From positions 1 to 64,000 of the IMG/VR virus record IMGVR_UViG_3300042558_003926: a DNA stretch of 64,000 nucleotides; one strand, written 5' to 3'. Position numbers and translations under genes: made by a program. The notes under the pieces were generated by a model. The model saw nothing but the letters and a program-made list of their open reading frames with translations, did not search any database and was not told the origin of the DNA. This document shows positions 1-64,000 of this stretch, in pieces. Within the stretch, counting starts at the first letter, position 1; every line of letters starts with the position of its first letter.

Positions 1-1
1 A

Positions 2-706
2 GGTTCATCAGGATCTTCAGGAGCTAGTGGATCTTCAGGATCATCTGGAACAAGTGGGTCTGCAGGATCTAGTGGTTCATCAGGATCTTCAGGTTCATCA
101 GGAGCTAGTGGATCATCAGGAACAAGTGGATCTAGTGGATCTAGTGGTTCATCAGGATCTTCAGGTTCATCCGGAGCTAGTGGATCTTCAGGATCTTCAG
201 GAACAAGTGGATCTAGTGGTTCATCAGGATCTTCAGGATCTAGTGGATCTTCAGGAACAAGTGGATCTAGTGGTTCATCAGGAGCTAGTGGATCTTCAGG
301 ATCTTCAGGAACAAGTGGATCTAGTGGTTCATCAGGTTCATCAGGTTCATCAGGTTCATCAGGTTCATCAGGTTCATCAGGTTCATCAGGTTCATCAGGA
401 GCTAGTGGATCCTCAGGAACAAGTGGATCTAGTGGTTCATCAGGTTCATCAGGTTCATCTGGAGCTAGTGGATCTTCAGGAACAAGTGGATCTAGTGGTT
501 CATCAGGTTCATCAGGAGCTAGTGGATCATCAGGAACAAGTGGATCTAGTGGATCTAGTGGTTCATCAGGATCTTCAGGTTCATCAGGTTCATCTGGAGC
601 TAGTGGATCTTCAGGAACAAGTGGATCTAGTGGTTCATCAGGTTCATCAGGTTCATCAGGTTCATCAGGAGAAAACGGATCTTCGGGTTCATCAGGAACT
701 TCTGGA
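2..706 (+). repeat. Coding 9-bp-period tandem repeat (GGT/GGA-TCA/TCT/ACA/GCT-TCA/AGT) encoding G-X-S triplets
   Basis: Directly visible, e.g. the (CAGGTTCAT)n run around 330-395. Confidence 0.95.
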
Positions 707-2923
707 ACAAACCTTGAGGTTAAAGACGAAGGAACTTCTTTAACTACCGCTGCATCCTCAATGAATTTCGTAGGTGCGGGCGTTACTGCAACTGCATCAG
801 GTAGTGCCGTTACTGTTACTATACCGGGTGGATCTATACCTGGATCTAATAATCAAGTAATTACATCTGACGGTGCAGGTGGTGCTGTTGCGGAATCCCT
901 ATTGACATTCGATGGAACTATAACATCCCCTTATCTTAATGTTAATTCAGTAACAGTAGGTAGAGGAGGTAATAACGTTTCCACTAACATATCAGTAGGA
1001 CAGTTAGCTTTCTCTGCCTCTACATCGGGTGGATATAACGTTTCTGTTGGTAGATTAGCATCTATAAATGTAACAGAAGGTGCATTCAATGTTGGGATAG
1101 GTGCAAGAGCTATAAATTCACTAACAACTGGATGTTCAAATGTAGCTATAGGTAGGTCTACATTACAAAATGCTACTAGTGCATGTGATAGTATAGCCAT
1201 AGGAACATATTCCCAGCAATCTTATACTCCTTCAGGTGTTATAGCAATAGGCACATCCGCTTTAGGATGTAATCAGATATCGAATATAGTAGGTATAGGT
1301 AGATCGACACTATTCCCTAACAGAGGATTTCTTAACACAGCAGTAGGACATTTTTCTTTAAGTACAAACGCAACGGGTTCGTATAACACAGCATTTGGTT
1401 ACGCCCCTCTCAAAGCGGTAACCTCCGGATCTAAAAACACGGCAGTAGGTGGTGGATGCGTTTGTCCTCAGATTCTTACTTCAACAAATCTTCCACCATT
1501 ATTCTCTAATATTTATGGAAGTCAAAGCGTAGCTATAGGTACTGCTGCTTTAGCTAAAGGAACAAACTTGAATGAGCTTGTAGCAGTGGGTGTTGGTGCT
1601 TTATATAATAATACATCAGGAACACAAAATACTGCTGTTGGTACTTTAGCTCTTGCTAAAAATTTAAACGGGGTATGTAATATAGCTATTGGTAATAAAG
1701 CTTTAGCAGGTAACAATTCCGGTGGATGTAACATAGCTATAGGATTTGAGGTTCTGTGTTTTAACCAAACTGGAGGTAGTAATATTGGTATAGGTGCAGC
1801 CAATCTCGTTAACAACTGTGTTGGTAGCCACAACGTTGCATTAGGTAGATCTGCACTATACACTAACACTTCGGGATGCGGTAATATCGCTATCAGTAGA
1901 AGAGCATTAGCTTATAATACATACGGTAGTTACAATATAGCAATGGGTAGAGGAGCTATGTACTGCAATACAACAGGATGCCATAACATTGCAATAGGTA
2001 GATCAGCTTTATATACTAACTGTACTGCATGCTTCAATATTGGTATTGGTTACAGAGCTTTAGCTAACAATGACTATAATGGTTATGGAGGTAATAGAAA
2101 TATTGCAATAGGGGTCAAAGCATTGTATAGTGCCCAAGTTACATCCGGAGCAATTGCAATAGGCTATTGTGCTCTGTTTAGCTCTTCGGGAGGAGGTAAT
2201 CTTGCTATAGGTGATTGTTCTCAGGCGTTAACTATAGGAGGAGATAGTAACGTTTCTGTTGGGGGACTCTCCTTATGTGGAAATTTAACTGGTAGTGCTA
2301 ACGTTGCAATAGGTAATAAATCATTTAAAAATAATCAATACGGACAACAAACGGTTGCGGTTGGTCATAATGCTATAGCATACGGATCGGGTCCTTATAC
2401 AAACCAATTAACAGCAGTTGGATACCGTGCGGGTTATTATTTTAGCCAGGTATATCAAATAGCGGTAGGTGCTAATGCTCAAACTTCTAACCAGGCATAT
2501 CACACTGTATGGGGTGCTGCTGCAAACAGCGTTTATAACTGTGTATGGGCAGCATGGACAACAGTATCTGACGCCAGAGATAAAGCCAACATCGAGCCAC
2601 TATCTAGGAATCTTGGTCTTAGTCTCATAAACAAGCTAAACCCAGTCTCATTTAAATGGGATCAGAGACAAAGATACGTAGATAAATGTGGATTTGAGTA
2701 TGGTGAAAAAGATGGCACATTAATTACTGCTCATAGAGAATATGGACTTATAGCTCAAGAACTTAAACAGGCTTTAGATGAATTAGGGGAACAATTTGAT
2801 GCTCTTAAATATAATAGTACACAGGATTCCTATAGATTAACTTATGAAGGATTAATAGCTCCTATAATTAAATCTATTCAGGAACTATCTGCTAGAGTCG
2901 AGTCAATAGAGAAAAAGCTATAA
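2..2923 (+). CDS. Tail fibre/adhesin, 5'-truncated: (Gly-Ser/Thr/Ala-Ser)n collagen-like stalk, YadA/Hep_Hag-like NxAIG beta-roll repeats, C-terminal peptidase S74 intramolecular chaperone
   Basis: The frame starting at nt 2 reads GSSGSSGASGSSGSSGTSG... and runs in frame into the 761..2923 ORF through VKDEGTSLTTAASSMNFVGAGVTA. It has many NIAIG/NVAIG repeats and the S74 motifs SDARDKANI, LNPVSFKW and YGLIAQEL. Confidence 0.85.
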   Translation, partial: GSSGSSGASGSSGSSGTSGSAGSSGSSGSSGSSGASGSSGTSGSSGSSGSSGSSGSSGASGSSGSSGTSGSSGSSGSSGSSGSSGTSGSSGSSGASGSSGSSGTSGSSGSSGSSGSSGSSGSSGSSGSSGSSGASGSSGTSGSSGSSGSSGSSGASGSSGTSGSSGSSGSSGASGSSGTSGSSGSSGSSGSSGSSGSSGASGSSGTSGSSGSSGSSGSSGSSGENGSSGSSGTSGTNLEVKDEGTSLTTAASSMNFVGAGVTATASGSAVTVTIPGGSIPGSNNQVITSDGAGGAVAESLLTFDGTITSPYLNVNSVTVGRGGNNVSTNISVGQLAFSASTSGGYNVSVGRLASINVTEGAFNVGIGARAINSLTTGCSNVAIGRSTLQNATSACDSIAIGTYSQQSYTPSGVIAIGTSALGCNQISNIVGIGRSTLFPNRGFLNTAVGHFSLSTNATGSYNTAFGYAPLKAVTSGSKNTAVGGGCVCPQILTSTNLPPLFSNIYGSQSVAIGTAALAKGTNLNELVAVGVGALYNNTSGTQNTAVGTLALAKNLNGVCNIAIGNKALAGNNSGGCNIAIGFEVLCFNQTGGSNIGIGAANLVNNCVGSHNVALGRSALYTNTSGCGNIAISRRALAYNTYGSYNIAMGRGAMYCNTTGCHNIAIGRSALYTNCTACFNIGIGYRALANNDYNGYGGNRNIAIGVKALYSAQVTSGAIAIGYCALFSSSGGGNLAIGDCSQALTIGGDSNVSVGGLSLCGNLTGSANVAIGNKSFKNNQYGQQTVAVGHNAIAYGSGPYTNQLTAVGYRAGYYFSQVYQIAVGANAQTSNQAYHTVWGAAANSVYNCVWAAWTTVSDARDKANIEPLSRNLGLSLINKLNPVSFKWDQRQRYVDKCGFEYGEKDGTLITAHREYGLIAQELKQALDELGEQFDALKYNSTQDSYRLTYEGLIAPIIKSIQELSARVESIEKKL

Positions 2924-2933
2924 AAAATAAATA

Positions 2934-3755
2934 ATGTCAGTACAAAAAATATTTTATAACGCATCGCTTCCGAGGTCTGGATCAACTTTGCTTCAGAATG
3001 TGATGATGCAGAATCCAGACATCTATTCTACTCCAACTTCCGGGGTTGGTGAGCTATTATTGTCTGCGAGAACTATCTATTCAAACGGTGATGCCTTCAA
3101 AGCTCAGGATCCAGAAGAAATGAAGAAAGCTTTTGGTGGATTCTGTAAGGGTGGGATTTATGGATATTTTAATGCTCTTACGGATAGACCTTATGTTCTG
3201 GAAAAAAGTAGAGCATGGTTAGGTCACAGATCTTTTGTAGACTTTTTCGACGAAAATCCTAAGATCATAGTAATGGTTAGGGATTTGAGAAGTGTATTTT
3301 CATCTATGGAAAAAAACTTTAGAAAAAATCCGCATAAGGATCCCCTGATAGTTAACGGAGCCGAATTGAAAAATATGACTACTCCTGCGAGGATAGATCA
3401 TTTTTCTGTTTCCCCTCCTATTGGTCCTTCTTTAGAGTGGCTGTTCGAATCTGTTCACCAAGGATATGATAAAGACATTCATTTTATTAAATTCGAGGAC
3501 TTTTCTATTGATCCAGAGACAGAGATCAAGAAGATATACAACTATCTAAATCTACCATATTTTAAACACGATTTCGAAAATGTTCAGCAACTAACCCACG
3601 AGAATGATGTGATTCATGGAATATTCGGGGATCATAAAATATCTCCTAAAGTTAGACCAGTTCCCGAAGATTATATTGATATATTGGGTAAAGTAGAGTC
3701 AGATAGATTAAGAAACCACTATGATTGGTTTTATAAAAGATTCAAATATATATAA
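2934..3755 (+). CDS. PAPS-dependent sulfotransferase
   Basis: 5'-phosphosulfate-binding loop LPRSGSTLL, 3'-phosphate motif MVRDLRSVFSS, and IKFEDF..DPE.EIKKIYNYL. Confidence 0.85.
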   Translation: MSVQKIFYNASLPRSGSTLLQNVMMQNPDIYSTPTSGVGELLLSARTIYSNGDAFKAQDPEEMKKAFGGFCKGGIYGYFNALTDRPYVLEKSRAWLGHRSFVDFFDENPKIIVMVRDLRSVFSSMEKNFRKNPHKDPLIVNGAELKNMTTPARIDHFSVSPPIGPSLEWLFESVHQGYDKDIHFIKFEDFSIDPETEIKKIYNYLNLPYFKHDFENVQQLTHENDVIHGIFGDHKISPKVRPVPEDYIDILGKVESDRLRNHYDWFYKRFKYI

Positions 3756-3758
3756 GAT

Positions 3759-4358
3759 ATGCCAGATCCTAAAATCATAGAATTGGAATCTAAGATAGCT
3801 AAGTTAGCAGCTATTATAAATGATCCTACCCCTTTATATAAGGAATACATCTACAAGGATGATGAAAAAAGAATCAAGCCCAATCTTAAATTAAAGCATG
3901 TTGATGAGTTAAATGAAGCTCTAATAAGACAGGCTAATGACGTGGAAGAATTTGTAAATTCAATAAAAGAAGAGATTGAGATACCAGGAGAGATTAAACA
4001 ATCTTTTGAGAATTCTATTAAGGAAAAAGAAACATTCATAAGCAAAGGAAGTGTTAACTGGAAACCAGATGACGGATTCGATCAGCCATCTTTTTATATA
4101 GAAAACAATGCACTTTACTTCAAATTCAAGACAGAAGAACCTATAGATTATGTTGAGATTAATGAAATCTCACCCAAAGGGAAGAGTATTATCACAACCC
4201 AAGGAGGAACAGTAGGGGATGGCGAATTTTTAAAGGTTCCGGTTCTAGTAGATTATCTAGAAAAAGGATCTGCTGGAAACAAATATACATTAGTTATAGT
4301 TCTAGGATCGAATCCGGGTAACCAGAGAAAGGGATTTTTTACTTACGTTTATAAATAA
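3759..4358 (+). CDS. Hypothetical protein
   Basis: 199-aa ORF packed in the operon; no motif recognised. Confidence 0.6.
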   Translation: MPDPKIIELESKIAKLAAIINDPTPLYKEYIYKDDEKRIKPNLKLKHVDELNEALIRQANDVEEFVNSIKEEIEIPGEIKQSFENSIKEKETFISKGSVNWKPDDGFDQPSFYIENNALYFKFKTEEPIDYVEINEISPKGKSIITTQGGTVGDGEFLKVPVLVDYLEKGSAGNKYTLVIVLGSNPGNQRKGFFTYVYK

Positions 4359-4363
4359 ATATT

Positions 4364-4816
4364 ATGATTTATTGGTTTACTGGGCAACCGGGACATGGAA
4401 AGACCGTTTTAGGAAAACTTCTCGTAGAGAAAATTGGAGATGATACGTTTCATATTGATGGAGATCACCTCAGGGAGATATTCAACAATAAGGATTATTC
4501 CGAAACTGGAAGAAGAAAAAATATAGATCTAGCACAAAAGATTGCACATTATTTAGAAAATCAGGGTAAGGATTCAGTGGTTTCCCTTGTCTCTCCTTAC
4601 TTGGATCAAAGAGAGGAGTTTAAAAGAATAATGGGAGATAAACTAGTTGAGATTTATGTCCATACTGAAGAGAAAAGAGGAAGGGAGGAATTCCACGTGG
4701 AAAATTACGAGCCACCCACCGAAAATTTTATAGACATTGATACTACAATAGATAATCCTGAAGATAGTATCATTAAAATAATGTCCAATGAAAAATTACA
4801 TAGCAAAGGCAGATAA
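4364..4816 (+). CDS. cysC: Adenylylsulfate (APS) kinase, compact form
   Basis: IYWFTGQPGHGKT P-loop, IDGDHLR, DYSETGRRKNI, VSLVSPY and YEPP match CysC signature motifs. Confidence 0.85.
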   Translation: MIYWFTGQPGHGKTVLGKLLVEKIGDDTFHIDGDHLREIFNNKDYSETGRRKNIDLAQKIAHYLENQGKDSVVSLVSPYLDQREEFKRIMGDKLVEIYVHTEEKRGREEFHVENYEPPTENFIDIDTTIDNPEDSIIKIMSNEKLHSKGR

Positions 4817-5186
4817 AAAAACATCATCAAACAGTTTACAGTATTCGATGTTTGTTGGTAGGTGGCAACCTTTACACGAAGGACACCAATGGCTTTTTAA
4901 CCAGTCGTTAGAGGAGGGTAAGAACGTTCTGATCTGCATAAGAGATGTTGAGCCAGATGAAAAAAATCCATTTAAACCAGATGAGGTAAAAAGAAATATA
5001 GAGGAATTTTATTCTCATCTGGTTGAATCTAAGAGAGTTAAGGTTATGATTATACCTGATATAGAATCTATAAATTATGGTAGGGGGGTTGGTTATGATG
5101 TCATAGAGCACGTTCCACCATCTGAGATATCAGATATTTCTGCTACTAAGATAAGAGAATCTTTAAAGTCGGAGGGGAAATTATGA
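4788..5186 (+). CDS. Small HIGH-superfamily (cytidylyltransferase-like) nucleotidyltransferase; candidate minimal ATP sulfurylase
   Basis: GRWQPLHEGH (HxGH) and ISATKIRE motifs; overlaps cysC. Confidence 0.75.
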   Translation: MKNYIAKADKKTSSNSLQYSMFVGRWQPLHEGHQWLFNQSLEEGKNVLICIRDVEPDEKNPFKPDEVKRNIEEFYSHLVESKRVKVMIIPDIESINYGRGVGYDVIEHVPPSEISDISATKIRESLKSEGKL

Positions 5187-5632
5187 GTAATAAATTCAAG
5201 AAATATCATATTAGATTTAACACCGTATCTAGATCTGAAGACGATAGATGGAGACTAATTGACGAAGAAGGAAAGGAGACATTGGTTTCCTCCGTAGTTG
5301 TTAATGGTTATTCATATACCACCAAAAACTGGATAGATGAAATAGGTGAATATAAATGGCACGTATCATGTGAAGGATACTGTACCATCACTGATAATGT
5401 AGCTAGAATAGAGACAACTAAGAATGAATCCGCATTAACTAGACATATATTAAAAACGGTATCATATAGAATACTCGGAACTTTAACGACAGTGATAGTT
5501 GCATATTCTTTAGGTGTTCCTTTAGAAATATCTTCCATGCTGGGAATCGGCGAACTTTTGCTGAAACCTGTAATTTATTTCTTGCACGAGAGAGCGTGGT
5601 ATAAATGGATTAGAATAGGAATTAAAAAATAA
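5183..5632 (+). CDS. Membrane protein with C-terminal DUF2061-like domain
   Basis: RHILKTVSYRILGTLTT...KPVIYFLHERAW resembles DUF2061 (KxxSWR...YYxHERxW). Confidence 0.7.
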   Translation: MSNKFKKYHIRFNTVSRSEDDRWRLIDEEGKETLVSSVVVNGYSYTTKNWIDEIGEYKWHVSCEGYCTITDNVARIETTKNESALTRHILKTVSYRILGTLTTVIVAYSLGVPLEISSMLGIGELLLKPVIYFLHERAWYKWIRIGIKK

Positions 5633-5636
5633 ATAA

Positions 5637-6512
5637 GTGGAAAGTTATTTAGTGTGGCACATAGAAGGTGGATTGGGAAAAAACATAGCAGCTACCTCTC
5701 TTATAGAGTCTTTGCATGATAGATACCCGGATCGGAAGATAATTATTGTAGCATCATATCCTGATGTTTTTTTAAATCACAGATTGATCTATAGAGTTTA
5801 CCGAATAGGAAACACACAGTATTTCTATGACGACTACATTAAAAATAAGGACACTTTAGTTTTTAGACATGAAGCTTATTACGAGAGTAATCATATCTCG
5901 AAGAGAAAGCATATAATAGATAGCTGGTGTAAATTAATGGATCTGGAATATAAGAATCAGATGCCAGTTATTAATTTCAATCTGGTTCAGCAGAGAAGTT
6001 CACAGAAATGGATTAGAGAGAAACCAATTTTTTTAATTCAAACAAACGGCGGACCCTTCAATTCAGAATCTGCATATTCGTGGGCCAGAGATATTCCTTT
6101 TGATATTTCTCTTAAAATAGCAGAGAGCATGATTAAGGATTATCACGTAATTCAGATATGTAAACCCTCTTCTAGACAAATCCCAGGTGCCGAAGTAATA
6201 TCCGATCAACTATCACCCATCGACCTTTTTCTTTTGCTAGCTCTTAGCGAAAAAAGACTTCTCATAGATTCTTGTTTACAACATGCTGCATCGGCTTTAA
6301 ACTTACCTTCCGCCGTACTTTGGATAGCTACTTCTCCCGCTAATTTTGGTTATACCCTACACAAGAATATAATTGCAAATCCACCAGAGATTGAACCTAA
6401 ATTACCTAATTCATATCTCTTCGATTATTCTTTTGATGGGGTTGCTTATGAATGTCCATATTATTCTACCGATGAAATGTTTAATGTTGGTGAGATAATA
6501 AAATCAATCTAA
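5637..6512 (+). CDS. GT-B fold glycosyltransferase, GT9/heptosyltransferase-like
   Basis: N-terminal GGLGKNIAAT; C-terminal LIDSCLQHAASALNLPSAVLW resembles the GT9 motif DSGxxHxAxAxxxPxxxL. Confidence 0.7.
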   Translation: MESYLVWHIEGGLGKNIAATSLIESLHDRYPDRKIIIVASYPDVFLNHRLIYRVYRIGNTQYFYDDYIKNKDTLVFRHEAYYESNHISKRKHIIDSWCKLMDLEYKNQMPVINFNLVQQRSSQKWIREKPIFLIQTNGGPFNSESAYSWARDIPFDISLKIAESMIKDYHVIQICKPSSRQIPGAEVISDQLSPIDLFLLLALSEKRLLIDSCLQHAASALNLPSAVLWIATSPANFGYTLHKNIIANPPEIEPKLPNSYLFDYSFDGVAYECPYYSTDEMFNVGEIIKSI

Positions 6513-6515
6513 TCC

Positions 6516-6546
6516 GGAACTTTAACCCGATAAAAACTATAAAATA
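6516..6546 (+). promoter_or_regulatory. Putative middle (ECF-type) promoter
   Basis: GGAAC-N16-CTATAAAATA upstream of 6559. Confidence 0.55.
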
Positions 6547-6558
6547 AAAAAACAAAAA

Positions 6559-6834
6559 ATGGAAGAAACTATTAAATTGCCAGAAGAATTGGTATTGGAA
6601 GTTCAGGCTCTTAAAGATGAACTGATGGATAATGTTATTAAAGTTGGAAGACTTAGTGTACAGAAATCTTTTTATGAAAAAGATCTTGAAATGATTAACT
6701 CCCAGCTGGATAATCTTCATGACCAAGCCGCTTTAATATACCAGAAGGAGGAGGAATTACAGAAAAAGGTAATCTCCGAATATGGTAACGGTAAACTGGA
6801 TTTTGAGTCCGGTATTTTTACTAAAAACTCCTAA
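6559..6834 (+). CDS. Small coiled-coil hypothetical protein
   Basis: Heptad-rich, ends in EYGNGKLDFESGIFT. Confidence 0.7.
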   Translation: MEETIKLPEELVLEVQALKDELMDNVIKVGRLSVQKSFYEKDLEMINSQLDNLHDQAALIYQKEEELQKKVISEYGNGKLDFESGIFTKNS

Positions 6835-6890
6835 CCTAAACATAAAAAGCTCGTTCTGCTTTAGGTACTATTCTTCCTTTATTTTTTAAG

Positions 6891-6898
6891 GATATATA
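6891..6898 (+). promoter_or_regulatory. Putative late promoter GATATATA
   Basis: Recurrent motif, about 20 nt upstream of the neck gene. Confidence 0.65.
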
Positions 6899-6918
6899 GA
6901 GAAAGTACTTAATGCAGA

Positions 6919-9408
6919 ATGAGCTTCTATCCGGAGAATAAATTTCCTAAAGACGGATCCCCAGTCAGAAACACAAACGGGGAGCAATATAATTTATCTA
7001 ATCAGAGATATAATTATCACGATGGACTTCAGAATACTTCTAAAGTTAAGAATTCATCTGTAGATAATCTTTTTTCCACCACTGGAGCAGCAGAAGCTAG
7101 ATCCAAACAAATAGGCTGTGGTGGATATCACCAAGTTACAGTAGATGGTAAAACATTCTATAAGCCATGCGAAACAGCTGAGTACTATGATCTAAGAATA
7201 GAACAGCTAGAAAGTGCATTAAACTTCACGTATATAGGTAATTACCGTGTTTTAACATGGGATAAACCATTTGAATATGTTACTTCTTTTAACGGATGGA
7301 TAATAGATGCCTCCAATAGTAACAACACGGCATCTATATTAAACGGGAATGATATATCTATAGATTTCAGATATAGTATAGATGGCACAACTTGGTCTTT
7401 ATGGACAAATGTAGGTACAGCTTTAGGTGGGTTAACCAATGAGTATTCTGAGCTTTTTGATATACCTTTAGATCCTAATAATAAGTTTTATCCCGAATTT
7501 AGATTTACGTGTGTTCTAGTTAATGACGACGGAACAATAGTTTATAACACGGAAGAGCCTATAGATCCTTCTATAGTTATAGTTAACTTCGAATTGGATT
7601 TGACCTATCAGGTTGCTCCGGAAGTGGTGATATACAGACCAGCACCGATATGTACTGATGAGGTTTCTACTAGACCTATACTTTTCTCCAACTGTAATTT
7701 TACCTTTAATCCTTATGCTGTTAATAGAGCATTAAACATGTATCAGGATTTAAGTTTAATGGTTAATAATGTTTTTGGACTAGAAGTTAATTATTATTCG
7801 GTACAACCTCAAGCTAGAGGAAAAGATGTGGTACTTAAAGAGTATACCATATTCGACGTAGTTGACGAGAAATGTATAAAGGCACTAGTTCCTCAAAATC
7901 AATTCCCGGATAATAAAATAAACTTTGATCCATTCGGTCTACAATTCGAAGAACCCTTTGAAATACAAATAGATAAGAGATACTTCGAATCTATATTCGG
8001 AAGAGGATCACAGCCAAGGAAAAGAGATATTATCTACTTCCCTCTAACTAACAGAATATATCAGATTAACTCTACTTATCTCTTCAGGGACTTTATGAAC
8101 GCTCCTGTTTATTTTAAGATAGAGCTTAAAAAATATACACCAAGATCTAACACTTATTTCCAAGATCCAGCATACAAGGAAGAGCTTGATGGTATATCTC
8201 TTACTACTAGTGATCTCTTTGGTGAGGAAGTTCATGCGGAGGAGATCAAAAGTTCAAAACCACAACAATATGCTACAACAATAACACAGATGTCTCAGGA
8301 CCCGATTAGATCTTATGTTTATAAGGATCTTTCTATTATAGAGTATGATTTAAATAATAACTGGACTATAGTCCTGAATAATTATTATGATTTGTACCAG
8401 TCTTTTGCTGATGATTATGAATTTACCTATGATCCTGGTAGATATAGAAATGCTGTTAGATATAAGGTGTTACCTAAATCAGATTCAACAACAGAACTGG
8501 CTTATACATGTTGGTTTAGTCTTAAGAATTTTTACGATAATCAACAACTTGCAAGAAGATCGTATCCGGTTATAAATCTAACCCTGGAGTCATCAACTGA
8601 TGAACTATTATATTTCAATAGCTACCCAAGAAAACATAATTTACAAGTTTGGCAATCCTATGATTCCAATCCTGAAGGATATGTTGCAATCAAGGGAGAC
8701 AAACTGCACTCTGGCGGATACGAGGTTAGAACGGTTATAGACGATTATCGATTTGCAGTAGATAACAATTCAACCGATTTCTCATTAGGAACTATCATTT
8801 GGAAAATGCAGAAAGCACAGAGCAGAAACTTAATTAGTGGATTATACCTTAATGATTTAGAAGAAATAAAGGGAATTAGAATAGATTTAATCCATTCCGG
8901 AGTTATGGATGAGTTAACAAATAATTTCCTAGAAGAAGGAAGTATAGTCATCCGCTTGAATGACACCATAATAAATTCTCCACTACAGTTTGTACCAGAG
9001 TTTGGTGATTGGTATGGGGTGGTCGTCAACTTCTCTAATGTTTATAAACAGATATCCGCAAATATTTGGGAGATGACATACGATCCAACAGATCCGAACG
9101 AGCAAACTAGTAAGCTTAAGAAAGTTCATGAATCGGTTAGAATGTTTACAAATAATATAATATTCGAAGCACCTACCGATGTGGTAACTGATACGCTTAG
9201 TCCTTTCTATGAAACTGATAACAATTCTTATAAAATCTACACCGGTCCTATATGGCTTAGTAATGTTAGATTATTTAAGAATATGATAGATATAGATACG
9301 CAATCCACTGTATTGAATCAAAATACGGTGAGAGATGCACAGTTAGCTCATATTATTGATAACGCAAAACCGCTTCTGAATATTCCGAAGTTTGCAAGAA
9401 ACAGATAA
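6919..9408 (+). CDS. Neck/head-tail connector protein (T4 gp14-like core with large N- and C-terminal extensions)
   Basis: FDPFGLQFEEPFEIQIDKRYFESIFG..SQPRKRDIIYFPLTNRIYQI resembles the gp14 core; lies just before the terminase genes. Confidence 0.65.
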   Translation: MSFYPENKFPKDGSPVRNTNGEQYNLSNQRYNYHDGLQNTSKVKNSSVDNLFSTTGAAEARSKQIGCGGYHQVTVDGKTFYKPCETAEYYDLRIEQLESALNFTYIGNYRVLTWDKPFEYVTSFNGWIIDASNSNNTASILNGNDISIDFRYSIDGTTWSLWTNVGTALGGLTNEYSELFDIPLDPNNKFYPEFRFTCVLVNDDGTIVYNTEEPIDPSIVIVNFELDLTYQVAPEVVIYRPAPICTDEVSTRPILFSNCNFTFNPYAVNRALNMYQDLSLMVNNVFGLEVNYYSVQPQARGKDVVLKEYTIFDVVDEKCIKALVPQNQFPDNKINFDPFGLQFEEPFEIQIDKRYFESIFGRGSQPRKRDIIYFPLTNRIYQINSTYLFRDFMNAPVYFKIELKKYTPRSNTYFQDPAYKEELDGISLTTSDLFGEEVHAEEIKSSKPQQYATTITQMSQDPIRSYVYKDLSIIEYDLNNNWTIVLNNYYDLYQSFADDYEFTYDPGRYRNAVRYKVLPKSDSTTELAYTCWFSLKNFYDNQQLARRSYPVINLTLESSTDELLYFNSYPRKHNLQVWQSYDSNPEGYVAIKGDKLHSGGYEVRTVIDDYRFAVDNNSTDFSLGTIIWKMQKAQSRNLISGLYLNDLEEIKGIRIDLIHSGVMDELTNNFLEEGSIVIRLNDTIINSPLQFVPEFGDWYGVVVNFSNVYKQISANIWEMTYDPTDPNEQTSKLKKVHESVRMFTNNIIFEAPTDVVTDTLSPFYETDNNSYKIYTGPIWLSNVRLFKNMIDIDTQSTVLNQNTVRDAQLAHIIDNAKPLLNIPKFARNR

Positions 9409-9411
9409 TTT

Positions 9412-10206
9412 ATGCCTAGAAGAAAACCGAAACCAGAGAAAGTTGTCGAGGAAAAAATAAAGGAAAGTCTCGATTCTATAATAATGCAGGAGGCCCTTGA
9501 GAATATACTTCCTGACAGCGACGAACTACCAAGATTAAAGACAACGGATTTAATGGATTTTTCAGGAGAAAAATCTACTGCTTTATCTGATGCTAAGGCT
9601 TTACTTGATACTATAACAAAATTCTACATGGACGACACGAGCATGAGCGAGGCCTCGCACGTGGAGTTTAAAAAGAAGGTTGATGCGATGAATTTATCAT
9701 CGATGATGTTTCAGCTTAAAAGTGCTCAGCATGCTATAACAAAAATACTAGAGGAGATAGATCTTGGTAATATGCACCCTAGACTTTTTGAAGTTCTGGC
9801 TCAATTGCAATCGCAGATCATGCAGATGCCTAAAGACTACCAGGCATATCTCGAAAAGATGGAACAGAACTATAAGAAGACAAGGATAGAAGTTGATGAG
9901 AAAAAGCATTCTCAGGGTATAGTAATGGACCAATCCTCAGGAGATTCGGGATTTTATGTTAGTAACACTGCGGTTACACAAGACGGAGGACTTAAATCCA
10001 GAGGAACACGTGGAATTATGGAGGGACTGAGAGATATTATAGGTTCCGAGGTGGTGGACGTAAAACCCGAGGTACTTGATCCGAATGCCGTAGTAAATGC
10101 TAGAGAAAAGAAAATATTGGATTCGCAGAATCCTAATAATAAATCACATTTTAACGAGGAAGATCAGGAGGAAGATTTTTCTATAGAAGATGATATACTA
10201 GAATAA
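9412..10206 (+). CDS. Terminase small subunit (gp16-like)
   Basis: HPRLFEVLAQL resembles the T4-like PRAxEV motif; TAATG coupling to the large subunit. Confidence 0.7.
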   Translation: MPRRKPKPEKVVEEKIKESLDSIIMQEALENILPDSDELPRLKTTDLMDFSGEKSTALSDAKALLDTITKFYMDDTSMSEASHVEFKKKVDAMNLSSMMFQLKSAQHAITKILEEIDLGNMHPRLFEVLAQLQSQIMQMPKDYQAYLEKMEQNYKKTRIEVDEKKHSQGIVMDQSSGDSGFYVSNTAVTQDGGLKSRGTRGIMEGLRDIIGSEVVDVKPEVLDPNAVVNAREKKILDSQNPNNKSHFNEEDQEEDFSIEDDILE

Positions 10207-12026
10207 TGGAGACCGGAATAGAAAAGGTTGAACAGATAGAAACTAACCACTGGTCTACTTCCAGGGTAGAGGAATTATTAAGAAAAGTTGATGAAGAGGG
10301 ACTGGACTATAAGTCCGTTGATAATCCTTTTCATGACAATGACCCAGAATTAAAAAGATCTAATATTCTTTGGGAATATACCAGAGAGGAAATATTGGAA
10401 ATGAAAAAATGTGCTGAGGATGTCAGCTATTTCGCCAAGTATTGTAAAGTAATGACCGATACTGGTTTAGATTACATAAGGCTGAGAGACTACCAAACAT
10501 CGGTACTAAGAGAATATCAGAATCATAGGTTTAATATATTTCTAGCCCCCAGACAGGTTGGTAAATCCATCACATCATCAATAATACTAGTTTGGTATCT
10601 CTTATTCAATCACGATAAAAATGCGATGATTCTTGCCAACGTAGGGGATACTGCGGAAGAGCTAATGGATAAGATTAAGGCTATTATTAAAGGTCTTCCT
10701 TTTTATATGAAACCGGGTATGTTGGTTAACAACGTGATGACCATGAGATTTGATAATGGATGTAGGGTATTAGCTAAAACTACTACCAAAACTTCCGGTA
10801 TTGGTTTTACCATCCACTTCTTATACATGGATGAGTTTGCTCATATTAATTCTAACTTTATAGAGGCTTTCTTTAGATCAACATACCCTACTGTATCTTC
10901 ATCTAAGGTTTCTAGAATTATCATCACATCAACTCCGAATGGGATGAATAAATTTTATGAGATCTATCAAGGAGCACTGACAGGAGAAAATAGTTTTAAT
11001 CCAATAAGAGTAGACTGGTGGCAGGTTCCAGGAAGGGACGATGAGTGGAAGAAGAGAGAAATAGGTAACTTAGGAAGCGAGGAGCTTTTTAATCAAGAAT
11101 ATGGCAACCAATTTCTTAGTTCTTCCAGCCTTTTACTGGGATCTGATGAACTCAGAAAAATAAGGAATAACGAAGTAGAATACGCTTGGAGAGAGATCTC
11201 CAATCTCCATTATGCTGATGTCAATTACGAGAATCTTATATGGCATCCGAAATTTGATTTAGATAAGGCAAATCTACCAGGTAAGAAGTTTGTTTTTTCG
11301 GTGGACCTTAGTAGTGGTGCAAAGGGTGATTTTACAGTAATAAACATATTTAAGGTTACTCCACTTCCTAGAGCTGTTATTGAAAAAATGGAAGAATTTG
11401 AAGATGAAGCAGACTTTTTTGGACTGATTCAAGTTGGAGTTTTTAGAGACAATGAGATTAAACTTGAGGATATTACTAAGCTTCTACAGATACTATGTTC
11501 GGAGGTTTTTGAAGTTGATAGGGTTAAAATCGCTCTGGAAATGAACTACAAAGGTGAGTTGGTTTACGATAAACTCTCACAGAGGGATGACTTTTATGAC
11601 GAGATGTTTCTTTTTACTAAGCATACCGAATCTGCAAGGGTGCTAAAGCCAGGAATTAAATACAACGAGAAGAACAAAATGAAATATTGTGAGCTTCTTA
11701 GAAGTCTGATGAGGAGGGATAGAATCATGGTTAACGATAAAAAATGGACCATCCCCGAATTATTCACTTTTGGACTAAATAATTCTGGAACATATTCAAG
11801 TCAGAGCGGACACGATGATGTTGCTATGACTCTTGTAAATTTACCTGGATTGTTTGATGGCTATGATTTCAATCAGATAGTAGGTGAGGTATTTGATGAA
11901 TTAGAGGACAATTCATACAAAGACATGATTATCAAAAAATTAGAATCTGGATTTAGAGGAGAGGAAGAAAAAGGATACTCCACTAAAGATGGTAAAAGCT
12001 ATGGAGATTTCAACAATCTACTATAA
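10206..12026 (+). CDS. terL: Terminase large subunit (T4 gp17-like)
   Basis: LRDYQ, APRQVGKS (Walker A), LYMDEFAH (Walker B), TSTPNGMNKFY, FNQEYGNQF, GHDDVAM. Confidence 0.95.
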   Translation: METGIEKVEQIETNHWSTSRVEELLRKVDEEGLDYKSVDNPFHDNDPELKRSNILWEYTREEILEMKKCAEDVSYFAKYCKVMTDTGLDYIRLRDYQTSVLREYQNHRFNIFLAPRQVGKSITSSIILVWYLLFNHDKNAMILANVGDTAEELMDKIKAIIKGLPFYMKPGMLVNNVMTMRFDNGCRVLAKTTTKTSGIGFTIHFLYMDEFAHINSNFIEAFFRSTYPTVSSSKVSRIIITSTPNGMNKFYEIYQGALTGENSFNPIRVDWWQVPGRDDEWKKREIGNLGSEELFNQEYGNQFLSSSSLLLGSDELRKIRNNEVEYAWREISNLHYADVNYENLIWHPKFDLDKANLPGKKFVFSVDLSSGAKGDFTVINIFKVTPLPRAVIEKMEEFEDEADFFGLIQVGVFRDNEIKLEDITKLLQILCSEVFEVDRVKIALEMNYKGELVYDKLSQRDDFYDEMFLFTKHTESARVLKPGIKYNEKNKMKYCELLRSLMRRDRIMVNDKKWTIPELFTFGLNNSGTYSSQSGHDDVAMTLVNLPGLFDGYDFNQIVGEVFDELEDNSYKDMIIKKLESGFRGEEEKGYSTKDGKSYGDFNNLL

Positions 12027-12071
12027 GAATGATATTTATCCAACCTCCCCAATAATTCCGATTTTATTTTT

Positions 12072-12079
12072 GATATATA
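12072..12079 (+). promoter_or_regulatory. Putative late promoter GATATATA
   Basis: Upstream of the sheath gene. Confidence 0.65.
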
Positions 12080-12107
12080 GTCTAGAAGCAAAAATATCTT
12101 TAATGTA

Positions 12108-15100
12108 ATGGCAAATAAGGTAAAAATAGATTACTCTCAGTTTAGAGCATCCGGAGTCTACACCCTAGAATTTGATGCGTCCCAGAACGTAATCCTGACA
12201 TCACAGACAATACGTCTTGTTGTAGGATTTTCCAATAAGGGACCTTTCAATACACCGGTTTATATCCCAGATGTAACTACGCTAATTTCTATTTTTGGTG
12301 ACATCGATAGATCATTAGAAAATAAAGGATCTTTTTTCCAAAGATCTATATTAACATGTTTAAATGCAGGCCCAGTGTTTGCTTTAAATCTTTTAAGATT
12401 AAACGATGATACGGATTCAGCTAACCCTGATGAGGTTGATTACCAAGCATACTCACTTGACACCGAAGAGTATAATGGTGTTGTAACAAGCAGACTATAT
12501 TCATCCTACTATAATAAGGAAAGATTCTGGTTTGCTGATCCTAACTATTTCTTGGCTACACTTAGTGTTTCTGACCAGGGTAAATTGTTTAGCTTAGTTA
12601 ATCTAGGTAAATCACCTATGAGTATTATAGTTAGAAAATCTACGGATTCATCTAAGCCACTTAAGGGATATGACATATTCGCTATAGATTGGTATGGAGC
12701 TAACAATGTTCCTACTTTCATGCATCCATTTGACTACATGTCAGATTACTTTATTGATGTTATAGCAGTTTATGGAGATTGGACGAATTATCAGGCACTC
12801 TCTATAGATCCACAGTGGAGCACTTATTTTACCGAAAATGGATTTATTAAAAGCAGAATAGACAGCTTTTTATCTGAACCTGATGTTTCTATCGTTACAT
12901 CAGTAACAGGATGTATTATACCGGATTTCGTAGATCTTAATGGTGTTAATCAATATGTACAAACTCTGATTAATAATAGCACTCCATCTACTGGGTTATT
13001 CTGTGCTATAGACGAACAAGCATTTGATGATATTTGTGCTAATGGATCTAAAATAGATCTAGTCGGAAATCACCTTATCGACGAATTAACGGGAGATAGC
13101 GATTTACCTAGTCCTAGAATTAATTTCTTAAGCTACGATCAAGTTTTAGTTGCTGACTACCTATATACACAAAACGTAGTTGGAGTAACTGGAGCAACTG
13201 GATTTGTTAGTGCTACTGGTGCTACTGTTTATACATCAGGGGCAAAAGTTGGTACCTTATATACATTAACTGGAGTAACTGGTGCAACTGCAGGGGTTGT
13301 TTATCAATCTTTCGCTAATTACGACCCTAATGCTTATGATGGCGGATTACACTATCTTCAGACTTCTGGTACAGGCGGTACCGCTGGATATTTACAAACA
13401 GCTGCTCAGAAAAATGAACTTAAGACATTCTTAACTGTAACATCATCTAACGACCAGAAGTTCATTTTAGGTGTTGTATCTGGATATACCGGAGGTTTAA
13501 CTGGAGGATTGATAAATCAGTTTGCAGAGGGTGATTTAGTTAAGTTAAAAGTAACAGGAACTAAGGACGTATCTGGAGAATTAAGGATATTCTTCACCCA
13601 CCCATTAGATACCGGATTCTACCGATCACAAGGTATTACTGTAACACCGACATACAACTTAACTTCTTACAATACAGGAGCATCTGGAAGTAATCAACCT
13701 TTCTATACGGATGCTTATCAATTTGGTAATTCTGATTATGTTGATATCGTTAGCACATCTACACCTAATGGTGTAACTGGACCTAGCGCACCTCTCGGAG
13801 TTTCTAACGTATTAGTTGGATATAATGCTTCTTCTCTTTACCAGGATAACAAGTATGCTGAGATTACAGATGGCGATATCATCTGGACTAACAGTAGTGG
13901 ATCTAACGTTCAATATTTAGGGTTCGAACAAACTGTGGATAAGGATCAGTTCAATTATGTTAATACTAGAGCATTTACCAATGTTTCTTTAGCTGATACG
14001 ACAATAACAAATATAGCTGCATTCGGTACACCTTACGCATCTAACAACGTAGGTTTACCTGTAGGAACACAGAATACTGATATAGTTTCTCAGGAAGGTG
14101 CAATAAATGAATTTGTAGATTGTTCAAGAATCGACGTAACAACATTCTTGGTAACTCAAGATTCTAACGGAAACGCCCCTTTCTCGGTTGGAGATTTGGT
14201 GGTTTCAACTGACCTTGATATATGTGAGCCTTCTACCGGAAACAGACAAAATAGATTAGCTAAAATCACTACAGTTTCTGCTACAACTACTGCTGGAACT
14301 TTCAGAGTAACTTCAGCTAGACCGGTTCTTTATTATACTTCAGGATCTGGAGTTAGAGTTCAGAAATTTAAATCGATAGCTCAGTTTACAAGATCCTTTG
14401 ATTTTACATATCTGAGTGGATTCACAATGACAGACTGGCACAGACCTAATGGAAGTGATGCTAGAATATCTGAGATTCTTGATGTTATGTATAACACGAA
14501 TATTGCTAAGACATTAGCAGCTAAGGATGTTATATCTTACCGATACATCATTGATACATTCTCTGGGCAGATTTTACCAAACTCTAAATACCAGCTTTCT
14601 AGATTGGCTATGTTAAGACAACAGGCTTTGGCGATTATAAACGCTCCTTCTATGGCGCAATTTAGAGCTAGTACAGATCCAAGATTTACTGATGCTCCTA
14701 CTGCAGCTAATCCTTATCCGAGATTAAATACTGCTTATATAGCAGATGGCGGTAACTTATCTTTAAATCCGTCTTACACATTTAGCTTACCTTCAGAAGC
14801 TGATGGAGCTAAGTACGCAGCATTCTATTCTCCTTATATTACTGTAAGAGAAACTAATAGAAACGTTGAGGTACCACCTGCAGCATACGTTTCTAATAAC
14901 TTCCTTAGAAAATTCGCTAACGGAGAACCTTATGCTATTATAGCAGGTCAGAAACGTGGAGTAATTAGCGGAGGTAATATAGTAGGTGTTGAATATGACT
15001 TTACTGAAGAGGACAGAGGAAACTTAGAACCTTTCGGAATCAATCCAATCATCAAAAGAAGAGGAATTGGAGTAGTTATCTTCGGTAACCAAACTGCTTA

Positions 15101-15458
15101 TCAGCAAGTTAATTCAGCATTTAATCTTGTTCACGTTAGAGATCTATTGATTAGTGTAGAAAACGACGTTCAAGAGATCTTGGCTAACTACCTATTTGAT
15201 TTCAACGAAGATTCAATCAGACTAGAAATCAAAACATTAGTAGACAACTACCTAGATGGTGTTAGAGCTGGTGGTGGTATTTACGCTTACCAAACAATTA
15301 TGGATGCTTCTAATAATACCCCTGCAATCATAGATATGAACATGGGTATAATTGACGTCATAATAGAACCAGCAAGAGGAATCCAGAAGTTCATTAATCG
15401 AATCACGGTTACAAGAACTGGAGGAATTGCTTCTGGAGGATTCATACAATTTGTATAA
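12108..15458 (+). CDS. Contractile tail sheath protein (gp18-like) with large insertions
   Basis: SGVYTLEFD...VGFSNKGPFNTPV at the N-terminus; VPPAAYV, AGQKRG, GINPII, FGNQT, VHVRDLLI and LFDFNEDSIR at the C-terminus. Confidence 0.93.
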   Translation: MANKVKIDYSQFRASGVYTLEFDASQNVILTSQTIRLVVGFSNKGPFNTPVYIPDVTTLISIFGDIDRSLENKGSFFQRSILTCLNAGPVFALNLLRLNDDTDSANPDEVDYQAYSLDTEEYNGVVTSRLYSSYYNKERFWFADPNYFLATLSVSDQGKLFSLVNLGKSPMSIIVRKSTDSSKPLKGYDIFAIDWYGANNVPTFMHPFDYMSDYFIDVIAVYGDWTNYQALSIDPQWSTYFTENGFIKSRIDSFLSEPDVSIVTSVTGCIIPDFVDLNGVNQYVQTLINNSTPSTGLFCAIDEQAFDDICANGSKIDLVGNHLIDELTGDSDLPSPRINFLSYDQVLVADYLYTQNVVGVTGATGFVSATGATVYTSGAKVGTLYTLTGVTGATAGVVYQSFANYDPNAYDGGLHYLQTSGTGGTAGYLQTAAQKNELKTFLTVTSSNDQKFILGVVSGYTGGLTGGLINQFAEGDLVKLKVTGTKDVSGELRIFFTHPLDTGFYRSQGITVTPTYNLTSYNTGASGSNQPFYTDAYQFGNSDYVDIVSTSTPNGVTGPSAPLGVSNVLVGYNASSLYQDNKYAEITDGDIIWTNSSGSNVQYLGFEQTVDKDQFNYVNTRAFTNVSLADTTITNIAAFGTPYASNNVGLPVGTQNTDIVSQEGAINEFVDCSRIDVTTFLVTQDSNGNAPFSVGDLVVSTDLDICEPSTGNRQNRLAKITTVSATTTAGTFRVTSARPVLYYTSGSGVRVQKFKSIAQFTRSFDFTYLSGFTMTDWHRPNGSDARISEILDVMYNTNIAKTLAAKDVISYRYIIDTFSGQILPNSKYQLSRLAMLRQQALAIINAPSMAQFRASTDPRFTDAPTAANPYPRLNTAYIADGGNLSLNPSYTFSLPSEADGAKYAAFYSPYITVRETNRNVEVPPAAYVSNNFLRKFANGEPYAIIAGQKRGVISGGNIVGVEYDFTEEDRGNLEPFGINPIIKRRGIGVVIFGNQTAYQQVNSAFNLVHVRDLLISVENDVQEILANYLFDFNEDSIRLEIKTLVDNYLDGVRAGGGIYAYQTIMDASNNTPAIIDMNMGIIDVIIEPARGIQKFINRITVTRTGGIASGGFIQFV

Positions 15459-15480
15459 TTTATGATTTTTAAAGAAGGCA

Positions 15481-15488
15481 GATAAATA
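15481..15488 (+). promoter_or_regulatory. Putative late promoter GATAAATA
   Basis: One mismatch to T4 TATAAATA; 9 nt before the tube gene. Confidence 0.55.
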
Positions 15489-15497
15489 TAAGTAATT

Positions 15498-16052
15498 ATG
15501 GCAGGATTATCTCACTTTTCAAATTCGTTATCAGCAATAAATAGGTTTGAACCTGTTTATCTGAATCAATTCGAAGTTACTATTATACCACCAGCAGCAG
15601 TTGCCGGAGGTGAAATTTTACTTCAGCACGTATCCAAAGTAAGCGGTCTTTCTTTAGATAAGAACCCAGGACTTGCTACTCAGAAATTTAAGTTTGCTAA
15701 AAGAAATTACGCTGGAGCTAAGCCAGATCAGACATTCATGGATCTTAGTGTTAGTTTTTCTGTTAACTTGAACGATGATAACTCAATGTACGTTTTCAAA
15801 ACTCTGAGACAGTGGTCTGATTTAATTTACAATCCACTAACAGGAGCGATGGGATTAAAGAATGACTATGTAGGAACTATAGTAGTTAACATCTTTAATA
15901 AACAAGGTGATGTTTTTAGAAGGATTACTTGTAAAGATTGCTTTCTTACAAAGCCAATCTCTCCGATGAACCTAAACTATACATCAACTGACCTATACAA
16001 GATAGATGATATGGTATGGGCGGTGGACTACTGGGAGGATTTATTCCTATAA
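15498..16052 (+). CDS. Tail tube protein, paralog 1 (gp19-like)
   Basis: Follows the sheath; EPVYLNQFEV, LRQWSDLIYNPLTG..G.K.DYVG, DYWED. Confidence 0.85.
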   Translation: MAGLSHFSNSLSAINRFEPVYLNQFEVTIIPPAAVAGGEILLQHVSKVSGLSLDKNPGLATQKFKFAKRNYAGAKPDQTFMDLSVSFSVNLNDDNSMYVFKTLRQWSDLIYNPLTGAMGLKNDYVGTIVVNIFNKQGDVFRRITCKDCFLTKPISPMNLNYTSTDLYKIDDMVWAVDYWEDLFL

Positions 16053-16069
16053 AAAAAGAATTTAAATAA

Positions 16070-16645
16070 ATGGCAGGACTACCACATTTTACCAATTCAA
16101 AAGCAGCTATAAGTAACTTCGAACCGGTTTATTTAAATCAGTTTGAGGTTATAATAAATCCACCTGCTGGTATAGTAGACGCCGCTACTACCTTTAACGG
16201 TGAGGGGATATTAGCTCAACAAGTTAAATCCATAACGGGTTTAGCAGTAGATATTTCTCCTGCAGCAACAATAGAGCAGAACTATAAGTTTGCTACAAGA
16301 AGATATGCAGGGGGTGAACCATCTACCACGGATATGACTCTTTCGATGGAATTTGAGGTCAATCTTAATGATCAAAATTCCATGACTGTTTATAAAATAC
16401 TAAGACAGTGGTCGGATCTAATTTACAACCCTCTAACTGGAGCTATGGGGATTAAATCAGATTATGTTGGATCTATGGTTATTCAGGTATTTAACAAAAG
16501 AGGTGACGTTTTTAGAAGAATAAGAATACCTTCTTGCTTTTTAAGTGAAGCTATAAATGCAATGGAGTTAGATTATGAGACCCCAGCAATATATAACCTT
16601 ACTGCTAGTTGGATCTGTGATTACTGGGAAGATACCTTCTTATAA
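16070..16645 (+). CDS. Tail tube protein, paralog 2 (gp19-like)
   Basis: Shares the same blocks as 15498..16052. Confidence 0.85.
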   Translation: MAGLPHFTNSKAAISNFEPVYLNQFEVIINPPAGIVDAATTFNGEGILAQQVKSITGLAVDISPAATIEQNYKFATRRYAGGEPSTTDMTLSMEFEVNLNDQNSMTVYKILRQWSDLIYNPLTGAMGIKSDYVGSMVIQVFNKRGDVFRRIRIPSCFLSEAINAMELDYETPAIYNLTASWICDYWEDTFL

Positions 16646-16672
16646 ATACTTTTATATAAAAAAAATATGAAA

Positions 16673-16699
16673 AAAAAGAGGCCAAATTGGCCTCTTTTT
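16673..16699 (+). terminator. Rho-independent terminator
   Basis: AAAAAGAGGCCA-AAT-TGGCCTCTTTTT. Confidence 0.85.
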
Positions 16700-16735
16700 C
16701 TGTTTCCTGTTATATAATAGAAAAAATATAATCTT

Positions 16736-17848
16736 ATGGAAAATGGACTATCCCCTGAGGAGATCTTAAGAATGAAAGAAATAGAAGGGGGAATTGAATA
16801 TGATGACCCGATAAGTAAAGAGCAATCTTCAGTAGTCACGATAGAAAAAGAGGCTGATCCTAAACCGGAGGAAGTCAATAAACATGATTCAAATAATACC
16901 GAGCCAAAAAAAGTACAATCACCCGATCAGAAATTAAACGTGGTAGATCTGAATCAAAGCTTAAGTAAGAATTCTTTTGGTAAGGCTCAGAGTGTTCCTG
17001 AATCACCATCCTTTGATAGTGGATGGAAGAATCTACCTGTTAATATACTACCTTCTAAAGGCATGTTCTATCCGGATAAAACAAGGATTGCAATAAGAGC
17101 TGCGGAGGTAAGAGAGATTAGACATTTTTCTACTATAGACGAGGATGATAATTTAGATATCGAGGAGAAACTTAGTTATATCTTAGATAGATGTTTTAGA
17201 ATGGAATTCCCGGGAGAGGGAGTAGTTTCATATAAGGATCTAAAACAGGAGGATAGATTCTTTGTTATTATGGCCATAAGGGATTTAACATTCGTAAGGG
17301 GTGAAAATTCTATTATACTTAAAACGAAGAAAAAATGTAAACAAACACCAGAATGTCCATTCAACGAAGGTTTGGAATTGAGAACCGGTGTTTTAAGTTC
17401 ATATGATATAAACCGAGATATCCTAAAATATTACAATCAGGAGACAAGGAGTTTTATCTTTACCGTTAAAAAAACGGGTAAAACTATAGAGATGACAGTT
17501 CCTAGTATAGGAGTTACCCAAGCCATTTCTGATTTTGTTCGAAATGAATACAAGGGGAACAACCCTGTAGACGAGGGATTTATTCAAATAGCTCCCTTCA
17601 TCTTTAATGAATGGAGAAATTTAACTCCAGACAAGATTAGAATAAAATTAAAGGAATCTGATTTCTGGACCAAAGAAGAATACAGCTTATATTTTGGTCT
17701 TTCAGAAAAAATTAAAATAGGAACCACGCTAGAGGCAAAACAGAAATGTCATATTTGCGGTGATGAGGAGGTCACCGCTGATATTACCTTTCCCGGCGGG
17801 ATCAGATCTCTTTTCCTTATTTCAGATATCTTTAGAGAACTTCTTTGA
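16736..17848 (+). CDS. Tail/baseplate-hub assembly chaperone (T4 gp26/gp51-like)
   Basis: LPSKGMFYP, Cys pairs (CKQTPEC, CHIC); sits between the tube genes and the tape-measure-like gene. Confidence 0.65.
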   Translation: MENGLSPEEILRMKEIEGGIEYDDPISKEQSSVVTIEKEADPKPEEVNKHDSNNTEPKKVQSPDQKLNVVDLNQSLSKNSFGKAQSVPESPSFDSGWKNLPVNILPSKGMFYPDKTRIAIRAAEVREIRHFSTIDEDDNLDIEEKLSYILDRCFRMEFPGEGVVSYKDLKQEDRFFVIMAIRDLTFVRGENSIILKTKKKCKQTPECPFNEGLELRTGVLSSYDINRDILKYYNQETRSFIFTVKKTGKTIEMTVPSIGVTQAISDFVRNEYKGNNPVDEGFIQIAPFIFNEWRNLTPDKIRIKLKESDFWTKEEYSLYFGLSEKIKIGTTLEAKQKCHICGDEEVTADITFPGGIRSLFLISDIFRELL

Positions 17849-18023
17849 TATTAAATTTAGACTTTGGTATGAGCATAAGCTAGATCCAAATTGGCTAGAA
17901 TCTATACCTTTCTATGAATATCAAATATGGATCGATAAACTGAACGATACCATAGAAAAAGAAAATGCTGAAGCTCAGGCTGAGGGAGGGGTTACCCAAT
18001 TATTTAGTTTTACATCTAAGTAA
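17760..18023 (+). CDS. Small tail assembly chaperone C-terminal module, probably expressed by frameshift from the upstream gene
   Basis: SLENFFDIKFRLWYEHKL...LESIPFYEYQIWI resembles the small T4-like ORF (YYxxNF...HHKY...ExMIPWER) that follows the hub chaperone. It overlaps the upstream gene in the +1 frame. Confidence 0.6.
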   Translation: MMRRSPLILPFPAGSDLFSLFQISLENFFDIKFRLWYEHKLDPNWLESIPFYEYQIWIDKLNDTIEKENAEAQAEGGVTQLFSFTSK

Positions 18024-18029
18024 GACTTA

Positions 18030-18037
18030 AATATATA
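18030..18037 (+). promoter_or_regulatory. Putative late promoter AATATATA
   Basis: Variant of the motif, just before 18043. Confidence 0.45.
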
Positions 18038-18042
18038 CAGAT

Positions 18043-19584
18043 ATGTCAGATCCTAAACTAACAGCTCAAATGTTAGATCTCAGTAGAAATATTGAGAAGC
18101 TAACAGGTGCAGTAAAAACTAATACCGAAAGCACAGATCAACTACAGAAAGCTAATTCCGATTCAGATAAGGGACTCAAGGATGTTGTTTCCAATTTGAA
18201 AGACCTAAATTTCAAAGAGATATCTAAAGAATTTAAGGACATATCCAAAAACATAAAGGATTTAGATTTTAAAAAAATAGGAGAAGATTTTAAGGGCGTA
18301 ACTAAATCTTTTGGAGATATCGGAAAAAGCATAGGCGATATAAAAAGTTTAAAAGATATACCCAAAAGCTTTGGTGATATATCTAAATCTCTAGGAGGGA
18401 TAAAGGATCTTGGTAAAGATTTTAAAGGTATAAAGGATCTGGGTAAAAACATTGGGGACGTAACCAAGGACCTCAAGGGAGTTGGTAAAATCAAGGATAT
18501 AGTATCGGGAGGCGTCGGGAAAAAAATACTAGGTGCTTTTGCTGACGGAGGTCCTGTTGATGAAACCGGCAGCTATCTTGTTGGTGAAAGGGGACCGGAG
18601 GTTGTTAAGTTAAACGAAGGTAGTAACGTTATACCTAATGAAAAGTTAGTTAGTGCAGACCAAAAACTTAGTGAAAAAAAGGGTCCTACAGAAAAGCAAA
18701 TATCTAGGTATAAAGATTATCTGCTTTGGGAGTATCCAGACCACTATGAGGAATTCCCTGAATTTCTAGAGAGTGATGTCAAGGATTGGATGGACAGTAT
18801 GAGATATCATTCTCCGGAGGTCATAGATAGTTTATTGGAGGGTAGGGGCGGAACATTTACTAAGGAGGATGTAGCTAAACTAACTTCTCCGACAAAAACA
18901 GAATTACCAGATACACTTACTGCAGAAGGTGAATTATCGAAAAAAGATAAGAGAAAAAAAGAGAAGGGAGAAGAGAGAATAGCTAAGGATAAAGCCAGAG
19001 CTGAAAAAAAAGAAGCTAACCTAGAAAAGAGTGCAGAAAGAAAGGAGAAGTTTAGCGGTCTAATAGGGAACATAAAAGAATCGGGTAAGAGTGCTTTAGA
19101 GGGTAAGAATATTTCTAAAGTTACAGGCTTAGGAGCTGGATTACTATCTAAAAATATAAAGACCGATAATCCTCTATTAAAAAAAGCAGCGGATATCGGT
19201 ATTAAAACATCTGCGGATAAATTAGGGAAATCTTTAGAAAATCCGGAACTGCTTTCCAATGTGCTCCCTCTTAAAAAAGCCCCGAATAAAAAGATGGAGA
19301 AGGAAGAAAAGAAATCGGAAATATCTGAATCCATCGAACCTAAAAAAGCAGAACAACCAAAAGCATCTACCACCGAAGCTTCTACAGTTAAGAGCGAAAC
19401 CGTAGCATCAGATAAATCGGAGTCAGCAGCAGGAAAAAGTTCAGAAAAATCCGAAACAAATCTATCAAAAGCCGATATAGATGATATGAAATCGGCATTA
19501 TTTAGAATGGTATCCCTATTGGAGGGAACATTAATGGTATCTACTATAGAATCACCATTCCGACCAAATTCAAAAAGAATCTAA
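18043..19584 (+). CDS. Tape-measure-like tail protein
   Basis: Amphipathic KD(I/L)xKx(F/I)G repeats; FADGGPV..GSYLVGERGPE motif typical of tape-measure proteins; follows the chaperone pair. Confidence 0.6.
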   Translation: MSDPKLTAQMLDLSRNIEKLTGAVKTNTESTDQLQKANSDSDKGLKDVVSNLKDLNFKEISKEFKDISKNIKDLDFKKIGEDFKGVTKSFGDIGKSIGDIKSLKDIPKSFGDISKSLGGIKDLGKDFKGIKDLGKNIGDVTKDLKGVGKIKDIVSGGVGKKILGAFADGGPVDETGSYLVGERGPEVVKLNEGSNVIPNEKLVSADQKLSEKKGPTEKQISRYKDYLLWEYPDHYEEFPEFLESDVKDWMDSMRYHSPEVIDSLLEGRGGTFTKEDVAKLTSPTKTELPDTLTAEGELSKKDKRKKEKGEERIAKDKARAEKKEANLEKSAERKEKFSGLIGNIKESGKSALEGKNISKVTGLGAGLLSKNIKTDNPLLKKAADIGIKTSADKLGKSLENPELLSNVLPLKKAPNKKMEKEEKKSEISESIEPKKAEQPKASTTEASTVKSETVASDKSESAAGKSSEKSETNLSKADIDDMKSALFRMVSLLEGTLMVSTIESPFRPNSKRI

Positions 19585-19587
19585 TAA

Positions 19588-19621
19588 AATTTTTTTTTCT
19601 CCAGACGTATAGTTACATTTG
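19588..19621 (+). promoter_or_regulatory. Putative early promoter (Bacteroidota primary-sigma type)
   Basis: AAT9CTCC-N11-TACATTTG (matches TAnnTTTG). Confidence 0.6.
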
Positions 19622-19646
19622 GCAGCTATACTGAAGGAGAATTTAT

Positions 19647-20213
19647 ATGCGCAAGGAAAAAGCTATTAAGGAGTTTAAGTTTAAAGATCTGTCATTTCTA
19701 GAGGATCGGTTTTTTAATAATTCTAATTGGAGGATTGTAAAATTTACAGATTCTAACGATTTATTTCACTATAGGGTATTTACTTCTGATGATTCTGACC
19801 TTATAATTGATCATAGGAGCGATAAGATATACTTAGAAATGGCGCAAACTTGGGCAAAAAATTCTTACTGCGAAAGAAAAAAAGTAGGTTGCTTGATAGT
19901 AAACAATAGAGCGGTGATTTCGGATGGATATAACGGATCACCTACTGGATTTCCTAATAGGTGTGAAATTAATGATGTAACATTACCTTACGTACTTCAC
20001 GCAGAGGCTAATGCCATAACAAAATTAGCTAGAGGAACTCAAAGTTCAGATGGGTCGGTTTTGTATGTTACTTTATCTCCTTGTTACGAATGTTCAAAAC
20101 TTATTATACAATCTGGTATAAAAAGAGTAGTTTTTAATCAGATTTACAGAAAAACTGAATCGATATCCTTTCTTGCTGAAGCTGGGATAGAGATAATAAA
20201 AATAAATATTTAA
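19647..20213 (+). CDS. dCMP deaminase
   Basis: KKVGCLIV, GYNGSP, HAEANAI, SPCYECSKLIIQSGI. Confidence 0.92.
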   Translation: MRKEKAIKEFKFKDLSFLEDRFFNNSNWRIVKFTDSNDLFHYRVFTSDDSDLIIDHRSDKIYLEMAQTWAKNSYCERKKVGCLIVNNRAVISDGYNGSPTGFPNRCEINDVTLPYVLHAEANAITKLARGTQSSDGSVLYVTLSPCYECSKLIIQSGIKRVVFNQIYRKTESISFLAEAGIEIIKINI

Positions 20214-20220
20214 TTACTGC

Positions 20221-20829
20221 ATGGAGAAAAATATACAGAAACTAGCCGAGGATTTTATGGAGACAAGATCAGATAGAGAATTTCAACCGTTATTTGACAG
20301 ACTTAGACCCGGCGTATTAAATCACTGTTTCCTTATTGTGAAGGAGAACGAATTAGCACAAGATGCTTTTATAAACACAATGGCTAAGATCTGGTTGAAG
20401 ATAGATCAATACGATAAGGAAAGAGGTAATTTTTCAACCTGGTGTTATAACATAGCAAGGAATGAATCTTTACTTTTATTGAAATCAAGAAAAAGATATT
20501 TTTCTCATAATGAATCAGAGCTAGATTTTCTGTCCTCCAAAAATTCAATCGGTGATCTGGGCGGAGTGTATCTTATGGAAGAGGATCCATGTAATTTTAT
20601 ATTTGGCGAGGAAAATAGTGTCGACGAGATATATGAGTCGGTACTCGATGAGATTAGAGATCTACCCGACCTTTATCGGGATATTATGATAGATAGGGAG
20701 ATCAATAATATGAAATATAAGGATATCGCTGAAAAGTACGGGATCAAGAAAAGATCCATAGCAACCCGTATTAGGAGGGCCAGAGGTAAAATCCGTAAAA
20801 AGATGGGCGGGAACAATAAACCCCATTAG
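20221..20829 (+). CDS. ECF-type sigma-70 family RNA polymerase sigma factor
   Basis: Region 2 AQDAFINT..KIW.KIDQYD..RGNFSTWCYNIARN; region 4 helix-turn-helix MKYKDIAEKYGIKKRSIATRIRRARGKIRK. Confidence 0.9.
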   Translation: MEKNIQKLAEDFMETRSDREFQPLFDRLRPGVLNHCFLIVKENELAQDAFINTMAKIWLKIDQYDKERGNFSTWCYNIARNESLLLLKSRKRYFSHNESELDFLSSKNSIGDLGGVYLMEEDPCNFIFGEENSVDEIYESVLDEIRDLPDLYRDIMIDREINNMKYKDIAEKYGIKKRSIATRIRRARGKIRKKMGGNNKPH

Positions 20830-20838
20830 CATATAATA
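20810..20838 (+). promoter_or_regulatory. Putative middle (ECF-type) promoter
   Basis: GGAAC-N16-ATATAATA upstream of 20850. Confidence 0.55.
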
Positions 20839-20849
20839 TAGAAAGAAGT

Positions 20850-21284
20850 ATGTTTAGGATTTTTAAAGTTATAAAGGAAATACGGCTCTACAGAGAGTAC
20901 ACCAGGATCGTAAAAAAAGAGGAGAAGGATTCTCAAATGTGGAAGAGAAGAAACTTAAGAAGAGACTATTTAAATAGGATTTATACCGTTATCAATCTCC
21001 CCTTACAGGTTCTTGCTTCTGTGGATTTACCTAGGGAATCCAGGCCTTCCTTTGTAGTACAAGAAATAAAACCAATAAACGAATATCTTAAATCCCTTAA
21101 TCTGGAAGAAATTATAACAATGTGGGTAGAGCCAGTTAAGGGGACAGACGAAGAATCATATCTGGTCGTTTATCAATTTCTTTTTAGATATATTACCTGG
21201 CTTTGGATTTTAAGGTTTATTTTGGAGATAGTCCTCATCTCCCTGGCTATTTATTATAGAGGTTTTTTATTTTCTTTCTTCTAA
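20850..21284 (+). CDS. Hypothetical protein with C-terminal transmembrane segment
   Basis: Hydrophobic C-terminus. Confidence 0.65.
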   Translation: MFRIFKVIKEIRLYREYTRIVKKEEKDSQMWKRRNLRRDYLNRIYTVINLPLQVLASVDLPRESRPSFVVQEIKPINEYLKSLNLEEIITMWVEPVKGTDEESYLVVYQFLFRYITWLWILRFILEIVLISLAIYYRGFLFSFF

Positions 21285-21295
21285 TCTAGTTTATA

Positions 21296-22099
21296 ATGTC
21301 TGAAGAGTTAATATTATTAAAGAAGAGGGAAATAGAGGAGAAGTTGAGAATCTATGAGGATTCTAACTTTACGTTTCATGAGGAGTCGCATGTTTATAGA
21401 TATTCAGGAGTAAAGTATGATTCAGTTACTACTTTTCTTAAGATATTCAAAGTTCCTTTTGATCGAGAATATTGGTCGAAAAGAAAAGCTGAGGAAAGGG
21501 GAGTGGATGTTTCCGTTATATTAAACGAATGGGAAACTAAGGGGGATGTGTCAAGAAACTTAGGGACTTTAGTCCATAAGTTCATAGAGGACTTTTGGTC
21601 GGGTGAAAATCCGGAAATTCCTGATGATGTGGATGTTAAGGATAGAGTCTTAAAATTTATGGAGGTCTATAATAAAAGACTACATAAGCTAACCCCATTA
21701 AAATCAGAGCTAAAGATATTTTCTAAAAAATGGAGGCTTGCTGGAACAATCGACCAGCCATTACTTTTATTCGATCCATCAACAGAAAGAGTACATTTAA
21801 TAATAGGAGACTGGAAAACCAACGGTGAATTTAAGGATGATAAACACCCTAAGGGGAGATTTAAAAAATTACTCAGACCTTTCAATAATCTATATGAGAA
21901 TGACCATAATGAATATTCAATTCAGATAAGTCTATATCGTCTTATATTAGAGGAGATTGGTATTGAGACCGAGAGCGGGTTCCTTCTTCATTTAGGTCCA
22001 GAGGATCCTAAGATTTACCCAGCTAAGGATCTCAGGGAACCACTAAGAGCATACCTTAATCAAAATAGAACAGAGTTTGATATTTTTAAAATAGATTAG
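21296..22099 (+). CDS. PD-(D/E)XK (RecB-like) exonuclease
   Basis: GTLVHKFIE, SELKIFS, LAGTIDQ, IGDWKT, YSIQISLY. Confidence 0.85.
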   Translation: MSEELILLKKREIEEKLRIYEDSNFTFHEESHVYRYSGVKYDSVTTFLKIFKVPFDREYWSKRKAEERGVDVSVILNEWETKGDVSRNLGTLVHKFIEDFWSGENPEIPDDVDVKDRVLKFMEVYNKRLHKLTPLKSELKIFSKKWRLAGTIDQPLLLFDPSTERVHLIIGDWKTNGEFKDDKHPKGRFKKLLRPFNNLYENDHNEYSIQISLYRLILEEIGIETESGFLLHLGPEDPKIYPAKDLREPLRAYLNQNRTEFDIFKID

Positions 22100-22130
22100 A
22101 AACAAAAACGTAAAGAATAACTAAAAAATA
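22099..22130 (+). promoter_or_regulatory. Putative middle (ECF-type) promoter
   Basis: GAAAC-N17-CTAAAAAATA upstream of 22144. Confidence 0.55.
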
Positions 22131-22143
22131 AAAAATAAACAAA

Positions 22144-22683
22144 ATGACAAAGAAAAAAGCACAAGAAATGAACACGGAGCAAATTGAAATGCCAGGTGGA
22201 TCTTCAATGGTTGATTTTGAAAACACTCAGTCTGGATCTTTCGAAAATAGTGTAATTGTTGATTCTGAATTGGTTGAATCTATAGAGAAGCAAATACACG
22301 ACAAAAAGGAAGAACTTAAGAGTAAGGTATATGCAGTAACTTGCTCTGAGTCTGTATTTACCGAATACGAGACCTTCATGAGAGAGAAAGCAGAATGGAA
22401 TTCTACTGAAGCTCTAGGTGTAATTGAAATCAATAAACAAATTGCTAGAATCAAGAAAGAAGGCATCAAAGATGGCGTGATCTATCTTGGTGCACTTCCT
22501 TTAGAGGCAAGCCATTACTTCCTTAGCAAATCAAAAGGAACTGGACTTAATAGTGCGGAGAGTTTTATCAAAATGTACAAAGTTTTCGATCAGGCATTAA
22601 ATGATGCTAAAGCGGATGCTTCGAGTATCAAAGAGCTAGAAAAACAATTGGCTGCTGCTATGCAGGGTATAACCTTAGGTTAA
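22144..22683 (+). CDS. Hypothetical protein
   Basis: 179-aa ORF with its own putative promoter and terminator. Confidence 0.7.
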   Translation: MTKKKAQEMNTEQIEMPGGSSMVDFENTQSGSFENSVIVDSELVESIEKQIHDKKEELKSKVYAVTCSESVFTEYETFMREKAEWNSTEALGVIEINKQIARIKKEGIKDGVIYLGALPLEASHYFLSKSKGTGLNSAESFIKMYKVFDQALNDAKADASSIKELEKQLAAAMQGITLG

Positions 22684-22695
22684 TCTAAAAAATAT

Positions 22696-22724
22696 AAAAA
22701 GCTAGCTACATGCTAGCTTTTTTT
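22696..22724 (+). terminator. Rho-independent terminator
   Basis: AAAAAGCTAGC-TACAT-GCTAGCTTTTTTT. Confidence 0.85.
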
Positions 22725-22746
22725 GTACGCCATAGTTTTTGAATTG

Positions 22747-22754
22747 GATATATA
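22747..22754 (+). promoter_or_regulatory. Putative late promoter GATATATA
   Basis: Upstream of 22776. Confidence 0.65.
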
Positions 22755-22775
22755 GATAGTAAAAATTATTTAATT

Positions 22776-23072
22776 ATGAAAATAGTAGAAAAAATTAAAG
22801 CTAATTATTGGGCGATCCTGCTTTTATTAATGCTCGTTATTCTTCTTAGACAGTGTGGTATTAGAAGAGATATAGACCGGATTGAAAAAAATGTAAAGAC
22901 AGTAACGGGGAAAACCGATTCTATTCAGAACACGATGGTTACAAGGGAGCAGGTTAAATACGAGATGAATGAATCAATGTTTAATTTCCTTATTTACGAG
23001 GATGATTTTGATAAAGGAAGAGCATCTCTATCAGATATAAAAAATAAAATCAATACCGATGAAGCGAAGTAA
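22776..23072 (+). CDS. Small N-terminally anchored membrane protein
   Basis: Transmembrane stretch WAILLLLMLVILL followed by a coiled segment. Confidence 0.65.
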   Translation: MKIVEKIKANYWAILLLLMLVILLRQCGIRRDIDRIEKNVKTVTGKTDSIQNTMVTREQVKYEMNESMFNFLIYEDDFDKGRASLSDIKNKINTDEAK

Positions 23073-23697
23073 TCTAGTTCGTGGATTTATCATAACGACA
23101 TTCGTTAGCTTATATCTGGTTGTTTCCATAATTTCTACGATACACGTTATTGATTTCTTTAAGCTTTCTAACCCTGATTGGTTGGCAATATCTCTAGCTA
23201 TTGCTTTTGAGATAGGAGCGGCTGCTTCGTTAGCTAGTCTTATAGCTTTGGATAAGATGAATAAAACGATGGTTTGGTTTCTTTTCGTCCTTCTAACTGC
23301 TATGCAGGCAATGGGGAATACTTATTACGCATATACGCATCTCGATAACTTTAATTCATGGATTGAACTTTTTGGACTAGTTGATGAAGAGCTGATCTAT
23401 CAGAAAAGAATATTGTCGATAATAAGTGGTGCAATTCTTCCTCTAGTAGCTCTTGGGTTTATTAAGTCTCTAGTTGATTATATTAAGCCAGATGAATCCG
23501 CCGGAATAGTTCAAGAAGAGGAGATAAATATAGATAATATAAGCGGAGATGAAAGTGAAAATACTGCAGAAGAGCAAGAGGTGAAGACAAGCGAGGTGAT
23601 TAAAGAAGAGATTTTGAACAATCAAGAACCTCAGCCTGATCCCGTTCAAAAAAGCAGAAATAACTTCATATACGAGGATCCGACCAGATTAAAATAA
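23059..23697 (+). CDS. Multi-pass (about 4 TM) membrane protein with acidic tail
   Basis: Four hydrophobic stretches; late context. Confidence 0.7.
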   Translation: MKRSNLVRGFIITTFVSLYLVVSIISTIHVIDFFKLSNPDWLAISLAIAFEIGAAASLASLIALDKMNKTMVWFLFVLLTAMQAMGNTYYAYTHLDNFNSWIELFGLVDEELIYQKRILSIISGAILPLVALGFIKSLVDYIKPDESAGIVQEEEINIDNISGDESENTAEEQEVKTSEVIKEEILNNQEPQPDPVQKSRNNFIYEDPTRLK

Positions 23698-23706
23698 TAA
23701 AGAAAC

Positions 23707-24375
23707 TTGGCAGATAACCAGAATAATAATTTTTATGGTGGAAGTGCTTCCGATATAGGATCTGAACTTTTTGCAGGAGGTAGCGCAGCATATCCGATGG
23801 ATCCTTTAGGTGGATCTACCGGTGGGTTTGTTACCCGATATACTAACATAGCTGAAATAACTCGGGATCTTGAGAGAGTTGAGGCAACTTTTAAAAGATT
23901 TAATGATCCGACAGAAATAAAATTCATAAAGGAGTCATTCCGTGTAACACAGCAGTCACAGACACTAAATTACGTAGATTTAGTAGATTTTTTCCATCCT
24001 CTCCAGGATTTCTCTGAATTTCAGAAAGTCTCAATGGTTATCGGTCCTAGATCATCAGCAAATCTAGATCCCGGATCTTTCTACGGAACTACGGGTGAGG
24101 TTTCCATGTTAATAGCAAGAGCATATTATCTTCCAGAAACACCGGAAGATCAGAAGGTTCTTTTCTGGGATTATAAGGCAAACGAGAGAAATATAATGGG
24201 AGAATTTATGGTCTTAACAGGAGCGGTTAAGAACGGGTCTCAATGGAGAGGATGGGACGTGGATCCTTTCTCTACTTACGGACACACAGGTAATGCTAAT
24301 AGCTCTGATGGTGGATTTATATTCACCAACCCCACTGACTACAACGTCAAGTTAACAGTAATAGCAGCAAACTAA
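23707..24375 (+). CDS. Putative virion protein, paralog of 24377..24862
   Basis: Shares MGE(F/L)M(V/I)L(T/S)G, GW and DGGxxFxNPxxD with the next gene. Confidence 0.6.
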   Translation: MADNQNNNFYGGSASDIGSELFAGGSAAYPMDPLGGSTGGFVTRYTNIAEITRDLERVEATFKRFNDPTEIKFIKESFRVTQQSQTLNYVDLVDFFHPLQDFSEFQKVSMVIGPRSSANLDPGSFYGTTGEVSMLIARAYYLPETPEDQKVLFWDYKANERNIMGEFMVLTGAVKNGSQWRGWDVDPFSTYGHTGNANSSDGGFIFTNPTDYNVKLTVIAAN

Positions 24376-24376
24376 G

Positions 24377-24862
24377 ATGGCAACACAACCAATAACATGC
24401 CCATATGATGTACTGGAAGGATTTAGATTCAACCGAGGAAATCTCGTACTTGATACAGGTAGAACTAATAACCCACAGCAATACCTAAGTATGTCTGATC
24501 TTTCCTGGGAGATCCAGAATTTTGCTAGGAACAGAGCAATGCTAAATGAATCTTCTTGCTATCTTTTAAGTCAGCCCGATGTAGCTGATGAATATGGATT
24601 TGTTTCCTTTATTGCTATAAAAGCAATATTTCCTAGTAATATAGTAGAGTCAAAAAAATACTTAACTTGGACATACCAGGGAAAAACATATTACATGGGT
24701 GAGCTTATGATTTTAAGCGGTAAAAGAATATCCACTGTTGATGCTGGTCACGAGGGATGGAATCTAAGTAAGCCAGGAACAACTCAGCAGGATGGGGGAA
24801 TTACTTTCTGCAATCCACACACTGATATAAAAATAAGGTTAGAGATGCTAATCGGACAGTAA
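24377..24862 (+). CDS. Putative virion protein, paralog of 23707..24375
   Basis: Same shared motifs as the previous gene. Confidence 0.6.
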   Translation: MATQPITCPYDVLEGFRFNRGNLVLDTGRTNNPQQYLSMSDLSWEIQNFARNRAMLNESSCYLLSQPDVADEYGFVSFIAIKAIFPSNIVESKKYLTWTYQGKTYYMGELMILSGKRISTVDAGHEGWNLSKPGTTQQDGGITFCNPHTDIKIRLEMLIGQ

Positions 24863-24911
24863 AACCCGCATTGGGTTAAATATATACTGTAAAAGTTTTG
24901 TATTCTGTTTG

Positions 24912-24919
24912 GATATATA
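24912..24919 (+). promoter_or_regulatory. Putative late promoter GATATATA
   Basis: Upstream of 24941; a second AATATATA lies at 24879. Confidence 0.65.
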
Positions 24920-24940
24920 ATTTGAAAAAAAAATTTAACT

Positions 24941-27571
24941 ATGGAATTCTTAAACCAGGTAAAAAAGCTAAAAGACACAACAAAATCTGCTGAAGTCAAA
25001 GCTCTTTGCGAAAATTTCCTTAATGGTGGATCTGTTTCTAAGGAGTTATTGATTGAATCTTTAGAGAATCACAATATATCTAATGATACCGTGAGCAATG
25101 TACAAAGCCACGTAGATGCTATAAGAAACGAAGAAATGGAAGCTTCAAGAAGAGTAGCAGAGTCAATTATGGAGTCTTGGGGCGGAATAAACAATAACAA
25201 ATCATTGGGTAATGCTGGATCATATGGCTCATTAAACGAGGCAGAAATGACAGATCCTGCTGCAGTAGAGAAAGCTTATAAGACAATAAAGAAAGGCGAG
25301 AAAGGGGAAAGAGTAAAAGAATTACAAATCTATCTTGCTGTACCAAATCCAGATGGTATTTTTGGACCAGCCCTAGAAACTAAAGTTAAGGAATTCCAAA
25401 AAGCTAATGGATTAACCACAGATGGTATGGTTGGAATTGCCACAATGAAAAAAATCATTGAGGTCTTAGGTAAGAAAAAGACTTTGGTTGACCAGATAAA
25501 AGAGATAGGAAAGAAATTCATTAGTGCTATAACTTCTGTAAAGGAAGAGGAATCATTCTTACAGGAGCTTGGAAGAGTAAGTTCGATTGATGGATCTGCA
25601 CAAGGGTTTTTAAAATCAAACGAGATTAATAATCTTGGTGTATTAGAATCTATTGGTATGATAAAAACATCATCCATCTATACATACCCTAAAGCTAGAA
25701 TTATATGCGAGCAATATCAGAATCTTATAGTAAATAAGAGAATACCTGAATTCGCATTAGTTCATAATTTTTTGAATGATATTCAACCTCTAAACTGGGA
25801 CGATACTGTTAAAGGAGTTTCCTCGGGTCTTATGGAAAAAGCAGAGACACTTTCAAGAGAGATCGAGGTTTCTAAAGTTATTGAATCAATAAAAAACACA
25901 GGAAGCTCCGCTTTCTATTCCGATCTTAATGATATTCTTAATGAGTGGTTAGTTTCCGAGAGTAAATCAAATGCCCTATTAGTTAAAAATATTTCTAAGT
26001 GGTCATTTAATCCAGTTGTTAGAAACTTAATCAACTTTATAAATGTAAATGAGAACACAGATAATAGAAGATTGGAAATTCCTACTATAGCTCAAGGAGA
26101 ATCTAGTGTATCTAGAGTTTTCTCTCCTGTTATGTTAGGGAGTCATAAATCTATCTTCTATCTAGGAGGAAACGTTTTTGAATCTAATTCTGCTGACATT
26201 AAGAAGCTAACAAGAAAAGAAGTTGCTGGCTTATCTAGCGATTATATTCAATTGATAGAATCTTTCAACAGACAATACGTTAGAGTTAACGAGGAAGGGA
26301 TTTTCGTTCAGTTAGGTAAAAGCACTGTTAGAATAATAGAGGAAGGAGAGGAAGTATCAGTTTATTTAGGAAAGAGAAAACTTAAATTTGGCGATCCTTC
26401 TGGATTAGCTAAAATATTAGGCTTAGAGTCAGCTACATATTTTGGAGTAAATGAAACTCAGGTCGTATCAGATATTATGAGACTTTACACTAACTACCAA
26501 AATATAGTTGAACTTGATTTCGCCAAGAGCATAGAATCAAATGTATTTGAAGGACTTGCTATCAATCTAATTAAATGGAATAATCAAATTTATCTTCAGA
26601 AGATTAACCAAGGAATGAATGAAAATTCAATCTATAAGGTTACTGGAAATCAGGCAGTATCAATGGTTAAGGAATTTATGAGATATGATATCTCTGAGGG
26701 ATTAACAGAATTTTTAGTTGGAGAAAATAGGGTTAAATCTATTATGGTAAATGACAGAAACAAGGTTATTGAGAACATTTCCAAAGTAGAGGAACAAATA
26801 AACAAGTTAGAAACATTAATGTCAACTAACCCTCTATATTCTGCTTCGCCTGAGATTATGTCAGCTAAAAAACTATTAGAGAATGAGCTTAACGTTCTTA
26901 GAGAGAAGTGGAACCAAATTAATATAGAGATATCTTCAGCTGAATCAACTATAGAATTGGAGAATTCTTTAGAAATCTTTGAAGATGAGAAATTTAACAT
27001 TGGCGATTTTATTAAAGTTAAAGAATCGGGAGATACTGGTAAGATAATTTCTATAGATGCTACTTCGGGAAGATACACGGTTCTTCTAGATACCGGTAAA
27101 ACTTCAGATTTTCTAATCAGTGAAATTACTGATTTAGAAGAGGCTCTTAGTCAAGCAGCTGAAGATAATGCTGATTCTTCGGATGAGGACGATTCAGAAG
27201 AGGAAGTAAAAGAGAACTTTGATATGTTAAGCGGTAACGGAAACAAACTTAACAAATCAGAAATGCCTCTATCAGATCAGAAGAAACTTTTGACTGATTT
27301 TTCAAAAGGGCATGGATTTTCTAAAGCCCCTGGAGATCATAAAGGAACAATCGACATGAAGATGGATTCGCTACATGGGTACAATTCAACGATGAATGAA
27401 GATGAGGGCTCAAAAAAAAACCCCAGTCGTAACTTCTACTTCGCTCCAAAATCAGAAGATCAGAATAAAAAAGGAAACCCTTTCGTCCAATCCTCTAAAG
27501 GAAAACTAAGCAAGGCACCAACAGGAAAAAACATAGTAGAAGAAGAGGAAGAGGGAGGAGAAAAGGAATAA
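24941..27571 (+). CDS. Large putative head/virion protein with peptidoglycan-binding (PG_binding_1-like) domain
   Basis: IKKGEKGERVKELQ..L...DGIFGPALETKVKEFQKANGLTTDGMVG; several (L/I/M)xE putative prohead-protease sites. Confidence 0.7.
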   Translation: MEFLNQVKKLKDTTKSAEVKALCENFLNGGSVSKELLIESLENHNISNDTVSNVQSHVDAIRNEEMEASRRVAESIMESWGGINNNKSLGNAGSYGSLNEAEMTDPAAVEKAYKTIKKGEKGERVKELQIYLAVPNPDGIFGPALETKVKEFQKANGLTTDGMVGIATMKKIIEVLGKKKTLVDQIKEIGKKFISAITSVKEEESFLQELGRVSSIDGSAQGFLKSNEINNLGVLESIGMIKTSSIYTYPKARIICEQYQNLIVNKRIPEFALVHNFLNDIQPLNWDDTVKGVSSGLMEKAETLSREIEVSKVIESIKNTGSSAFYSDLNDILNEWLVSESKSNALLVKNISKWSFNPVVRNLINFINVNENTDNRRLEIPTIAQGESSVSRVFSPVMLGSHKSIFYLGGNVFESNSADIKKLTRKEVAGLSSDYIQLIESFNRQYVRVNEEGIFVQLGKSTVRIIEEGEEVSVYLGKRKLKFGDPSGLAKILGLESATYFGVNETQVVSDIMRLYTNYQNIVELDFAKSIESNVFEGLAINLIKWNNQIYLQKINQGMNENSIYKVTGNQAVSMVKEFMRYDISEGLTEFLVGENRVKSIMVNDRNKVIENISKVEEQINKLETLMSTNPLYSASPEIMSAKKLLENELNVLREKWNQINIEISSAESTIELENSLEIFEDEKFNIGDFIKVKESGDTGKIISIDATSGRYTVLLDTGKTSDFLISEITDLEEALSQAAEDNADSSDEDDSEEEVKENFDMLSGNGNKLNKSEMPLSDQKKLLTDFSKGHGFSKAPGDHKGTIDMKMDSLHGYNSTMNEDEGSKKNPSRNFYFAPKSEDQNKKGNPFVQSSKGKLSKAPTGKNIVEEEEEGGEKE

Positions 27572-27593
27572 AAATCATAAAAAAATCATAAAG

Positions 27594-27626
27594 GAATGTA
27601 GCTCTAATGGGCTACATTCTTTTTTT
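27594..27626 (+). terminator. Rho-independent terminator
   Basis: GAATGTAGCTC-TAAT-GGGCTACATTC followed by T7. Confidence 0.85.
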
Positions 27627-27656
27627 GAAATCTTTTTCTGTTCTATCAGTAGAATA
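27627..27656 (+). promoter_or_regulatory. Putative middle (ECF-type) promoter driving the late sigma gene
   Basis: GAAAT-N17-GTAGAATA immediately after the terminator. Confidence 0.5.
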
Positions 27657-27692
27657 GATAACAAACAAACAAACAAAAATAATTAAACCTTA

Positions 27693-28052
27693 ATGGCTAA
27701 AGATTATGTAAAAAATAGTGAATTGTTGGCCGCGGTAGTGGAATCCAAACAAAAGGGACATTTAACCCCAGATACTATAGAGATGTTTAATCTAATGATA
27801 CACGGGATATCCAAAAAAATGTCATATAAAGATCCGGAAGACAGGGAAGATTGTATGGCCTTTGCCATGGAAGATCTTTGCAAGTATTGGAATAGATTCA
27901 ATCCCGATAAATCGAATAATCCATTTGCTTATTTCACACAAATAGCTAAGAATGGTTTTGCTAAAGGATGGAAGAAAATACATCCACCTAAGAGTCCAAG
28001 AACTATACCTTTTAGCTACATTACAGGAGAGGATAATACATATAACGTATAA
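27693..28052 (+). CDS. Late transcription sigma factor (T4 gp55-like), short
   Basis: YVKNSELL, DREDCM..AME...KYWNRFNPDKSNNPFAYFTQIA matches the gp55 signature. Confidence 0.88.
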   Translation: MAKDYVKNSELLAAVVESKQKGHLTPDTIEMFNLMIHGISKKMSYKDPEDREDCMAFAMEDLCKYWNRFNPDKSNNPFAYFTQIAKNGFAKGWKKIHPPKSPRTIPFSYITGEDNTYNV

Positions 28053-28063
28053 AATTCTTTTTA

Positions 28064-28549
28064 ATGGTTGATATTAAGAAAGTAAAACCTAACGGAGAAT
28101 ATCGGTCAGGTAAATATGAACCCAGAAATCCGGAAAAGTACATAGGTGATATACACAATATCATATACAGATCCTCGTGGGAGTATAGATTCTGTACTTA
28201 CTGTGATACAAACGAATCGATTTTAAAATGGAGTTCTGAACCAGTATCGATAGATTACTACAATCCATTAGACAAGAAGGATCATAAATATAATGTTGAT
28301 TTCTATATAAAGGTTCTAAAGGAAAGTGGGGAAGAGCAAGATTGGATCATTGAAATAAAACCAGAGAATCAGACAAAAAAACCTATTTATGAGGGTGTAA
28401 ATACTCTGAGTAAGCTAAAATCTTATAATAGAAATATGCAGATTTGGATAACAAATCAGGCTAAGTTTAAGGCAGCTAAAGAATGGGCATCGAAGAGAGG
28501 ATTTAAATTTGGTGTGATAGATGAAAATTTTCTTTTTAGAAGTAAATGA
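28064..28549 (+). CDS. Head completion nuclease (T4 gp4-like)
   Basis: PRNPEKYIGD..NIIYRSSWE..FC.YCD.N..ILKWSSE, YNVDF, IEIKP. Confidence 0.9.
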   Translation: MVDIKKVKPNGEYRSGKYEPRNPEKYIGDIHNIIYRSSWEYRFCTYCDTNESILKWSSEPVSIDYYNPLDKKDHKYNVDFYIKVLKESGEEQDWIIEIKPENQTKKPIYEGVNTLSKLKSYNRNMQIWITNQAKFKAAKEWASKRGFKFGVIDENFLFRSK

Positions 28550-29148
28550 GTTTCAAGGATCTAGTTTTAGAATACCGGGATAAGATAGGTACTAATAAAA
28601 ACATCTTCAGGGAGACTGATGAGTATTTTCTAAAAGAGTATTTTAAAAACGATAAGAAATTTCTACCTCAACCGATTTCAATAATACCCGGAAAAATTTA
28701 CTACTTTAATTATTCAACCGATTCTAAAATTACCAAAGAAAGGAAGTTTATAGATAGATTTCCTGTAATTTTATGTACAGATTTTTTTGAAACCGGAGGA
28801 TTTAAAATAATGAAAGGTATAGATCTAGTAACTACCCCAATGAAATACAGAATGGAAATTATAAGCAGAATTTTTGATTCATTCGAGCAGACAATAAAAG
28901 ATAACGGCATTTCCGAATCAGAAGGTGGAATAGCTTCTCCTTTAAATTTAAAGGATTCTGAATTAAATAAAATTTTAGGAGACACCGGATATAAGTCTTC
29001 TCTCTTTGGATTTAAAACGTCTTTCATAAAGAATGCTGGATCGATTATTTATAAGGATTGGTCTAAACTACCCTATCTAACCGTTAATCTGGTCGAGGGG
29101 TTAAATATATCAGGGATATATAGTGAATATGAATCGAAATTAAAATAG
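28546..29148 (+). CDS. DNA end protector (T4 gp2-like)
   Basis: IPGKIYYFNY, DRFPVI; adjacent to the gp4-like gene. Confidence 0.7.
   Translation: MSFKDLVLEYRDKIGTNKNIFRETDEYFLKEYFKNDKKFLPQPISIIPGKIYYFNYSTDSKITKERKFIDRFPVILCTDFFETGGFKIMKGIDLVTTPMKYRMEIISRIFDSFEQTIKDNGISESEGGIASPLNLKDSELNKILGDTGYKSSLFGFKTSFIKNAGSIIYKDWSKLPYLTVNLVEGLNISGIYSEYESKLK
29115..29122 (+). promoter_or_regulatory. Putative late promoter GATATATA
   Basis: Upstream of portal 1, inside the 3' end of the gp2-like gene. Confidence 0.55.
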
Positions 29149-29169
29149 TATTTCGATCTAGAATTAAAA

Positions 29170-30843
29170 ATGGCTGGATTCGTCGAAAATAATAATCCCG
29201 GACAAACCCCTGTTATTCAGAGGATCAGGGATTCAGTAAGAAAATTAAGTACCTTCGGTATGAAGTACGATGACATGGTCATTCGTAACTCCCAAGCTGT
29301 TGGTGTAACTGAGGCATCGTTCCTTAATAAGAATAAATCCAATGTAGAGGATGAGAGCATGCTTTGGACCCTTGCTAAGCAAGATATATCTTCTAAACAA
29401 TTTATCGGGTACTTTGATAAGGACTATAAGGGTAAAAGAGATTATTTAAGAAAGTTTTCTCTTAATCCTGAAATAGAGTGGGTTTTAGATACGATATGCG
29501 ACGAGTCTATTTCTTATGATCCCTCTAATTTTTTCGCATATCCCGATTTTATAGATCTCAGTGATATTAACGAAAAGCTGAAGGATGATTTATATGAGAC
29601 ATTCAAGAAGCTTTATGATATATGGGGATTCTCCGATGATATTACCGCATGGCAATATTTCAGACAATTCATAGTTGATGGGTTTTTAGCTTTTGAGATT
29701 ATCTATGATGATAAAGGAAAGGAGATAGTTGGATTTAAAGAATTAGATCCAATATCTTTAATACCCAGTGTAGAAAAACAAATAGACGGATCCTTTATTA
29801 ATACATGGACTCAGTATCCTCAAGATCCTAAGAAAAAAAGAGTCCTTTATGACCCTCAGATAATTTACATTTCATACGCTAAGGGTAATGCTGTATCAAG
29901 AGTAAGCTACATAGAGAGATTAATAAGACCTTATAATATTCTTCGAATTATAGAATATACGAGAGTAATTTGGTCTGTAATGAACGCTTCATTTAAGCTA
30001 AAAATGACGGTTCCTATTGGTAGTAAATCCCAACAAAAGGGTATGCAAACACTGGGAGAACTAATGAGCATTTATAAGGAGGATATTCAATTGAATGACG
30101 ATAGTGGAGAATTAAGTATAGACGGAAGGCCTAAGATACAATTTTATAAAAACTACCTAATGCCTTCTGGCGTTAACGGAACGCCTTCTATAGAACCTAT
30201 AACAACAGATGGACCTAACCTTAACGACCCAGCTCCTCTAGCGTATTTCTTTGATAAATTTATACTTGAATCTAAAGTCCCTCCTTCAAGATTTCATAAC
30301 CCAGACGGAGGTACAACTTCTCCATATTCTAACGGGGCTGAGGGGTTAGACAAAGAAGAAATAAGATTTGCTAAGTTTATTTCTAGATTGAGATCAATAT
30401 TCCAGGAAATAGTAACAAAACCACTCTGGATACAAATGGTGAAGAAGTATCCTAAACTGGAGGATGATTTTATGTTTAAGAGTCAATTAGGACTTGATTA
30501 TTTCTCGGATAACCCATTTAAGTTAAATCAAGAAATTGATATAATAAACAAAAGAAAAGAGGCGGTAGCTGCTTTAGGTGGAATCATGGGAGATGAGGAA
30601 AAACCCTTTTTCTCTAATGCTTTCCTAATAGAAACATACCTAGGAATTTCTAAGCAAGATATTGATGCTAACAAGGAGGCATTAAAAAGGAAAGAGAAAG
30701 AGAAGAAGGAAAAAGAGAAAGAAGGAGAAGCTGGAGAAGAAGGAGGAGAAGCTGGAGCAGAATCCTCTACTGAAACAGCAGAGGAAACCCCTCCTGCAGA
30801 GGGAGAAGAAAAAACTACTGAAGAAACACCTCCTGCAACCTAA
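29170..30843 (+). CDS. Portal protein, paralog 1 (T4 gp20-like)
   Basis: PEIEWVLDTICDESI, FRQFIVDG, GFKELDP, SYIERLIRPYNILRIIE, KVPPSRF, EEIRFAKFISRLRSIF. Confidence 0.9.
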   Translation: MAGFVENNNPGQTPVIQRIRDSVRKLSTFGMKYDDMVIRNSQAVGVTEASFLNKNKSNVEDESMLWTLAKQDISSKQFIGYFDKDYKGKRDYLRKFSLNPEIEWVLDTICDESISYDPSNFFAYPDFIDLSDINEKLKDDLYETFKKLYDIWGFSDDITAWQYFRQFIVDGFLAFEIIYDDKGKEIVGFKELDPISLIPSVEKQIDGSFINTWTQYPQDPKKKRVLYDPQIIYISYAKGNAVSRVSYIERLIRPYNILRIIEYTRVIWSVMNASFKLKMTVPIGSKSQQKGMQTLGELMSIYKEDIQLNDDSGELSIDGRPKIQFYKNYLMPSGVNGTPSIEPITTDGPNLNDPAPLAYFFDKFILESKVPPSRFHNPDGGTTSPYSNGAEGLDKEEIRFAKFISRLRSIFQEIVTKPLWIQMVKKYPKLEDDFMFKSQLGLDYFSDNPFKLNQEIDIINKRKEAVAALGGIMGDEEKPFFSNAFLIETYLGISKQDIDANKEALKRKEKEKKEKEKEGEAGEEGGEAGAESSTETAEETPPAEGEEKTTEETPPAT

Positions 30844-30865
30844 GGAGAATATAATATTATAACTA

Positions 30866-32476
30866 ATGGCAGGATTTTTAGATTTTTTAAAACCAAATCA
30901 ATCAGCTTTAGGAAATATCCTAAAGAACCTTTCCAATGTTGCAAAATTTGGAATGCAATATGATGATATGGTTGTTAGAAACTCTCAGGCTATTGGTAAA
31001 ACTGAGGGATATTTTTTCAATCAAGAGAGCACTGGTTTTACTCAAAATGATGCCTTTCAGTGGACCGCTTCCTATCAAGATACCAAGGTAAGAAAATATA
31101 TTGCTTATTTTGACAAGGATTACATCGAGAAAAGAAATTATTTAAGAAAATTTTCTTTAAATGGTGAGATAGAGTTCATTCTAGATACCATAACGGATGA
31201 ATCGATCGTATACGACGATCGTAATTATTTCGCTCAGCCATCTTTTGTTAATCTTGACTTAAAGGACAAGATCAAAGATAAACTTGCTTCGCATTACAAT
31301 AGAATATACAATGTATTTGGATTTCAAAATACAATTCTTGCATGGCAATACTTTAAGCAATTTTTAATTGATGGATTTTTAGCATTTGAAATAATTTACG
31401 ATAACAAAGGAAGAGAGATAATAGGATTTAAGGAACTAGACCCAACCTCACTTCAGCCTGTGGTAGAGAAGGTAGCAGAAAATGAATATAGACAGTTTTG
31501 GATTCAGTACCCGAAGAATCCACAAATGACAAGAAAGCTAACCAATGAGCAGGTGATCTATATTTCTTATGCTAAGGGAAATACCATTTCAAGAGTTAGC
31601 TATATAGAAAGACTGGTTAGATCATACAATATTCTAAGAATAATGGAAAATTCCAGAGTTATCTGGAACGTAATGAATGCTTCCTATCGACTAAAATTCA
31701 TCATACCTATAGGTAGTCAATCTCCGCAAAAAGCCATGCAAACATTAGGACAGTTGATGTCCAATTATAAGGAGGATATTTCTATTAACGATTCTTCTGG
31801 TGAATTAACAATAAACGGAAGACCAAAGGTACAATTTTATAAGAACTATCTCTTTCCTGAAAAAGATGGACAGAGCCCAGATATATCATCTCTTAATTCG
31901 GCAGGTCCAGATTTTAACGTAATGGAGAATGTCGTATATTTTTTCAATAAATTAAAAATGGATTCTAAGATTCCCTATGCTAGATTTGCTTCTAAAAATA
32001 CTACGCCGGGAAATTATCAGACTAGCATAGATCAGCTAGAGAGGGATGAGATAAGATTCGAGAAATTTTTAAGAAGATTAAGATCCATATTCCAGGAGAT
32101 TCTAGTAAAACCCCTCTATATTCAAATGTGTTTAGATTACCCTGAACTATCCAGGGATAAAGGATTCAAAGCAAATATAGGATTAAATTATAATAGAGAT
32201 AGTGAGTTCGAGGAAATGGTAGAACTTGCTGGGTTTACAAAAAGGACCGAGTTTATAAACGGGTTAAAAGAATTGAAAGTTAAAATAGGAGAGGAAGAAA
32301 AAGGATACTTCGATCCGGATTTCTTGATTCAAAGATTCCTAGGCATGAATCCAGACCAGATAAAAATGAATCAAAAGTACAAAGAGAAAGAGGAGAAGGA
32401 GGCAGAAAAAGCTAAAGAAGAAGGTGGAGGAGAAGGCGAAGAATCCGGAGGTGGGGGTCAAACCGTTACTCTATAA
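30866..32476 (+). CDS. Portal protein, paralog 2 (T4 gp20-like)
   Basis: Same motifs, including KIPYARF and RDEIRFEKFLRRLRSIF. Confidence 0.9.
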   Translation: MAGFLDFLKPNQSALGNILKNLSNVAKFGMQYDDMVVRNSQAIGKTEGYFFNQESTGFTQNDAFQWTASYQDTKVRKYIAYFDKDYIEKRNYLRKFSLNGEIEFILDTITDESIVYDDRNYFAQPSFVNLDLKDKIKDKLASHYNRIYNVFGFQNTILAWQYFKQFLIDGFLAFEIIYDNKGREIIGFKELDPTSLQPVVEKVAENEYRQFWIQYPKNPQMTRKLTNEQVIYISYAKGNTISRVSYIERLVRSYNILRIMENSRVIWNVMNASYRLKFIIPIGSQSPQKAMQTLGQLMSNYKEDISINDSSGELTINGRPKVQFYKNYLFPEKDGQSPDISSLNSAGPDFNVMENVVYFFNKLKMDSKIPYARFASKNTTPGNYQTSIDQLERDEIRFEKFLRRLRSIFQEILVKPLYIQMCLDYPELSRDKGFKANIGLNYNRDSEFEEMVELAGFTKRTEFINGLKELKVKIGEEEKGYFDPDFLIQRFLGMNPDQIKMNQKYKEKEEKEAEKAKEEGGGEGEESGGGGQTVTL

Positions 32477-32508
32477 TTTTTTATCCCCGTAAGTTTTTGG
32501 TATTTTTA
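32475..32508 (+). promoter_or_regulatory. Putative early promoter (Bacteroidota type)
   Basis: AATTTTTTATCCCC-N12-TATTTTTA upstream of the ligase gene. Confidence 0.55.
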
Positions 32509-32521
32509 TGAAAAAATATCA

Positions 32522-33853
32522 ATGAGAAAAGAACTTCAATTATTCAAAGATCTAGAATCGCTAACTGGCGAGGGATCTCAAAAGGCTAAACAAAAGATAA
32601 TTTCGGAAAATCAGAGCGAGAGATTTTTATATCTTTTGGACATCTGTTTTAATCCTTTTGTTACCACTAAACTTCATAAGATCTCTTTTAATGAGTCTTT
32701 ATCTGAAATTAATCATAACCACTGGGATAATTTTAAAGATCTCGTAGAGGAGCTAAAAAGAGTGCCAGCTGCAAATGATTTACTTAGAAAAAGAGCACAG
32801 GATATAGTTTCTTTCCGGATATCTGATGATGAACCAGAGGATCTTCAACTTAGAGAAGTTTTAATGAAGATTATCACAAAGAGGATGAATATAGGGATAG
32901 GTGCTAAGCTTATCAATAAAGCAATCGGCAAGGAAATAATACCCGATCCCTCCCTCATGTTAGCTACCGACGATCACGAAACGATAGAAAAATGGGATCG
33001 TATTTATTGCGAGGAAAAATATGACGGGGTAAGAGTTATTGCCCTTTGGAAGGATCGTAAATTTTCTTACTTTACAAGGGCTTTTAATGAGTTAGACTCC
33101 GCTTGCTTCCCCCAATTATCTAAATCTTTAGAAACAGCAATAGAATCTAGCGGTATGACTGGGGATTTTTTCTTCGATGGAGAGCTTACCGATTTAAATA
33201 GAAAATCAGTTAGCGGAAAGGTAACGCAGATTCTTAAAGGTAAGGTTGATTCTAAGATAGAAGAGGGAATGATATTTAATGTTTTTGATTTAGAGTCTAG
33301 CGATGTACTAGTTAAGGGAAGGGGTTCTAAAAAATATAAAGAAAGAAGAGAAGCTTTAGAGAATGTTCTGAAAAACATCCCGGATGGATCCAATGTAACG
33401 TTAGCTCAAATGTGGGAGATTGATAGTCCAGATCAAATAACTCCTATCTATAAAAATATAGTAGATCAAGGGGGAGAGGGTGTTATATGTAAGAATGACG
33501 AGGTTTATGAGTGCAAGAGATCAAAATCTTGGGTAAAATTTAAGGAAGTTAATGAATGCGACTTAGTAATAACTGGATGGTATCCAGGAGAGGGTAAAAG
33601 AGAGGGACTGATAGGTGGATTTATCTTGACTGATTCCTCCGGGACTCTTCACGTAAGGGTGGGAGCAGGATTTACCGATCAGGATCTAAAAGATCTAAGT
33701 TCGGACCCAGATTCACATACTGGTAAGATAGTAGCAGTCCAATATAATGTCACAATTACTGATAAGCATGGAAACAGATCTCTTTTTCTTCCTAGATTTG
33801 TTGATATAAGAAATGACAAGAATTGTGCTGATGATCTTTCCAAATTATTTTAG
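32522..33853 (+). CDS. lig: ATP-dependent DNA ligase
   Basis: EEKYDGVR (motif I), FDGEL, FNVFD, GEGVICK, WVKFK, FLPRF. Confidence 0.95.
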   Translation: MRKELQLFKDLESLTGEGSQKAKQKIISENQSERFLYLLDICFNPFVTTKLHKISFNESLSEINHNHWDNFKDLVEELKRVPAANDLLRKRAQDIVSFRISDDEPEDLQLREVLMKIITKRMNIGIGAKLINKAIGKEIIPDPSLMLATDDHETIEKWDRIYCEEKYDGVRVIALWKDRKFSYFTRAFNELDSACFPQLSKSLETAIESSGMTGDFFFDGELTDLNRKSVSGKVTQILKGKVDSKIEEGMIFNVFDLESSDVLVKGRGSKKYKERREALENVLKNIPDGSNVTLAQMWEIDSPDQITPIYKNIVDQGGEGVICKNDEVYECKRSKSWVKFKEVNECDLVITGWYPGEGKREGLIGGFILTDSSGTLHVRVGAGFTDQDLKDLSSDPDSHTGKIVAVQYNVTITDKHGNRSLFLPRFVDIRNDKNCADDLSKLF

Positions 33854-33884
33854 AAACACTTTCATATCCATCTGATAAAAAATA
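33853..33884 (+). promoter_or_regulatory. Putative middle (ECF-type) promoter
   Basis: GAAAC-N17-ATAAAAAATA upstream of the clamp loader gene. Confidence 0.55.
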
Positions 33885-33885
33885 T

Positions 33886-34830
33886 ATGATACAAGAATTG
33901 CTAACAGAGAAGCTTAGACCTAGAGAGCTAAGACATATGATACTCCCGTCTAGGATAACTAAGATATTCGAAAATGGATTAAATCACAATGTTCTTTTGA
34001 GCGGATCACCAGGGTGTGGAAAAACAACACTTGCTAAAATACTAGCTGCCCCCTTTCCACATTTATTTATAAATGTTTCTGACGAGAGCTCAGTAGAAAC
34101 CATAAGGGTTAAGATAAATGATTTCTGCTCGACTATATCAATAATGGACGGCAAATCTTCTAAGAAAGTAGTTATACTGGATGAGTTTGATGGCGCATCC
34201 GATCAATTCTACAAGGCTTTAAGAGGAACAATAGAGAAGTTTGCTGGGAATGCAAGATTCATAGCCACTTGTAACTACATAAATAAGGTGCCTGAAGCTA
34301 TCCAGAGCAGATTTGAAGTTATAGATTTTAATCCGGTTTCAAGTCAGGAGGAGGAATCTCTTAAACTAGAATGGAACAATAGAGTAAGACTTATCCTAAA
34401 TAAGACGGGCATTGAAATAGATGATGACTCCTTAATGGAATTCCAGAAAAACTATTATCCCGATTTTAGATCGGCATTAAATCGAGTTCAGACATGGATG
34501 ATCGAAGGGGTTAAGGTAATTGACACCAACAAGATAAATGAATTTGGGTGGTCATATGAGGATATCTACAATCTAATTGTTTCTTCTAAGGATCCCGTTA
34601 AAAACTACCAGAATATATCTGGAGAATATCAGGGTAAGGTTGATGATATAATGTCAGCTTTAGGGACTGAGTTTATTGATTGGCTGATAAAAAATAAACC
34701 CGATCTTTCTAATATCATCCCGGGTGTTGTGGTTCTTGTTGCTGATCATCAATCTCAAAGGACCCAGGTAATCGATCCGATGGTATCTCTTCTCTCATTA
34801 GTTTTTAGCATACAAAAACTAATACCGTAA
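33886..34830 (+). CDS. Sliding-clamp loader ATPase subunit (T4 gp44/RFC-like)
   Basis: TEKLRP, GSPGCGKTT, ILDEFD, LRGTIE, TCNY, IQSRF, YPDFR. Confidence 0.93.
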   Translation: MIQELLTEKLRPRELRHMILPSRITKIFENGLNHNVLLSGSPGCGKTTLAKILAAPFPHLFINVSDESSVETIRVKINDFCSTISIMDGKSSKKVVILDEFDGASDQFYKALRGTIEKFAGNARFIATCNYINKVPEAIQSRFEVIDFNPVSSQEEESLKLEWNNRVRLILNKTGIEIDDDSLMEFQKNYYPDFRSALNRVQTWMIEGVKVIDTNKINEFGWSYEDIYNLIVSSKDPVKNYQNISGEYQGKVDDIMSALGTEFIDWLIKNKPDLSNIIPGVVVLVADHQSQRTQVIDPMVSLLSLVFSIQKLIP

Positions 34831-34841
34831 TTTACCGTATA

Positions 34842-35351
34842 ATGAATTATAAAAGGGTTATCATAGCAGGAAAGGGTGGATCAGGTAAGGACTATTTGAG
34901 AAAGATGTTAGTACAGAATGGATTCGTGTATTGCGTTTCTCATACCTCCAGACCGATTAGGGAAGGGGAAACCGAAGGTGAGGATTATTATTTTGTTACT
35001 GAAAAATATTTTCACACGGTCCCTTTTTATGAGACTGTAGTTTTTAATACATGGCACTATGGAACATCGATTGAGGAATTTAATAATTCCGATCTTTTTA
35101 TAATGACTCCATCTGGTTTATCTAAAATGTCTCCAGAAGACAGGAAACAATCCTACGTTATTTACATAGATATAGACGAGAACACCCGGAGAGAAAGACT
35201 ATCTGGAAGAAGAGACGCAGATGACGTCGAAAGAAGATTAAGAGCTGATGAATCGGATTTTGAAAATTTTTATGATTTTGATCATATAATAACAAATCCC
35301 AATTTTGGGCTGGACGAATTAGAGGTAATAAAAAAAGGAACAGATGGTTAA
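34842..35351 (+). CDS. gmk: Guanylate kinase
   Basis: GKGGSGKD, VSHTSRPIREGETEGEDYYFV, WHYGTS. Confidence 0.9.
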   Translation: MNYKRVIIAGKGGSGKDYLRKMLVQNGFVYCVSHTSRPIREGETEGEDYYFVTEKYFHTVPFYETVVFNTWHYGTSIEEFNNSDLFIMTPSGLSKMSPEDRKQSYVIYIDIDENTRRERLSGRRDADDVERRLRADESDFENFYDFDHIITNPNFGLDELEVIKKGTDG

Positions 35352-36480
35352 TATATTGATAGACGGGAATTACATCTTTCACAAGACCTTTGGGGTTTTT
35401 GGAGGATATGGAAATGTTGATCCGGGTAAAATACTTAAGGACAAGAAAGAGCAATCAGCTTTTATTAGAAAAATATCTACTGATCTTTGCGCTTCTTTAA
35501 AAATGTTACCACAGGGCGGAAGAATGATATTTACCTCTGACAGCAGAAGCTGGAGAAAGGATGTCGAAATAGAAGACGGCGGATATAAATCAGGCAGAGT
35601 TAAGGACGAGAATGTCGACTGGACAATCTTTTTTGATCTGATGAAATCTTTTGGAGATCACTTAGAAAAAACTGGTTTTATTTTTTCTAAGGTAGAAGGT
35701 GCAGAGGGGGATGACCTATTAATGTTCTGGTCTAATTATTTCAATCAAAGGAATGAAAATTGTCTGATCATAACAGGCGATAAGGATCTCCATCAGCTAG
35801 CAGGAATAACAGAAAACTCCTGGACTGTAGTATGGAATAATAATCAGAAGAAAAACACATTATTTGTTCCCGAAGGGTGGAAGGATCAATGGTTAGATAG
35901 AGACGAATCAATAAGTATTTTCAATATGGCATCCGCAATTTCTCCGGAGAAGGAGAGATTTAAAACTTTCCTTAAAAAGGCAACTATAGAGGAAGTTGAA
36001 AGTAGATCTTTTATTTTTACCAAGATACTAATGGGAGATAAGGGAGATTCTGTACCCAGCGTATGGGAGCAGACTTCCGGGACAAGGATTATGGGATTCA
36101 CCCAGAAAAAGGCTGATAGTGTATTTGAATCATTTTCTTCCTCCGAGTGGTCAGATATCGAGTTTTCTCAAATGCTCAACGACGAGGGTTACCTAAACTG
36201 GGTTAGTGGTATGGTACTAAGAACAGCAAAATCGGTAGACAGTACAGAAAACAGAAATAAGGTAAAAGAAAATATAATCAGGAACTTTAAGCTAATGTGG
36301 CTTAATTCGGAGGTAATCCCCGATTTTGTAAAAGATTCTTGTCAAGAGGAGATAGAGAGAGGTATATCACTGGATAAAAAATCGGTTACCTTGGATAGAA
36401 TTAAGATACTAGAAGGTACTGAATGGGTTACCGTAAACTACCAACCTAAGGGATTCGATCCATTTGAAAATTTTATTTAA
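35344..36480 (+). CDS. 5'-3' exonuclease / T4-type RNase H (FEN family)
   Basis: ILIDGN, SWRK, YKSGR, EGDDL, TGDKDLHQL, GDKGDSVP. Confidence 0.9.
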   Translation: MVNILIDGNYIFHKTFGVFGGYGNVDPGKILKDKKEQSAFIRKISTDLCASLKMLPQGGRMIFTSDSRSWRKDVEIEDGGYKSGRVKDENVDWTIFFDLMKSFGDHLEKTGFIFSKVEGAEGDDLLMFWSNYFNQRNENCLIITGDKDLHQLAGITENSWTVVWNNNQKKNTLFVPEGWKDQWLDRDESISIFNMASAISPEKERFKTFLKKATIEEVESRSFIFTKILMGDKGDSVPSVWEQTSGTRIMGFTQKKADSVFESFSSSEWSDIEFSQMLNDEGYLNWVSGMVLRTAKSVDSTENRNKVKENIIRNFKLMWLNSEVIPDFVKDSCQEEIERGISLDKKSVTLDRIKILEGTEWVTVNYQPKGFDPFENFI

Positions 36481-36481
36481 C

Positions 36482-36910
36482 ATGGAATTATTTGATATAA
36501 TTAAAAATATATTTTCTCAGGATCCTAAAAAATGGTCCCAGATATCTAAAAACGATAAGTCTAGGAATTTTTTCATGATTAATCGTATTATGGCTATACA
36601 ATTTCCACATATAGCTAACCAATTTAATAAAATAAAGATAAATCCAGATGCTACGGTTGACTGGTGGAGAAAAAACCTTTCTTCCAGATATGCTAAAACA
36701 CCCACGTGGATTTACACTAAAACTATTAAAAAGGAGAATAAAATCAAGAAGGATGCGTCAGCTTCTTGGGAAACTGTTGAACTTTTCGTTAGAGATAGAT
36801 ATAATGTATCCAAGAGGGATCTTTCAGATTTAAAGAGATTTTATCCCATGAAATATGATTTATGGATGAAGGATATATCTGATCAAATAGGGATAAAAAA
36901 TAATTCTTGA
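36482..36910 (+). CDS. Probable clamp-loader small subunit (gp62-like)
   Basis: NFFMINRIMA.QFP.IANQFN resembles the gp62 motif FMINRxLS...ANEMN; ATG at 36482 preferred over the upstream TTG. Confidence 0.55.
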   Translation: MELFDIIKNIFSQDPKKWSQISKNDKSRNFFMINRIMAIQFPHIANQFNKIKINPDATVDWWRKNLSSRYAKTPTWIYTKTIKKENKIKKDASASWETVELFVRDRYNVSKRDLSDLKRFYPMKYDLWMKDISDQIGIKNNS

Positions 36911-36911
36911 C

Positions 36912-37484
36912 ATGAAGAACAAACATTCTAAAATTATAGATAAAGTCATTGCAAGCCTAGATTGGGATTCCATCTTCGAAGTAAATAAATGCTTTAAACA
37001 TGGTGTAGGAGAGGGAACCTCTGCTATACCCGGAGTAAAGAGAAAACCATTCTCCGACGGAATAACTAAGAATGACATTAAAAGTGAACTTAGAGGACTT
37101 CTTAAATATGTGGTTGAGAACGACTATGCTGAGTTAATCTATGGGTATTGGATGATATTCTGGAATAATTCGGAGTGGGCGGAAGAGGATCTTAAGAAGA
37201 TTAAAGAAGAAATGGGAGACGAAGAAGATGCCGTAGATCTAAGCGAAATATCTATAGATAACAGTCTCGAGGTTATTTATTCCCCTCAGAGGACATTTAT
37301 AGTAGAGGCCAGGAGATCTGATGGATCTTCTGATATTGAGGATAAGGATGTGATTAATCTAGAACTTATGCTAAAAAAAGCTTTGGAGTCGGAACAGTAC
37401 GAGCTAGCTTCTAAAATAAGAGATGTTATAAAGCTCCAAAAAAATCAGACAGATTCGGATACATATTCTGATGAAGTACATTAG
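36912..37484 (+). CDS. Protein with C-terminal UVR (UvrB/UvrC) motif
   Basis: LKKALESEQYELASKIRDVI. Confidence 0.7.
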   Translation: MKNKHSKIIDKVIASLDWDSIFEVNKCFKHGVGEGTSAIPGVKRKPFSDGITKNDIKSELRGLLKYVVENDYAELIYGYWMIFWNNSEWAEEDLKKIKEEMGDEEDAVDLSEISIDNSLEVIYSPQRTFIVEARRSDGSSDIEDKDVINLELMLKKALESEQYELASKIRDVIKLQKNQTDSDTYSDEVH

Positions 37485-37950
37485 ATCCATAAACGAATTT
37501 GACGCGGGAGCGTTCGGAGACACGTACGGGTACGGAGGAGCGAACGGGGTTCTTAAGATAAACTATAAGCCATTTAACGACCTTTCTGTTTCTGTTGGCC
37601 CAGATCCTAATATTGAAAGAACAGTAAAAGGATCAGAATTTCAGATCGGCGATGTTGTTATAGCTCAACCTCTAAAATCCAAAGATAAAGTAATAGGTGT
37701 TATCGTTAGATCTTTTAGAAACCCAGATAATCAAGAATATAGATACTTTATACAGGTTTACAATAAAGGTAAAGAGACTGAGAGAGTTATAGAAGTTAAA
37801 TCAGATTCCATCCAATTTGCAGAAGGAGGAGATCACGGTAATATTGAATCTAAGTCTAAGTATAAAAACAACGATATTCCTAGCTCAGCATTTAATTCTA
37901 AGACAGTTTACAATTCTAGCGAGCTTGGATTGGAAACAACAGGAGGATAG
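37471..37950 (+). CDS. Putative internal head protein
   Basis: N-terminal MKYIRSINEF (capsid-targeting-like); GATACATA at 37458. Confidence 0.55.
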   Translation: MKYIRSINEFDAGAFGDTYGYGGANGVLKINYKPFNDLSVSVGPDPNIERTVKGSEFQIGDVVIAQPLKSKDKVIGVIVRSFRNPDNQEYRYFIQVYNKGKETERVIEVKSDSIQFAEGGDHGNIESKSKYKNNDIPSSAFNSKTVYNSSELGLETTGG

Positions 37951-37979
37951 AAACCTAAATGCTGCAATCGGGTATAATA
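37950..37979 (+). promoter_or_regulatory. Putative middle (ECF-type) promoter
   Basis: GAAAC-N17-GTATAATA upstream of 37987. Confidence 0.6.
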
Positions 37980-37986
37980 AGTAAAA

Positions 37987-38886
37987 ATGATATCCGATAA
38001 TAACCCATTAATTTCTTATTTAGGCATACCTAAAACATGGGCAAGCGAGGGATTTAGAATATCCTCGCATAAGGATCTTTTAAATCTAGTTACCGATCTT
38101 TGTAAGTTCAATTCATCAATTAAGTGCAAATCCGTTTGTATAGATTCGGGGGAGATTGATTTTGATCCATCGGTGTTTAATTCTGTAATAGACGAGACGG
38201 ACAGCGAAACTTCATCTATGCTCTTAGAAATCCAGGAAATAACACGAAGGGAAAATCTTAAGATATATTTTCTAGTTACCAAGGATTATTTTTTAGGAAG
38301 CCAGATCGACAACATTTTCACATCGACAAATAGATTTTTAAGCTTTATTGGAGGATTTCTTGAATCTATTGGTGTTACATATCCTTCCATAATAGTAAGG
38401 GTGGGATCTGCTTACGGGAACAGAAAGGATTCCATGAAGATTTTTTGCGAGAGAGTAAGAAGTCTCGATACTGTAGTTTCTTCCAAGTTGTGCGTTATGA
38501 ATGACGACAAGCCTAGCCTTTTTTCTGTTACTGATCTACTAACTGGAATATACTACGATGCAGGACTTCCTATATGTTTTAGAACATTAGCTCATCATTT
38601 TAATGACGGCGGATTAACCATAAGGGAAGCTCTATATTTGGCTTCAACTACTTGGACTGAAGGTAATTCACCACTAATGATCCATTCGGAATCCAGGGAT
38701 ATTAACAGCGACGGGATTTTTCTTAGTCCTCTTCCCTCTGATGAATTAACTATGAGGATTCCAACATTCGGTCTCCGCTGTGAAATTATCTTAGACTCTC
38801 TGGGAAAGGAACTATCATACATTAATTATTTAAAAAACCATAAGGCTTTACCCCCTATTGTTATTAACAGAATATCCGGGAAATAA
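37987..38886 (+). CDS. UV-damage endonuclease (UvsE/UVDE) homolog with degenerate metal sites
   Basis: MNDDKPSLFSVTDL, HHFNDGGL...EAL.LA..TW and HSESR follow the UVDE pattern. Confidence 0.7.
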   Translation: MISDNNPLISYLGIPKTWASEGFRISSHKDLLNLVTDLCKFNSSIKCKSVCIDSGEIDFDPSVFNSVIDETDSETSSMLLEIQEITRRENLKIYFLVTKDYFLGSQIDNIFTSTNRFLSFIGGFLESIGVTYPSIIVRVGSAYGNRKDSMKIFCERVRSLDTVVSSKLCVMNDDKPSLFSVTDLLTGIYYDAGLPICFRTLAHHFNDGGLTIREALYLASTTWTEGNSPLMIHSESRDINSDGIFLSPLPSDELTMRIPTFGLRCEIILDSLGKELSYINYLKNHKALPPIVINRISGK

Positions 38887-38917
38887 TTTTTTATCCCGGT
38901 GATTTTAATTATCTTTA
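38885..38917 (+). promoter_or_regulatory. Putative early promoter (Bacteroidota type)
   Basis: AATTTTTTATCCC-N12-TATCTTTA. Confidence 0.55.
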
Positions 38918-38921
38918 CAGC

Positions 38922-39623
38922 ATGTTTAAAGAGGAACTAATTAAGAAATATCTTTACTTTGATGTAGAGACTGCTAGTGGATATGAATCATATGATGATC
39001 TTTTGTATCGAAACGAAAGACTAGCTCTATTGTGGGATAAAAGGTGTAAGTACTATAGATCCTCCTTTCCGGAGCTAGCCGAAGCAGATGAATCTAAAAT
39101 ATATGATGAAAAATCTCCGTTAGAGCCAGAATTTGCAAAGATCGTTTGCGTATCGTTTGGATCTTTTGATGAGGATGGCTTAGAGAGGTTCATTTCATTT
39201 AACGGTGAGGATGAGATTGATATATTATCTAAAGCAAATAAGGTTTTCAATAACGCACATGCTAAGGGATGGAAACTTTGTGGGCATAACATTAAAGCTT
39301 TTGATGTTCCTTGTCTAGGAAAAAGAATGCTATACCAATCAATAAATCCTTCCCCTAATATACAGATATGGGACAAAAAACCATGGGAAATACCCTATAT
39401 AGATACTTCTGAAGTTTTTTCTTTCGGAAGCTGGGTACAACAAAAATATCTAAGCTTAGATTTAGTTTCATGTATGTTTGGTGTAGAATCACCTAAAGTA
39501 TCTATGGATGGATCCCAGGTAAGTAATGTTTTTTGGAAAGATGGGGACCACGATAAGATAAAGGGGTACTGTGAAAATGATGTTCGTACGGTTATGGAGA
39601 TTATGAAAAAATCTTGCTTTTAG
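38922..39623 (+). CDS. DEDD 3'-5' exonuclease (PolB-exo-like, standalone)
   Basis: YFDVETA, GHNIKAFDVP, YCENDV. Confidence 0.88.
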   Translation: MFKEELIKKYLYFDVETASGYESYDDLLYRNERLALLWDKRCKYYRSSFPELAEADESKIYDEKSPLEPEFAKIVCVSFGSFDEDGLERFISFNGEDEIDILSKANKVFNNAHAKGWKLCGHNIKAFDVPCLGKRMLYQSINPSPNIQIWDKKPWEIPYIDTSEVFSFGSWVQQKYLSLDLVSCMFGVESPKVSMDGSQVSNVFWKDGDHDKIKGYCENDVRTVMEIMKKSCF

Positions 39624-39648
39624 AAAAAAATAAAATAAGCTAACATAT

Positions 39649-39685
39649 AAAGCTTTTCTTTGATATATAGAGAAAAGCTTTTTTT
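39649..39685 (+). terminator. Terminator-like hairpin whose loop holds a late promoter (GATATATA, 39662-39669)
   Basis: AAAGCTTTTCT-TTGATATATAG-AGAAAAGCTTT-TTTT, directly followed by the GTG start. Confidence 0.7.
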
Positions 39686-40483
39686 GTGGCCAGAGTTTTA
39701 GATTACATATCATTCAATAATAATGTTAATGAGGCAGAAACTCCTTATTACCACGAGTCTCTTAATCCTGTATTCTGGGAAAAAAAGAAGGATCGTAAAG
39801 GTGATATAAAATGGGTTTTCGATCAGAGGGTGAGAAGAAAGCTAGTAAGGATAGCCAAGGAATTCTACACTAAATATGAGGACATATTAGGAGAAAGAGC
39901 AATTAAAGATATCGTATTAACAGGATCTCTTGCTAATTTCAACTACACTAAATACTCTGATCTTGATGTTCATATTCTAGTAAATCTAGATGGCATCGAC
40001 GATGAAAATCCCAAGATATTAAAATCAGCTATAGATGGGGTTAGATTCATATGGAACCTCAGACATGATATAAAGATTAGAAATTATGATATGGAGGTAT
40101 ACCTTCAGGATGATGACGAGGAGCATAACTCTTCCGCTGTATTTTCACTATTAGATAATGAATGGATTAAGAAACCTGTTTATGATCTTCCTGAGATTGA
40201 TGACCAGCAGGTAAATAAAAAATACGAATCCATAGTTTCAGATATAGAAAACATGCACACAAGGCTCATGATATCAGGAAACATGCCAAGCAATGCAAGA
40301 CAGCTCCATAAAAGATGTGAGAAAATAAAGAAAAAAATATTTAAGATGAGAAGAGAATCTCTAACTAAAGGAGGAGAGATGTCAGTGGGCAATCTTGTCT
40401 TTAAAAAACTGAGGAACGAGGGATATATAAAGCAGTTAATAGATATTATTTCTAAATCCTACGACAAAATTTACACGGAATAA
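39686..40483 (+). CDS. Pol-beta superfamily nucleotidyltransferase, probably head-packaged
   Basis: LTGSLANFNYTKYSDLDVHIL (GS-x10-DxD) and a third acidic residue in DMEVYLQD; N-terminus MARVLDYISF..VNEA. Confidence 0.8.
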   Translation: MARVLDYISFNNNVNEAETPYYHESLNPVFWEKKKDRKGDIKWVFDQRVRRKLVRIAKEFYTKYEDILGERAIKDIVLTGSLANFNYTKYSDLDVHILVNLDGIDDENPKILKSAIDGVRFIWNLRHDIKIRNYDMEVYLQDDDEEHNSSAVFSLLDNEWIKKPVYDLPEIDDQQVNKKYESIVSDIENMHTRLMISGNMPSNARQLHKRCEKIKKKIFKMRRESLTKGGEMSVGNLVFKKLRNEGYIKQLIDIISKSYDKIYTE

Positions 40484-40490
40484 TTTAATT

Positions 40491-43208
40491 ATGATAATTA
40501 TTTTACCAAAGAACACAGAATATAATCTAGGGAACGATTTTCCCTTGATTACCATACCTATGACCATGGAGAATGCTGAATCAGCATCGTTTGAAGATTT
40601 CCAGTGGTGGTCGTATTCTAAGGATTTTAGAAATTGGTTGAAAGCAAATCCAAGACAATGGGTAGCAGACTCCGAGGATCTCTCTAAATATTCAGGTAGC
40701 TTAACTGAATACCTAAGAGAGTGTATGGAAAGATATGATGAGGAGTCCTTACTATCAGAATCTAGCGTTATATCTTTTGAAGATTTTGAAAGGATGCTCT
40801 CAGAAAATGAAAATCTTTTCGAGGATGATGGGGATTCGGGAGCAGCTAGTGTGGACGACCAAGCTACTGTAAAAGAAGCGGTAAAATTTCACTTTGCATA
40901 CAATAAATTAAAAAGTGATGGAACTTTAAAAGAATCTGCTACTGCTGATCAAATAGCTACAGGCGACGATAAAGCGGTATTTTTAGTTTTAGAAGATCCT
41001 GAGAGTAAGGAAAATCTTTTAGAGACTTTAAAAGCATTTAGAATGAAAGGATTCACCGATACCGCAGCTGAATCTAAATTTACATTAATAAATGTTACTG
41101 AGATGGTTCCTGGTGGACCGGTTGCAGAAGATGACTCCCCTGAAAATGTCGTGGGTAAGATAGTTCAGGATGCTACAATTTTAGCAACAACTGCTGGTGC
41201 GGGGGTTCTTATCTTTGGTGCTCTTAAAGTAGCTGGTGGAGCTTTAGGAACACAGGCTTTGTTAAAAACAATCAGGGGATTCTCCCCTAGTGCAGCTGCT
41301 AAAGCGGCTTCCACCGCAGCTAAACCTGGCCTTTGGAGTAAAGCAGGAAAATTTACAGCAGGTAAACTCAAGAGTATCTGGGGTATAGCCAAAGAAATGG
41401 CTACACTTAAAAATACAAGGATAGCAGCTCAGGGTGCAGCAAGAGGTTTCAGAGGAGCTAAAGCCGCTTTCATGCTAGGAAAACAGGGAGTAGGTGGAGC
41501 GATTAAAGCTTTCGGTAAAGGATTCGCTAGAGGATTTTCTAAAGCAGGAGGTAAAGCAATACCTTTCGTAGGTGAGGTACTTATGGTTATCGATGCTGTG
41601 GGTTCTACTTGGAACTGGTTTAGTTCCAATCAGGCACCTAGATATGGCGAGGTTGATAGTTTTGCGCACAACTCATTAGATCCTGCATCAATACCGGTTG
41701 GAGTTCCTATCACTATATGCTGGTCACAGCCTGCAGGTGGATGGGGTGGAGCTGCAGTAAGCTTTTTCTTCAGTAATGAAACTAGAACTACATGCGAGCT
41801 TGTAAAGATTGGAGTTAGAGATAACTATTCAATATTCATATTAACTCAGGTTAACTCTGCAGAGGTTCAGAAACAGCTAGCATCTCACGATCTAGTTTTG
41901 ATTGCTTTGGATAACAGCGATAAAGTTAATGAGCAACCAGAGGATGCGGGAAATATACTTACAAAAGCTGCTAAATACGTTCAGAGAACATTTGACAACG
42001 AGGATATGGACTTTAAAATGTCTTTTGTTGATGGAATCGATAAGATTGCAGCATTATTCAATTTCCAGGGTATGTGCGATTGGAACACATTCATATCGGA
42101 ATACAATAACGCATCAGACCAGTTAATAATAGCTGACGAAAACGCTCCTGCAACATATCAGTTTTATTATACAGATTCAGAGGATAATATTATTAACGTA
42201 GCGGGAAGACTATTAACCAGCGAAGAATTAGCTACTACTTCAGATACGGATATAGAAAAGATATTTTACCCTATAGAAGGAGGTGAGGATGTCTTCGGTA
42301 AAGTTAAGAAAAGAGGGGAAGGTGAAGTAGCAGAAGAATCCGAGGGATTTGATTCTTATGGACTAAACATATTGATGGAATCATCCGGAGTTATAACTAG
42401 CTTTTCTGATTTCAATTCATCTTTAACAAAGGCTAATTTGGGAATTTTTGAGGCTGGAGGATCTTCTGGAAATCCCGATGAGGGATCAGGAGACCCAGAT
42501 TCACAGGGAGTAGGCGCAAGTACTGCTGATCTTAGCCCAGATGATAAAATGGAGCCTGCAAAGGTAGCAATCTATAAGGTAACCGATAGAGAATATGCAA
42601 ATCCAGAGCTTAGAAAATATAAAGCAGGAGTATTTACCCAATTTATTCTTACGGAGGAATCTTTTGATGCTAAAGCTAATGAATCGATTGGTGTAGACGT
42701 TAATACTACAGGGGAGGACCTAGAAGATCCTAGAAGAGGGGTTTATGCTTATAAGAGAAAAGAAGATACACCGAAACCTCCGGTTGATCCTGATAAGGAT
42801 AAGGATAAAGATAAAGATAAGGAAGAAGACGTAAAAAGGGACCAACAGCCTGACGTCGAAAAAACGGAGGATGACTACTTCTTAAAAGTTAATCCTAAGG
42901 ATGTAGAGATTAAAGATAAAAGAAATTCTACAGTTATTAGAGATAAGAGCGTAGAAGGTGGTATAAACATCTTAGACGAGTTCTTAGATGCTAAGAAAAA
43001 AGAGATATTAGGTATCTCAGATTGGAAAGCAATTACTTTCGCTAAATCGATGTTAGATGCTAAAGGAGAAGTTACTGAAGTTAAATTAAAGAACAGATTT
43101 GCTCCGTTTGGTGATAAGATAAGAAAATATAGAGTTACTGATGGCGAATCATTCGAGATAGCTAAGAAATTTGCTGAAGATGTTGAAGCCAGAATAAAAT
43201 ATGAATAA
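40491..43208 (+). CDS. Large putative internal/ejection protein with Gly/Ala-rich hydrophobic segments
   Basis: GAGVLIFGALKVAGGALG and GKAIPFVGEVLMVIDAVG; acidic flanks; GATATATA at 40422. Confidence 0.6.
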   Translation: MIIILPKNTEYNLGNDFPLITIPMTMENAESASFEDFQWWSYSKDFRNWLKANPRQWVADSEDLSKYSGSLTEYLRECMERYDEESLLSESSVISFEDFERMLSENENLFEDDGDSGAASVDDQATVKEAVKFHFAYNKLKSDGTLKESATADQIATGDDKAVFLVLEDPESKENLLETLKAFRMKGFTDTAAESKFTLINVTEMVPGGPVAEDDSPENVVGKIVQDATILATTAGAGVLIFGALKVAGGALGTQALLKTIRGFSPSAAAKAASTAAKPGLWSKAGKFTAGKLKSIWGIAKEMATLKNTRIAAQGAARGFRGAKAAFMLGKQGVGGAIKAFGKGFARGFSKAGGKAIPFVGEVLMVIDAVGSTWNWFSSNQAPRYGEVDSFAHNSLDPASIPVGVPITICWSQPAGGWGGAAVSFFFSNETRTTCELVKIGVRDNYSIFILTQVNSAEVQKQLASHDLVLIALDNSDKVNEQPEDAGNILTKAAKYVQRTFDNEDMDFKMSFVDGIDKIAALFNFQGMCDWNTFISEYNNASDQLIIADENAPATYQFYYTDSEDNIINVAGRLLTSEELATTSDTDIEKIFYPIEGGEDVFGKVKKRGEGEVAEESEGFDSYGLNILMESSGVITSFSDFNSSLTKANLGIFEAGGSSGNPDEGSGDPDSQGVGASTADLSPDDKMEPAKVAIYKVTDREYANPELRKYKAGVFTQFILTEESFDAKANESIGVDVNTTGEDLEDPRRGVYAYKRKEDTPKPPVDPDKDKDKDKDKEEDVKRDQQPDVEKTEDDYFLKVNPKDVEIKDKRNSTVIRDKSVEGGINILDEFLDAKKKEILGISDWKAITFAKSMLDAKGEVTEVKLKNRFAPFGDKIRKYRVTDGESFEIAKKFAEDVEARIKYE

Positions 43209-43243
43209 TCGCAGAAATGATAAAAAATATCTGAACGATTGTT

Positions 43244-43251
43244 GATATATA
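43244..43251 (+). promoter_or_regulatory. Putative late promoter GATATATA
   Basis: Upstream of the protease/capsid operon. Confidence 0.7.
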
Positions 43252-43276
43252 AATGACATAAAAAAGAAAAAATAAA

Positions 43277-45307
43277 ATGCCAACAACTCAAAGACTTAAT
43301 GAAGAATTGGTTTTCATTCTTGAAAGACAAGAACTTTTCCTTGAATCCAAAAAGGAGGGATCTAGCGATTATGTTCTAGAGGGTATTGCTGCTGTTTTCG
43401 GTAAAGAAAATAACAATAATCGAATCTACGAGGAAAAAGAATATCTACCTCACTTGGATTACCTTAGAGATAAGATCAAGCAGAGAAGATTAGTTGGTGA
43501 ATTAGACCACCCTGAAAAATTCGACGTTTCACTTAAGAACATTTCTCATATCATAGAGAAGCTAGATTACGATAAGGGAAATAGACAACTTAAAATTAAA
43601 GTTAGATTATTGGACACCCCTGCTGGAAAAATAGCTAAGAATTTAGTTGATGCTGGAGTTCCTTTATCTATATCTTCTAGAGCTGCTGGATCAGTTGGTG
43701 GAGATAAGAAAGTACAGATTAAAAAGATATTCACTTACGATCTAGTTGCAGATCCTGGTTTTCAAGACGCACAGTTAGAAAGAGTATATGAGAGTGCAGG
43801 TTTCACTTATGAAGAATTCTTCGCAAAGAGAAATAACACTATCCTAAACACACTAACTTGCTTAAATGAATCTCTAGGTCTGGAAAACGAATCCCCAGTG
43901 AAGATATATAGAGTTGAAAACAACGAAGAATTTAATAAACTCGTGAAAACAGACAAAAATAAAACATCCCTTATGGAGAATAATGAATTTGTTACCGCTG
44001 ATGAATTGAATCAATATTCCATCTTTCTTAAGAAGGAAATGGATTCGATGAAAAATGAGCTGACAACTATTAGACAACAAAGAAATTCTATTACTGAATC
44101 TAATAGCGATTATTCTAAATCTTTGGTTAGCCAACTTGAGAATAGAGTAGCTAAGTTAGAGAAATATTCAGAATATCTTGCTGAGAATTTAGATAACGCA
44201 ATTAAATACGGAGAATATCTTGCTGAGAATTTAGATCAGAGCATTAATTACAGTAAGTATTTAGCTGAGAACTTAGATAAGAATATTTCTTATTCTAAAT
44301 ATCTTTCTGAAAACGTAGATAAAAACATTTCTTATTCTAAATATCTTGCTGAGAACGTAGATAAGTCAATCAGCTATACTGAGTATGTAGCAGAGAACGT
44401 AGATAGAAATATCGAATACTCTAAATACTTAGCTGAAAAATTAGACCACTCTATCCAATATTCTGAATATTTAGCTGAAAACGTTGATAACAACATCGCA
44501 TACAGCGAGCATATTGCAGAAAATGTTAATAGCGGAATTGCTTATACCGAGTATGTAGCTGAAAAACTAAACGACGGTATTGAATACAGTGAGTATCTTG
44601 CTGAGAATTTGAGTAAAACTATTTCTTATACTGACTATTTAGCAGAAAATCTAAATAGAGGTTTAGATTACTCGGAGTACTTAGCTGAAAAAGTTAAAAG
44701 AGGTATTGATTACACAGAATACATCGCAGAAAGCATTAATGGCTCAGCATCTGGATTAGATATGGGTACATCTTCTGTTCCTCACGTAGGCAACTTAAGA
44801 GAAAATGTTGATGTTAGCTATCATGCAGGACTAAACGAGTCTGGATTTGCTGGAAGCTACGACAATCTTACTTCAAGAATAGATAATTTGATTGAATCGG
44901 TTAAAACACAAAAAACCGAGTCAAATATAAACGAGGCTGCTTCTAGATTTCAGTCTCAAGCCAATACACAAAAGGCTCAAACAGGTGTTCTAAATGAATC
45001 AATTAACGAAGGAGCAACAGGTCTTAAATTTATTGATGAAATGCCAGAGGAATACACTTCAATTTGGGAGTCTCTAAACGAAGGGCATAAGCAATCAATC
45101 ATTGCTCAAAGCCACTTCTACAGATTAGATACTGCATACCAAATTAAGAATTTCTGGTCTACTCGTCAATTAGGAGCTAAAACTTTCGGAGTTCAAAAAT
45201 TGGACGAGAACGAGAATCTAAATGAAAATAACGCTACGCAAGGCTACTCAAGTGATTATATGAATTACATAGCTTCAGCGTTAGAACAAAAATTTCAAAA
45301 AAGGTAA
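43277..45307 (+). CDS. Prohead protease (gp21-like) fused to scaffold/core domain
   Basis: LEGI, NNNNRIY, GELDHP, SHII, LDTPAGKI, ISSRAAGSV, TYDLVADPGF, followed by coiled-coil repeats. Confidence 0.9.
   Translation: MPTTQRLNEELVFILERQELFLESKKEGSSDYVLEGIAAVFGKENNNNRIYEEKEYLPHLDYLRDKIKQRRLVGELDHPEKFDVSLKNISHIIEKLDYDKGNRQLKIKVRLLDTPAGKIAKNLVDAGVPLSISSRAAGSVGGDKKVQIKKIFTYDLVADPGFQDAQLERVYESAGFTYEEFFAKRNNTILNTLTCLNESLGLENESPVKIYRVENNEEFNKLVKTDKNKTSLMENNEFVTADELNQYSIFLKKEMDSMKNELTTIRQQRNSITESNSDYSKSLVSQLENRVAKLEKYSEYLAENLDNAIKYGEYLAENLDQSINYSKYLAENLDKNISYSKYLSENVDKNISYSKYLAENVDKSISYTEYVAENVDRNIEYSKYLAEKLDHSIQYSEYLAENVDNNIAYSEHIAENVNSGIAYTEYVAEKLNDGIEYSEYLAENLSKTISYTDYLAENLNRGLDYSEYLAEKVKRGIDYTEYIAESINGSASGLDMGTSSVPHVGNLRENVDVSYHAGLNESGFAGSYDNLTSRIDNLIESVKTQKTESNINEAASRFQSQANTQKAQTGVLNESINEGATGLKFIDEMPEEYTSIWESLNEGHKQSIIAQSHFYRLDTAYQIKNFWSTRQLGAKTFGVQKLDENENLNENNATQGYSSDYMNYIASALEQKFQKR
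44165..44752 (+). repeat. 14 x 42-bp coding repeat, Y(S/T)(E/K)Y(L/V/I)AE(N/K)(L/V)xxxIx
   Basis: Counted from the translation, from YSEYLAENLDNAIK to YTEYIAESINGSAS. Confidence 0.9.
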
Positions 45308-45325
45308 AAAAAATAGAAAACAATC

Positions 45326-47065
45326 ATGAAACTGATTAACGAACAAGAAATCTATGATACCTGGTCTCCGATTATCGAGAGCAAAGCTGGTATCACAGAA
45401 GAAAGCAAAAAAGGTTGGTTGACTAAATACTGTCACTACCATTCATTAAACGAATCTGCTGGAGCTTATAACACTCTTGGTGTTGTAAACGGTATGGGTA
45501 ACGTTGCCCCACCAGCATTCCCTGGTGCTACTATTGGTGGTACTTCATTCTCAACAGGCGCTAACGCTGGTTTCTACAACACAGCTTGGCAAGGATCTGG
45601 AGATAAATTCCCTTCACTTCTTCCATTGGCTATTCAGGTAGCTGCGAAGACTGTAGGTTTTGATATCGTTCCAGTTATTCCTATGTCTGGTCCTACTGGT
45701 ATCTTGTCTTACTTAGACTACGTATACGCAGGTGGTAAAACTAACGCTGCTACTGCTGCTACATCTGGAGACAGTTTAGCAAAAGCTCCAGCTATGATTA
45801 AATTCCCAGTTTATCAAACTGCTTTAGGTACTGGTGTTACTGGTGCTACTGCAGGTACATTTACTGTTGGACAAAATTACGCTCTTACTAACGGTGGTAC
45901 AATAAACTTATTGTTTGTTGGTCTATCAAGAATTGACGGTTTCCCTATATTCGAGATCAATCCTTCTACAGTTGGTGGTGTAACTGGTATAACTGATGGC
46001 TATAACGTAGCTGGTATCATCAACGGTACTCCTGCTCAAGTAGGTTCTAGCGGATTCTATACTGGTGCTACTTCAGTTAACTACTTAGCTCAGTTAGTTA
46101 AAGGTCTAGAAGATCACATCCAAGGTTTCTCCGGTGCTGGTTTCAATAACACCGACGCTTGGCAAGGTCCTTACGTAGATGGTACTAAGACTTACAACCC
46201 GATGTTAAGAGGTGTTGGTGAGTCTACTTACTACAACTCAATGGGTCTATCGACTTTCACTAAGTTCGTAGAAGCTGAAACTTTCCAAGTAGCTGCTTCT
46301 GTTACAACTGAGCAAATCCAAGACCTTAACAAACAATTCGGTATCGACGTTATCTCAATGATCGAGAACGCATTGGTTAATGAGGTATCTCAGTCTATTA
46401 ACAAGCACATCCTTTCTAGAGCATTCGCTTTAGGTTGGTCTAACCACATCCAGTTCAACAATGTTGAAAACCAAAACTTGAACTTGAACTTGGTAATCGG
46501 TGGTGGTTCTGGTACTACATCAGCTTACGTTAAGAAAGACGATACTACTGGAACTATGGTTATCCCTGGTGGTCCTGCTTCAGGAGGTTACGAGAACTTG
46601 TCAACTTTACAAAGAAGACTATTCTCAAGAATCCTTGCAGCTGCAAACGTAGTAGCTAACAGAGGTCGTAGAGGTCCTGCTAACTTCATCGTTACTAACG
46701 CTGCAGTAGCAAGTGCACTTCAAGATATCTCTCAGTTCACTTTCGCTCCATTCTCTAACACGTTAACTCAAAATAACGGTACTTTATACCCTGTAGGTTC
46801 ACTTGCTGGTATGACCGTTTACGTAGATCAGAACATGAGATACGACGATACACGTGTATGTATTGGTAGAAAAGGTGGTGACGATGAGCCAGGATTGAAA
46901 TTCATGCCTTACATGATGGCTGAGTCAATTCAGACTATCTCTGAAGGTACAATGTCACCTAAAATCGCGGTTAAATCAAGATACGCTCTAGTTGAAGCTG
47001 GTTTCTTACCAGAGACTATGTACTTGACATTCTATGTTAACGTACCTGCTGGAGGTTTAGCTTAA
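45326..47065 (+). CDS. Major capsid protein (T4 gp23-like)
   Basis: WSPIIE, V.PMSGPTG, TTEQIQDL, EV.QSINK, RRGPANFIV, KIAVKSRYAL; strongly biased codon usage. Confidence 0.93.
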   Translation: MKLINEQEIYDTWSPIIESKAGITEESKKGWLTKYCHYHSLNESAGAYNTLGVVNGMGNVAPPAFPGATIGGTSFSTGANAGFYNTAWQGSGDKFPSLLPLAIQVAAKTVGFDIVPVIPMSGPTGILSYLDYVYAGGKTNAATAATSGDSLAKAPAMIKFPVYQTALGTGVTGATAGTFTVGQNYALTNGGTINLLFVGLSRIDGFPIFEINPSTVGGVTGITDGYNVAGIINGTPAQVGSSGFYTGATSVNYLAQLVKGLEDHIQGFSGAGFNNTDAWQGPYVDGTKTYNPMLRGVGESTYYNSMGLSTFTKFVEAETFQVAASVTTEQIQDLNKQFGIDVISMIENALVNEVSQSINKHILSRAFALGWSNHIQFNNVENQNLNLNLVIGGGSGTTSAYVKKDDTTGTMVIPGGPASGGYENLSTLQRRLFSRILAAANVVANRGRRGPANFIVTNAAVASALQDISQFTFAPFSNTLTQNNGTLYPVGSLAGMTVYVDQNMRYDDTRVCIGRKGGDDEPGLKFMPYMMAESIQTISEGTMSPKIAVKSRYALVEAGFLPETMYLTFYVNVPAGGLA

Positions 47066-47088
47066 TCTTAACCACATAAGCACATATT

Positions 47089-47118
47089 AAAACCCTAGGC
47101 TCAGCCTAGGGTTTTTTT
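47089..47118 (+). terminator. Rho-independent terminator after the capsid gene
   Basis: AAAACCCTAGGC-TCA-GCCTAGGGTTTTTTT. Confidence 0.9.
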
Positions 47119-47128
47119 GTGTAGATGG

Positions 47129-47136
47129 GATATATA
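47129..47136 (+). promoter_or_regulatory. Putative late promoter GATATATA
   Basis: Supports a start at 47161 rather than 47125. Confidence 0.65.
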
Positions 47137-47160
47137 GAGAGTAGAAAAGTATTACACCAT

Positions 47161-48324
47161 ATGAAAAATATACCATCATTTAAAGAATTTAATCAGTATT
47201 CGGACTATATCGAAACAACTAACGAAAGCACGTTAAACGAGCTTAGAAATTTAGAAGGTGCAGATCCTATACATTCGGTTAACGAGGGCCACGTAATGAA
47301 CGCAGCCAAAAATTTTCTTTCCAAGTTTTTTCTAGGTCCTCTTTCTAGAGTAGGAGCTATAGATCAGGCTAGAAAAATAATTCTTGAATTGGAATTAGAT
47401 CTTATAGAAAAAAGAAACGATTTTGAGCTTGAGATGGAAGAGATAGAGAATAAAATCGATGAGTTAATAAAGATAAACGATAAAGAAAAAATAGTTTCTT
47501 TAGAAAGAGAAAGAGAGCTAAAAGCTAAACAAATGGATGCTTATGTTAAAGCACAAAAACTTAAGCTTGAAAAATCAAAAGATGTTGCAAGAAAAATAGT
47601 AGACGGTAATGCTAGAAGAAAAGAATACTTAGAAGCTGGGTATGCTGAGGATGAAATAGCTATAGCTGAACTTGAATATAAGTTAGCTTCCCAGAGAATC
47701 GAAGATAAATCCGAACTTGGCGAATACGAAGCAAAAGTTAAGAAGGCTAAAGAAGAAGCAGATGCTAAGGCAGCTCAAATGAAAGATAATGCAGAAAAGG
47801 ATGCAGGGAAGAATGCAGGAAAAACTGGATCTTCCGAAGATGAACCAGAGGACCTATCTTTAGATCCTCAGGAAGAGAAGAAAAAAGTTGCTGGTAGAAA
47901 ATATAAGGATATTATAACCAGAAAAAATGAGCTAACAAAGGAGATTGCCGATCTTAGATCTGATTTGGAGAGGAAATTAAGTAAATTCAAATCGAGAGTT
48001 TCTGGAAATGCTGCTGCGGGTAAGAAGGAATCTAAATATGCTGAATCGATTAAGATTGAGTTATTAGAGATTTGTTCAGCTCTTGATTCGAAAATAAATC
48101 TTCTTACGACCCTTAGAAATCTAGGTAAAACCGAGAGGGAAATAGATAGAAAATTAGGTAAAGAATCAGAATTTACCCAACTAGCAGATAAGATCAATCA
48201 GAGTATCTTGGATGGTGAAGATGCAAATTCAGGGACAAAGAAAATTATTTCTGATTTATTTGGATCGTCCCAAGTTACCCCTCAATCTATAGAAGAGGCT
48301 ATGAGAAAAATAACCGAAAATTAA
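47161..48324 (+). CDS. Coiled-coil putative internal head protein
   Basis: MKNIPSFKEF...TNES leader; paralog-like to the next gene. Confidence 0.65.
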   Translation: MKNIPSFKEFNQYSDYIETTNESTLNELRNLEGADPIHSVNEGHVMNAAKNFLSKFFLGPLSRVGAIDQARKIILELELDLIEKRNDFELEMEEIENKIDELIKINDKEKIVSLERERELKAKQMDAYVKAQKLKLEKSKDVARKIVDGNARRKEYLEAGYAEDEIAIAELEYKLASQRIEDKSELGEYEAKVKKAKEEADAKAAQMKDNAEKDAGKNAGKTGSSEDEPEDLSLDPQEEKKKVAGRKYKDIITRKNELTKEIADLRSDLERKLSKFKSRVSGNAAAGKKESKYAESIKIELLEICSALDSKINLLTTLRNLGKTEREIDRKLGKESEFTQLADKINQSILDGEDANSGTKKIISDLFGSSQVTPQSIEEAMRKITEN

Positions 48325-48334
48325 TTCTCTTAAT

Positions 48335-49225
48335 ATGACATTACTTAAATTTAAAGATTGGGATAACCTGAACGAAGCTAATGTTTTTGATAAAATCAAA
48401 ACATGGTTTAGCACTAATTTTGGTGGAGTTCTTTCAAGGATCGAGGATCTTTTAAGCGAATATAGATCGGCAGAAACTGATTACGTAGATGAATGGGGGA
48501 AGATTGTCGAAGAAATTGACAAACTGGAACTTCAGAGAGCTCAAACTAAATCCGATCCTGCGGAGGTTAAAAAAATAGACCGATACATTCAAAGAAATCG
48601 TCAGTTAATTGAGGATATGAAAAAAGCTCATGTTAAAAAGATAGATCACTTGATGGTGAAGGTCAAAAAAGAAATAGCAGATAGCAGAAAGCTTCAAAGC
48701 TATTGGGAAGTTAATAAAACAAGGATTGACGCCGAGGTTGCTGATGATATGCTAAAAAGATCTAAACAGCTGGCTAATGTCGATCTTTCTGGATCTCTTT
48801 ATTCTAAATACAAAGAAGCTGTTATGAAAGCTAGAGAGAAGGATCTCGAATTTAAAGAAAAATACGGGGATCTTTTGGCTGGACAGAAAAAACCACAAGC
48901 TACTCCGTCTTCTAAGACGAGCAAGAGTGGTTTCAGTGAAGCTGCATTGGATCTTTACATTTCAATGTCTCTAAGTGATTTTACTAAGGAAGTGGAGGAT
49001 TTAGATTCAAAGGAAAAGAAAGAGGTAACTTCATACCTTCTTAAACAAAGGAATGATCTGTATGTCCAGATGGAAATGGAGAAAGAATCAGCTAATTTAA
49101 TGTTTACCAATGATGAGATCAAAAGAGATGAACTAGGTAAAATGCTTAAGGAAATCAGAGAAAAATATATGGATCAAATTAGAGATCTTAGATCAAAAAT
49201 AACTATATCTAGGAAAAATGCTTAG
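48335..49225 (+). CDS. Coiled-coil putative internal head protein
   Basis: MTLLKFKDWDNLNEA leader. Confidence 0.65.
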   Translation: MTLLKFKDWDNLNEANVFDKIKTWFSTNFGGVLSRIEDLLSEYRSAETDYVDEWGKIVEEIDKLELQRAQTKSDPAEVKKIDRYIQRNRQLIEDMKKAHVKKIDHLMVKVKKEIADSRKLQSYWEVNKTRIDAEVADDMLKRSKQLANVDLSGSLYSKYKEAVMKAREKDLEFKEKYGDLLAGQKKPQATPSSKTSKSGFSEAALDLYISMSLSDFTKEVEDLDSKEKKEVTSYLLKQRNDLYVQMEMEKESANLMFTNDEIKRDELGKMLKEIREKYMDQIRDLRSKITISRKNA

Positions 49226-49475
49226 TTTTTATGATTTCATGAACGAGGACGATAGCGAAAAAACTAAAGTTCAACAGATAAAGTTAGATCTTGCTAAAAA
49301 GTTTGATGCAATAGGGATTGCTAAAAATGAAAAAAAGCCAGACGATATCAATTCAGAGATTAAGAGTATAGATAAGCAAGCAGCTCTTTATTTGGAGATT
49401 TCCAACATGATGAAATTATTATCTGCGGAAATTAAGAAAGCTGGTACCACTAAAAAATCAACCAATATATACTAA
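49218..49475 (+). CDS. Small putative internal head protein
   Basis: MLSFYDFMNE leader. Confidence 0.55.
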   Translation: MLSFYDFMNEDDSEKTKVQQIKLDLAKKFDAIGIAKNEKKPDDINSEIKSIDKQAALYLEISNMMKLLSAEIKKAGTTKKSTNIY

Positions 49476-49483
49476 AAGAATAT

Positions 49484-51994
49484 ATGAAAAATCCTTATTT
49501 AAATAATCTAGTAGCTAGCAGAATATTCGAAGGTCACTATACAAAACTATTCGAAAATGAGAAAGTTGATTCTCTAGCAAGCAAGCTAGCTGACAATGCT
49601 CTTAATGTTTTTAAGGTATTAACTTTCGATCTTGCTCCTAAAAGGGATAGAAACCCTGATGTTATTAGGGTTAAGTTATCAGATATTGCTAATTCGGATA
49701 GCGTTAAACAAATGACTGCTAAGCTACTTGATTATGCCGACGATAATGAATTGGTTAATGCTAAATACGCTGAATCTAAAAGACTCTATCTTGAGTGTTT
49801 AAAAAAGCTATGTGATGCTTTAGAAAGAATAGCGGAGATAAGCAAGGAAAAAGGAGAGACGATTATTAAAGGATTTAAGCTATCCCCTACCAAATTACAG
49901 AACATCATAGATAATATAGCAAAACAAGCAGAGGAAGAAACTAAGCTTAAAGCTGCTAATGAATCTGATCTATATGATTACTATGAGGATATTAACGAAT
50001 CTATTTTAGTTGGGTACAGAGGCAGAATAGAAAAAATCAAGAAGCTATTAACCAACCTTATTACTTCCGCTGAAGGAAAGGACCAGAAAAATGGATACGG
50101 AAGGGACTGGAAAAGAACTTTTATAGACCTTGACGAGAAAAGAAAAGTATTAGATATAACTAGATCGGGATTCGGTGAAAAGGACAAGAAAACTCTAGAT
50201 GACCTAGAAAAGCAGGTAACTAAATACCAAACGGAATTTAATGATGCCCTTTTGCAGGCTGCTAATAGATCTCTACAATCACTAGAAGACGACGAGGAGG
50301 TTTATAAACTCTATTCCGATGTAACTGAGCTTGCAACCGAGGCTTTGGATCTACTTACTAGAGCAAAATCCCAGTATGAAATAGCATACAAAGAAATCTT
50401 AGATCAGCACGAAGTTGAGGAGAGCACATTCCTTAAATCTCTATTCCCACTAAAAAGAGGAGACAAAGATACTAATCCTAAAATAAAAGGAAGCAATTTG
50501 ATATATTCCATTCAACTTGCTTTATGTCACGGTATCCCATCTGCTGATAAGCTTATTAAATCTAAAAAAGGACCTAATGGTATTTATGGACCGGCAACTA
50601 CTGCTGTGGTAGCCAGTCTTCAAAAATTATCGGGGAATAAAAATACAAACGGTCAGCTTGACAAGGCTCTTCTAGATTCAATTTTAGCCTCTGATTGGGT
50701 TCAAGTAAAAGACAAGAAAGCGATCGAGAGTGCTTTAGAAATAATTAGATCAAAGACCAACGAGTCCGAATTCTATGGGTATCAGGATAACGTGATGAGC
50801 ATGGATTATTTTCTATCGATTAATGAAAGCAAGATCGTTATAAACAATTCAGAATTTGAGAAGGAGCTTACTTCTCAATATAAAACGGCTTCCGCTGCTC
50901 CTAGCACGGAGGGATCTTCTAAAGGGTCTTCATCTTCTAAAAAAAATGCTGGCTCTAGTGTTAAGGAATTAGCTAAAAAACTTAGAACCGTTTATGGTAT
51001 GAAAATAGAATCTGACGATTTTGTTAAGACCGACGGGACACTGAAATCATCATATACCCCCGGGTTTGTAAGTGCATGGACAAAAGCAATAGATAAAGTA
51101 GGGGAATCTGCTAAAGAATACGGATACTTCTTTTATGATGGCGGACTATATCCTATTAAAAGTAAATACTCTTCTCTGAAAAGACCAAGCAATTGGGAAA
51201 AATGGTCTGTTGTCAGACAAGCAAAATCATTTAATTCTGAGGATGCCTCGGACTTTCTATCTGATTATATGAAATCATGGAAAAGTTTTGGTAAGGTTAA
51301 AGGGGAGGAAAGATACCAGGCAATCAAATCTATTATCAAAAAGAGAGGGGATTCCGATTTAGCAACAGCATATGAATTGATGGACTCTTCAATTCTAAAT
51401 AAAAGCATACCCTATATTGACTTTGATGATCTAAAAGGAAATATCACCAAGGCATTTAATATAGCCCTACAGAAGGGAGAAAAATCCCCAGATCTAGGAG
51501 CTGAAGATTTTTGTGCAGTCAACGATTTCCTTATTATGATTTCTAGTGCAGTTTCTTTCGATGGCAAGAAATTTATAAGCTGTGTTAAATGGATACATGA
51601 CCATGTTCTGGGAGAGGTTACAGCTAAGAGAATAGCTAATGATTCTATTATATTCCTTAAGACTGGAGGTTTCTCCGGTGTAGACGAGATTCTTTCCTAT
51701 AATAGTACAGGTATAATTCTTAGAGACGTAACCACCAAATCTGGAATAAAATCTTTAATCGACAGAGTAAGAAAATTAATTCTAAAGGATCCTACTAAGG
51801 ACTTACCCGGATTTAAGTATCTTATAGACATGGATGATGACGACGATCTAGGAAAAAGTACTCTTTCTTTGAATTGTAAATACATTGCGTGTGAGATTTA
51901 TCCAATAGTAAATTCTCACGTAAAAAGGATGAATGCAAATTCCTTCGAAAAAGTTCCGCAGTCTAAATTCGGCAAGTGCGTAGATATTAGCTAA
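49484..51994 (+). CDS. Large putative virion protein with degenerate peptidoglycan-binding domain
   Basis: PLKRGDKD...IYSIQLAL...NGIYGPATTAVVASLQ...NGQLD; repeated xNES sites; AATATATA at 49464. Confidence 0.6.
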   Translation: MKNPYLNNLVASRIFEGHYTKLFENEKVDSLASKLADNALNVFKVLTFDLAPKRDRNPDVIRVKLSDIANSDSVKQMTAKLLDYADDNELVNAKYAESKRLYLECLKKLCDALERIAEISKEKGETIIKGFKLSPTKLQNIIDNIAKQAEEETKLKAANESDLYDYYEDINESILVGYRGRIEKIKKLLTNLITSAEGKDQKNGYGRDWKRTFIDLDEKRKVLDITRSGFGEKDKKTLDDLEKQVTKYQTEFNDALLQAANRSLQSLEDDEEVYKLYSDVTELATEALDLLTRAKSQYEIAYKEILDQHEVEESTFLKSLFPLKRGDKDTNPKIKGSNLIYSIQLALCHGIPSADKLIKSKKGPNGIYGPATTAVVASLQKLSGNKNTNGQLDKALLDSILASDWVQVKDKKAIESALEIIRSKTNESEFYGYQDNVMSMDYFLSINESKIVINNSEFEKELTSQYKTASAAPSTEGSSKGSSSSKKNAGSSVKELAKKLRTVYGMKIESDDFVKTDGTLKSSYTPGFVSAWTKAIDKVGESAKEYGYFFYDGGLYPIKSKYSSLKRPSNWEKWSVVRQAKSFNSEDASDFLSDYMKSWKSFGKVKGEERYQAIKSIIKKRGDSDLATAYELMDSSILNKSIPYIDFDDLKGNITKAFNIALQKGEKSPDLGAEDFCAVNDFLIMISSAVSFDGKKFISCVKWIHDHVLGEVTAKRIANDSIIFLKTGGFSGVDEILSYNSTGIILRDVTTKSGIKSLIDRVRKLILKDPTKDLPGFKYLIDMDDDDDLGKSTLSLNCKYIACEIYPIVNSHVKRMNANSFEKVPQSKFGKCVDIS

Positions 51995-52026
51995 TTTTTT
52001 AGTCCCGTTTATCTTTATTATATTTG
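51993..52026 (+). promoter_or_regulatory. Putative early promoter (Bacteroidota type)
   Basis: AATTTTTTAGTCCC-N12-TATATTTG. Confidence 0.6.
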
Positions 52027-52032
52027 CTGTAT

Positions 52033-52062
52033 GAAATCTATAGTGGTTTCTGCAATATAATT
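52033..52062 (+). promoter_or_regulatory. Putative middle (ECF-type) promoter
   Basis: GAAAT-N17-ATATAATT, in tandem with the early promoter. Confidence 0.45.
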
Positions 52063-52065
52063 TTT

Positions 52066-52635
52066 ATGATTTATGTATTTGAGGGTGCTAGAAATAGTGG
52101 TAAAACCTATTTAAGCAATTACGTATCTAAAAAATATAACATCCAGCGTTTTCAATTTAACTTTGGGGGTTACTTTAATCTTCTTGGATTAAAAAGTAGT
52201 GACAATAGGGAAGCTCATTCGTTTTCTATGGGAAAGGAATTAATGCTTCTTCAATTAGCTAGAGAGTTTTCTTTTGAATTTCCCGACTTTATTCACGATA
52301 GAGGGATAGTCACAGTGTTAGCCTGGGGATTATATGAGAATAGGATCACTAAGGACGATCTCATAAACCAGATTGACTACATCGAAAAAAATAATCTTCT
52401 GGACGGAATTTATATAATTAGGATTAAGGGTAAAAACCCGAATCGTGCAGATAGAGATAAAGATCAATGGGACTTTGCCGATTCAGATAACGGCGAATCT
52501 GAATGCTTTGAAATGGTTTTTAGTGAATTAGAAAAAAGAAAGATATTCAAGGTTTTTACCGTCAATAACACATTTGATTCGGATGGACTAAGAGAGATTG
52601 ATAACCTATTTAATTTTATAAATACAACAGAATAA
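52066..52635 (+). CDS. Thymidylate/dNMP kinase-like P-loop kinase
   Basis: IYVFEGARNSGKT, FIHDRG; ATG at 52066 preferred. Confidence 0.75.
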   Translation: MIYVFEGARNSGKTYLSNYVSKKYNIQRFQFNFGGYFNLLGLKSSDNREAHSFSMGKELMLLQLAREFSFEFPDFIHDRGIVTVLAWGLYENRITKDDLINQIDYIEKNNLLDGIYIIRIKGKNPNRADRDKDQWDFADSDNGESECFEMVFSELEKRKIFKVFTVNNTFDSDGLREIDNLFNFINTTE

Positions 52636-52636
52636 A

Positions 52637-54046
52637 ATGTGTGGAATAATTTTAACTACAGGGGCAAGTAAAACCCCAGAAATACTTGACTCGATAAAGC
52701 ACAGAGGAATAGAAAGAAGTGAAGTAGATTTTAACGGGGTAACCCTTTGTCATCATCGATTACCAATACAGACTTCAGATGGTGATGAATGGAGTCAACC
52801 AATTGAGATATCCGATGGAATATACCTCATGTTCAATGGTGAGATATTTAATTATGATCGGGATAGATTTGGATCAGACACTGAGTACTTAATAAATCTA
52901 TTCTCTCCATATAAAGGTGCATCCAATCTGGAATTTTTCTGTGCAATGTACATTCCACATATAGTTAAATGGGATGGATTTTGGGCCATAGTAATATATG
53001 ACGTTAAAACCGGAGATGTTATTTACTTCACGGATCCTCTGGGTAAAAAGTCTCTATATCGTAACGAGTTAGGAGAGATCTGCTCGGAGATAAAGGGATT
53101 GTACACACAAAATTCTAATATAGATGAATCGTATATTAGCTCAGTAAGAAAATGGGGATATAATAAGGACGAAAGAACACCCTATACTAATATCAAAAGG
53201 GTTCTTCCTAATAACATTTATATGCACAATATAAGCTCACCTTTATTCAGTAAAGTTTATAACGGGTACTATAGAATATGGGAAACCCCAATTCCGGAGC
53301 TAAAAGAAGCCTCATACGAGGATCACATGGAATGGCTATGGGACAAAATGGTCGAGAGTGTAGAGAACAGATTGGTTTCTAAAGATTACCCGATATCTTT
53401 ACTTGTATCGGGTGGACTGGATTCTGCAATAATAGCTGGACTTCTCAAAGGAATGGATGCTGATGTTAAATGGTTTAGTATAGAGAATGGAGAAACCCAG
53501 TTTGTTAGTGATTTAGAAGCTCATTTAGACGTTAAAACTAATTTTCTAGACTATTCTATGGATAGCGAAAAAAACGCTCTTATATACGCTAAATGGAACG
53601 AAAGCCCAATCGATCTGGGATCTGTAATACCCCAGTATCATCTTTTCGAGGCTATTAGAAAAAATAGCGACTATAGGATAGTTCTTAGCGGGGATGGATC
53701 AGATGAACTATTTGGCGGATATTCAAGAATTCATGAATACGACTCACAGAAATCTGACATATTCGAGGAACTTACTTTCTACCACCTTCCTAGACTCGAC
53801 AAGATGTCAATGGCCCACACACTGGAGCTTAGAAACCCTTTTCTTAATCTGGATATAGTTAGATTCGCCATGCACCTTCCTTTAGAATGGAGAACCGATA
53901 AAAAAATCCTAAAAGACACGTTTGGTCCTATGCTTCCTGATAGTATAGTCAACAGAAAAAAAGAGGCTCTTAAAAATCCAGAGATAAAACAGGATAGAAT
54001 AGCATATAGATATAAAGCGATAGAATTATTTCTCTCAATAGCTTAG
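52637..54046 (+). CDS. asnB: Asparagine synthetase B-like glutamine amidotransferase
   Basis: MCGI, HRG, HHRLPI, FNGEIFNY, SDTE, SGGLDS, SGDGSDELFGGY, RLDKMSMAHTLELRNPFL. Confidence 0.9.
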   Translation: MCGIILTTGASKTPEILDSIKHRGIERSEVDFNGVTLCHHRLPIQTSDGDEWSQPIEISDGIYLMFNGEIFNYDRDRFGSDTEYLINLFSPYKGASNLEFFCAMYIPHIVKWDGFWAIVIYDVKTGDVIYFTDPLGKKSLYRNELGEICSEIKGLYTQNSNIDESYISSVRKWGYNKDERTPYTNIKRVLPNNIYMHNISSPLFSKVYNGYYRIWETPIPELKEASYEDHMEWLWDKMVESVENRLVSKDYPISLLVSGGLDSAIIAGLLKGMDADVKWFSIENGETQFVSDLEAHLDVKTNFLDYSMDSEKNALIYAKWNESPIDLGSVIPQYHLFEAIRKNSDYRIVLSGDGSDELFGGYSRIHEYDSQKSDIFEELTFYHLPRLDKMSMAHTLELRNPFLNLDIVRFAMHLPLEWRTDKKILKDTFGPMLPDSIVNRKKEALKNPEIKQDRIAYRYKAIELFLSIA

Positions 54047-54068
54047 ATTAAAATAGAAATCTTAGTTG

Positions 54069-54076
54069 GATATATA
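54069..54076 (+). promoter_or_regulatory. Putative late promoter GATATATA
   Basis: Upstream of 54096. Confidence 0.65.
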
Positions 54077-54095
54077 CTAGAAATAAAATTCCGAA

Positions 54096-54746
54096 ATGAC
54101 TAAAATAGTTAAGCTAGATGAATTTGAACACGTAAACGAGGAGTTATCGATGAGTGAAATACTATTCGGTAAAGTTCTTCCTTTTATGGGTGAGGGATTT
54201 ATTAAAACACTAAAGCAGAAGATAGCTGCTATCCTAATGGAGAAAATAGGGATTTTGGAAGATTCTAAATTTTCTATTATCATACAGGAGCTTGTTGATG
54301 CAATTCCAGTAAAAGATATACCTGGATTAATGACAGGGGAAAAGGCTAATGCTGAATATTTAGCTCCTAAGTTAGCTCAGGCTTGTCAGGAGTATATCCA
54401 AAGAAAGGGGCTTGATTCTCTATTTGAACCATTTGGTATAGATCCTAACGGATGGTTAGCTTCTACAGTGAGAGAGGGTTTACAAAGCGAGATCGGACAG
54501 GAAAGATTGGAAGCATTTTTCATAGCCGCATTAGGAGGAGAAAAATTGTTATCTGGAGCACTTTCTAAGCTAGATCCAGAAGACAAAAGAGCAGTAGACA
54601 GTGCACTCGTACAACAAGCTGCTAAATTATATCCATCTAAAGTAAAAAAAGATTCTGGTTCAGGTAACAGTGGATCAGGAGGAGGAGGCGTGATGGATAC
54701 ATTAAGTGCAATATGGGGCGGACTCCTATCAGGAGCCTCTAAATAA
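54096..54746 (+). CDS. Putative internal head protein
   Basis: MTKIVKLDEFEHVNEE leader; amphipathic C-terminus after a Gly/Ser linker. Confidence 0.6.
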   Translation: MTKIVKLDEFEHVNEELSMSEILFGKVLPFMGEGFIKTLKQKIAAILMEKIGILEDSKFSIIIQELVDAIPVKDIPGLMTGEKANAEYLAPKLAQACQEYIQRKGLDSLFEPFGIDPNGWLASTVREGLQSEIGQERLEAFFIAALGGEKLLSGALSKLDPEDKRAVDSALVQQAAKLYPSKVKKDSGSGNSGSGGGGVMDTLSAIWGGLLSGASK

Positions 54747-54758
54747 AAATTAAAAGAT

Positions 54759-55118
54759 ATGGACGTACAAAACGTTGGAAAAAGAGAAATATTGGACTAT
54801 AAGCAATTTTTAGGAAAGGTCCATGACGATACCTATAAGCCATTTGCTCCTGACAATCAGAAAGTTCAGAGAGAGAAAACTGGCCTATCGACTATACAAA
54901 GGCAACCAGCTTTTGATTTTGTTGGTTATGCTGATTCTGTATTTGGTCATACCTCTAAGATGGATGTACCAGGATATAGAACATCATCTCCCGATGGAAA
55001 ATTTATGGCAGATGCTGGATCTTTCGGAAACGTGTTTAATATGAATACTAGTGAATCTGAAAATTATAATTCCCTCTATACTGGTGATAATTATATAAAG
55101 AAATTAAGCGATTTTTAA
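54759..55118 (+). CDS. Hypothetical (putative head) protein
   Basis: ILDYKQF and IKKLSDF motifs. Confidence 0.6.
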   Translation: MDVQNVGKREILDYKQFLGKVHDDTYKPFAPDNQKVQREKTGLSTIQRQPAFDFVGYADSVFGHTSKMDVPGYRTSSPDGKFMADAGSFGNVFNMNTSESENYNSLYTGDNYIKKLSDF

Positions 55119-55137
55119 TCGGATATTTTAGAATCGG

Positions 55138-55165
55138 AAAAGGGATCTTATAGATCCCTTTTTTT
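55138..55165. terminator. Bidirectional terminator between convergent genes
   Basis: AAAAGGGATCT-TAT-AGATCCCTTTTTTT. Confidence 0.85.
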
Positions 55166-55886
55166 ATGATATTTTTTCTATGAATTTTTCCTTTGCCATC
55201 TTGAGAATTTCTGAGTTTTCGTTATAATTCTCATATATCTCTATAACATAAAGATCTGGAGATTTCTTTTTCTCCTGTGAGGATTCTTCTAAAATTTCAT
55301 GGTAGATGTATTCATAATTTATCGAGAATACCCTGTTCTTAAGAGGTATTCTTTTCATTATACATACCTCTTTATCCCCATCTGCTGTTTTTAAGATAAC
55401 CGATCCTTGCCATCTATATGCTTCTATTGCATCGGTAACCATATTTCTTATGATCAATATACCGGAATTAGATTTATCGGGTTGTAGTAACGATTCTGGC
55501 TCTACTCTAAAGATTTTAATCTTTGATTCTTCTTCCTTCAATATTTCCAAACAAACCTCTGAATAGTCATACAAAGTATGTAGTGATGCCTCTATTATTT
55601 CTTCCAGAGTAGATTTTGAATCTGGATCCAGATTTTTAAATTGGAAATTTTGAAGATATTCCCGGTCATCTTTTTTAAGACCCTTCAGGATGTCCGGATT
55701 TACCACCTTTCTTTCCTTGAAGTCATTTAAAACCTTTACTATTCGAGATATTTCTCTAAGTACAGAATATGAGGTCTTAGTATTTAATTTTTTGGTAAGT
55801 GACTTAAGATAGTCCAGCAAGACATATTCTTTGTGCTCTGGATCGATCGGATCCTGTATAAACCACAGGGGATTAAAATTCTTCAT
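55164..55886 (-). CDS. Hypothetical protein (only credible minus-strand gene)
   Basis: 240 aa, fills a gap with no + strand ORF; ends at the bidirectional terminator; AATATATA on the minus strand at 55913-55920. Confidence 0.8.
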   Translation of the reverse strand: MKNFNPLWFIQDPIDPEHKEYVLLDYLKSLTKKLNTKTSYSVLREISRIVKVLNDFKERKVVNPDILKGLKKDDREYLQNFQFKNLDPDSKSTLEEIIEASLHTLYDYSEVCLEILKEEESKIKIFRVEPESLLQPDKSNSGILIIRNMVTDAIEAYRWQGSVILKTADGDKEVCIMKRIPLKNRVFSINYEYIYHEILEESSQEKKKSPDLYVIEIYENYNENSEILKMAKEKFIEKIS

Positions 55887-55912
55887 CTTTTTAAATTGAG
55901 AAGTGTATAATC

Positions 55913-55952
55913 TATATATTTAACCTTTGAAAAAATCATTACTGGATATATA
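55913..55952. promoter_or_regulatory. Divergent putative late promoters
   Basis: AATATATA on the minus strand (55913-55920) and GATATATA on the plus strand (55945-55952). Confidence 0.55.
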
Positions 55953-55968
55953 CACTAAAACAATAAAA

Positions 55969-56415
55969 ATGGCAAGAATATACGATTATAATTCTTTTCA
56001 GGACGGAAACAAAGGAGCAAACCAAAATGATTTTAAATTTGGAGATGAGATTAAGTATATTAACATCGATATACACAATACTCCGGAGGAATATGATGAT
56101 ATAACGGACGCGAAAGTTTATGTCGAATACTCAGTTAGGTTTATTCTTAAAAAAGGAGGAATCGACGATCTTATATTCTCTGTAGATTCGGTTGAGTTAG
56201 AATTTCAGGTAGATGACTATCCGAATGACTATCCAAAAGAATTTGACATCGAGTTAATCCCAGGAAAGACCATAGATTATAGCCAGCTTAAAGCAGAGAG
56301 AGAAGCGGTTATCGTACCAACTTACCCTGATAGAATAGAAATCAATATGAACAAATCAACGGAGCCTAGGAACTTTGATGTAACTGTTTATTTTGGAACC
56401 GATAGCAAATATTAA
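55969..56415 (+). CDS. Acidic hypothetical (putative head) protein
   Basis: ATG at 55969 lies downstream of the promoter motif; MARIYDYNSF leader. Confidence 0.65.
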   Translation: MARIYDYNSFQDGNKGANQNDFKFGDEIKYINIDIHNTPEEYDDITDAKVYVEYSVRFILKKGGIDDLIFSVDSVELEFQVDDYPNDYPKEFDIELIPGKTIDYSQLKAEREAVIVPTYPDRIEINMNKSTEPRNFDVTVYFGTDSKY

Positions 56416-56418
56416 TAT

Positions 56419-57375
56419 ATGAGAATTTTAAATTTTTCGGAGTTCGCTCTAAATGAGTCAGATGATTTAAACCAGGAGGATTTTTATAAAGTTCCTGGGG
56501 TAAAGAATTTTATAGACGATGGATATGAAATATCTGCAGAAAATTGTATAGACTCCGAAGACTATCCATCTTTTAAAATATCAGCTATGGAGGAAAATCC
56601 TACTTCCATAAGGATATGCTATTGTGACGAGCACGGGAACGTCGTAGAAGATATGTGGATACCTAAAGATTCGGTTGATATCAAGGATGACGGAGAAGAT
56701 GTCATTACAATAACTATTCACCCAGAGTGCAGATGGATAAACAACCCAGAAAACAGGGAAAAGCTAGAGGAATTTATAGAGAATTTCGATAGTATCAGGA
56801 CCGAAGAGGGGGAGAAAGAAGATAGAAGAATAGAATCGATAAAGGATGATCTGGAGAATTTTCTCGAAGCTATTGGATTTGAATTAATGGTAACTGATGT
56901 AAATAAGATCGGAGAAAATGAATATGAGATCTATCTGGACAATAACATATGTGCTAACGTAAAAAAGAGAAACTCAGCCGATATAATAGGAAAAATCAGT
57001 TTGTATAAGGATAAAGTTATAGGCGACCCCGGAATAGAGTTATCAGGCAATAAAGACGGCATTTTAATGATATCGAAGATACCGGATCTTTTTACTAAGG
57101 AGGTTGAATGTCAGATAGACGACTTCGAGGAAAATCCTTACCTAAGATATCTTCTCAGAAAGCCATTAGATATGGATAGAAATTCCGATAGAGAGAATTT
57201 ATTATCATATTACATAGACACCCATGATAGCCACGATAAAGACCGGTACGAATCTAGCGATGAAAAAATTAGAGACTCATCCAGAGAAGAATCATATCAC
57301 ATAAAGGATCTTAGAAAAATGCTTTCTCAATTCTTGAGCGAGGAAAGGCTAAGAAAAATATCAGCTGATTATTAA
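56419..57375 (+). CDS. Acidic putative internal head protein
   Basis: MRILNFSEFALNES leader. Confidence 0.65.
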   Translation: MRILNFSEFALNESDDLNQEDFYKVPGVKNFIDDGYEISAENCIDSEDYPSFKISAMEENPTSIRICYCDEHGNVVEDMWIPKDSVDIKDDGEDVITITIHPECRWINNPENREKLEEFIENFDSIRTEEGEKEDRRIESIKDDLENFLEAIGFELMVTDVNKIGENEYEIYLDNNICANVKKRNSADIIGKISLYKDKVIGDPGIELSGNKDGILMISKIPDLFTKEVECQIDDFEENPYLRYLLRKPLDMDRNSDRENLLSYYIDTHDSHDKDRYESSDEKIRDSSREESYHIKDLRKMLSQFLSEERLRKISADY

Positions 57376-57377
57376 CA

Positions 57378-57408
57378 GAAACATTTTACTAGTTTCAAGC
57401 TACAAATA
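57378..57408 (+). promoter_or_regulatory. Putative middle (ECF-type) promoter
   Basis: GAAAC-N17-CTACAAATA; another GAAAC-N17-CTAAAAC lies at 57661. Confidence 0.55.
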
Positions 57409-57411
57409 TTT

Positions 57412-57696
57412 ATGGATCTGAATGCTGATTTTCAATTAAATCACGGTGAGATAATAATAATGTCTAAGGTCAAAGGATTTACGGTGATTGAATTAAAAAG
57501 GCACACTGACCCTATCTTGGATAATATAGTAGAGGTTTGGCAATATGATAACAGAAAGAAAACTGCCAAGTCTAAGGGAGAATCTAGTTGGATTATACTC
57601 AAGGATTTACCCTGTCACTTAAGATATTATAAAAGTTTAGGATTTAATCAGATCTCATTGGAAACAAAAGACCAGAAAAAATCTAAAACGAAATAA
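57412..57696 (+). CDS. Hypothetical protein
   Basis: 94-aa ORF. Confidence 0.55.
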   Translation: MDLNADFQLNHGEIIIMSKVKGFTVIELKRHTDPILDNIVEVWQYDNRKKTAKSKGESSWIILKDLPCHLRYYKSLGFNQISLETKDQKKSKTK

Positions 57697-57698
57697 AG

Positions 57699-58337
57699 AT
57701 GAGAAAAATTCTGTCTTTTTTTAACAGGGAACCCAAAAAAAGTCTAAAAATGGACATAACAGATCAAACCGTAGAGGAGATAAGAGATAAATTTAAATCC
57801 ATGGAATTTCAATGGATTAAAGGTGAATATCTTTCAACCACCGAAAATTATAAAAATGCTGTTTCTAATGGAGATGCTATTTTTATAGAGTTTTCCAGTG
57901 GCAGAAGAATCAATATGGATTTATTGGACGAGTATCTTGTTTACTTTCCAGCTCAGCCTAAAGTTCCTCAGCCGGAACAGCCGGTAGTTAATCAAGCTCA
58001 GGTTAAAAGAGACTCAACTGTAACCGCTATTGTATATGACGACCAGCCGAAAAATTCTAATGAAGATTCCCCGATATATAAGCTACTTAGAAAGCAGAAG
58101 AAAAATTTAGTTGAGGTTTCGATTAAACTTAAATTAAATCTTCCTTCCAAAGAACTTTATGGTGTTCTTTCTACGTCCTTTGAAGATGCGGATAAAGAGA
58201 TTATAGAATTTGTTTTAGATGGTGTTGATATAGAAGATATTAAGGCATCTTTAGCTCAATCTATCAGATCCAACTATTATTCTATAGAGGAAAAGAAAAA
58301 GCCAGTAGCAACAACAAATAGAAATAGCAAACAATGA
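57699..58337 (+). CDS. Hypothetical protein
   Basis: 212-aa ORF. Confidence 0.7.
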   Translation: MRKILSFFNREPKKSLKMDITDQTVEEIRDKFKSMEFQWIKGEYLSTTENYKNAVSNGDAIFIEFSSGRRINMDLLDEYLVYFPAQPKVPQPEQPVVNQAQVKRDSTVTAIVYDDQPKNSNEDSPIYKLLRKQKKNLVEVSIKLKLNLPSKELYGVLSTSFEDADKEIIEFVLDGVDIEDIKASLAQSIRSNYYSIEEKKKPVATTNRNSKQ

Positions 58338-58924
58338 AAGAGGAAAACGAAGATAAAATCCTATACGAAGCACCAAAATTCAACGTTGTTGAAAGAGGGG
58401 GCAAACCTGGAATAGTATCTACGGTTGAAACTGTAATGGTTCTTCCTTTTATATCTGACGATAGGGGATTACCTCTAATGATTGGCGTGCTAAAAGAAAG
58501 AAATCTTTTTAGAGAAGGCGGATATTCCATGAGCTTAATAACTGGGACATGTGAAGAGGAAGATCCTGATTATTTAAGCACCGCAAAAAGAGAACTTTTA
58601 GAAGAGGGAGGATTTGAAGTTGAAGAGAATGATAGATGGTTTTTTCTGGGTACCGTTACGGGAACAAAATTTGTTGAAAAAGAATATCCTTGTTTTGCTG
58701 TTGATGTGACTGGTATTAAAAAAGGAGAAGCAGAAACGGATGGATCTAAACAGGAAGAATTATCAAGCTTCCATTTCATTCCTGCAAACGACGTAGTTAA
58801 GGCTCAGGACGTATACATACCCGCTTTATTTCTTAAGCTCTTTAAATTTGTAGTTGGCATGGATCTATATAATAGAGATGATTCAGTTTTTGGTAAGTCT
58901 AAAGGATTTAGTGTAGAGATATAA
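58334..58924 (+). CDS. Nudix hydrolase
   Basis: Nudix box GTCEEEDPDYLSTAKRELLEEGG. Confidence 0.85.
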   Translation: MKEENEDKILYEAPKFNVVERGGKPGIVSTVETVMVLPFISDDRGLPLMIGVLKERNLFREGGYSMSLITGTCEEEDPDYLSTAKRELLEEGGFEVEENDRWFFLGTVTGTKFVEKEYPCFAVDVTGIKKGEAETDGSKQEELSSFHFIPANDVVKAQDVYIPALFLKLFKFVVGMDLYNRDDSVFGKSKGFSVEI

Positions 58925-58934
58925 ATAATAGTTT

Positions 58935-59237
58935 ATGAGCAATTCAAGAAGAGAGAAAAGAAAGCTTATGAGGCAATTCGGAGTTATGGACTCTATTAAG
59001 AAGAAAAGTTTTTCTGAAAGAATAGAGGAAGGAAAAAAAACTCAGAGAGAAAACCTACAGAGAATAAAAAATGAATCTATAAAAAGAGAAATAGAACGAG
59101 GATCTGGAGTAGATACAAATCCAGATTTTCCTATTTATAGAGGTATAGATAACGAGTATTCATTTTTTGGAAATTTTCTAAATTCTAAAAATTGGGAAAT
59201 ATTAGAATCTAATGGAGACGATGGAGTCGAGGACTAA
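58935..59237 (+). CDS. Basic hypothetical protein
   Basis: 100-aa ORF. Confidence 0.6.
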   Translation: MSNSRREKRKLMRQFGVMDSIKKKSFSERIEEGKKTQRENLQRIKNESIKREIERGSGVDTNPDFPIYRGIDNEYSFFGNFLNSKNWEILESNGDDGVED

Positions 59238-59550
59238 GGTAGATTTCTATATAACTAAGTATTCCCCAAAGGAAGCTAAAAAAAGATCCGAGGTGGGACA
59301 GTATCTATATGTTGTCGATATCTCTAAAATAATCAGGGATCTAGGGTATACCACAGATGTATTAACTAGAGAATCTGAATTTATTATAAACTACACCATT
59401 CGTAAGAAAATAATCCAGGGAATATATAGTACAAAGTGCGAGGGTATACTTGTGTGCTATAAGAACATCTCTCAGGAGTTTATAGAAAACCTGGAAACGT
59501 TTTTAGAAGAACATACAGAAACTTTAGAGTATACCATTAGCGATCTTTAA
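59212..59550 (+). CDS. Hypothetical protein
   Basis: 112-aa ORF. Confidence 0.6.
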   Translation: METMESRTKVDFYITKYSPKEAKKRSEVGQYLYVVDISKIIRDLGYTTDVLTRESEFIINYTIRKKIIQGIYSTKCEGILVCYKNISQEFIENLETFLEEHTETLEYTISDL

Positions 59551-59569
59551 AAAAAAGACTAATTGGTAG

Positions 59570-61453
59570 ATGCCAACTCAAGCAAATCCGGTAAACTCGG
59601 CTAATTACGTGGAGAGACTCCAGCAAGGAGCATCCAATGATATCGTCGAGAGGTACAGTAATCTAAATTCCATAAATCCTTTTAAGGGACCAACTGCAAG
59701 AAGCTTATTTTATGAAGCTGGGAAAAGAAACCCAGGAAAGTATGGGCAATTCCTTTTTTATTCTCTGGGTAATAATGAGAATGATTTTATCGATGCCTAT
59801 TACAGATCAGAGTCAGCAGATTTCAATAGAAACGTATCCTCCCTTAAATCTAAAAATCCCTCTGCTGGATTTTTAGTAAGACAAACAGCAGATTTAGATA
59901 GAATAGCATCTAGTGCTACTAATGATATATTGGGTTTGCCTTCGACATTTGAACAGGATATAGTAGGTGGATTATCCGCTCCTTATTATTGGAAAGATTT
60001 TTTATATTGTAAATATTACGGGACAATCCCCAATAATTACATGATAACTCTTAGAAGATTTCCTACACCAATACTAGATAATCTGTCGATACCAGATTCT
60101 GTTAAACAATCTGATTCTTACTCTAAGGAAGGTGCTGGTAGACCGGTTGCCCAAGCTGTTACTTGGTTTGGTGGAAACACTGGAAATACTCTTAGTACCT
60201 TAATACAGTTCACAACAGGACTTTCGTGGGAGCCCAAAACACAGGATCAAGCTAAAGAAACAGAGGCCTTCTCTAAGGGATTTTTCCAAGATTTACCTTA
60301 TCAATGGTTTTCCGCAGCCGCTAGGGCAGCAACCGGTAACGAGGATATTGCATCTGGAATATCTAGCATCGCTGAGGGTACAGCAGTTGCTTTCGATCCA
60401 AATAATCAAACTATAGAGGGACTAAGATTCCAACAACTTAGGGATAGAGCCAAAGATGGAACACTCGGTGTAATGAGTGAATTTATTTGGGTACCTCTTG
60501 ATGTAGTACAGAACACAAAAGTTAGAGGGGTAGGGTTATCGTTTACTGGGGGAACCCTTGATATCGTTTTCGAATATGAGCTTACCTCTGTAGGTGAGGT
60601 CAATACTAAGGCTGCTATGTTAGATATAATGGCAAATCTTCTTTCGATAGGTACGAATTACGGTAATTTTTTGACACCGGAAACTAGATACAAGTCTACA
60701 TTTCCTGCTTTTGGATTTCCAGGTGGAGATGATGGTCTTGCTACATTCTATAGAAATCCTTTGCAATTTCTTTTAAAGTATGGCGATAAATTAGTAAACC
60801 CAGTGGGAAATGCTGTTTCAGCACAGGATGATGTAGTTAGTAACGGTGAAGTCGGCGAGGGCACTGATGCAGCTACTGATTCTCAGAGCGCTTTAACTGA
60901 ACTTAGGGGTATACTTGAAAAATTAAACACAGAGGGCTTGGATTTGGAAAAAGTAAAAGACCTTGCTTCCAAATTCGGAACTGGATTTTCGAGACTTCTA
61001 AAATTATCAGTTACTAAAGAATTTACTGATAATTGGCAGGTTCCTGCTAGTTTACTTACCGGGGCTCCTATTGGAGAATGGCATCTAACTATAGGCAATC
61101 CATGTAACCCCATAGCAATGATAGGTAATCTAGTTTGCAGTAACGTAAAAATAGAATTTGGAGACGTACTAGGTCCAGATGATTTCCCGACTTTATTAAA
61201 AGCAACATTTACTTTAGAACACGGAAGGGATAGAGAAAGGGGCGAAATCGAGAGCATGTTCAATAGAGGAGATGGAAGATTATATTCTTCTAGTGCATCA
61301 ACTTCCTCATCTGTTCAGTCATTCAGCGCATTCTCTGATGTTAATGGCAATGTGCTTAGTGAAAATCTGGCTAATCAGTATATGCAGGGAGATGCCTTCA
61401 ATACAACGTATGGTCTGGAAGAACAACTCGGACCTATAAATACAGAAGAATAA
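59570..61453 (+). CDS. Putative baseplate-tail tube junction protein (gp48/gp54-like)
   Basis: C-terminal NLVCSNVKIEFG....DDFPT.LKATFTLE resembles a tube fold; baseplate context. Confidence 0.5.
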   Translation: MPTQANPVNSANYVERLQQGASNDIVERYSNLNSINPFKGPTARSLFYEAGKRNPGKYGQFLFYSLGNNENDFIDAYYRSESADFNRNVSSLKSKNPSAGFLVRQTADLDRIASSATNDILGLPSTFEQDIVGGLSAPYYWKDFLYCKYYGTIPNNYMITLRRFPTPILDNLSIPDSVKQSDSYSKEGAGRPVAQAVTWFGGNTGNTLSTLIQFTTGLSWEPKTQDQAKETEAFSKGFFQDLPYQWFSAAARAATGNEDIASGISSIAEGTAVAFDPNNQTIEGLRFQQLRDRAKDGTLGVMSEFIWVPLDVVQNTKVRGVGLSFTGGTLDIVFEYELTSVGEVNTKAAMLDIMANLLSIGTNYGNFLTPETRYKSTFPAFGFPGGDDGLATFYRNPLQFLLKYGDKLVNPVGNAVSAQDDVVSNGEVGEGTDAATDSQSALTELRGILEKLNTEGLDLEKVKDLASKFGTGFSRLLKLSVTKEFTDNWQVPASLLTGAPIGEWHLTIGNPCNPIAMIGNLVCSNVKIEFGDVLGPDDFPTLLKATFTLEHGRDRERGEIESMFNRGDGRLYSSSASTSSSVQSFSAFSDVNGNVLSENLANQYMQGDAFNTTYGLEEQLGPINTEE

Positions 61454-61463
61454 AATAATTACG

Positions 61464-62054
61464 ATGGGACTTTTACTTATAGACACATTAAAAAAGAACA
61501 AGTCAGTATTTAATCCAGAACCAGGACTGGATTCTAGCAAATATGGTATTTGGGACTTAACGAAATCATCGATCACCTATAATAACTTGGATATAAAAAT
61601 AGACGATTTCTTTTTTGTCAAGGATATCTATCAAATGAGACCTGATCTTATTGCTGCTATTAAATTAGGGGATCAAGCCAAGGTTGGGTCTTTACTAAAA
61701 ATAAACGGAATAAGTAATCCGTTTGCATTAAAAGAGGGCAGATTTATTCTTATCCCATCAGACAATACTGTTGAAAGATCTTTTGATATTAAAAAAATCA
61801 AAAATCAGGCTTCTACATCCTCTAACACCAACACAAACCCTAACGAGGCTTTCAGAAAAAATCAGGAACAAAAGAAATTCAAGGTTTCTGATGGCAGAAA
61901 AAAATTCTTAGCTAGCAAAGTCAAAAATCAACCTGAGATGGTTCTTCCGCCTAACGTCATGCAGCCAAGCCAAAGATCTATTCTTAAGAAAGATGGATTC
62001 CTCATCTTTGCACCAGATGCTGGAGGCGGAGGATCTAATAAACCTTCTAACTAA
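61464..62054 (+). CDS. Baseplate wedge LysM-like protein (gp53-like)
   Basis: MRPDLIA...LLKINGISNPFALKEGRFILIP. Confidence 0.7.
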   Translation: MGLLLIDTLKKNKSVFNPEPGLDSSKYGIWDLTKSSITYNNLDIKIDDFFFVKDIYQMRPDLIAAIKLGDQAKVGSLLKINGISNPFALKEGRFILIPSDNTVERSFDIKKIKNQASTSSNTNTNPNEAFRKNQEQKKFKVSDGRKKFLASKVKNQPEMVLPPNVMQPSQRSILKKDGFLIFAPDAGGGGSNKPSN

Positions 62055-62062
62055 TTTTTTAA

Positions 62063-63616
62063 ATGACAGTAGATTCGACTAAAATAGTAACTCTGGCTCT
62101 TAATAATATGAAGCTGGATGAGTTAGTTCAGAACGACAGGACTAATGGTTCTAATAACCCGGATACACAGAGAGAACTAGGCGCTGGTCAGGATAAATCA
62201 ACTGGTCTCAATTCACCCTTCATGTCGATCAATGGGTATAGTGTATCTAAGTATCTGGATTCGTTTTCTTTGGATCTTAGCGGATTTCTACCAATAATAA
62301 GATTTTCCTTTACGCCGACCGAAACTGTGTTCATATCAGTAAACTACCCTAAGGACGGTGACATAGTTTCCACTTATATGAGATCCCCTGGTGATTTCTA
62401 TAATCCCCTGAGAATGGATTTCAAAGTTCTAAGTGTTTCTGGTGATGTTTCAAGTAAGTATTCACCAAGCGGAACAGATTCTAATGGCACTACGTTTAGA
62501 TTTCACATAGTTGCCGAAGCTTATATTCCGGGGTTATATTCCCCGAAGATTAAGTCTTTCAGTAAAATGAATTCAGCAGATGTTTTATTAGACGTTTCTC
62601 AGGAATTAAATCTTGGATTTGCAACAAACGAGAAAACAACTAATGACTCTATGACGTGGATATGTCCTAATTATTCATATTATGACTTTATCCAGGAGGT
62701 TTGTCTTAGATCGTACAAGGACGACGAGCAAAGTTTTTTTGACTGCTGGATAGATCCATATTACAATCTGAACTTCGTAAACATGGGAAGTCAATTTGCT
62801 TTCGAAGGTGACCCTAAGCAGGAGGTTCTTATTATTCCTGGATATGCAGACGGTGGTCTAAAAATGGATTCAGCTATTCCAGGAACTCCAACCCCAAGTC
62901 CAGCTAAAGTACCATTAGTAATAACCAACGCAATAGGAGCCGGTGTTACCCCCTTTTTCATAAATGGATACACGCTAACCTCAAGAGCAGGGAATAATAC
63001 CAATGAGTTTGGCTACATAACGGAGGTTGGCTTTTATGACGAAGAATCAGAGGAGGGAGGTTTAGATGGCAAATATGTTAAATATGAGATAGAAACGCAA
63101 ACAACGGATAATGTAAGACCCGGAGCTATACTTCAAAAAGGAAGAGCTAGAGATAATGAATACAAAAACGAAACGAGAAGGGAATGGTTTGGTGTTCTGA
63201 ATTATTCCCCTGACTTAAACGATGGGGTTCATCAGAACTATTATCATGCTACTGTTCAGAATACTATAAATATTAGCGATGTTTCTAAAATGACTTTGGA
63301 AGTAGAGCTTTCCTCGTATTTTCCTGGAATTATAAGAGGAATGGTTTTACCTGTTTCTATTTATGTTTTCGACGGTGGATTAAGACAGCAGAATTCAGGG
63401 AATCTCTCCAATAAAGATAAGAATACAGGACTCAATCCAACCATCGATAACTTCCTATCTGGAAGTTATGTTGTTACCGGAATGGAGGTTTATTGGTCTA
63501 AGTTTTCAGGTGGAATGAAGCAGAAACTTTCTCTATCTAAAAGGACGTGGACTGCTAACTCTTCCGGAACTATTCCGAAGGCTTTCCCTATTTCTATTCA
63601 AACGGGACAATTCTAG
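62063..63616 (+). CDS. Putative baseplate hub protein (gp27-like)
   Basis: Follows the gp53-like gene; C-terminal FLSGSYVVTGMEVYW...QKLSLSKR pattern. Confidence 0.55.
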   Translation: MTVDSTKIVTLALNNMKLDELVQNDRTNGSNNPDTQRELGAGQDKSTGLNSPFMSINGYSVSKYLDSFSLDLSGFLPIIRFSFTPTETVFISVNYPKDGDIVSTYMRSPGDFYNPLRMDFKVLSVSGDVSSKYSPSGTDSNGTTFRFHIVAEAYIPGLYSPKIKSFSKMNSADVLLDVSQELNLGFATNEKTTNDSMTWICPNYSYYDFIQEVCLRSYKDDEQSFFDCWIDPYYNLNFVNMGSQFAFEGDPKQEVLIIPGYADGGLKMDSAIPGTPTPSPAKVPLVITNAIGAGVTPFFINGYTLTSRAGNNTNEFGYITEVGFYDEESEEGGLDGKYVKYEIETQTTDNVRPGAILQKGRARDNEYKNETRREWFGVLNYSPDLNDGVHQNYYHATVQNTINISDVSKMTLEVELSSYFPGIIRGMVLPVSIYVFDGGLRQQNSGNLSNKDKNTGLNPTIDNFLSGSYVVTGMEVYWSKFSGGMKQKLSLSKRTWTANSSGTIPKAFPISIQTGQF

Positions 63617-63650
63617 AAATTAGGATAAATATGAAAAATAAAATAACCTT

Positions 63651-64000
63651 ATGTCTTTAGGAGCAACCGATAGGGAAAGGAGTTTATTTCTTAAGGGATT
63701 TAAATTATCTAAACAGGGAAATTACGAGGATCCAACATACCTTGGATTTAAGATAGTATTTGACTTCGGTACACTACCTATAAGTCCGGAAGATGGTATT
63801 CCTCCTAGTCCACTGTTTAAGGACAGAAGCTATTTTTTTGAATCTGGTGGAGCTTTCGCAGCTTCCAATCCATTCTCACAACCTCAATATGATTATAGAA
63901 ATCCATCTGCAGATGGTATGGTCCAATTTTATTCAGCAGCATCCTATTTAGAACAAAGGGAATTTGATTTCGATTATGGTCCTAAGAGAGCTGATATGTT
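63651..64000 (+). CDS. 3'-truncated putative tail/baseplate protein (not in the ORF track)
   Basis: Open frame MSLGATDRERSLFLKGFKLSKQGNYEDPTYLGFKIVFDF... to the window end; GATAAATA at 63624. Confidence 0.7.
   Translation, partial: MSLGATDRERSLFLKGFKLSKQGNYEDPTYLGFKIVFDFGTLPISPEDGIPPSPLFKDRSYFFESGGAFAASNPFSQPQYDYRNPSADGMVQFYSAASYLEQREFDFDYGPKRADM

What the first reader, a model, noticed from the sequence alone, without database searches (positions are those of the whole stretch)
2934..6512. Self-contained phage cassette for PAPS synthesis, sulfation and glycosylation, embedded among virion genes
Seen: a tightly packed run of sulfotransferase, unknown gene, APS kinase, HIGH nucleotidyltransferase, DUF2061-like membrane protein and GT9-like glycosyltransferase, lying between the tail fibre and neck genes. 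Late-type motifs occur at 3745 (AATATATA) and 4350 (TATAAATA). Known: sulfotransferases need PAPS, made by ATP sulfurylase then CysC. Viral cysC is usually read as an auxiliary sulfur-assimilation gene, but no PAPS or sulfite reductase is present in this window. Inference: the cassette makes sulfated glycans on the virion (or on the host surface). In a Bacteroidota phage this could mimic sulfated polysaccharides bound by host uptake systems, or shield the particle. This is my best candidate for an undescribed system.
Basis: partly seen in the sequence, partly recalled or inferred. Interest (0 to 1): 0.8.

Follow-up and report, generated by a model that had tools for sequence, protein, structure and literature searches.

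The report
Phage sulfate-activation and glycan-sulfation cassette
A freshwater jumbo phage carries, next to its tail-fibre gene, a compact gene set for making the sulfate donor PAPS and for adding sugar and sulfate to a target, and one of its genes appears to be a previously unrecognised miniature ATP sulfurylase that is also common in marine and freshwater microbes.

Summary
The gene run at 2934-6512 is real. It holds a PAPS-type sulfotransferase, a lineage-specific unknown, a minimal APS kinase, a 132-aa HIGH nucleotidyltransferase (NT132), a DUF2061 membrane protein and a GT9-fold glycosyltransferase, all co-oriented and almost without gaps between tail fibre and neck/terminase genes. The "late promoter" motifs are at chance level.

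Relatives occur in at least 180 IMG/VR contigs. The sulfotransferase pairs with the GT9-like gene in 34 of 40 dereplicated loci. APS kinase, NT and DUF2061 travel together.

The main new point concerns NT132. Its orthologues (45-70% identical) are common in cellular genomes:
- They lie directly after an APS kinase in 50 of 55 dereplicated loci.
- They are fused to canonical APS kinases in both orders.
- In Nitrospirales they follow sulfite reductase and CysH.
- In SAR406 and Flavobacteriales they sit in polysaccharide clusters with sulfotransferases and CysQ.

I infer that NT132 is a minimal ATP sulfurylase, so the cassette would be self-contained for PAPS. Nothing is shown biochemically.

The acceptor is unknown. 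I favour the adjacent adhesin-like tail fibre, with host envelope glycan as the close rival. I found no prior description. This is a new variant of known kinds and is directly testable.

The parts
761..2923 (+). Tail fibre or spike with adhesin-like beta-roll repeats and a C-terminal Peptidase_S74 chaperone. It lies immediately upstream of the cassette and is the candidate protein acceptor.
   Evidence: Pfam Peptidase_S74 at 3.2e-13 and phrog_4636 tail spike at 1e-89. The translation shows a repeated NIAIG...Y-x-N-T-S/T-G unit. The equivalent large gene upstream of the cassette in other phages matches the UspA1 trimeric-autotransporter head at 3.5e-16.
2934..3755 (+). PAPS-dependent sulfotransferase (ST273)
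   Evidence: Sulfotransfer_3 at 2.8e-13 and Sulfotransfer_1 at 4.6e-10, both above cut-off. The PRxGS (5'-PSB) and RD..R....S (3'-PB) positions are invariant in 36 homologues. The profile's best solved relatives are protein-tyrosine sulfotransferases at 1e-9, then carbohydrate and small-molecule sulfotransferases. 182 relatives were found in IMG/VR.
3759..4358 (+). Unknown 199-aa protein with a coiled-coil N-terminus and a beta-rich C-terminus. It is lineage-specific and probably not part of the conserved system.
   Evidence: No Pfam, PHROG or NCBIfam hit. It is present only in the four closest relatives. The Atlas gave no lead above 0.7.
4364..4816 (+). Minimal APS kinase (APSK150) converting APS to PAPS. 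The lid segment is deleted.
   Evidence: Pfam APS_kinase at 7.8e-16, above cut-off. The family profile hits every solved APS kinase at about 1e-25 over its full length. The P-loop, DGDxxR and aromatic-x4-R-x2-N positions are conserved. A canonical CysC (1.6e-66) occupies the same slot in L032. Scores are below the NCBIfam equivalog cut-offs.
4788..5186 (+). NT132, a small HIGH-motif nucleotidyltransferase. Inferred to be a minimal ATP sulfurylase (sulfate + ATP to APS).
   Evidence: Sequence: CTP_transf_like at 1.5e-5; ATP-sulfurylase at 9e-4, below cut-off. GRxQxxHxGH, NP, YGRxVGY and ISATxIR are invariant family-wide.

Genomic context:
- An APS kinase is adjacent in 28 of 28 viral and 50 of 55 cellular dereplicated loci.
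- It is fused to canonical APS kinase in both orders.
- It follows sulfite reductase and CysH in Nitrospirales.
- It sits in sulfotransferase-rich polysaccharide clusters.
5183..5632 (+). DUF2061 membrane protein: an optional N-terminal domain (residues 1-86) plus a two-helix DUF2061 domain (89-139). Inferred to be a membrane partner or anchor of the APS kinase.
   Evidence: PF09834 at 1.1e-13. It follows the NT gene in 24 of 28 viral loci. Short (~70 aa) and long (~148 aa) forms exist. It is fused N-terminally to APS kinase in Chitinophagaceae chromosomes. It stays with the kinase when NT is absent (L032, L080).
5637..6512 (+). GT9-fold (heptosyltransferase-like) GT-B glycosyltransferase (GTL291)
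   Evidence: The AF2 model has pLDDT 93 and pTM 0.91. Foldseek top hits are a GT9 protein (3tov), WaaF, WaaC and the protein heptosyltransferase TibC. 19 of 42 homologues give sub-threshold Glyco_transf_9 hits over the C-terminal donor-binding motif. It is adjacent to the sulfotransferase in 34 of 40 dereplicated loci.
6919..9408 (+). Downstream boundary: a large virion protein with weak neck or head-closure similarity. The terminase large subunit follows at 10206-12026.
   Evidence: T4_neck-protein at 9e-5, below cut-off, and phrog_679 head closure at 1.7e-7. 10206-12026 matches annotated TerL of Tenacibaculum phage PTm1.

Best explanation
The block 2934-6512 is one co-transcribed accessory cassette inside the structural-gene region of a ~290-kb lake-water myophage. 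It works as a donor-plus-transferase unit.

Proposed steps:
1. NT132 adenylylates sulfate (ATP + sulfate to APS). This step is inferred.
2. The minimal APS kinase phosphorylates APS to PAPS. This rests on homology and on positional equivalence with canonical CysC.
3. The DUF2061 two-helix protein holds this activity at the inner membrane. This is inferred from a gene fusion.
4. The GT9-fold enzyme adds a heptose-type sugar from an ADP-sugar donor. The fold is shown; the donor is inferred.
5. The sulfotransferase uses the PAPS to sulfate the product. The family is shown; the acceptor is unknown.

The acceptor I consider most likely is the adhesin-like tail fibre encoded immediately upstream, or another virion surface protein. 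This would parallel AAH/TibC heptosylation of autotransporter adhesins. A host envelope glycan is nearly as likely.

The module was borrowed from cellular sulfated-polysaccharide and sulfate-assimilation loci, where the same kinase-NT pair occurs.

The confidence given (0.7) is for the core claim: a cassette of PAPS supply, sulfotransferase and GT9-type glycosyltransferase. Sub-claims: NT132 is an ATP sulfurylase, about 0.6; the tail fibre is the acceptor, about 0.45.
For: Anatomy: six co-oriented ORFs with gaps of 5 nt or less, or overlaps.

Families: sulfotransferase and APS kinase score above Pfam cut-offs with catalytic or binding motifs invariant. GT9 fold at Foldseek E 1e-10.

Recurrence:
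- 182 (sulfotransferase) and 195 (NT) related IMG/VR stretches.
- Sulfotransferase-anchored loci, n=40: GT9-like 34, APS kinase 26, NT 24, DUF2061 25.
- NT-anchored loci, n=28: APS kinase 28, DUF2061 24.
- A canonical CysC replaces the minimal kinase in L032.

NT132 as ATP sulfurylase:
- At least 469 cellular hits, with an APS kinase immediately upstream in 50 of 55 dereplicated loci.
- Fusions in three forms: minimal kinase-NT, canonical kinase-NT and NT-canonical kinase.
- Rrf2 - sulfite reductase - CysH - NT operon in four Nitrospirales loci, with no other sulfurylase within 8 kb.
- SAR406 and Flavobacteriales polysaccharide clusters holding Sulfotransfer_1 or Sulfotransfer_5, a CysQ-like phosphatase, Wzx and Wza.
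- Related phages that carry an ADP-heptose-like block have a separate CTP_transf_like enzyme for it, so NT132 is not the sugar nucleotidyltransferase.

DUF2061: fused to APS kinase in Chitinophagaceae.

Fibre as target:
- The cassette sits directly after a large UspA1/YadA-like fibre gene of two different families in many backbones.
- TibC is among the top fold matches.
- The sulfotransferase profile is closest to protein-tyrosine sulfotransferases.
- The cassette lies inside the structural module.
Against: - No activity is shown for any protein.
- NT132's nearest solved relatives by sequence are NadM and archaeal NMN adenylyltransferases (1e-9, N-terminal two thirds only). Its ATP-sulfurylase Pfam score is below cut-off. 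Its model is only moderate (pLDDT 75), with the family-specific YGRxVGY loop unmodelled.
- In one Acidobacteriota locus a canonical cysD-cysN pair lies next to the NT-APS kinase fusion. A second sulfurylase there would be redundant.
- Half of the NT-anchored phage loci show no sulfotransferase of this family nearby. Some sit among DNA-metabolism genes.
- The minimal kinase lacks the lid segment of canonical APS kinases.
- GT8, GT9 and GT25 enzymes in related cassettes are classical LPS-core families. The cellular counterparts act on polysaccharides. This favours a host-glycan acceptor.
- Expression timing is unknown. The late motifs are at chance level.
Confidence: 0.7

Rival explanations
1. 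Same cassette and chemistry, but the acceptor is a host envelope glycan (LPS or LOS core, or capsule). The phage remodels the infected cell surface with a sulfated sugar, for example to block superinfection or to stop progeny sticking to debris.
For: GT9 is a lipopolysaccharide-core family. So are the GT8 and GT25 enzymes found in related cassettes. Related phage loci add carbamoyltransferase, pyruvyltransferase, NeuB/CMP-sugar and GT4 genes typical of polysaccharide decoration. The cellular kinase-NT modules sit in Wzx/Wzy/Wza polysaccharide clusters. The DUF2061 membrane protein places the donor supply at the inner membrane.
Against: The cassette is embedded in the virion-gene module, next to the fibre gene, in many unrelated backbones. 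Surface remodelling late in a lytic cycle has less obvious benefit. No lipid-carrier, flippase or ligase genes are present in the window cassette. The best sulfotransferase relatives with structures are protein-tyrosine sulfotransferases.
Confidence: 0.35
2. The cassette is not self-contained. NT132 has another role, such as NMN or another adenylyltransferase activity, or a regulatory or scaffolding partnership with APS kinase. The phage then relies on host ATP sulfurylase for APS and supplies only the APS kinase step.
For: The nearest solved homologues are NMN adenylyltransferases. The ATP-sulfurylase Pfam score is below cut-off. A canonical cysDN lies next to an NT-kinase fusion in Acidobacteriota. 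L032 and L080 carry sulfotransferase, kinase and DUF2061 without NT. Many bacteria make APS but not PAPS, so a kinase alone would suffice (general knowledge of APS-reductase pathways).
Against: Similarity to NMNAT stops before the NMN-binding segment, and NT132 is about 25 residues shorter there. NCBIfam NMNAT models score far below cut-off. NT is tied almost exclusively to APS kinase: adjacent in 91-100% of loci and fused in both orders with orthodox kinases. It occupies the sulfurylase position in the Nitrospirales Sir-CysH operon. No CysN lies within 8 kb in any of the 80 cellular loci.
Confidence: 0.3
3. Classical auxiliary-metabolism reading: the kinase-NT-DUF2061 trio boosts host assimilatory sulfate reduction (cysteine supply) during infection. 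The sulfotransferase and glycosyltransferase are merely neighbouring accessory genes.
For: This is the published reading of phage cysC (bioRxiv 10.1101/2023.05.30.542503). The trio occurs in phage loci without a recognisable sulfotransferase. The cellular NT gene occurs in an assimilatory operon and next to MetK/AhcY.
Against: In this window the trio is in the same tight gene string as a PAPS-dependent sulfotransferase. 26 of 40 sulfotransferase loci carry the kinase within about 5 kb. No CysH-like gene was found in the 64-kb window, though this is a weak test. PAPS is a dead end for hosts that reduce APS directly.
Confidence: 0.12

Closest known systems
Bifunctional PAPS synthases (metazoan PAPSS1/2, kinase-sulfurylase order; fungal and Aquifex Sat-CysC, sulfurylase-kinase order)
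   Same: Two-step sulfate activation by a HIGH-superfamily adenylyltransferase plus an APS kinase. The NT family is found fused to APS kinase in both orders, as the canonical domains are. The APS kinase half is a true family member.
   Different: NT132 has a core of about 115 aa, against roughly 390 aa for Sat-type sulfurylase. It has no PUA-like N-domain and fails the Pfam ATP-sulfurylase cut-off. By sequence it is closer to NMN adenylyltransferases. The kinase lacks the lid segment. A DUF2061 membrane partner is added. Activity is untested.
Rhizobial NodP/NodQ + NodH (dedicated PAPS supply plus sulfotransferase for Nod-factor sulfation). Cited from established knowledge.
   Same: A mobile, self-contained cassette that makes its own PAPS for a dedicated carbohydrate sulfotransferase, independent of housekeeping sulfur assimilation.
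   Different: NodPQ are CysD/CysN-CysC paralogues, a different sulfurylase class. The element is a plasmid or symbiosis island, not a virus. The acceptor is known there and unknown here.
Phage cysC / cysH auxiliary metabolic genes (e.g. 62 cysC-bearing freshwater phage genomes, bioRxiv 10.1101/2023.05.30.542503)
   Same: APS-kinase genes in large freshwater phages, transcribed in situ according to that study.
   Different: That work reads them as assimilatory sulfate reduction and does not mention sulfotransferases or PAPS use. Here the kinase is linked to a sulfotransferase, a GT9-like enzyme, the NT partner and DUF2061.
AAH-AIDA-I and TibC-TibA: GT9-like bacterial autotransporter heptosyltransferases encoded next to their adhesin substrate
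   Same: A GT9-fold enzyme (TibC is among the top fold matches) is encoded beside a beta-roll or beta-helix adhesin-like protein. Related phages carry an ADP-heptose-like pathway.
   Different: No test of protein glycosylation was made. TibC's iron-finger and dodecamer features were not examined. WaaC and WaaF (LPS enzymes) match equally well. No sulfation is known in that system.
Mycobacteriophage virion glycosylation (Freeman et al. 2023, PMC10527164, as cited in PMC12619734)
   Same: Phage-encoded glycosyltransferases located among structural genes that decorate virion proteins.
   Different: Different GT families, Gram-positive-like hosts, and no sulfate or donor-synthesis genes. Virion modification here is only inferred.
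Cellular sulfated-polysaccharide gene clusters (SAR406 and Flavobacteriales loci found here; sulfated capsule clusters of marine bacteria, e.g. PMC11641403)
   Same: The same kinase-NT pair sits with sulfotransferases, a CysQ-like phosphatase, a flippase and an exporter. This is the likely evolutionary source of the phage module.
   Different: The phage cassette lacks polymerase, flippase and export genes and sits in a virion module.

Membership tests
PAPS-dependent sulfotransferases (Pfam Sulfotransfer_3 / Sulfotransfer_1) | Profile score above the curated cut-off | tested here: met
   51.1 bits against a cut-off of 27, and 39.8 against 22.
PAPS-dependent sulfotransferases (Pfam Sulfotransfer_3 / Sulfotransfer_1) | 5'-phosphosulfate-binding loop (PxxGS/T) and 3'-phosphate-binding motif (RD...S) | tested here: met
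   P13, R14, G16 and S17, and R116, D117, R119 and S124, are invariant in 36 homologues. They align to the same motifs of TPST1.
PAPS-dependent sulfotransferases (Pfam Sulfotransfer_3 / Sulfotransfer_1) | Catalytic base and acceptor specificity | tested here: inconclusive
   The position of the TPST catalytic Glu aligns to an invariant T-P-T-S-G stretch, with a near-invariant Glu a few residues later. The acceptor type cannot be read from this.
APS kinase (CysC) | Profile score above family cut-offs | tested here: inconclusive
   Pfam is met: 58.9 bits against 21.1. NCBIfam equivalog and subfamily models are not met: 59-65 bits against 127-139. The family profile hits all solved APS kinases at about 1e-25.
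APS kinase (CysC) | P-loop, DGDxxR and the aromatic/Arg/Asn APS-binding positions | tested here: met
   G7, G12, K13, D32, D34, R37 and R50 are invariant; N53 is near-invariant; Y45 is aromatic. They align to the corresponding residues of P. chrysogenum APS kinase.
APS kinase (CysC) | Mobile lid segment (about 20 residues before the PYE.P motif) | tested here: not met
   The segment is deleted in the whole minimal subfamily, relative to canonical CysC (L032) and to 1d6j.
APS kinase (CysC) | Functional equivalence in context | tested here: met
   Canonical CysC (1.6e-66) occupies the same sulfotransferase-kinase-DUF2061 slot in L032. Minimal and canonical kinases alternate upstream of NT in SAR406 clusters.
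Sat-type ATP sulfurylase (Pfam ATP-sulfurylase PF01747) | Profile score above cut-off | tested here: not met
   19.1 bits against 24.3, covering only the HxxH region. No ATP sulfurylase appears among sequence hits in the PDB. Weak fold matches appear at ranks 34-42.
Sat-type ATP sulfurylase (Pfam ATP-sulfurylase PF01747) | HxxH nucleotide-binding motif | tested here: met
   H30, G32 and H33 are invariant across phage, cellular and fused members.
Sat-type ATP sulfurylase (Pfam ATP-sulfurylase PF01747) | GRD(HAG) sulfate loop and N-terminal PUA-like domain | tested here: not met
   The protein is 132 aa, with no room for the extra domain. It has an invariant YGRxVGY loop instead (GRD in some fused phage forms). 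Whether that loop is equivalent is unknown. The GRD motif itself is recalled from memory.
Sat-type ATP sulfurylase (Pfam ATP-sulfurylase PF01747) | ATP + sulfate to APS activity | not testable with these tools
   This needs an enzyme assay or cysDN complementation. Only genomic context supports it.
NMN adenylyltransferase (archaeal / NadM type) | Profile score above equivalog cut-offs | tested here: not met
   24-37 bits against cut-offs of 127-449 for all NMNAT models.
NMN adenylyltransferase (archaeal / NadM type) | N-terminal GRxQPxHxGH and NPF motifs | tested here: met
   Shared with NadM and archaeal NMNAT in the alignments.
NMN adenylyltransferase (archaeal / NadM type) | C-terminal NMN-binding segment | tested here: not met
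   Homology to NMNAT ends at profile position 84-94. The remainder is shorter and family-specific.
Glycosyltransferase family 9 (heptosyltransferases) | GT-B fold most similar to GT9 structures | tested here: met
   Foldseek top 31 hits, except two plant NDH subunits, are GT9 enzymes. E values run from 1.7e-10 to 9e-6, with TM up to 0.68. The model has pLDDT 93.
Glycosyltransferase family 9 (heptosyltransferases) | Pfam Glyco_transf_9 score above cut-off | tested here: not met
   11.4 bits against 22 for the window protein. 19 of 42 homologues give sub-threshold hits, all on the C-terminal donor-binding motif. The profile finds no PDB sequence.
Glycosyltransferase family 9 (heptosyltransferases) | ADP-heptose donor and N-terminal catalytic Asp | not tested
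   The donor is inferred only from ADP-heptose-like genes in related phage loci. From memory, WaaC has an Asp where this family has the invariant GGLGK. No residue-level structural alignment was available.
Bacterial autotransporter heptosyltransferases (AAH/TibC) | GT9-like fold plus adjacency to a beta-roll adhesin substrate gene | tested here: inconclusive
   TibC matches at 3.5e-7, no better than WaaC or WaaF. An adhesin-like fibre gene is adjacent. The iron-finger and dodecamer features were not examined.
DUF2061 (PF09834) | Profile score above cut-off | tested here: met
   51.8 bits against 23.1 at residues 89-139.

The most novel reading that the evidence does not exclude
The NT132 family is a third, miniature class of ATP sulfurylase. 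It is used by SAR406, Bacteroidota, Nitrospirales, marine group III archaea and many phages. This phage uses it in a fully self-contained PAPS pathway to put a sulfated heptose-type glycan on its adhesin-like tail fibre. Sulfated virions would be a property not known for any phage. Many 'viral cysC sulfur-assimilation AMGs' would then in fact be donor supply for sulfation.
Probability: 0.25. Interest if true: 0.9.

Novelty: new variant of a known kind. Interest (0 to 1): 0.72.

Why it matters
- Sulfate activation is a central reaction with two known enzyme classes (Sat and CysDN). A third class with a core of about 115 residues would fill 'missing' sulfurylase steps in abundant uncultured lineages. 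It is currently annotated only as 'cytidyltransferase-like'. It would also be a very small part for engineering PAPS supply.
- Phage cysC is currently counted as a sulfur-assimilation AMG in ecological surveys. Its linkage to sulfotransferases argues that at least part of it serves sulfation instead.
- Sulfated glycans on a phage particle, or on an infected cell, would be a new kind of phage-host surface chemistry in lakes and oceans, where sulfated polysaccharides are major substrates for Bacteroidota.
- All steps are testable with standard expression, complementation and mass spectrometry.

Tried and rejected
1. NT132 as the heptose-1-phosphate adenylyltransferase (HldC/HldE-like) feeding the GT9 enzyme. 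I raised this after finding HAD, PfkB and epimerase genes between kinase and NT in some loci. I rejected it because those loci carry their own, better-scoring CTP_transf_like gene inside that block, and because NT tracks APS kinase, not GT9.
2. A NadR-like pair of nicotinamide-riboside kinase plus NMNAT for NAD salvage. Rejected because the kinase partner is often an orthodox CysC (up to 230 bits) and keeps the APS-binding residues.
3. Late promoter motifs: at chance level. The sigma-70 and terminator scans were uninformative.
4. hhalign of all neighbour clusters against the sulfotransferase alignment, to find hidden sulfotransferases. It was too insensitive: it missed a Pfam-positive sulfotransferase.
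5. DUF2061 homologue search: it returned only close phage-type relatives. The literature gives no function.
6. Atlas searches for unk199 and for the DUF2061 N-domain gave no lead.
7. PDB sequence searches for two conserved unknown neighbours of the cellular module found nothing.
8. The nearest GenBank phages have no similar DNA.
9. RNA evidence amounts to a single 218-nt metatranscriptome contig. This is too little to speak of expression or timing.
10. Literature searches for a described phage cassette of sulfotransferase, APS kinase and glycosyltransferase, or for a cytidylyltransferase-like ATP sulfurylase, found none. The library is limited to open-access papers.

Full report
**What is there.**

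The window is the first 64 kb of IMG/VR contig IMGVR_UViG_3300042558_003926, which is 289,651 bp long. Its DNA is present in more than 20 lake-water metagenomes from 2018 to 2024. All genes of interest lie on the + strand:

| Coordinates | Length | Assignment |
|---|---|---|
| 761-2923 | 720 aa | tail fibre |
| 2934-3755 | 273 aa | sulfotransferase, ST273 |
| 3759-4358 | 199 aa | unknown |
| 4364-4816 | 150 aa | APS-kinase-like, APSK150 |
| 4788-5186 | 132 aa | HIGH nucleotidyltransferase, NT132 |
| 5183-5632 | 149 aa | DUF2061 protein |
| 5637-6512 | 291 aa, GTG start | GTL291 |
| 6559-6834 | 91 aa | small coiled-coil protein |
| 6919-9408 | 829 aa | weak neck or head-closure similarity |
| 10206-12026 | 606 aa | large terminase |

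Gaps inside the cassette are 3-5 nt, or the genes overlap by 29 nt and 4 nt. It therefore reads as one transcription unit.

Its 'late-type' motifs are not meaningful. TATAAATA occurs 9 times in the window against 11.4 expected, and the copy at 4350 is the end of a coding sequence. Simple promoter and terminator scans do not exceed shuffled controls.

**Individual proteins.**

- *ST273* passes the Pfam cut-offs for Sulfotransfer_3 and Sulfotransfer_1. The two PAPS-binding motifs are invariant across 36 homologues. Its profile is closest to protein-tyrosine sulfotransferases among solved structures (1e-9). Glycopeptide, polyketide and heparan-sulfate sulfotransferases follow. The acceptor class cannot be read from this.
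- *APSK150* passes Pfam APS_kinase. A family profile matches every solved APS kinase at about 1e-25 over its whole length. It keeps the P-loop, DGDxxR and the aromatic, Arg and Asn positions that align with APS-binding residues of the fungal enzyme. It lacks the lid segment of about 20 residues and misses the NCBIfam equivalog cut-offs.
- *GTL291* has no significant sequence-family hit. Its confident model (pLDDT 93) matches GT9 heptosyltransferases first: 3tov, WaaF, WaaC and the protein heptosyltransferase TibC.
- *The DUF2061 protein* has an N-terminal domain of unknown kind and a two-helix DUF2061 domain. Short forms lacking the N-domain are common.
- *The 199-aa protein* occurs only in the four nearest relatives. 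It is probably not part of the system.

**Recurrence in phages.**

- Searching IMG/VR with ST273 gave 182 related stretches, and with NT132 gave 195.
- I dereplicated the loci and required 4 kb on both sides.
  - Sulfotransferase-anchored loci (n=40) carry the GT9-like gene in 34, the APS kinase in 26, NT in 24 and DUF2061 in 25.
  - NT-anchored loci (n=28) carry the kinase in 28, DUF2061 in 24, an ST273-family gene in 14 and the GT9-like gene in 15.
- The usual order is: large fibre gene, then (GT8), (second GT9-like), GT9-like, sulfotransferase, kinase, NT, DUF2061, then sheath or neck genes.
- Two sub-modules therefore exist. One is a GT9-like plus sulfotransferase pair. The other is a kinase-NT-DUF2061 trio. 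They are often, but not always, joined.
- In L032 a canonical CysC (APS_kinase 1.6e-66) replaces the minimal kinase between sulfotransferase and DUF2061. This supports APS-kinase function at that position.
- Other NT-anchored phage loci hold different sulfotransferases (Sulfotransfer_1). They also hold a carbamoyltransferase, GT4, GT25, a pyruvyltransferase and NeuB/CMP-sugar genes.
- Some loci lie among DNA-metabolism genes with no recognisable sulfotransferase.

**What NT132 is.**

Taken alone, the sequence says only 'small HIGH-motif nucleotidyltransferase'.
- CTP_transf_like scores 1.5e-5. A weak ATP-sulfurylase hit is below cut-off.
- The nearest solved relatives are NadM and archaeal NMN adenylyltransferases (1e-9). 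The match covers only the N-terminal two thirds and ends before the NMN-binding part.
- The model is moderate (pLDDT 75), and the family-specific loop is unmodelled.

I first suspected an ADP-heptose enzyme. Some loci insert HAD, PfkB-kinase and epimerase genes between kinase and NT. But that inserted block has its own, stronger CTP_transf_like gene (2e-14) and a cupin isomerase. NT132 is therefore a different function.

The decisive evidence came from cellular genomes. A scan of one genome per species found at least 469 relatives that are 45-70% identical. They occur in Marinimicrobia (SAR406), Flavobacteriales, Chitinophagaceae, Saprospiraceae, Nitrospirales, marine group III Euryarchaeota and others.

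- *Adjacency.* In 50 of 55 dereplicated loci an APS kinase gene lies immediately upstream. It is either the minimal type or a canonical CysC.
- *SAR406.* The pair sits in a capsule-type cluster with Sulfotransfer_1, Sulfotransfer_5, Wzy, Wzx and Wza. A Sulfotransfer_5 homologue is present in 15 loci.
- *Flavobacteriales.* The pair is followed by a CysQ-like phosphatase, a flippase and three Sulfotransfer_1 genes.
- *Nitrospirales.* In four loci the NT gene directly follows an Rrf2 regulator, sulfite reductase and CysH. No APS kinase and no CysN lie nearby. This is the position where an ATP sulfurylase is expected.
- *Fusions.* An exhaustive profile search found 83 clusters at E of 1e-30 or better, and 905 at 1e-10 or better. 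Among them are minimal kinase-NT, canonical kinase-NT, NT-canonical kinase and NT-DHHA1 fusions. DHHA1 is the domain of NrnA-type pAp phosphatases, from general knowledge.
- *Public names.* These are only 'cytidyltransferase-like protein' or 'adenylyl-sulfate kinase'.

The simplest reading is that NT132 catalyses the step before APS kinase, that is, ATP sulfurylase.

Caveats:
- One Acidobacteriota locus has canonical cysD-cysN right beside an NT-kinase fusion and GT-sulfotransferase giants.
- In some Flavobacteriales and in MG-III archaea the pair sits next to MetK and AhcY rather than sulfotransferases.
- No biochemistry exists.

I put about 0.6 on ATP sulfurylase activity.

**DUF2061.**

In Chitinophagaceae chromosomes the gene upstream of NT is a DUF2061-APS kinase fusion of 232 aa (about a dozen loci). 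In phages DUF2061 follows NT. It stays with the kinase when NT is absent (L032, L080). I infer a membrane tether or partner for the kinase. The literature gives no function.

**The acceptor.**

Nothing here shows it.

*For a virion protein:*
- The cassette lies inside the structural module. It sits directly after a large fibre gene of two different families in many otherwise different backbones.
- Those fibres have trimeric-autotransporter-type head repeats. This is seen in the window fibre translation and in a UspA1 match at 3.5e-16 for the other family.
- GT9-like enzymes of the AAH/TibC type heptosylate exactly such adhesins and are encoded beside them. TibC is among the top fold hits.
- The sulfotransferase profile is nearest to protein-tyrosine sulfotransferases.

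*For a host glycan:*
- GT8, GT9 and GT25 are LPS-core families.
- Related loci carry typical polysaccharide-decorating enzymes.
- The cellular source modules act in polysaccharide clusters.
- DUF2061 points to the membrane.

I favour the fibre slightly, at roughly 0.45 against 0.35.

**Host and setting.**

- The terminase is about 33% identical to those of Sphingomonas phage PAU, Tenacibaculum phages PTm1/PTm5 and Lak phages.
- The closest cellular NT homologues are in Crocinitomicaceae. Related phage-like contigs are binned with Flavobacteriaceae and Sediminibacterium MAGs.
- A described lineage of freshwater large phages related to Lak phages is predicted to infect Flavobacteriia and has several core glycosyltransferases. 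That paper does not mention sulfur genes (PMC12619734).
- A Bacteroidota host is plausible but unproven.
- One 218-nt contig of a lake metatranscriptome is identical to 4784-5001. This is only a hint of transcription.

**Comparison with what is known.**

- Phage cysC is known and is read as assimilatory sulfate reduction. Phage sulfotransferases are annotated in a few cyanophages, at about 28% identity to ST273.
- Phage glycosyltransferases that decorate virions, or convert host O-antigens, are known.
- I did not find, in the searchable literature, a cassette joining PAPS synthesis, a sulfotransferase and a GT9-like enzyme in phages. I also did not find any description of this NT family as a sulfurylase.
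- The nearest functional analogue is the rhizobial NodPQ-NodH set, known from established literature.
- I rate the finding as a new variant of known kinds. It carries an embedded enzyme-family hypothesis of broader reach than the phage itself.

Noticed in passing
L130, L153, L154, L146 (between kinase and NT genes); L100:6837-8336 and L100:1901-2764: Some related phages insert a five-gene sugar-nucleotide block between the APS kinase and NT132. It holds a cupin isomerase, a small HAD phosphatase, a separate CTP_transf_like nucleotidyltransferase, a PfkB kinase and an SDR epimerase. It looks like an ADP-heptose-type pathway with a non-canonical isomerase, which would feed the GT9-like enzymes.
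   Followed up: partly
e.g. L104:4380-4727; 8 of 28 NT-anchored viral loci: A HAD-like phosphatase of about 112 aa often sits alone between the APS kinase and NT genes. It could be a pyrophosphatase or a pAp phosphatase that pulls the pathway. Related hints are a DHH-family protein after DUF2061 in L080 and an NT-DHHA1 fusion (P0248).
   Followed up: no
L247 (Flavobacteriales SAG) and L248 (marine group III archaeon): In two very distant lineages the APS kinase-NT pair lies next to SAM synthetase and SAH hydrolase. In the archaeon it also lies next to MetH, MTHFR and SHMT. This links the pair to the methionine/SAM cycle rather than to sulfotransferases. The Flavobacteriales loci also have a second tandem CTP_transf_like gene.
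   Followed up: partly
L243 (Chitinophagaceae chromosome OY970254.1): The DUF2061-APS kinase fusion and the NT gene are flanked by an Asp/Arg hydroxylase, a 2OG-Fe(II) oxygenase, unknown 234-aa and 321-aa proteins, and three or four small 'phage tail collar domain' proteins. This may be a protein hydroxylation and sulfation system. The arrangement is conserved in about a dozen genomes.
   Followed up: partly
L081:5578-6324 (Xylella phage Salvo gp32, annotated 'kinase'); L162:4608-5339 (Stenotrophomonas phage DLP_6): Cultured Xylella, Xanthomonas and Stenotrophomonas phages encode a single-chain APS-kinase-like plus NT fusion (phrog_10255). It lies among early and DNA-metabolism genes, with no annotated sulfotransferase nearby. 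These are tractable systems for testing the enzyme pair.
   Followed up: partly
window 761-2923: The tail fibre is cysteine-rich. It repeats a unit ending in Y-x-N-T-S/T-G many times, so a Tyr and an N-x-S/T sequon recur at the same place in each beta-roll turn. These are conceivable modification sites. Some relatives (L014, L016, L028) carry two sulfotransferase copies.
   Followed up: no
window 27-743: A 238-aa ORF with internal repeats. Its DNA is 69% identical to about 40 places in 735-kb uncultured megaphage records, and a short part matches a cyanophage baseplate wedge gene. It is probably a repeat-containing baseplate or fibre protein.
   Followed up: no
window 4784-5001: One 218-nt contig from a 2017 lake metatranscriptome is identical to the start of the NT132 gene. 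The cassette DNA is present at 89-100% of sampled words in 23 lake-water metagenomes from 2018-2024, indicating a persistent phage population.
   Followed up: partly
L156:3893-11660: One phage places the kinase-HAD-NT-DUF2061 set between NeuB, a polysaccharide pyruvyltransferase and a CMP-sugar synthetase on one side, and a weak Maf/MptE-like domain protein on the other. This suggests nonulosonic-acid glycosylation, possibly of a filament-like protein.
   Followed up: no

Follow-up and report, generated by a model that had tools for sequence, protein, structure and literature searches.

Is the first step of PAPS synthesis encoded beside the orphan APS kinase gene of a lake-water jumbo phage? 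In order to address this question, we analysed a 64,000-nt window (positions 1 to 64,000) of IMG/VR record IMGVR_UViG_3300042558_003926, in which a small APS kinase gene and a sulfotransferase gene are found, but no gene for Sat (PF01747) or CysD (PAPS_reduct, PF01507) was detected, either in the window or in the whole 289,651-bp virus record, which CheckV rates complete. An initial annotation had proposed that a 132-aa HIGH-motif enzyme fills this missing step. Our comparative analysis supports this inference, although the protein is not a shortened Sat, and the activity itself is inferred from genomic evidence rather than from enzymology.

Sequence and predicted fold

We first examined the ORF and its upstream neighbour. 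The ORF at 4788..5186 (+) encodes 132 aa and carries GRWQPLHEGH at residues 24-33 (4857..4886, +) and ISATKIRE at residues 117-124 (5136..5159, +). It overlaps the upstream 150-aa gene (4364..4816, +) by 29 nt (4788..4816, +), which suggests translational coupling. The upstream protein matched Pfam APS_kinase PF01583 at 7.8e-16 over profile positions 4-146 of 152, as well as NCBIfam adenylyl-sulfate kinase models, and was the only APS_kinase match in the genome. It keeps the P-loop, DGDxLR, YSxxGRxxNI and SPY motifs, but lacks the usual lid segment, with RGRE where canonical CysC has RDPKGLYKKA. A blastn search of 2900-6600 against the phage collection gave no match. More than 8000 clusters at 90% identity matched the 132-aa nucleotidyltransferase (hereafter NT), the top 120 at E of 5.8e-54 or lower, and these were mostly 132 aa long and aligned from residue 1, so that the overlapping N-terminus is conserved as protein. 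At 50% identity there were 1204 representatives. A later start at ATG 4848 (M21) was rejected as the sole start, since residues 1-17 are conserved as protein in relatives at 60-97% identity, although cellular homologues start near residue 17. One 218-nt contig from a lake metatranscriptome matched 4784-5001 exactly, which is too little to claim transcription, and DNA carry-over is possible.

The NT matched CTP_transf_like PF01467 at 1.5e-5 (25.7 bits, cut-off 21) and TIGR00125 at 32.2 against 27.7, placing it in the HIGH-signature nucleotidyltransferase superfamily. Among 48 family representatives, H30 and R123 are invariant, and G24, R25, G32, H33, S118, T120 and I122 are at least 90% conserved. 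The AlphaFold model (mean pLDDT 89.9) showed the Rossmann-like alpha/beta fold of this superfamily, with only 17 poorly modelled residues before strand 1. VIA-align gave Z 10.0 to NMN adenylyltransferase (NMNAT) 1f9a, 9.7 to PPAT 4nah, 9.2 to NadM and 7.5 to T. thermophilus ATP sulfurylase, and the Foldseek probability to NMNAT was 1.00. In agreement with this, the PDB profile search gave 1f9a at 1.1e-14. The protein shares GRxQPxHxGH, the NPF(T) turn (N60-P-F62) and the (I)SxTxxR motif with archaeal/NadM-type NMNATs (PDB 1f9a, 1ej2, 2qjo), and some family members also share the C-terminal W..V.P..V helix; this shows common descent, not shared substrate. Intriguingly, however, the family profile aligned to 1f9a only at residues 4-75 and 110-154 (profile positions 11-81 and 91-137), so that residues 76-109 of 1f9a, about 34 residues of the second-substrate region, have no counterpart. 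They are replaced by a 9-residue loop with the family-specific motif YGRxVGY (Y97-G-R-G-V-G-Y103; 5076..5096, +), in which G98 is invariant and R99, V101, G102 and Y103 are at least 90% conserved. A further family-specific motif, I51-R52-D53 (4938..4946, +), lies at the end of strand 2, where the profile alignment to M. jannaschii NMNAT put 'vrd' opposite 'IGS', and R52 is at least 90% conserved. Scores against the NMNAT models TIGR01527 and NF002243 were far below the cut-offs (24.4 against 181.2 and 29.6 against 127).

We then asked whether the NT could be a shortened Sat, and found that it could not be assigned to that family. It scored 19.1 bits on PF01747 against a cut-off of 24.3, covering only profile positions 29-91 of 212, and the whole-genome search found no match at E <= 0.001. 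The Sat motifs expected by the initial annotation did appear in real Sat domains aligned here (FQTRNPxHRAH, ISGTxLR), in ORFs of 362-440 aa when not fused. In the NT, however, the HxxH part is present but QxRN is replaced by the NMNAT-type GRxQ, and the HPxxG, AGPREA and GRDHAG motifs and the N-terminal PUA-like domain are absent. The nearest resemblance, YGRGVGY against VGRDHAG, was not aligned by hhalign, which aligned the family to 12 Sat domains over only 36 C-terminal columns, around ISGTxLR, at 48% probability. No Sat chain appeared among the best 60 PDB chains listed in the profile search, of 68 at E <= 10. The NT also differs in fold from CysD, which has the PAPS_reduct/ATP-PPase fold and a CysN GTPase partner. 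If the inference of activity holds, the NT is an independent recruitment within the superfamily that also contains Sat.

Association with APS kinase

To investigate the genomic context of the family, we compared 79 viral and 75 cellular loci. In the viral loci, cysC lay directly upstream on the same strand in 70 and within two genes in 8 more. In the cellular loci it was directly upstream in 54, within two genes in 7 and fused in 6, whereas in three Nitrospiraceae genomes the NT was not next to cysC. Overlap of directly adjacent pairs was the rule, with 59 of 70 viral and 31 of 54 cellular pairs overlapping. The initial annotation had suggested a search for fusions with CysC, and this was positive. 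Of the 40 family representatives of at least 200 aa, 30 carried PF01583 (best 9.5e-69), in both orders, CysC-NT and NT-CysC, and phrog_10255 is such a fusion. NCBI and JGI name the fusions only as adenylyl-sulfate kinase. The kinase partner is really an APS kinase, since a canonical CysC pairs with the NT in Flavobacteriales and in one further genome (G021), at E 1e-58 to 1e-70 against a fused CysC that scores 230.7 bits on PF01583, and at 226-242 bits on PF01583 in whole-genome searches. Structure prediction of a complex of CysC with the NT gave no verdict (score 0.00), which is neither for nor against binding. A Pfam tally of 148 neighbours of the cellular loci showed mixed polysaccharide and housekeeping genes, and no single third partner.

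Distribution relative to Sat and CysDN

Of 49 NT-bearing genomes from at least six phyla, only 5 had Sat and 1 had CysD, so that 43 had neither. Most of these genomes are MAGs or SAGs of unstated completeness, but one of those with neither is a closed 0.97-Mb chromosome. In an 81-genome sample of the phylum of this chromosome, 51 of 55 genomes with cysC but without the NT had Sat or CysD, whereas the 3 NT-bearing genomes had neither. Fisher's exact test on 6/43 against 51/4 gave p = 5e-18, although the genomes are not phylogenetically independent. An order-level sample of Flavobacteriales was uninformative, with only 1 of 81 genomes carrying the NT, and we therefore turned to the family level. 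In one Flavobacteriales family (41 genomes), the 10 genomes with both cysC and the NT had no CysD or Sat, and all 26 genomes with cysC but without the NT had CysD. Importantly, the two arrangements occupy the same slot of a conserved sulfated-polysaccharide cluster in this family. The flanks hold GcvH and a TonB-like gene on one side, and a 235-aa protein, a CysQ-like phosphatase, a Wzx flippase, two or three sulfotransferases and Wzy on the other, and the slot between them holds either cysC-cysD-cysN or cysC-NT.

PAPS also appears to be consumed for sulfation. Five NT-bearing genomes tested all carried Sulfotransfer_3 genes (1-9 each), and none carried a PAPS_reduct gene. In the window itself, a 273-aa PAPS-dependent sulfotransferase (2934..3755, +), the likely consumer of the PAPS, lies 600 nt upstream of cysC. 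It matched Sulfotransfer_3 at 2.8e-13, Sulfotransfer_1 at 4.6e-10 and phrog_27463, and was the only Sulfotransfer_3 match in the phage genome. Homologues accompany the cysC-NT pair in 13 of 79 viral loci. In many phages, however, the gene after the NT is a DNA methylase and no sulfotransferase is nearby.

Discussion

Taken together, these findings suggest that the 132-aa protein represents an unnamed family of minimal HIGH-signature adenylyltransferases that most likely act as ATP sulfurylases, converting ATP and sulfate to APS and pyrophosphate. The co-translated APS kinase would phosphorylate APS at once to PAPS, which pulls the unfavourable first step, and the pair would be a two-gene PAPS synthase of about 280 residues. 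Residues R52 and R99 are inferred to take part in binding sulfate, and coupling or channelling with CysC is likewise an inference. We found no earlier description of this family or of a third ATP sulfurylase in the open-access papers and preprints searched.

Since the nearest characterised proteins are NMNATs, and some sources name homologues as such, one could suppose that the NT is an NMN or NaMN adenylyltransferase which, with the small P-loop kinase, rebuilds NAD during infection, in the manner of NadR (PDB 6gye and 8x7f, both among the fold matches), which also joins an NMNAT domain to a P-loop kinase. We consider this very unlikely. The missing segment 76-109 probably carries nicotinamide-contacting residues in archaeal NMNATs, no NAMPT or Nudix partner lies nearby, and NT-bearing genomes already have 5-7 other PF01467 genes, including ones of NadD and CoaD size. 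Nor does this reading explain the complementary distribution with CysDN and Sat, or the replacement inside a sulfation cluster. It is similarly improbable that the NT is a sugar- or polyol-phosphate nucleotidyltransferase (HldC/RfaE-II or TagD-like), making for example ADP-heptose. TagD, of which type enzymes are of similar size, Fom1 cytidylyltransferase, HldC and a Thermoplasma LPS-core protein did appear among the fold matches at Z 6.5-8.2, the phage encodes a GT9-like protein (see below) that would use an ADP-sugar, which an adenylyltransferase could also make, PfkB kinase and histidine-phosphatase genes lie near the pair in some Marinimicrobia, and polysaccharide genes are common neighbours. 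However, the GT9-like gene accompanies the NT in only 15 of 79 viral and 2 of 75 cellular loci, whereas cysC does so in 78 and 67. This reading explains neither the fusions to APS kinase in both orders nor why the NT sits exactly where cysDN sits in sister genomes, and it leaves 43 genomes with cysC and sulfotransferases but no source of APS.

A role as a partner of APS kinase other than ATP sulfurylase is also improbable. The NT could be a nucleotide-binding scaffold or regulator, like the inactive Sat-like domain of Thiobacillus denitrificans APS kinase (PDB 3cr8 was among the fold matches), or could adenylylate some other small anion or phospho-compound that the kinase then 3'-phosphorylates. 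In this respect, it is notable that 6 of 49 NT-bearing genomes also have Sat or CysD, and that in one Acidobacteriota contig an NT-CysC fusion, whose NT has H in place of the conserved R99, sits beside cysD- and cysN-like genes. Yet carrying two ATP sulfurylase types at once is not unusual, as four genomes (G069, G073, G085 and G116) have both Sat and CysD. The catalytic HxGH and ISxTxxR residues are invariant or nearly so, which argues for an active enzyme, and a scaffold could not supply APS in the 43 genomes without Sat or CysD, nor in the 10 Flavobacteriales genomes where the NT replaces cysDN.

Compared with Sat, the NT is about one third the size, with a core of 112-117 aa, and is closer in fold to NMNAT and PPAT, but the proposed reaction is the same, both are often adjacent to or fused with APS kinase in either order, and neither needs a GTPase. 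Compared with CysDN, it appears to do the same job with one gene of about 0.4 kb in place of two genes of about 2.2 kb and without a GTP-driven pull, so that on this proposal the pull must come from CysC and pyrophosphatase. The fusions of 250-355 aa mirror both domain orders of bifunctional PAPS synthases (APSK-ATPS in animal PAPSS, Sat-CysC in bacteria and fungi), but their sulfurylase half belongs to a different family, and the smallest pairs (141-aa mini-CysC plus 112-aa NT) are less than half the size of known PAPS synthases. The chemistry also follows the logic of PPAT (CoaD) plus dephospho-CoA kinase (CoaE), fused in COASY, where a HIGH-type adenylyltransferase makes an adenylylated product that a P-loop kinase phosphorylates on the ribose 3'-OH; the kinase here, however, is an APS kinase by profile score, and the context is sulfation rather than CoA synthesis.

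ATP sulfurylase is the entry point to all sulfate metabolism, and apparently only two types, Sat and CysDN, are known. It is likely, though without biochemical proof, that the NT is a third, independently recruited type with an NMNAT-derived core of about 115 residues, forming with a mini APS kinase the smallest known PAPS synthase. It would supply PAPS in streamlined marine and freshwater lineages (SAR406/Marinimicrobia, Poseidoniales archaea, some Flavobacteriales, Patescibacteria) and in hundreds of phages. This would explain orphan cysC and sulfotransferase genes in abundant ocean and lake microbes that are now scored as unable to activate sulfate, and viral cysC genes, currently counted as helpers of assimilatory sulfate reduction (for example PMC10914622), would really be parts of complete sulfate-activation modules used for sulfation. 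It would also offer a compact two-gene PAPS generator for enzymatic sulfation, and a clean case of a cofactor-biosynthesis scaffold being cut down to act on an inorganic anion.

Other genes of the module

The GT9-like and DUF2061 proteins described below are likely accessories for sulfating a glycan or surface structure. A 199-aa protein of unknown function (3759..4358, +) between the sulfotransferase and cysC had no Pfam or PHROG match and a homologue in only 1 of 79 related viral loci, and is thus probably not a core part of the module. PADLOC found no meaningful defence-system match for any of the six module proteins. The 291-aa protein at 5637..6512 (+) had no Pfam match, but its AlphaFold model (pLDDT 85.7) showed a GT9 (ADP-heptose heptosyltransferase-like) GT-B fold, with WaaF 1psw at 3e-10, 3tov, WaaC and TibC as the best Foldseek PDB matches, and its viral homologues occur mostly together with the sulfotransferase. 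The 149-aa DUF2061 membrane protein (5183..5632, +; DUF2061 domain at residues 89-139, PF09834 at 1.1e-13) overlaps the NT stop by 4 nt and is present in 29 of 79 viral cysC-NT loci and several cellular ones. It is fused to CysC in one locus and to the NT in one representative, and follows a CysC-NT fusion in another locus. A DUF2061 gene also sits in a Mesorhizobium nod locus with nodH, nodP and nodQ.

Gene organization around the NT

The sequence examined is the first 64 kb of a 289,651-bp virus record that CheckV rates complete, and it recurs in many lake-water metagenomes. Between a collagen-like repeat protein ending at 2923 and structural and terminase genes, we found a tight run of genes on the + strand. 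These encode a sulfotransferase (2934-3755; Sulfotransfer_3 at 2.8e-13), an unknown 199-aa protein (3759-4358), a 150-aa APS-kinase-like protein (4364-4816; PF01583 at 7.8e-16), the 132-aa protein of interest (4788-5186), hereafter called NT, a DUF2061 membrane protein (5183-5632), and a 291-aa protein (5637-6512). The motifs GRWQPLHEGH (residues 24-33) and ISATKIRE (residues 117-124) are exactly as described in the initial annotation, and the NT ORF overlaps cysC by 29 nt, so that this observation is confirmed. Directly upstream of the sulfation module, a very long ORF (2-2923) opens with about 230 residues of collagen-like G-S-S/G-T-S triplets, followed by an Ala/Gly/Asn-rich repetitive region, and is probably a fibre protein. 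We further found that a 218-nt contig from a lake metatranscriptome run matches the start of the NT gene exactly (4784-5001), this being the only part of 2900-6600 seen in that RNA library.

Family and predicted fold

In order to place the NT among known enzymes, we first compared it with family models. The NT passes the generic CTP_transf_like model (25.7 bits against a cut-off of 21), but hits the Sat model only below the cut-off (19.1 against 24.3), and NCBIfam gave only weak NadM/NMNAT-type hits far below their cut-offs. The family is very large, with more than 8000 matching clusters at 90% identity and 1204 representatives at 50% identity. Forty-eight representatives share the motifs GRWQPxHxGH, IRD, D(E)xNP(F/T), IPDIxSVNYGRxVGY, and ISATxIR. 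H30, G98, and R123 are invariant, and R25, R52, and R99 are at least 90% conserved. Databases call the family cytidylyltransferase-like, NMNAT, or kinase.

The AlphaFold model is confident (pLDDT 89.9) and shows a very small Rossmann-like domain. The nearest solved structures are archaeal NMNAT (Z 10.0), PPAT (9.7), and NadM (9.2), with T. thermophilus ATP sulfurylase at Z 7.5. A family profile hit NMNAT 1f9a at 1.1e-14, but in two pieces, with profile positions 11-81 aligned to residues 4-75 and positions 91-137 to residues 110-154. About 34 NMNAT residues thus have no counterpart and are replaced by the YGRxVGY loop, and the IGS found after strand 2 in NMNAT is IRD here. In the archaeal NMNAT structures, the missing piece probably carries nicotinamide-contacting residues. 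In contrast, hhalign against 12 real Sat catalytic domains aligned only the ISxT tail, at 48% probability. The protein is therefore an NMNAT-like offshoot of the superfamily, and not a truncated Sat.

Linkage to APS kinase

PHROG 10255 already spans an APS-kinase-like half and this NT. Of the 40 family representatives of at least 200 aa, 30 carry PF01583 (best 9.5e-69), in both orders, CysC-NT and NT-CysC, and such proteins are named by NCBI and JGI only as adenylyl-sulfate kinase. Among 75 loci from cellular genomes in which an NT ORF was found, cysC lies directly upstream in 54, within two genes in 7, and fused in 6, whereas none was found in 8. Most adjacent pairs overlap. The cellular genomes include Marinimicrobia/SAR406, Flavobacteriales, Crocinitomicaceae, Poseidoniales and other archaea, Patescibacteria, and others. 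In several SAR406 genomes, a PfkB-family sugar kinase and a histidine-phosphatase gene lie on the opposite strand just downstream of cysC-NT (8331-9985 of the Marinimicrobia locus L008 and similar loci).

Two kinds of CysC pair with the NT. One is the canonical enzyme of about 200 aa. The other is a form of 141-155 aa, as in the phage, which keeps the P-loop, DGDxLR, GRxxNI, and SPY motifs but lacks the lid. The phage enzyme (4364-4816) is of this mini form, lacking the RDPKGLYKKA lid segment of canonical CysC and having RGRE instead, and the form is shared by phages, SAR406, Poseidoniales, and Patescibacteria.

Complementary distribution with Sat and CysD

To investigate whether the NT occurs where known ATP sulfurylases are missing, we searched for Sat and CysD. 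The phage has neither anywhere in its genome. Of 49 NT-bearing cellular genomes, 5 have Sat and 1 has CysD, so that 43 have neither, including a closed 0.97-Mb chromosome (G010). In an 81-genome sample of the phylum of G010, 58 genomes have cysC. Of the 55 that lack the NT, 51 have Sat or CysD, often fused or adjacent to cysC, whereas the three with the NT have neither. Fisher's exact test of the 49 NT-bearing genomes against these 55 without the NT gave p = 5e-18, with the caveat that the genomes are related to one another. Five NT+ genomes all carry sulfotransferase genes and none carries a PAPS_reduct gene, so PAPS there is used for sulfation, not assimilation. They also carry 5-7 other PF01467 genes of NadD and CoaD size, so the NT is not their only candidate NMNAT.

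The cleanest test came from one Flavobacteriales family of 41 genomes, in which 11 have the NT, 36 have cysC, 26 have CysD, and 1 has Sat. Among the cysC+ genomes, the 10 with the NT have no CysD or Sat, and all 26 without it have CysD. We then retrieved four of these loci and found that the flanks are conserved, with a large protein, GcvH, and a TonB-like gene on one side, and a 235-aa protein, a CysQ-like phosphatase, a Wzx-type flippase, two or three sulfotransferases, and Wzy on the other. The slot between them holds either cysC-cysD-cysN or cysC-NT. In a cluster whose purpose is plainly to make and use PAPS, the NT stands exactly where the known ATP sulfurylase stands in sister genomes.

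Proposed function and mechanism

Taken together, these findings suggest that the NT is probably an ATP sulfurylase, as the initial annotation had inferred, and we hold this functional assignment with fairly high, though not full, confidence. We propose that the NT binds ATP through HxGH, R25, and ISxTxxR, residues known to be important in NMNATs, for which PDB entries of R11, H19, and R136 mutants exist. It would present sulfate in the pocket left by deletion of the NMN-binding segment, probably through the family-specific R52/D53 and Y97-G-R99 (inferred), and would form APS and pyrophosphate. The co-translated or fused APS kinase would convert APS to PAPS, giving the thermodynamic pull that the GTPase of CysN gives elsewhere, as inferred from established Sat-CysC biochemistry. 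The reaction and the superfamily are both known, but this would be a new, minimal, and independently recruited enzyme family. Full-text searches of open-access papers and preprints found no description of this family or of a third ATP sulfurylase, and viral cysC genes are treated in the literature as assimilatory-sulfate-reduction auxiliaries (PMC10914622).

In the phage, PAPS would feed the neighbouring sulfotransferase. The 291-aa neighbour (5637-6512), which has no Pfam match, has a predicted fold like that of GT9 ADP-heptose heptosyltransferases (WaaF 1psw at 3e-10), and it travels with the sulfotransferase in a subset of phages and in two MAG contigs (L010 and L037). DUF2061, a small two-helix membrane domain, is a recurrent partner of the cysC-NT pair. 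It occurs in 29 of 79 viral loci, is fused to CysC in a Chitinophagaceae MAG (locus L075, 7213-8004) and to the NT in one representative, and follows a CysC-NT fusion in locus L179 (9034-9261). A DUF2061 gene is also reported inside a Mesorhizobium nodH/nodP/nodQ locus. The phage copy (5183-5632) has an extra 88-residue N-terminal part. Together these suggest sulfation of a glycan at the membrane, and DUF2061 may be an unrecognised membrane component of sulfation pathways.

Alternative explanations

Some observations count against this reading. The nearest characterised relatives are NMNATs, and six NT+ genomes also have Sat or CysD, although carrying two ATP sulfurylase types is not rare, since four genomes in the control sample have both Sat and CysD. 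In three Nitrospiraceae genomes the NT is not beside cysC. The NT homologues of the Nitrospiraceae MAG loci L046, L048, and L049 are longer (165-178 aa), are not adjacent to cysC, and lie next to a Glycos_transf_3 gene, and their genomes carry a canonical Sat-CysC fusion. They may be a functionally diverged branch. In an Acidobacteriota MAG contig (L178, 5117-8259), an NT-CysC fusion lies divergently beside cysD- and cysN-like genes and near giant glycosyltransferase-sulfotransferase fusions, and its NT has H for R99, with YGHDVGY in place of the conserved YGRxVGY. Furthermore, in a large group of phage contigs the gene straight after cysC-NT is an N6/N4 DNA methyltransferase (for example 5372-6235 of locus L150; PF01555 at 3.9e-33), and no sulfotransferase is nearby. 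We considered that the NT might instead be an NMNAT, an enzyme making an ADP-sugar, or a scaffold. However, each of these readings fails to explain the replacement of cysDN and the APS-less genomes, and we regard all three as unlikely, the NMNAT reading slightly more so than the other two.

Other nucleotidyltransferase-like genes were also noted. The phage has a second small PF01467 protein (141 aa, motif AGNFDVIHPGY) next to thymidylate synthase, at 175191-175616 of the complete virus record (1486-1911 of locus L081), and the same type of gene (132 aa) sits between cysC and the NT in several Bacteroidetes single-cell genomes (locus L059, 7599-7997). In addition, a 668-aa protein at 113460-115466 of the virus record (52-2058 of locus L082) combines a weak RNA-ligase match at its N-terminus with a weak HIGH nucleotidyltransferase motif near residue 484.

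What the first reader, a model, noticed from the sequence alone, without database searches (positions are those of the whole stretch)
6516..63631. Three promoter classes outline a host sigma -> phage ECF sigma -> gp55-like sigma cascade in a T4-like phage
Seen, class I: AATTTTTT..TCC(C)-N11/12-TAnnTTT(G/A) at 19588, 32475, 38885 and 51993, before the dCMP deaminase plus ECF sigma, ligase, exonuclease and kinase/AsnB genes. Class II: G(A/G)AA(C/T)-N16/17-nTAnAA at 6516, 20810, 22099, 27627, 33853, 37950, 52033, 57378 and 57661, including before the gp55-like gene and the clamp loader. Class III: (G/A)ATA(T/A)ATA at 6891, 12072, 15481, 18030, 22747, 24912, 29115, 39662, 43244, 47129, 54069, 55945 and 63624, before structural or putative virion genes. 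Known: TAnnTTTG is the Bacteroidota -7 element, a -35 AAC is the ECF hallmark, and T4 gp55 reads TATAAATA. T4 uses MotA/AsiA for middle genes, whereas SPO1 uses a sigma cascade. Inference: each sigma gene is preceded by the promoter of the previous tier. A terminator at 27594 insulates the late-sigma gene from upstream read-through.
Basis: partly seen in the sequence, partly recalled or inferred. Interest (0 to 1): 0.78.

Follow-up and report, generated by a model that had tools for sequence, protein, structure and literature searches.

The report
Sigma-factor relay in a jumbo phage
An uncultured 290-kb lake phage, probably of Bacteroidota, has three sharply defined promoter types wired so that a host-type promoter drives a phage ECF-type sigma factor gene and an ECF-type promoter drives a T4-gp55-like late sigma factor gene; this gene-timing relay is conserved in relatives but has not been tested experimentally.

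Summary
All 26 listed sites exist. Each class is strongly over-represented, in sense only, in the 90 nt before gene starts. Window counts against shuffle means are I 4/0.0, II 14/1.5 and III 13/2.2; whole-genome counts are 40/0.4, 41/7.4 and 65/10.3.

- **Class I:** T-run + TCC(C/T), N12-13, then TAnnTTT(G/A), matching the Bacteroidota -7 box.
- **Class II:** (T)GAAA(C/T), N18, then TAnAA, with a sharp spacing peak.
- **Class III:** (G/A)ATATATA with nothing conserved in the 45 nt upstream, as in T4 late promoters.

Class III precedes sheath, tube, portal and protease/capsid genes. Classes I and II precede DNA-metabolism genes.

The 202-aa sigma is ECF-type (closest solved structure SigW). The 119-aa sigma's only PDB match is T4 gp55. 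The wiring holds: class I precedes the ECF sigma operon, and class II precedes the gp55-like gene. That class II site is invariant in 41 of 43 distinct relatives while the spacer varies.

It appears accessory, because two relatives that lack it keep all three classes. A Chryseobacterium phage without the ECF-like sigma lacks class II. Which sigma reads which class, and the timing, remain inferred.

The parts
19588..19621 (+). Class I promoter (T-run, TCC, N10, TACATTTG) before the dCMP deaminase + ECF sigma operon
   Evidence: A class I site lies at the same place in relatives G001-G004.
19647..20213 (+). dCMP deaminase gene, first gene of the operon that holds the ECF-like sigma
   Evidence: Pfam dCMP_cyt_deam_1, E = 9.5e-25.
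20221..20829 (+). ECF-type (group 4) sigma factor, 202 aa
   Evidence: Pfam Sigma70_r2 + r4_2. NCBIfam TIGR02937 sigma70-ECF, 69 bits against a cut-off of 42.9; best subfamily Sig70_bacteroi1. Best solved structure is B. subtilis SigW 5wuq, E = 2.4e-9, full length.
20810..20837 (+). Class II promoter (GGAAC-N17-TATAAT) inside the 3' end of the sigma gene, driving the next gene
   Evidence: GAAAC-N18-TATAAA lies at the same place in G001, G002 and G003.
20850..21284 (+). 144-aa protein with a hydrophobic C-terminal segment, directly after the ECF sigma; unknown function, possible anti-sigma
   Evidence: Translation. No Pfam, PHROG or NCBIfam match. The anti-sigma role is inference only.
6516..6543 (+). 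Class II promoter (GGAAC-N17-TATAAA) before a 91-aa acidic ORF (6559-6834)
22099..22127 (+). Class II promoter (GAAAC-N18-TAAAAA) before ORF 22144-22683
27594..27626 (+). Intrinsic terminator (9-bp stem, 8-nt loop, T7) ending the upstream late unit, directly before the class II promoter
   Evidence: Hairpin plus T-run present in most of 43 relatives, with different stem sequences that still pair.
27627..27655 (+). Class II promoter (GAAAT-N18-TAGAAT) of the gp55-like sigma gene
   Evidence: 41 of 43 distinct relatives carry GAAA(T/C)-N18-TA..., with about 2.0 bits at G, A, A, A and at the -10 T and A positions, while the spacer varies.
27693..28052 (+). gp55-like late sigma factor, 119 aa, sigma region 2 only
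   Evidence: Pfam Sigma70_r2, E = 7.5e-6. The only PDB hit is T4 gp55 7d7c_F, E = 1.5e-4, residues 4-97 against 9-114. T4 gp55 finds it in the genome at E = 2.5e-6. tblastn hits in 439 phage records, mostly Synechococcus and other cyanophage records.
32475..32508 (+). Class I promoter before the ATP-dependent DNA ligase gene (32522-33853)
33853..33881 (+). Class II promoter before the gp44-like clamp-loader gene (33886-34830)
   Evidence: Pfam AAA/Gp44_lid. T4 gp44 phmmer E = 5.5e-23.
37950..37978 (+). Class II promoter (GAAAC-N18-TATAAT) before the UvdE-like endonuclease gene (37987-38886)
38885..38917 (+). Class I promoter before the exonuclease gene (38922-39623)
51993..52026 (+). Class I promoter before the P-loop kinase / AsnB-like genes
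52033..52061 (+). Class II promoter (GAAAT-N18-TATAAT) in tandem with the class I site, ending about 5 nt before the probable true start ATG at 52066
57378..57406 (+). Class II promoter before ORF 57412-57696
57661..57689 (+). Class II promoter before ORF 57699-58337
3745..3752 (+).
6891..6898 (+). Class III promoter (GATATATA) before the 829-aa head-closure-like gene and the terminase operon
12072..12079 (+). Class III promoter before the tail sheath gene
15481..15488 (+). Class III variant (GATAAATA) before the tail tube gene
18030..18037 (+). Class III variant (AATATATA) before a tape-measure-like gene
22747..22754 (+). Class III promoter after the terminator at 22696-22722, before ORFs 22776-24862
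24912..24919 (+). Class III promoter before the 876-aa protein with a peptidoglycan-binding domain
29115..29122 (+). Class III promoter inside the end of the preceding gene, 48 nt before the first portal gene
39662..39669 (+). Class III promoter before ORFs 39686-43208
43244..43251 (+). Class III promoter of the prohead protease + major capsid unit
   Evidence: RNA contigs cover about 43,320-47,080, with none in 42,901-43,300.
47093..47118 (+). Intrinsic terminator after the major capsid gene
   Evidence: Sequence. RNA-contig depth falls to zero after about 47,100 in 3 of 4 runs.
47129..47136 (+). Class III promoter directly after that terminator
49464..49471 (+).
54069..54076 (+). Class III promoter before ORF 54096-54746
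55913..55920 (-). Class III variant (AATATATA) on the minus strand, 27 nt before the window's only minus-strand gene (55164-55886)
55945..55952 (+). Class III promoter, divergent from the previous one, about 19 nt before an ATG at about 55971
63624..63631 (+). Class III variant (GATAAATA) before ORF 63651-65963

Best explanation
The window is the first 64 kb of a complete 289,651-bp genome of an uncultured, distantly T4-like jumbo phage from lake water. Its host is most likely a member of Bacteroidota. The phage has no RNA polymerase of its own and appears to re-programme the host core enzyme with its own sigma factors.

Step 1 (inferred). The host primary sigma reads about 40 class I promoters: T-run + TCC(C/T), N12-13, then the Bacteroidota-type -7 box TAnnTTT(G/A). 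These drive small early genes, some DNA-metabolism genes, the dCMP-deaminase + ECF-type sigma operon and, in this genome, a third RpoD-like sigma.

Step 2 (inferred). The ECF-type sigma reads about 30-40 class II promoters, (T)GAAA(C/T)-N18-TAnAA(T). From memory, this geometry matches B. subtilis SigW promoters. Class II drives replication and repair genes: clamp loader, a clamp candidate, gp32-like SSB, DNA polymerase, thymidylate synthase and UvdE. It also drives the gene next to the sigma gene and the gp55-like sigma gene. A terminator shields the gp55-like gene from upstream read-through.

Step 3 (inferred). The 119-aa gp55-like sigma reads about 65 class III promoters, (G/A)ATATATA. These have a -10 element only, as T4 late promoters do. 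They sit 5-30 nt before virion and other late genes.

Shown here: the motifs, their placement, the gene identities, the wiring and its conservation. Inferred: which sigma reads which class, and the timing.
For: Genome context:
- One contig, CheckV 100% complete, no RNA polymerase beta-prime match.

Motif reality:
- Shuffle, antisense and spacing controls all pass.
- The same three classes occur in five related genomes.

Function:
- The first gene behind class III is structural in 7 of 7 annotated cases.
- Behind classes I and II it is structural in 0 of 18 (Fisher p = 2e-6).
- Class III has no conserved base in the 45 nt upstream.

Sigma identities.

Wiring and conservation:
- Class II before the gp55-like gene is present in 41 of 43 distinct relatives, with invariant boxes and a variable spacer.
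- Class I before the ECF sigma operon, and class II directly after it, occur in G001-G003. G004 shows the class I site only.

Natural variation:
- G001 and G006 carry only the ECF-like and gp55-like sigmas, yet keep classes I, II and III.
- Chryseobacterium phage MA9V-2 has a gp55-like sigma but no ECF-like sigma. It shows no N18 peak and no class II site before its gp55-like gene.

Host clues:
- The -7 box matches TANNTTTG (PMC6847099).
- Only 10 of 344 genes have GGAG/GAGG upstream, and adenine peaks at -12/-11. The same paper describes both as Bacteroidetes traits.

Other:
- Canonical TTGACA/TATAAT sites are not enriched (63 found against 70.7 expected).
- RNA contigs from four metatranscriptomes cover only the stretch between the class III site at 43244 and the terminator near 47,100.
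Against: - There is no transcription start or time-course evidence. The RNA data are assembled contigs without ends, partly from related strains.
- A third sigma of Bacteroidota primary-sigma type lies outside the window, and no promoter class could be assigned to it.
- Class I lacks a clear -33 TTTG, and about half its -7 boxes end in A. G at that position is nearly invariant in Flavobacterium johnsoniae.
- The class II -10 box (TAnAAT) resembles a housekeeping -10 more than the CGT of typical ECF promoters.
- Unlike typical ECF sigmas, this one is not preceded by its own promoter type.
- No gp33 homologue was found, and no Pfam gp45 match. The clamp candidate is a lead only.
- MA9V-2 is distant, so the absence of class II there may simply reflect divergence.
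- Lak and LR756500 phages carry homologues of all three sigmas, but no class II site is visible before their gp55-like genes.
Confidence: 0.6

Rival explanations
1. The three motifs are promoters, but the programme is not a strict linear relay. Classes I and II could both act early or overlap in time, like 'early' and 'delayed early' sets. The ECF-like sigma would then boost or prolong expression of DNA-metabolism genes rather than define a separate middle phase.
For: Both classes precede DNA-metabolism genes. The kinase gene has class I and class II in tandem. Both early sigma genes share class I.
Against: The gp55-like gene has only a class II promoter and is shielded by a terminator. That arrangement is conserved across 41 of 43 relatives, which argues for a dependent step.
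Confidence: 0.2
2. Class II is read by something other than the ECF-like sigma. Candidates are the phage RpoD-like sigma (279788-280690), a host alternative sigma, or host primary sigma helped by an unrecognised activator, as with T4 MotA/AsiA.
For: The -10 box TAnAAT resembles the housekeeping TATAAT. The RpoD-like sigma is also behind a class I promoter and differs from a Bacteroidota sigma in regions 2.4 and 4.2.
Against: G001 and G006 lack the RpoD-like sigma but keep the N18 peak. No AsiA or MotA match was found. The GAAAC -35 box and the spacing fit ECF promoters (SigW consensus recalled from memory; closest structure SigW). MA9V-2 lacks both the ECF-like sigma and class II.
Confidence: 0.12
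3. Class I is not read by the host primary sigma alone. Its conserved T-run/TCC(C/T) element might recruit a phage factor (a virion-delivered protein or the RpoD-like sigma). In that case the first tier would also be phage-controlled.
For: TCC/CCG at about -25 is not part of the described host consensus. Half the -7 boxes end in A.
Against: Genomes without the RpoD-like sigma keep class I. Neither the A/G ratio nor the leader motif tracks that sigma. A sigma behind its own promoter class cannot start the programme unless it is packaged in the virion.
Confidence: 0.1
4. The motifs are not promoters. They could instead be RNA-level signals near start codons, such as processing or translation elements, or copies of duplicated gene cassettes.
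For: Class III often lies only 5-8 nt from the start codon. Many class I sites sit in a repetitive array of small genes at 253-269 kb.
Against: Classes I and II are two-block motifs with fixed spacing and variable spacers. The sites follow terminators. They occur before unrelated genes on both strands, and match the known element types of three sigma families.
Confidence: 0.04

Closest known systems
T4 late transcription (gp55 sigma with gp33 co-activator and gp45 sliding clamp; late promoter TATAAATA)
   Same: The 119-aa protein is a detectable gp55 homologue. Class III is an 8-bp A/T element with nothing conserved upstream. It drives virion genes. A clamp loader and a clamp candidate are present.
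   Different: The consensus is (G/A)ATATATA rather than TATAAATA. The protein is 119 aa against 185 aa and lacks T4 residues about 115-170. No gp33 homologue was found, and no Pfam gp45 match. Whether the clamp activates late transcription here is unknown.
Bacillus phage SPO1 sigma cascade (host sigma A, then gp28, then gp33/34)
   Same: The logic matches: early genes from host-type promoters include a phage sigma, which switches on middle genes and the late sigma (PMC13401047 abstract; remainder from my own knowledge).
   Different: The sigma families differ (an ECF-type and a gp55-type). The host phylum, the promoter sequences and the T4-like virion and replication modules also differ.
T4 middle mode (MotA activator + AsiA sigma appropriation)
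   Same: It has the same place in the programme, switching on replication genes after the early phase.
   Different: No AsiA or MotA homologue was found. A complete alternative sigma seems to take that role.
ECF sigma factors of bacteria, closest B. subtilis SigW (-35 TGAAAC, N16, CGTA, from my own knowledge), and the ECF-annotated sigma of phiEco32-like phages
   Same: The domain make-up is sigma-2 plus sigma-4 only. The protein scores above the cut-off for the ECF superfamily model. The best structural relative is SigW. The class II -35 box GAAAC and the distance to the TA of the -10 box equal the SigW consensus. A phage ECF-annotated sigma is listed among middle gene products of SU10, a phiEco32 relative (PMC4281155).
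   Different: The -10 box is TAnAAT, not CGT. There is no autoregulatory promoter and no recognisable anti-sigma. The sigma acts in a T4-like jumbo phage upstream of a gp55-type sigma.
Bacteroidota primary-sigma promoters (-33 TTTG / -7 TANNTTTG)
   Same: Class I carries TAnnTTT(G/A), mostly with non-G at the two variable positions, as in the refined TAHHTTTG.
   Different: It has a T-run plus TCC(C/T)/CCG instead of a TTTG at -33. About half of the sites end in A.
'Group 2' jumbo phages of Iyer et al. 2021 (PMC7824862), including Prevotella Lak-B8 and Tenacibaculum PTm1
   Same: These have no phage RNA polymerase, and they carry both a minimal sigma and an RpoD-like sigma. Lak and LR756500 records hold homologues of all three sigmas.
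   Different: The passages I read from that paper, found by term search, list the proteins but describe no promoter classes or wiring. Those passages name only two sigma types, minimal and RpoD-like, not an ECF-type one.

Membership tests
ECF (group 4) sigma factor [202-aa protein, 20221-20829] | Only sigma regions 2 and 4; matches the ECF family models | tested here: met
   Pfam r2 + r4_2. TIGR02937, 69 bits against a cut-off of 42.9. Full-length match to SigW and SigE structures.
ECF (group 4) sigma factor [202-aa protein, 20221-20829] | Target promoters with an 'AAC' -35 box and fixed spacing | tested here: inconclusive
   Class II GAAA(C/T)-N18-TAnAA fits. Its link to this sigma rests only on co-occurrence.
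ECF (group 4) sigma factor [202-aa protein, 20221-20829] | Co-transcribed cognate anti-sigma factor | tested here: inconclusive
   The next gene encodes a 144-aa protein with a C-terminal hydrophobic segment but no family match. It has its own class II promoter.
ECF (group 4) sigma factor [202-aa protein, 20221-20829] | Positive autoregulation from its own promoter type | tested here: not met
   The operon is preceded by class I, not class II, here and in G001-G004.
T4 gp55-type late sigma [119-aa protein, 27693-28052] | Sequence homology to gp55; region-2-like domain only | tested here: met
   The only PDB hit is gp55 7d7c_F, E = 1.5e-4. T4 gp55 phmmer E = 2.5e-6. Pfam r2 only.
T4 gp55-type late sigma [119-aa protein, 27693-28052] | Late promoters consisting of a single -10-region A/T octamer without a -35 element, before virion genes | tested here: met
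   Class III: 65 upstream regions against 10.3 in shuffles. No conserved base in the 45 nt upstream. Structural genes lie downstream. The link to this protein is inferred.
T4 gp55-type late sigma [119-aa protein, 27693-28052] | gp33 co-activator | tested here: inconclusive
   No phmmer hit with T4 gp33, and none among about 30 ORFs scanned with PHROGs. Iyer et al. report gp33 orthologues in group 2 jumbo phages.
T4 gp55-type late sigma [119-aa protein, 27693-28052] | Sliding clamp (gp45) and a clamp-binding C-terminal tail on the sigma | tested here: inconclusive
   Pfam gp45 models find nothing. The 254-aa ORF at genome 138080-138844 resembles PCNA/gp45 clusters in the Atlas (0.91-0.97). The tail ...SPRTIPFSYITGEDN... 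only loosely resembles T4 ...SPSLDFLYEAND.
Bacteroidota primary-sigma promoter [class I] | -7 element TANNTTTG | tested here: met
   41 sites with TAnnTTT(G/A). Consensus from PMC6847099. About half end in A.
Bacteroidota primary-sigma promoter [class I] | -33 element TTTG | tested here: not met
   A T-run followed by TCC(C/T)/CCG occupies that region. The cited paper notes that the -33 element is weak in F. johnsoniae as well.
Bacteroidota primary-sigma promoter [class I] | Start site 4-5 nt after the -7 element; dependence on host holoenzyme | not testable with these tools
   Only assembled RNA contigs were available.
Phage sigma cascade (SPO1 type) | Each sigma gene lies behind a promoter of the previous tier | tested here: met
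Phage sigma cascade (SPO1 type) | Sequential timing of the classes and dependence on the sigmas | not testable with these tools
   The virus is uncultured and there are no time-course data.
T4 MotA/AsiA middle mode | AsiA and MotA homologues | tested here: not met
   Pfam PF09010 and PF09114 give no match in the genome.

The most novel reading that the evidence does not exclude
A large clade of environmental, probably Bacteroidota-infecting jumbo phages (267 IMG/VR stretches encoding a gp55-like relative, the best 80 at 82-100% identity) has replaced the T4 MotA/AsiA middle switch with an ECF-type sigma. The result is a two-step phage sigma relay: an ECF-type sigma, then a truncated gp55-type sigma. 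Each step has a fully readable promoter code: GAAAC-N18-TAnAAT, then GATATATA with a -10 element only. The relay may be damped by a membrane-anchored protein encoded next to the ECF sigma. The larger genomes of the clade add a diverged copy of the host's primary sigma, whose target is still unknown.
Probability: 0.5. Interest if true: 0.65.

Novelty: new variant of a known kind. Interest (0 to 1): 0.58.

Why it matters
Phage gene timing is understood in detail for only a few model phages. None of them infects Bacteroidota, whose transcription and translation signals differ from the textbook ones.

If the relay holds, it gives a directly testable regulatory map for an abundant group of freshwater jumbo phages: about 140 predicted promoters, three sigma factors and several terminators. 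It would also show that the T4-type late system can be coupled to an ECF-type sigma instead of MotA/AsiA.

It would supply orthogonal sigma/promoter pairs that might be useful as genetic parts in Bacteroidota. The unassigned third sigma and the conserved TCC element of class I are concrete open questions.

Tried and rejected
1. An iterative position-weight matrix for class II drifted into the A-rich leaders before start codons and was abandoned. Spacing controls and shuffles were used instead.
2. Megablast of 14 kb against GenBank phages found nothing.
3. The one scan of bacterial genomes with the third sigma used poorly conserved peptides. It gave only 5 weak hits. One of them led to a Rikenellaceae MAG, whose own 295-aa sigma served for comparison.
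4. Idea: the RpoD-like sigma reads the class I sub-type that carries the AACCAATTAAA leader. Rejected: the leader occurs only in this genome (20 copies, 19 forward, at 249-269 kb). It is absent from G002 and occurs only 3 times in G003, both of which have that sigma.
5. Idea: the RpoD-like sigma explains -7 boxes ending in A. Rejected: the A/G ratio does not follow presence of that sigma.
6. A fourth motif among 47 unassigned intergenic regions: none seen by eye. Many of these regions are mis-called ORFs or tRNA regions.
7. Class II before the gp55-like genes of LR756500 and Lak-B5: not recognisable.
8. A shared clamp-binding tail among all proteins of the genome: none found.
9. T4 gp45, gp62 and gp33 by phmmer: no hits.
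10. RNA evidence: only Logan contigs were available. They bound the protease-capsid unit but give no transcript ends.
11. A crude count of inverted repeats flanking the T-run of class I returned 0 of 41. It examined only 14 nt of left flank, so it does not settle the hairpin examples seen by eye.

Full report
**What the window is**

The window is bases 1-64000 of a single 289,651-bp virus record that CheckV rates 100% complete. GC content is 37%. A crude ORF call gives about 395 genes, 84% of them on the plus strand. No tRNA lies in the window.

The genome comes from lake-water metagenomes. It has no close relative among GenBank phages at the DNA level.

The gene content is distantly T4-like:
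- tail sheath, tail tube, two portal paralogues, prohead protease, major head protein and large terminase;
- gp44-like clamp loader;
- gp32-like SSB and family B DNA polymerase;
- a DNA-end protector.

No RNA polymerase beta-prime match was found. This fits 'group 2' of the jumbo phages of Iyer et al. (PMC7824862). That group has no phage RNA polymerase and carries both minimal and RpoD-like sigmas. It includes the Bacteroidetes phages Lak-B8 and PTm1.

**Checking the observation**

De novo 8-mer counting in the 80 nt before all ORFs recovered the motifs without prior input:
- GATATATA: 46 of 58 genomic copies lie in sense before a start (16-fold enrichment).
- TTATCCCG: 9.6-fold enrichment.

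For class II the most telling control is spacing. G[AG]AA[CT]-Nx-TA.AA within 45 nt of a start occurs 27 times at N18 and 10 times at N17. At every other spacing from 12 to 23 it occurs 0-6 times.

Dinucleotide-preserving shuffles of each upstream region gave the following counts of upstream regions with a match.

| Class | Window, observed / shuffle mean | Genome, observed / shuffle mean |
|---|---|---|
| I | 4 / 0.0 | 40 / 0.4 |
| II | 14 / 1.5 | 41 / 7.4 |
| III | 13 / 2.2 | 65 / 10.3 |

Antisense counts were near background.

One nuance: the raw number of RATATATA octamers in the window (20) is not above whole-window shuffles (18.3). The signal lies in strand (19 of 20 on the coding strand, p = 4e-5) and in position.

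Canonical TTGACA/TATAAT sites are not enriched (63 found against 70.7 expected).

**Refined consensus**

- **Class I:** AATTTTTTTA-TCC(C/T)-N12/13-TAnnTTT(G/A), a median of 23 nt before the start codon.
- **Class II:** (T)GAAA(C/T)-N18 (sometimes N17)-TAnAA(T), a median of 16 nt before the start.
- **Class III:** (G/A)ATATATA, rarely GATAAATA, with no conserved base in the 45 nt upstream. It sits 5-30 nt before the start, so a quarter of these genes would have very short or no leaders.

**Function of the genes behind each class**

- **Class III:** the first annotated genes are all structural. They are head-closure-like (with the terminase operon), sheath, tube, tape-measure-like, a peptidoglycan-binding 876-aa protein, portal, and protease + capsid.
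- **Class II**: clamp loader, UvdE-like nuclease, the gp55-like sigma, gp32-like SSB, DNA polymerase, thymidylate synthase, an RNA-ligase/cytidylyltransferase protein, a P-loop kinase and a probable sliding clamp.
- **Class I**: dCMP deaminase + ECF sigma, DNA ligase, an exonuclease, kinase/AsnB, the third sigma, and a dense array of small genes at 250-268 kb.

Structural against non-structural is 7/0 for class III and 0/18 for classes I and II together (Fisher p = 2e-6). Classes I and II do not differ clearly in function.

**The sigma factors**

*The 202-aa protein (20221-20829)* has regions 2 and 4 only.
- It passes the ECF superfamily model, and its best subfamily is a Bacteroidetes one.
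- Its closest solved structure is B. subtilis SigW over the full length.
- From my own knowledge, the SigW consensus is TGAAAC-N16-CGTA. That places GAAAC exactly 18 nt from the TA, as in class II.

*The 119-aa protein (27693-28052)* has region 2 only.
- Its sole PDB match is T4 gp55.
- T4 gp55 retrieves it from the genome.
- tblastn finds relatives in 439 phage records, mostly Synechococcus and other cyanophage records.
- It lacks about 65 residues of T4 gp55. It ends in a tail that only loosely resembles the clamp-binding end of gp55.

*A third sigma lies outside the window* at 279788-280690 on the minus strand.
- It is 300 aa, with regions 1.2 to 4.2, and is RpoD/RpoS-like.
- It is 37% identical to a 295-aa sigma of a Rikenellaceae MAG. 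The two share the N-terminus MRQ(F/L)KI but diverge in regions 2.4 and 4.2.
- It has its own class I promoter, with a perfect TAACTTTG box.

**Wiring and its conservation**

The ECF sigma operon is preceded by class I. The gp55-like gene is preceded by a terminator and then class II.

In IMG/VR, 267 stretches encode a relative of the gp55-like protein, and the best 80 loci were kept (82-100% identity). They give 43 distinct upstream sequences.
- 41 carry GAAA(T/C)-N18-TA..., and the other two carry the N17 form.
- Information content is about 2.0 bits at G, A, A, A and at the -10 T and A positions, while the spacer varies freely.
- In four of the 41 (L061, L076, L085, L086) the match lies 63-108 nt upstream and may be spurious.
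- In most of these relatives the preceding hairpin keeps pairing with different stem sequences.

In G001-G004 a class I site precedes the deaminase-sigma operon. In G001-G003 a GAAAC-N18-TATAAA site sits at the end of the sigma gene and drives the next gene. The RpoD-like sigma of G002 and G003 is also behind a class I site.

**Natural variation as a test**

Among relatives, every record that spans the region has the ECF-like and gp55-like genes 7-8 kb apart. The RpoD-like gene was found only in the genomes of about 290 kb or more, plus one 73%-complete record.

G001 (271 kb, 99% complete) and G006 (250 kb, 92% complete) have only the two sigmas. They still show class I (23 and 15 sites), the class II N18 peak (22 sites each) and class III (58 and 44 sense sites against 14 and 9 antisense). 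With two phage sigmas and three classes, the assignment host / ECF-like / gp55-like is the simplest one.

Chryseobacterium phage MA9V-2 has a gp55-like sigma and another sigma but no ECF-like one. It shows no spacing peak, no class I of this form and no GATATATA enrichment. Its gp55-like gene is not behind a GAAAC-N18 site. This phage is distant, so the point is weak.

**Host**

- The -7 box equals the Bacteroidetes TANNTTTG (PMC6847099).
- Only 10 of 344 genes have GGAG/GAGG before the start.
- Adenine peaks at -12/-11 (0.66 and 0.64). The same paper describes both traits for this phylum.
- Homologues of the sigmas occur in Prevotella (Lak), Chryseobacterium and Tenacibaculum phages.

**RNA**

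Many freshwater metatranscriptomes hold the capsid region. Contigs of four runs cover about 43,320-47,080 only. Nothing covers 42,901-43,300, and depth is zero beyond about 47,100 in three of the four runs.

This is what a unit running from the class III site at 43244 to the terminator at 47093-47118 would give. However, contigs carry no transcript ends, and many stem from related strains.

**Mechanism, rivals and limits**

The best-supported reading is the relay given under 'best explanation'. Three things remain open.
1. No start-site or timing data exist.
2. The role of the RpoD-like sigma is unknown. Two ideas for it were tested and rejected.
3. Class I has a conserved T-run/TCC element that is not part of the host consensus, and half its boxes end in A.

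No AsiA or MotA is detectable. No gp33 homologue was found. A clamp candidate exists.

**Novelty**

Already known:
- phage sigma cascades (SPO1);
- gp55-type late promoters;
- an ECF-annotated sigma in phiEco32-like phages;
- several sigmas in group 2 jumbo phages.

Five literature searches found no description of these promoter classes. Nor did they find an ECF-type sigma placed upstream of a gp55-type sigma. I therefore class this as a new variant of a known kind.

Noticed in passing
outside the window: genome 279788-280690 (-), locus L001:970-1872: Third phage sigma factor, 300 aa, RpoD/RpoS-like and of Bacteroidota primary-sigma type (37% identical to a Rikenellaceae MAG sigma, same MRQxKI N-terminus). 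It is behind a class I promoter. It was found in the relatives of about 290 kb or more (plus one 73%-complete record), and is absent from G001 and G006. Its target promoters are unknown.
   Followed up: partly
outside the window: genome about 249-269 kb: Twenty copies (19 on the forward strand) of AACCAATTAAA. In the class I sites listed it lies about 8 nt after the -7 box and 7-12 nt before the start codon of small genes, so it is a repeated leader or operator-like element. It is specific to this genome: absent from G002 and present at only 1-3 copies in G001 and G003.
   Followed up: partly
window 29170-30843 and 30866-32476: Two adjacent portal-protein paralogues, both matching phrog_213 (E = 3e-56 and 1.5e-67).
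   Followed up: no
window 20850-21284: 144-aa protein directly after the ECF sigma gene, with a hydrophobic C-terminal segment. Its own class II promoter is conserved in G001-G003. It could be an anti-sigma or a feedback component, but it matches no family.
   Followed up: partly
window 6559-6834: 91-aa acidic protein behind a class II promoter, belonging to a widespread family of small viral proteins (Atlas clusters at 0.95). Its C-terminus, ...KLDFESGIF..., recalls the clamp-binding ends of T4 gp33 (...TLDFLL) and gp55 (...SLDFLYEAND). This is only a lead for a gp33 analogue.
   Followed up: partly
outside the window: genome 138080-138844 (L090:14080-14844): 254-aa protein behind a class II promoter that resembles PCNA/gp45 sliding-clamp clusters in the ESM Atlas (scores 0.91-0.97). 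The neighbours of its best hit are clamp folds (TM 0.76-0.83). The Pfam gp45 models miss it.
   Followed up: partly
window 28064-28549: TnsA-like endonuclease (Pfam E = 2.8e-18) directly after the gp55-like sigma gene, followed by a DNA-end-protector-like gene (28546-29148).
   Followed up: no
genome-wide, e.g. 241539, 269424, 272525, 287121 (outside the window); window 3745, 18030: About a quarter of class III octamers end only 5-8 nt before the start codon. These late mRNAs would therefore have little or no leader.
   Followed up: no
outside the window: e.g. genome 254949 and 260534; G001 252163: In some class I sites the TCCCGGG element pairs with a complementary stretch upstream of the T-run, and T's follow it. 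A terminator hairpin and the next promoter therefore overlap. A crude count that examined only 14 nt of left flank found none, so the frequency is unknown.
   Followed up: no
window 52024-52635: The longest-ORF start (TTG at 52024) lies inside the class I -7 box. The likely true start is ATG at 52066 (MIYVFEGARNSGKT..., a P-loop), only about 5 nt after a class II -10 box. The gene thus has tandem class I and class II promoters.
   Followed up: yes
outside the window: genome about 147.0 kb and 168.8 kb: tRNA-like sequences (T-arm motifs GGTTCGAxxCC) seen in intergenic regions. The window itself has no tRNA.
   Followed up: no
outside the window: genome 122918-124324: The family B DNA polymerase ORF behind a class II promoter is only 468 aa. 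Only its first 361 aa were scanned with Pfam, and these matched the exonuclease domain. The polymerase may be split into two genes.
   Followed up: no
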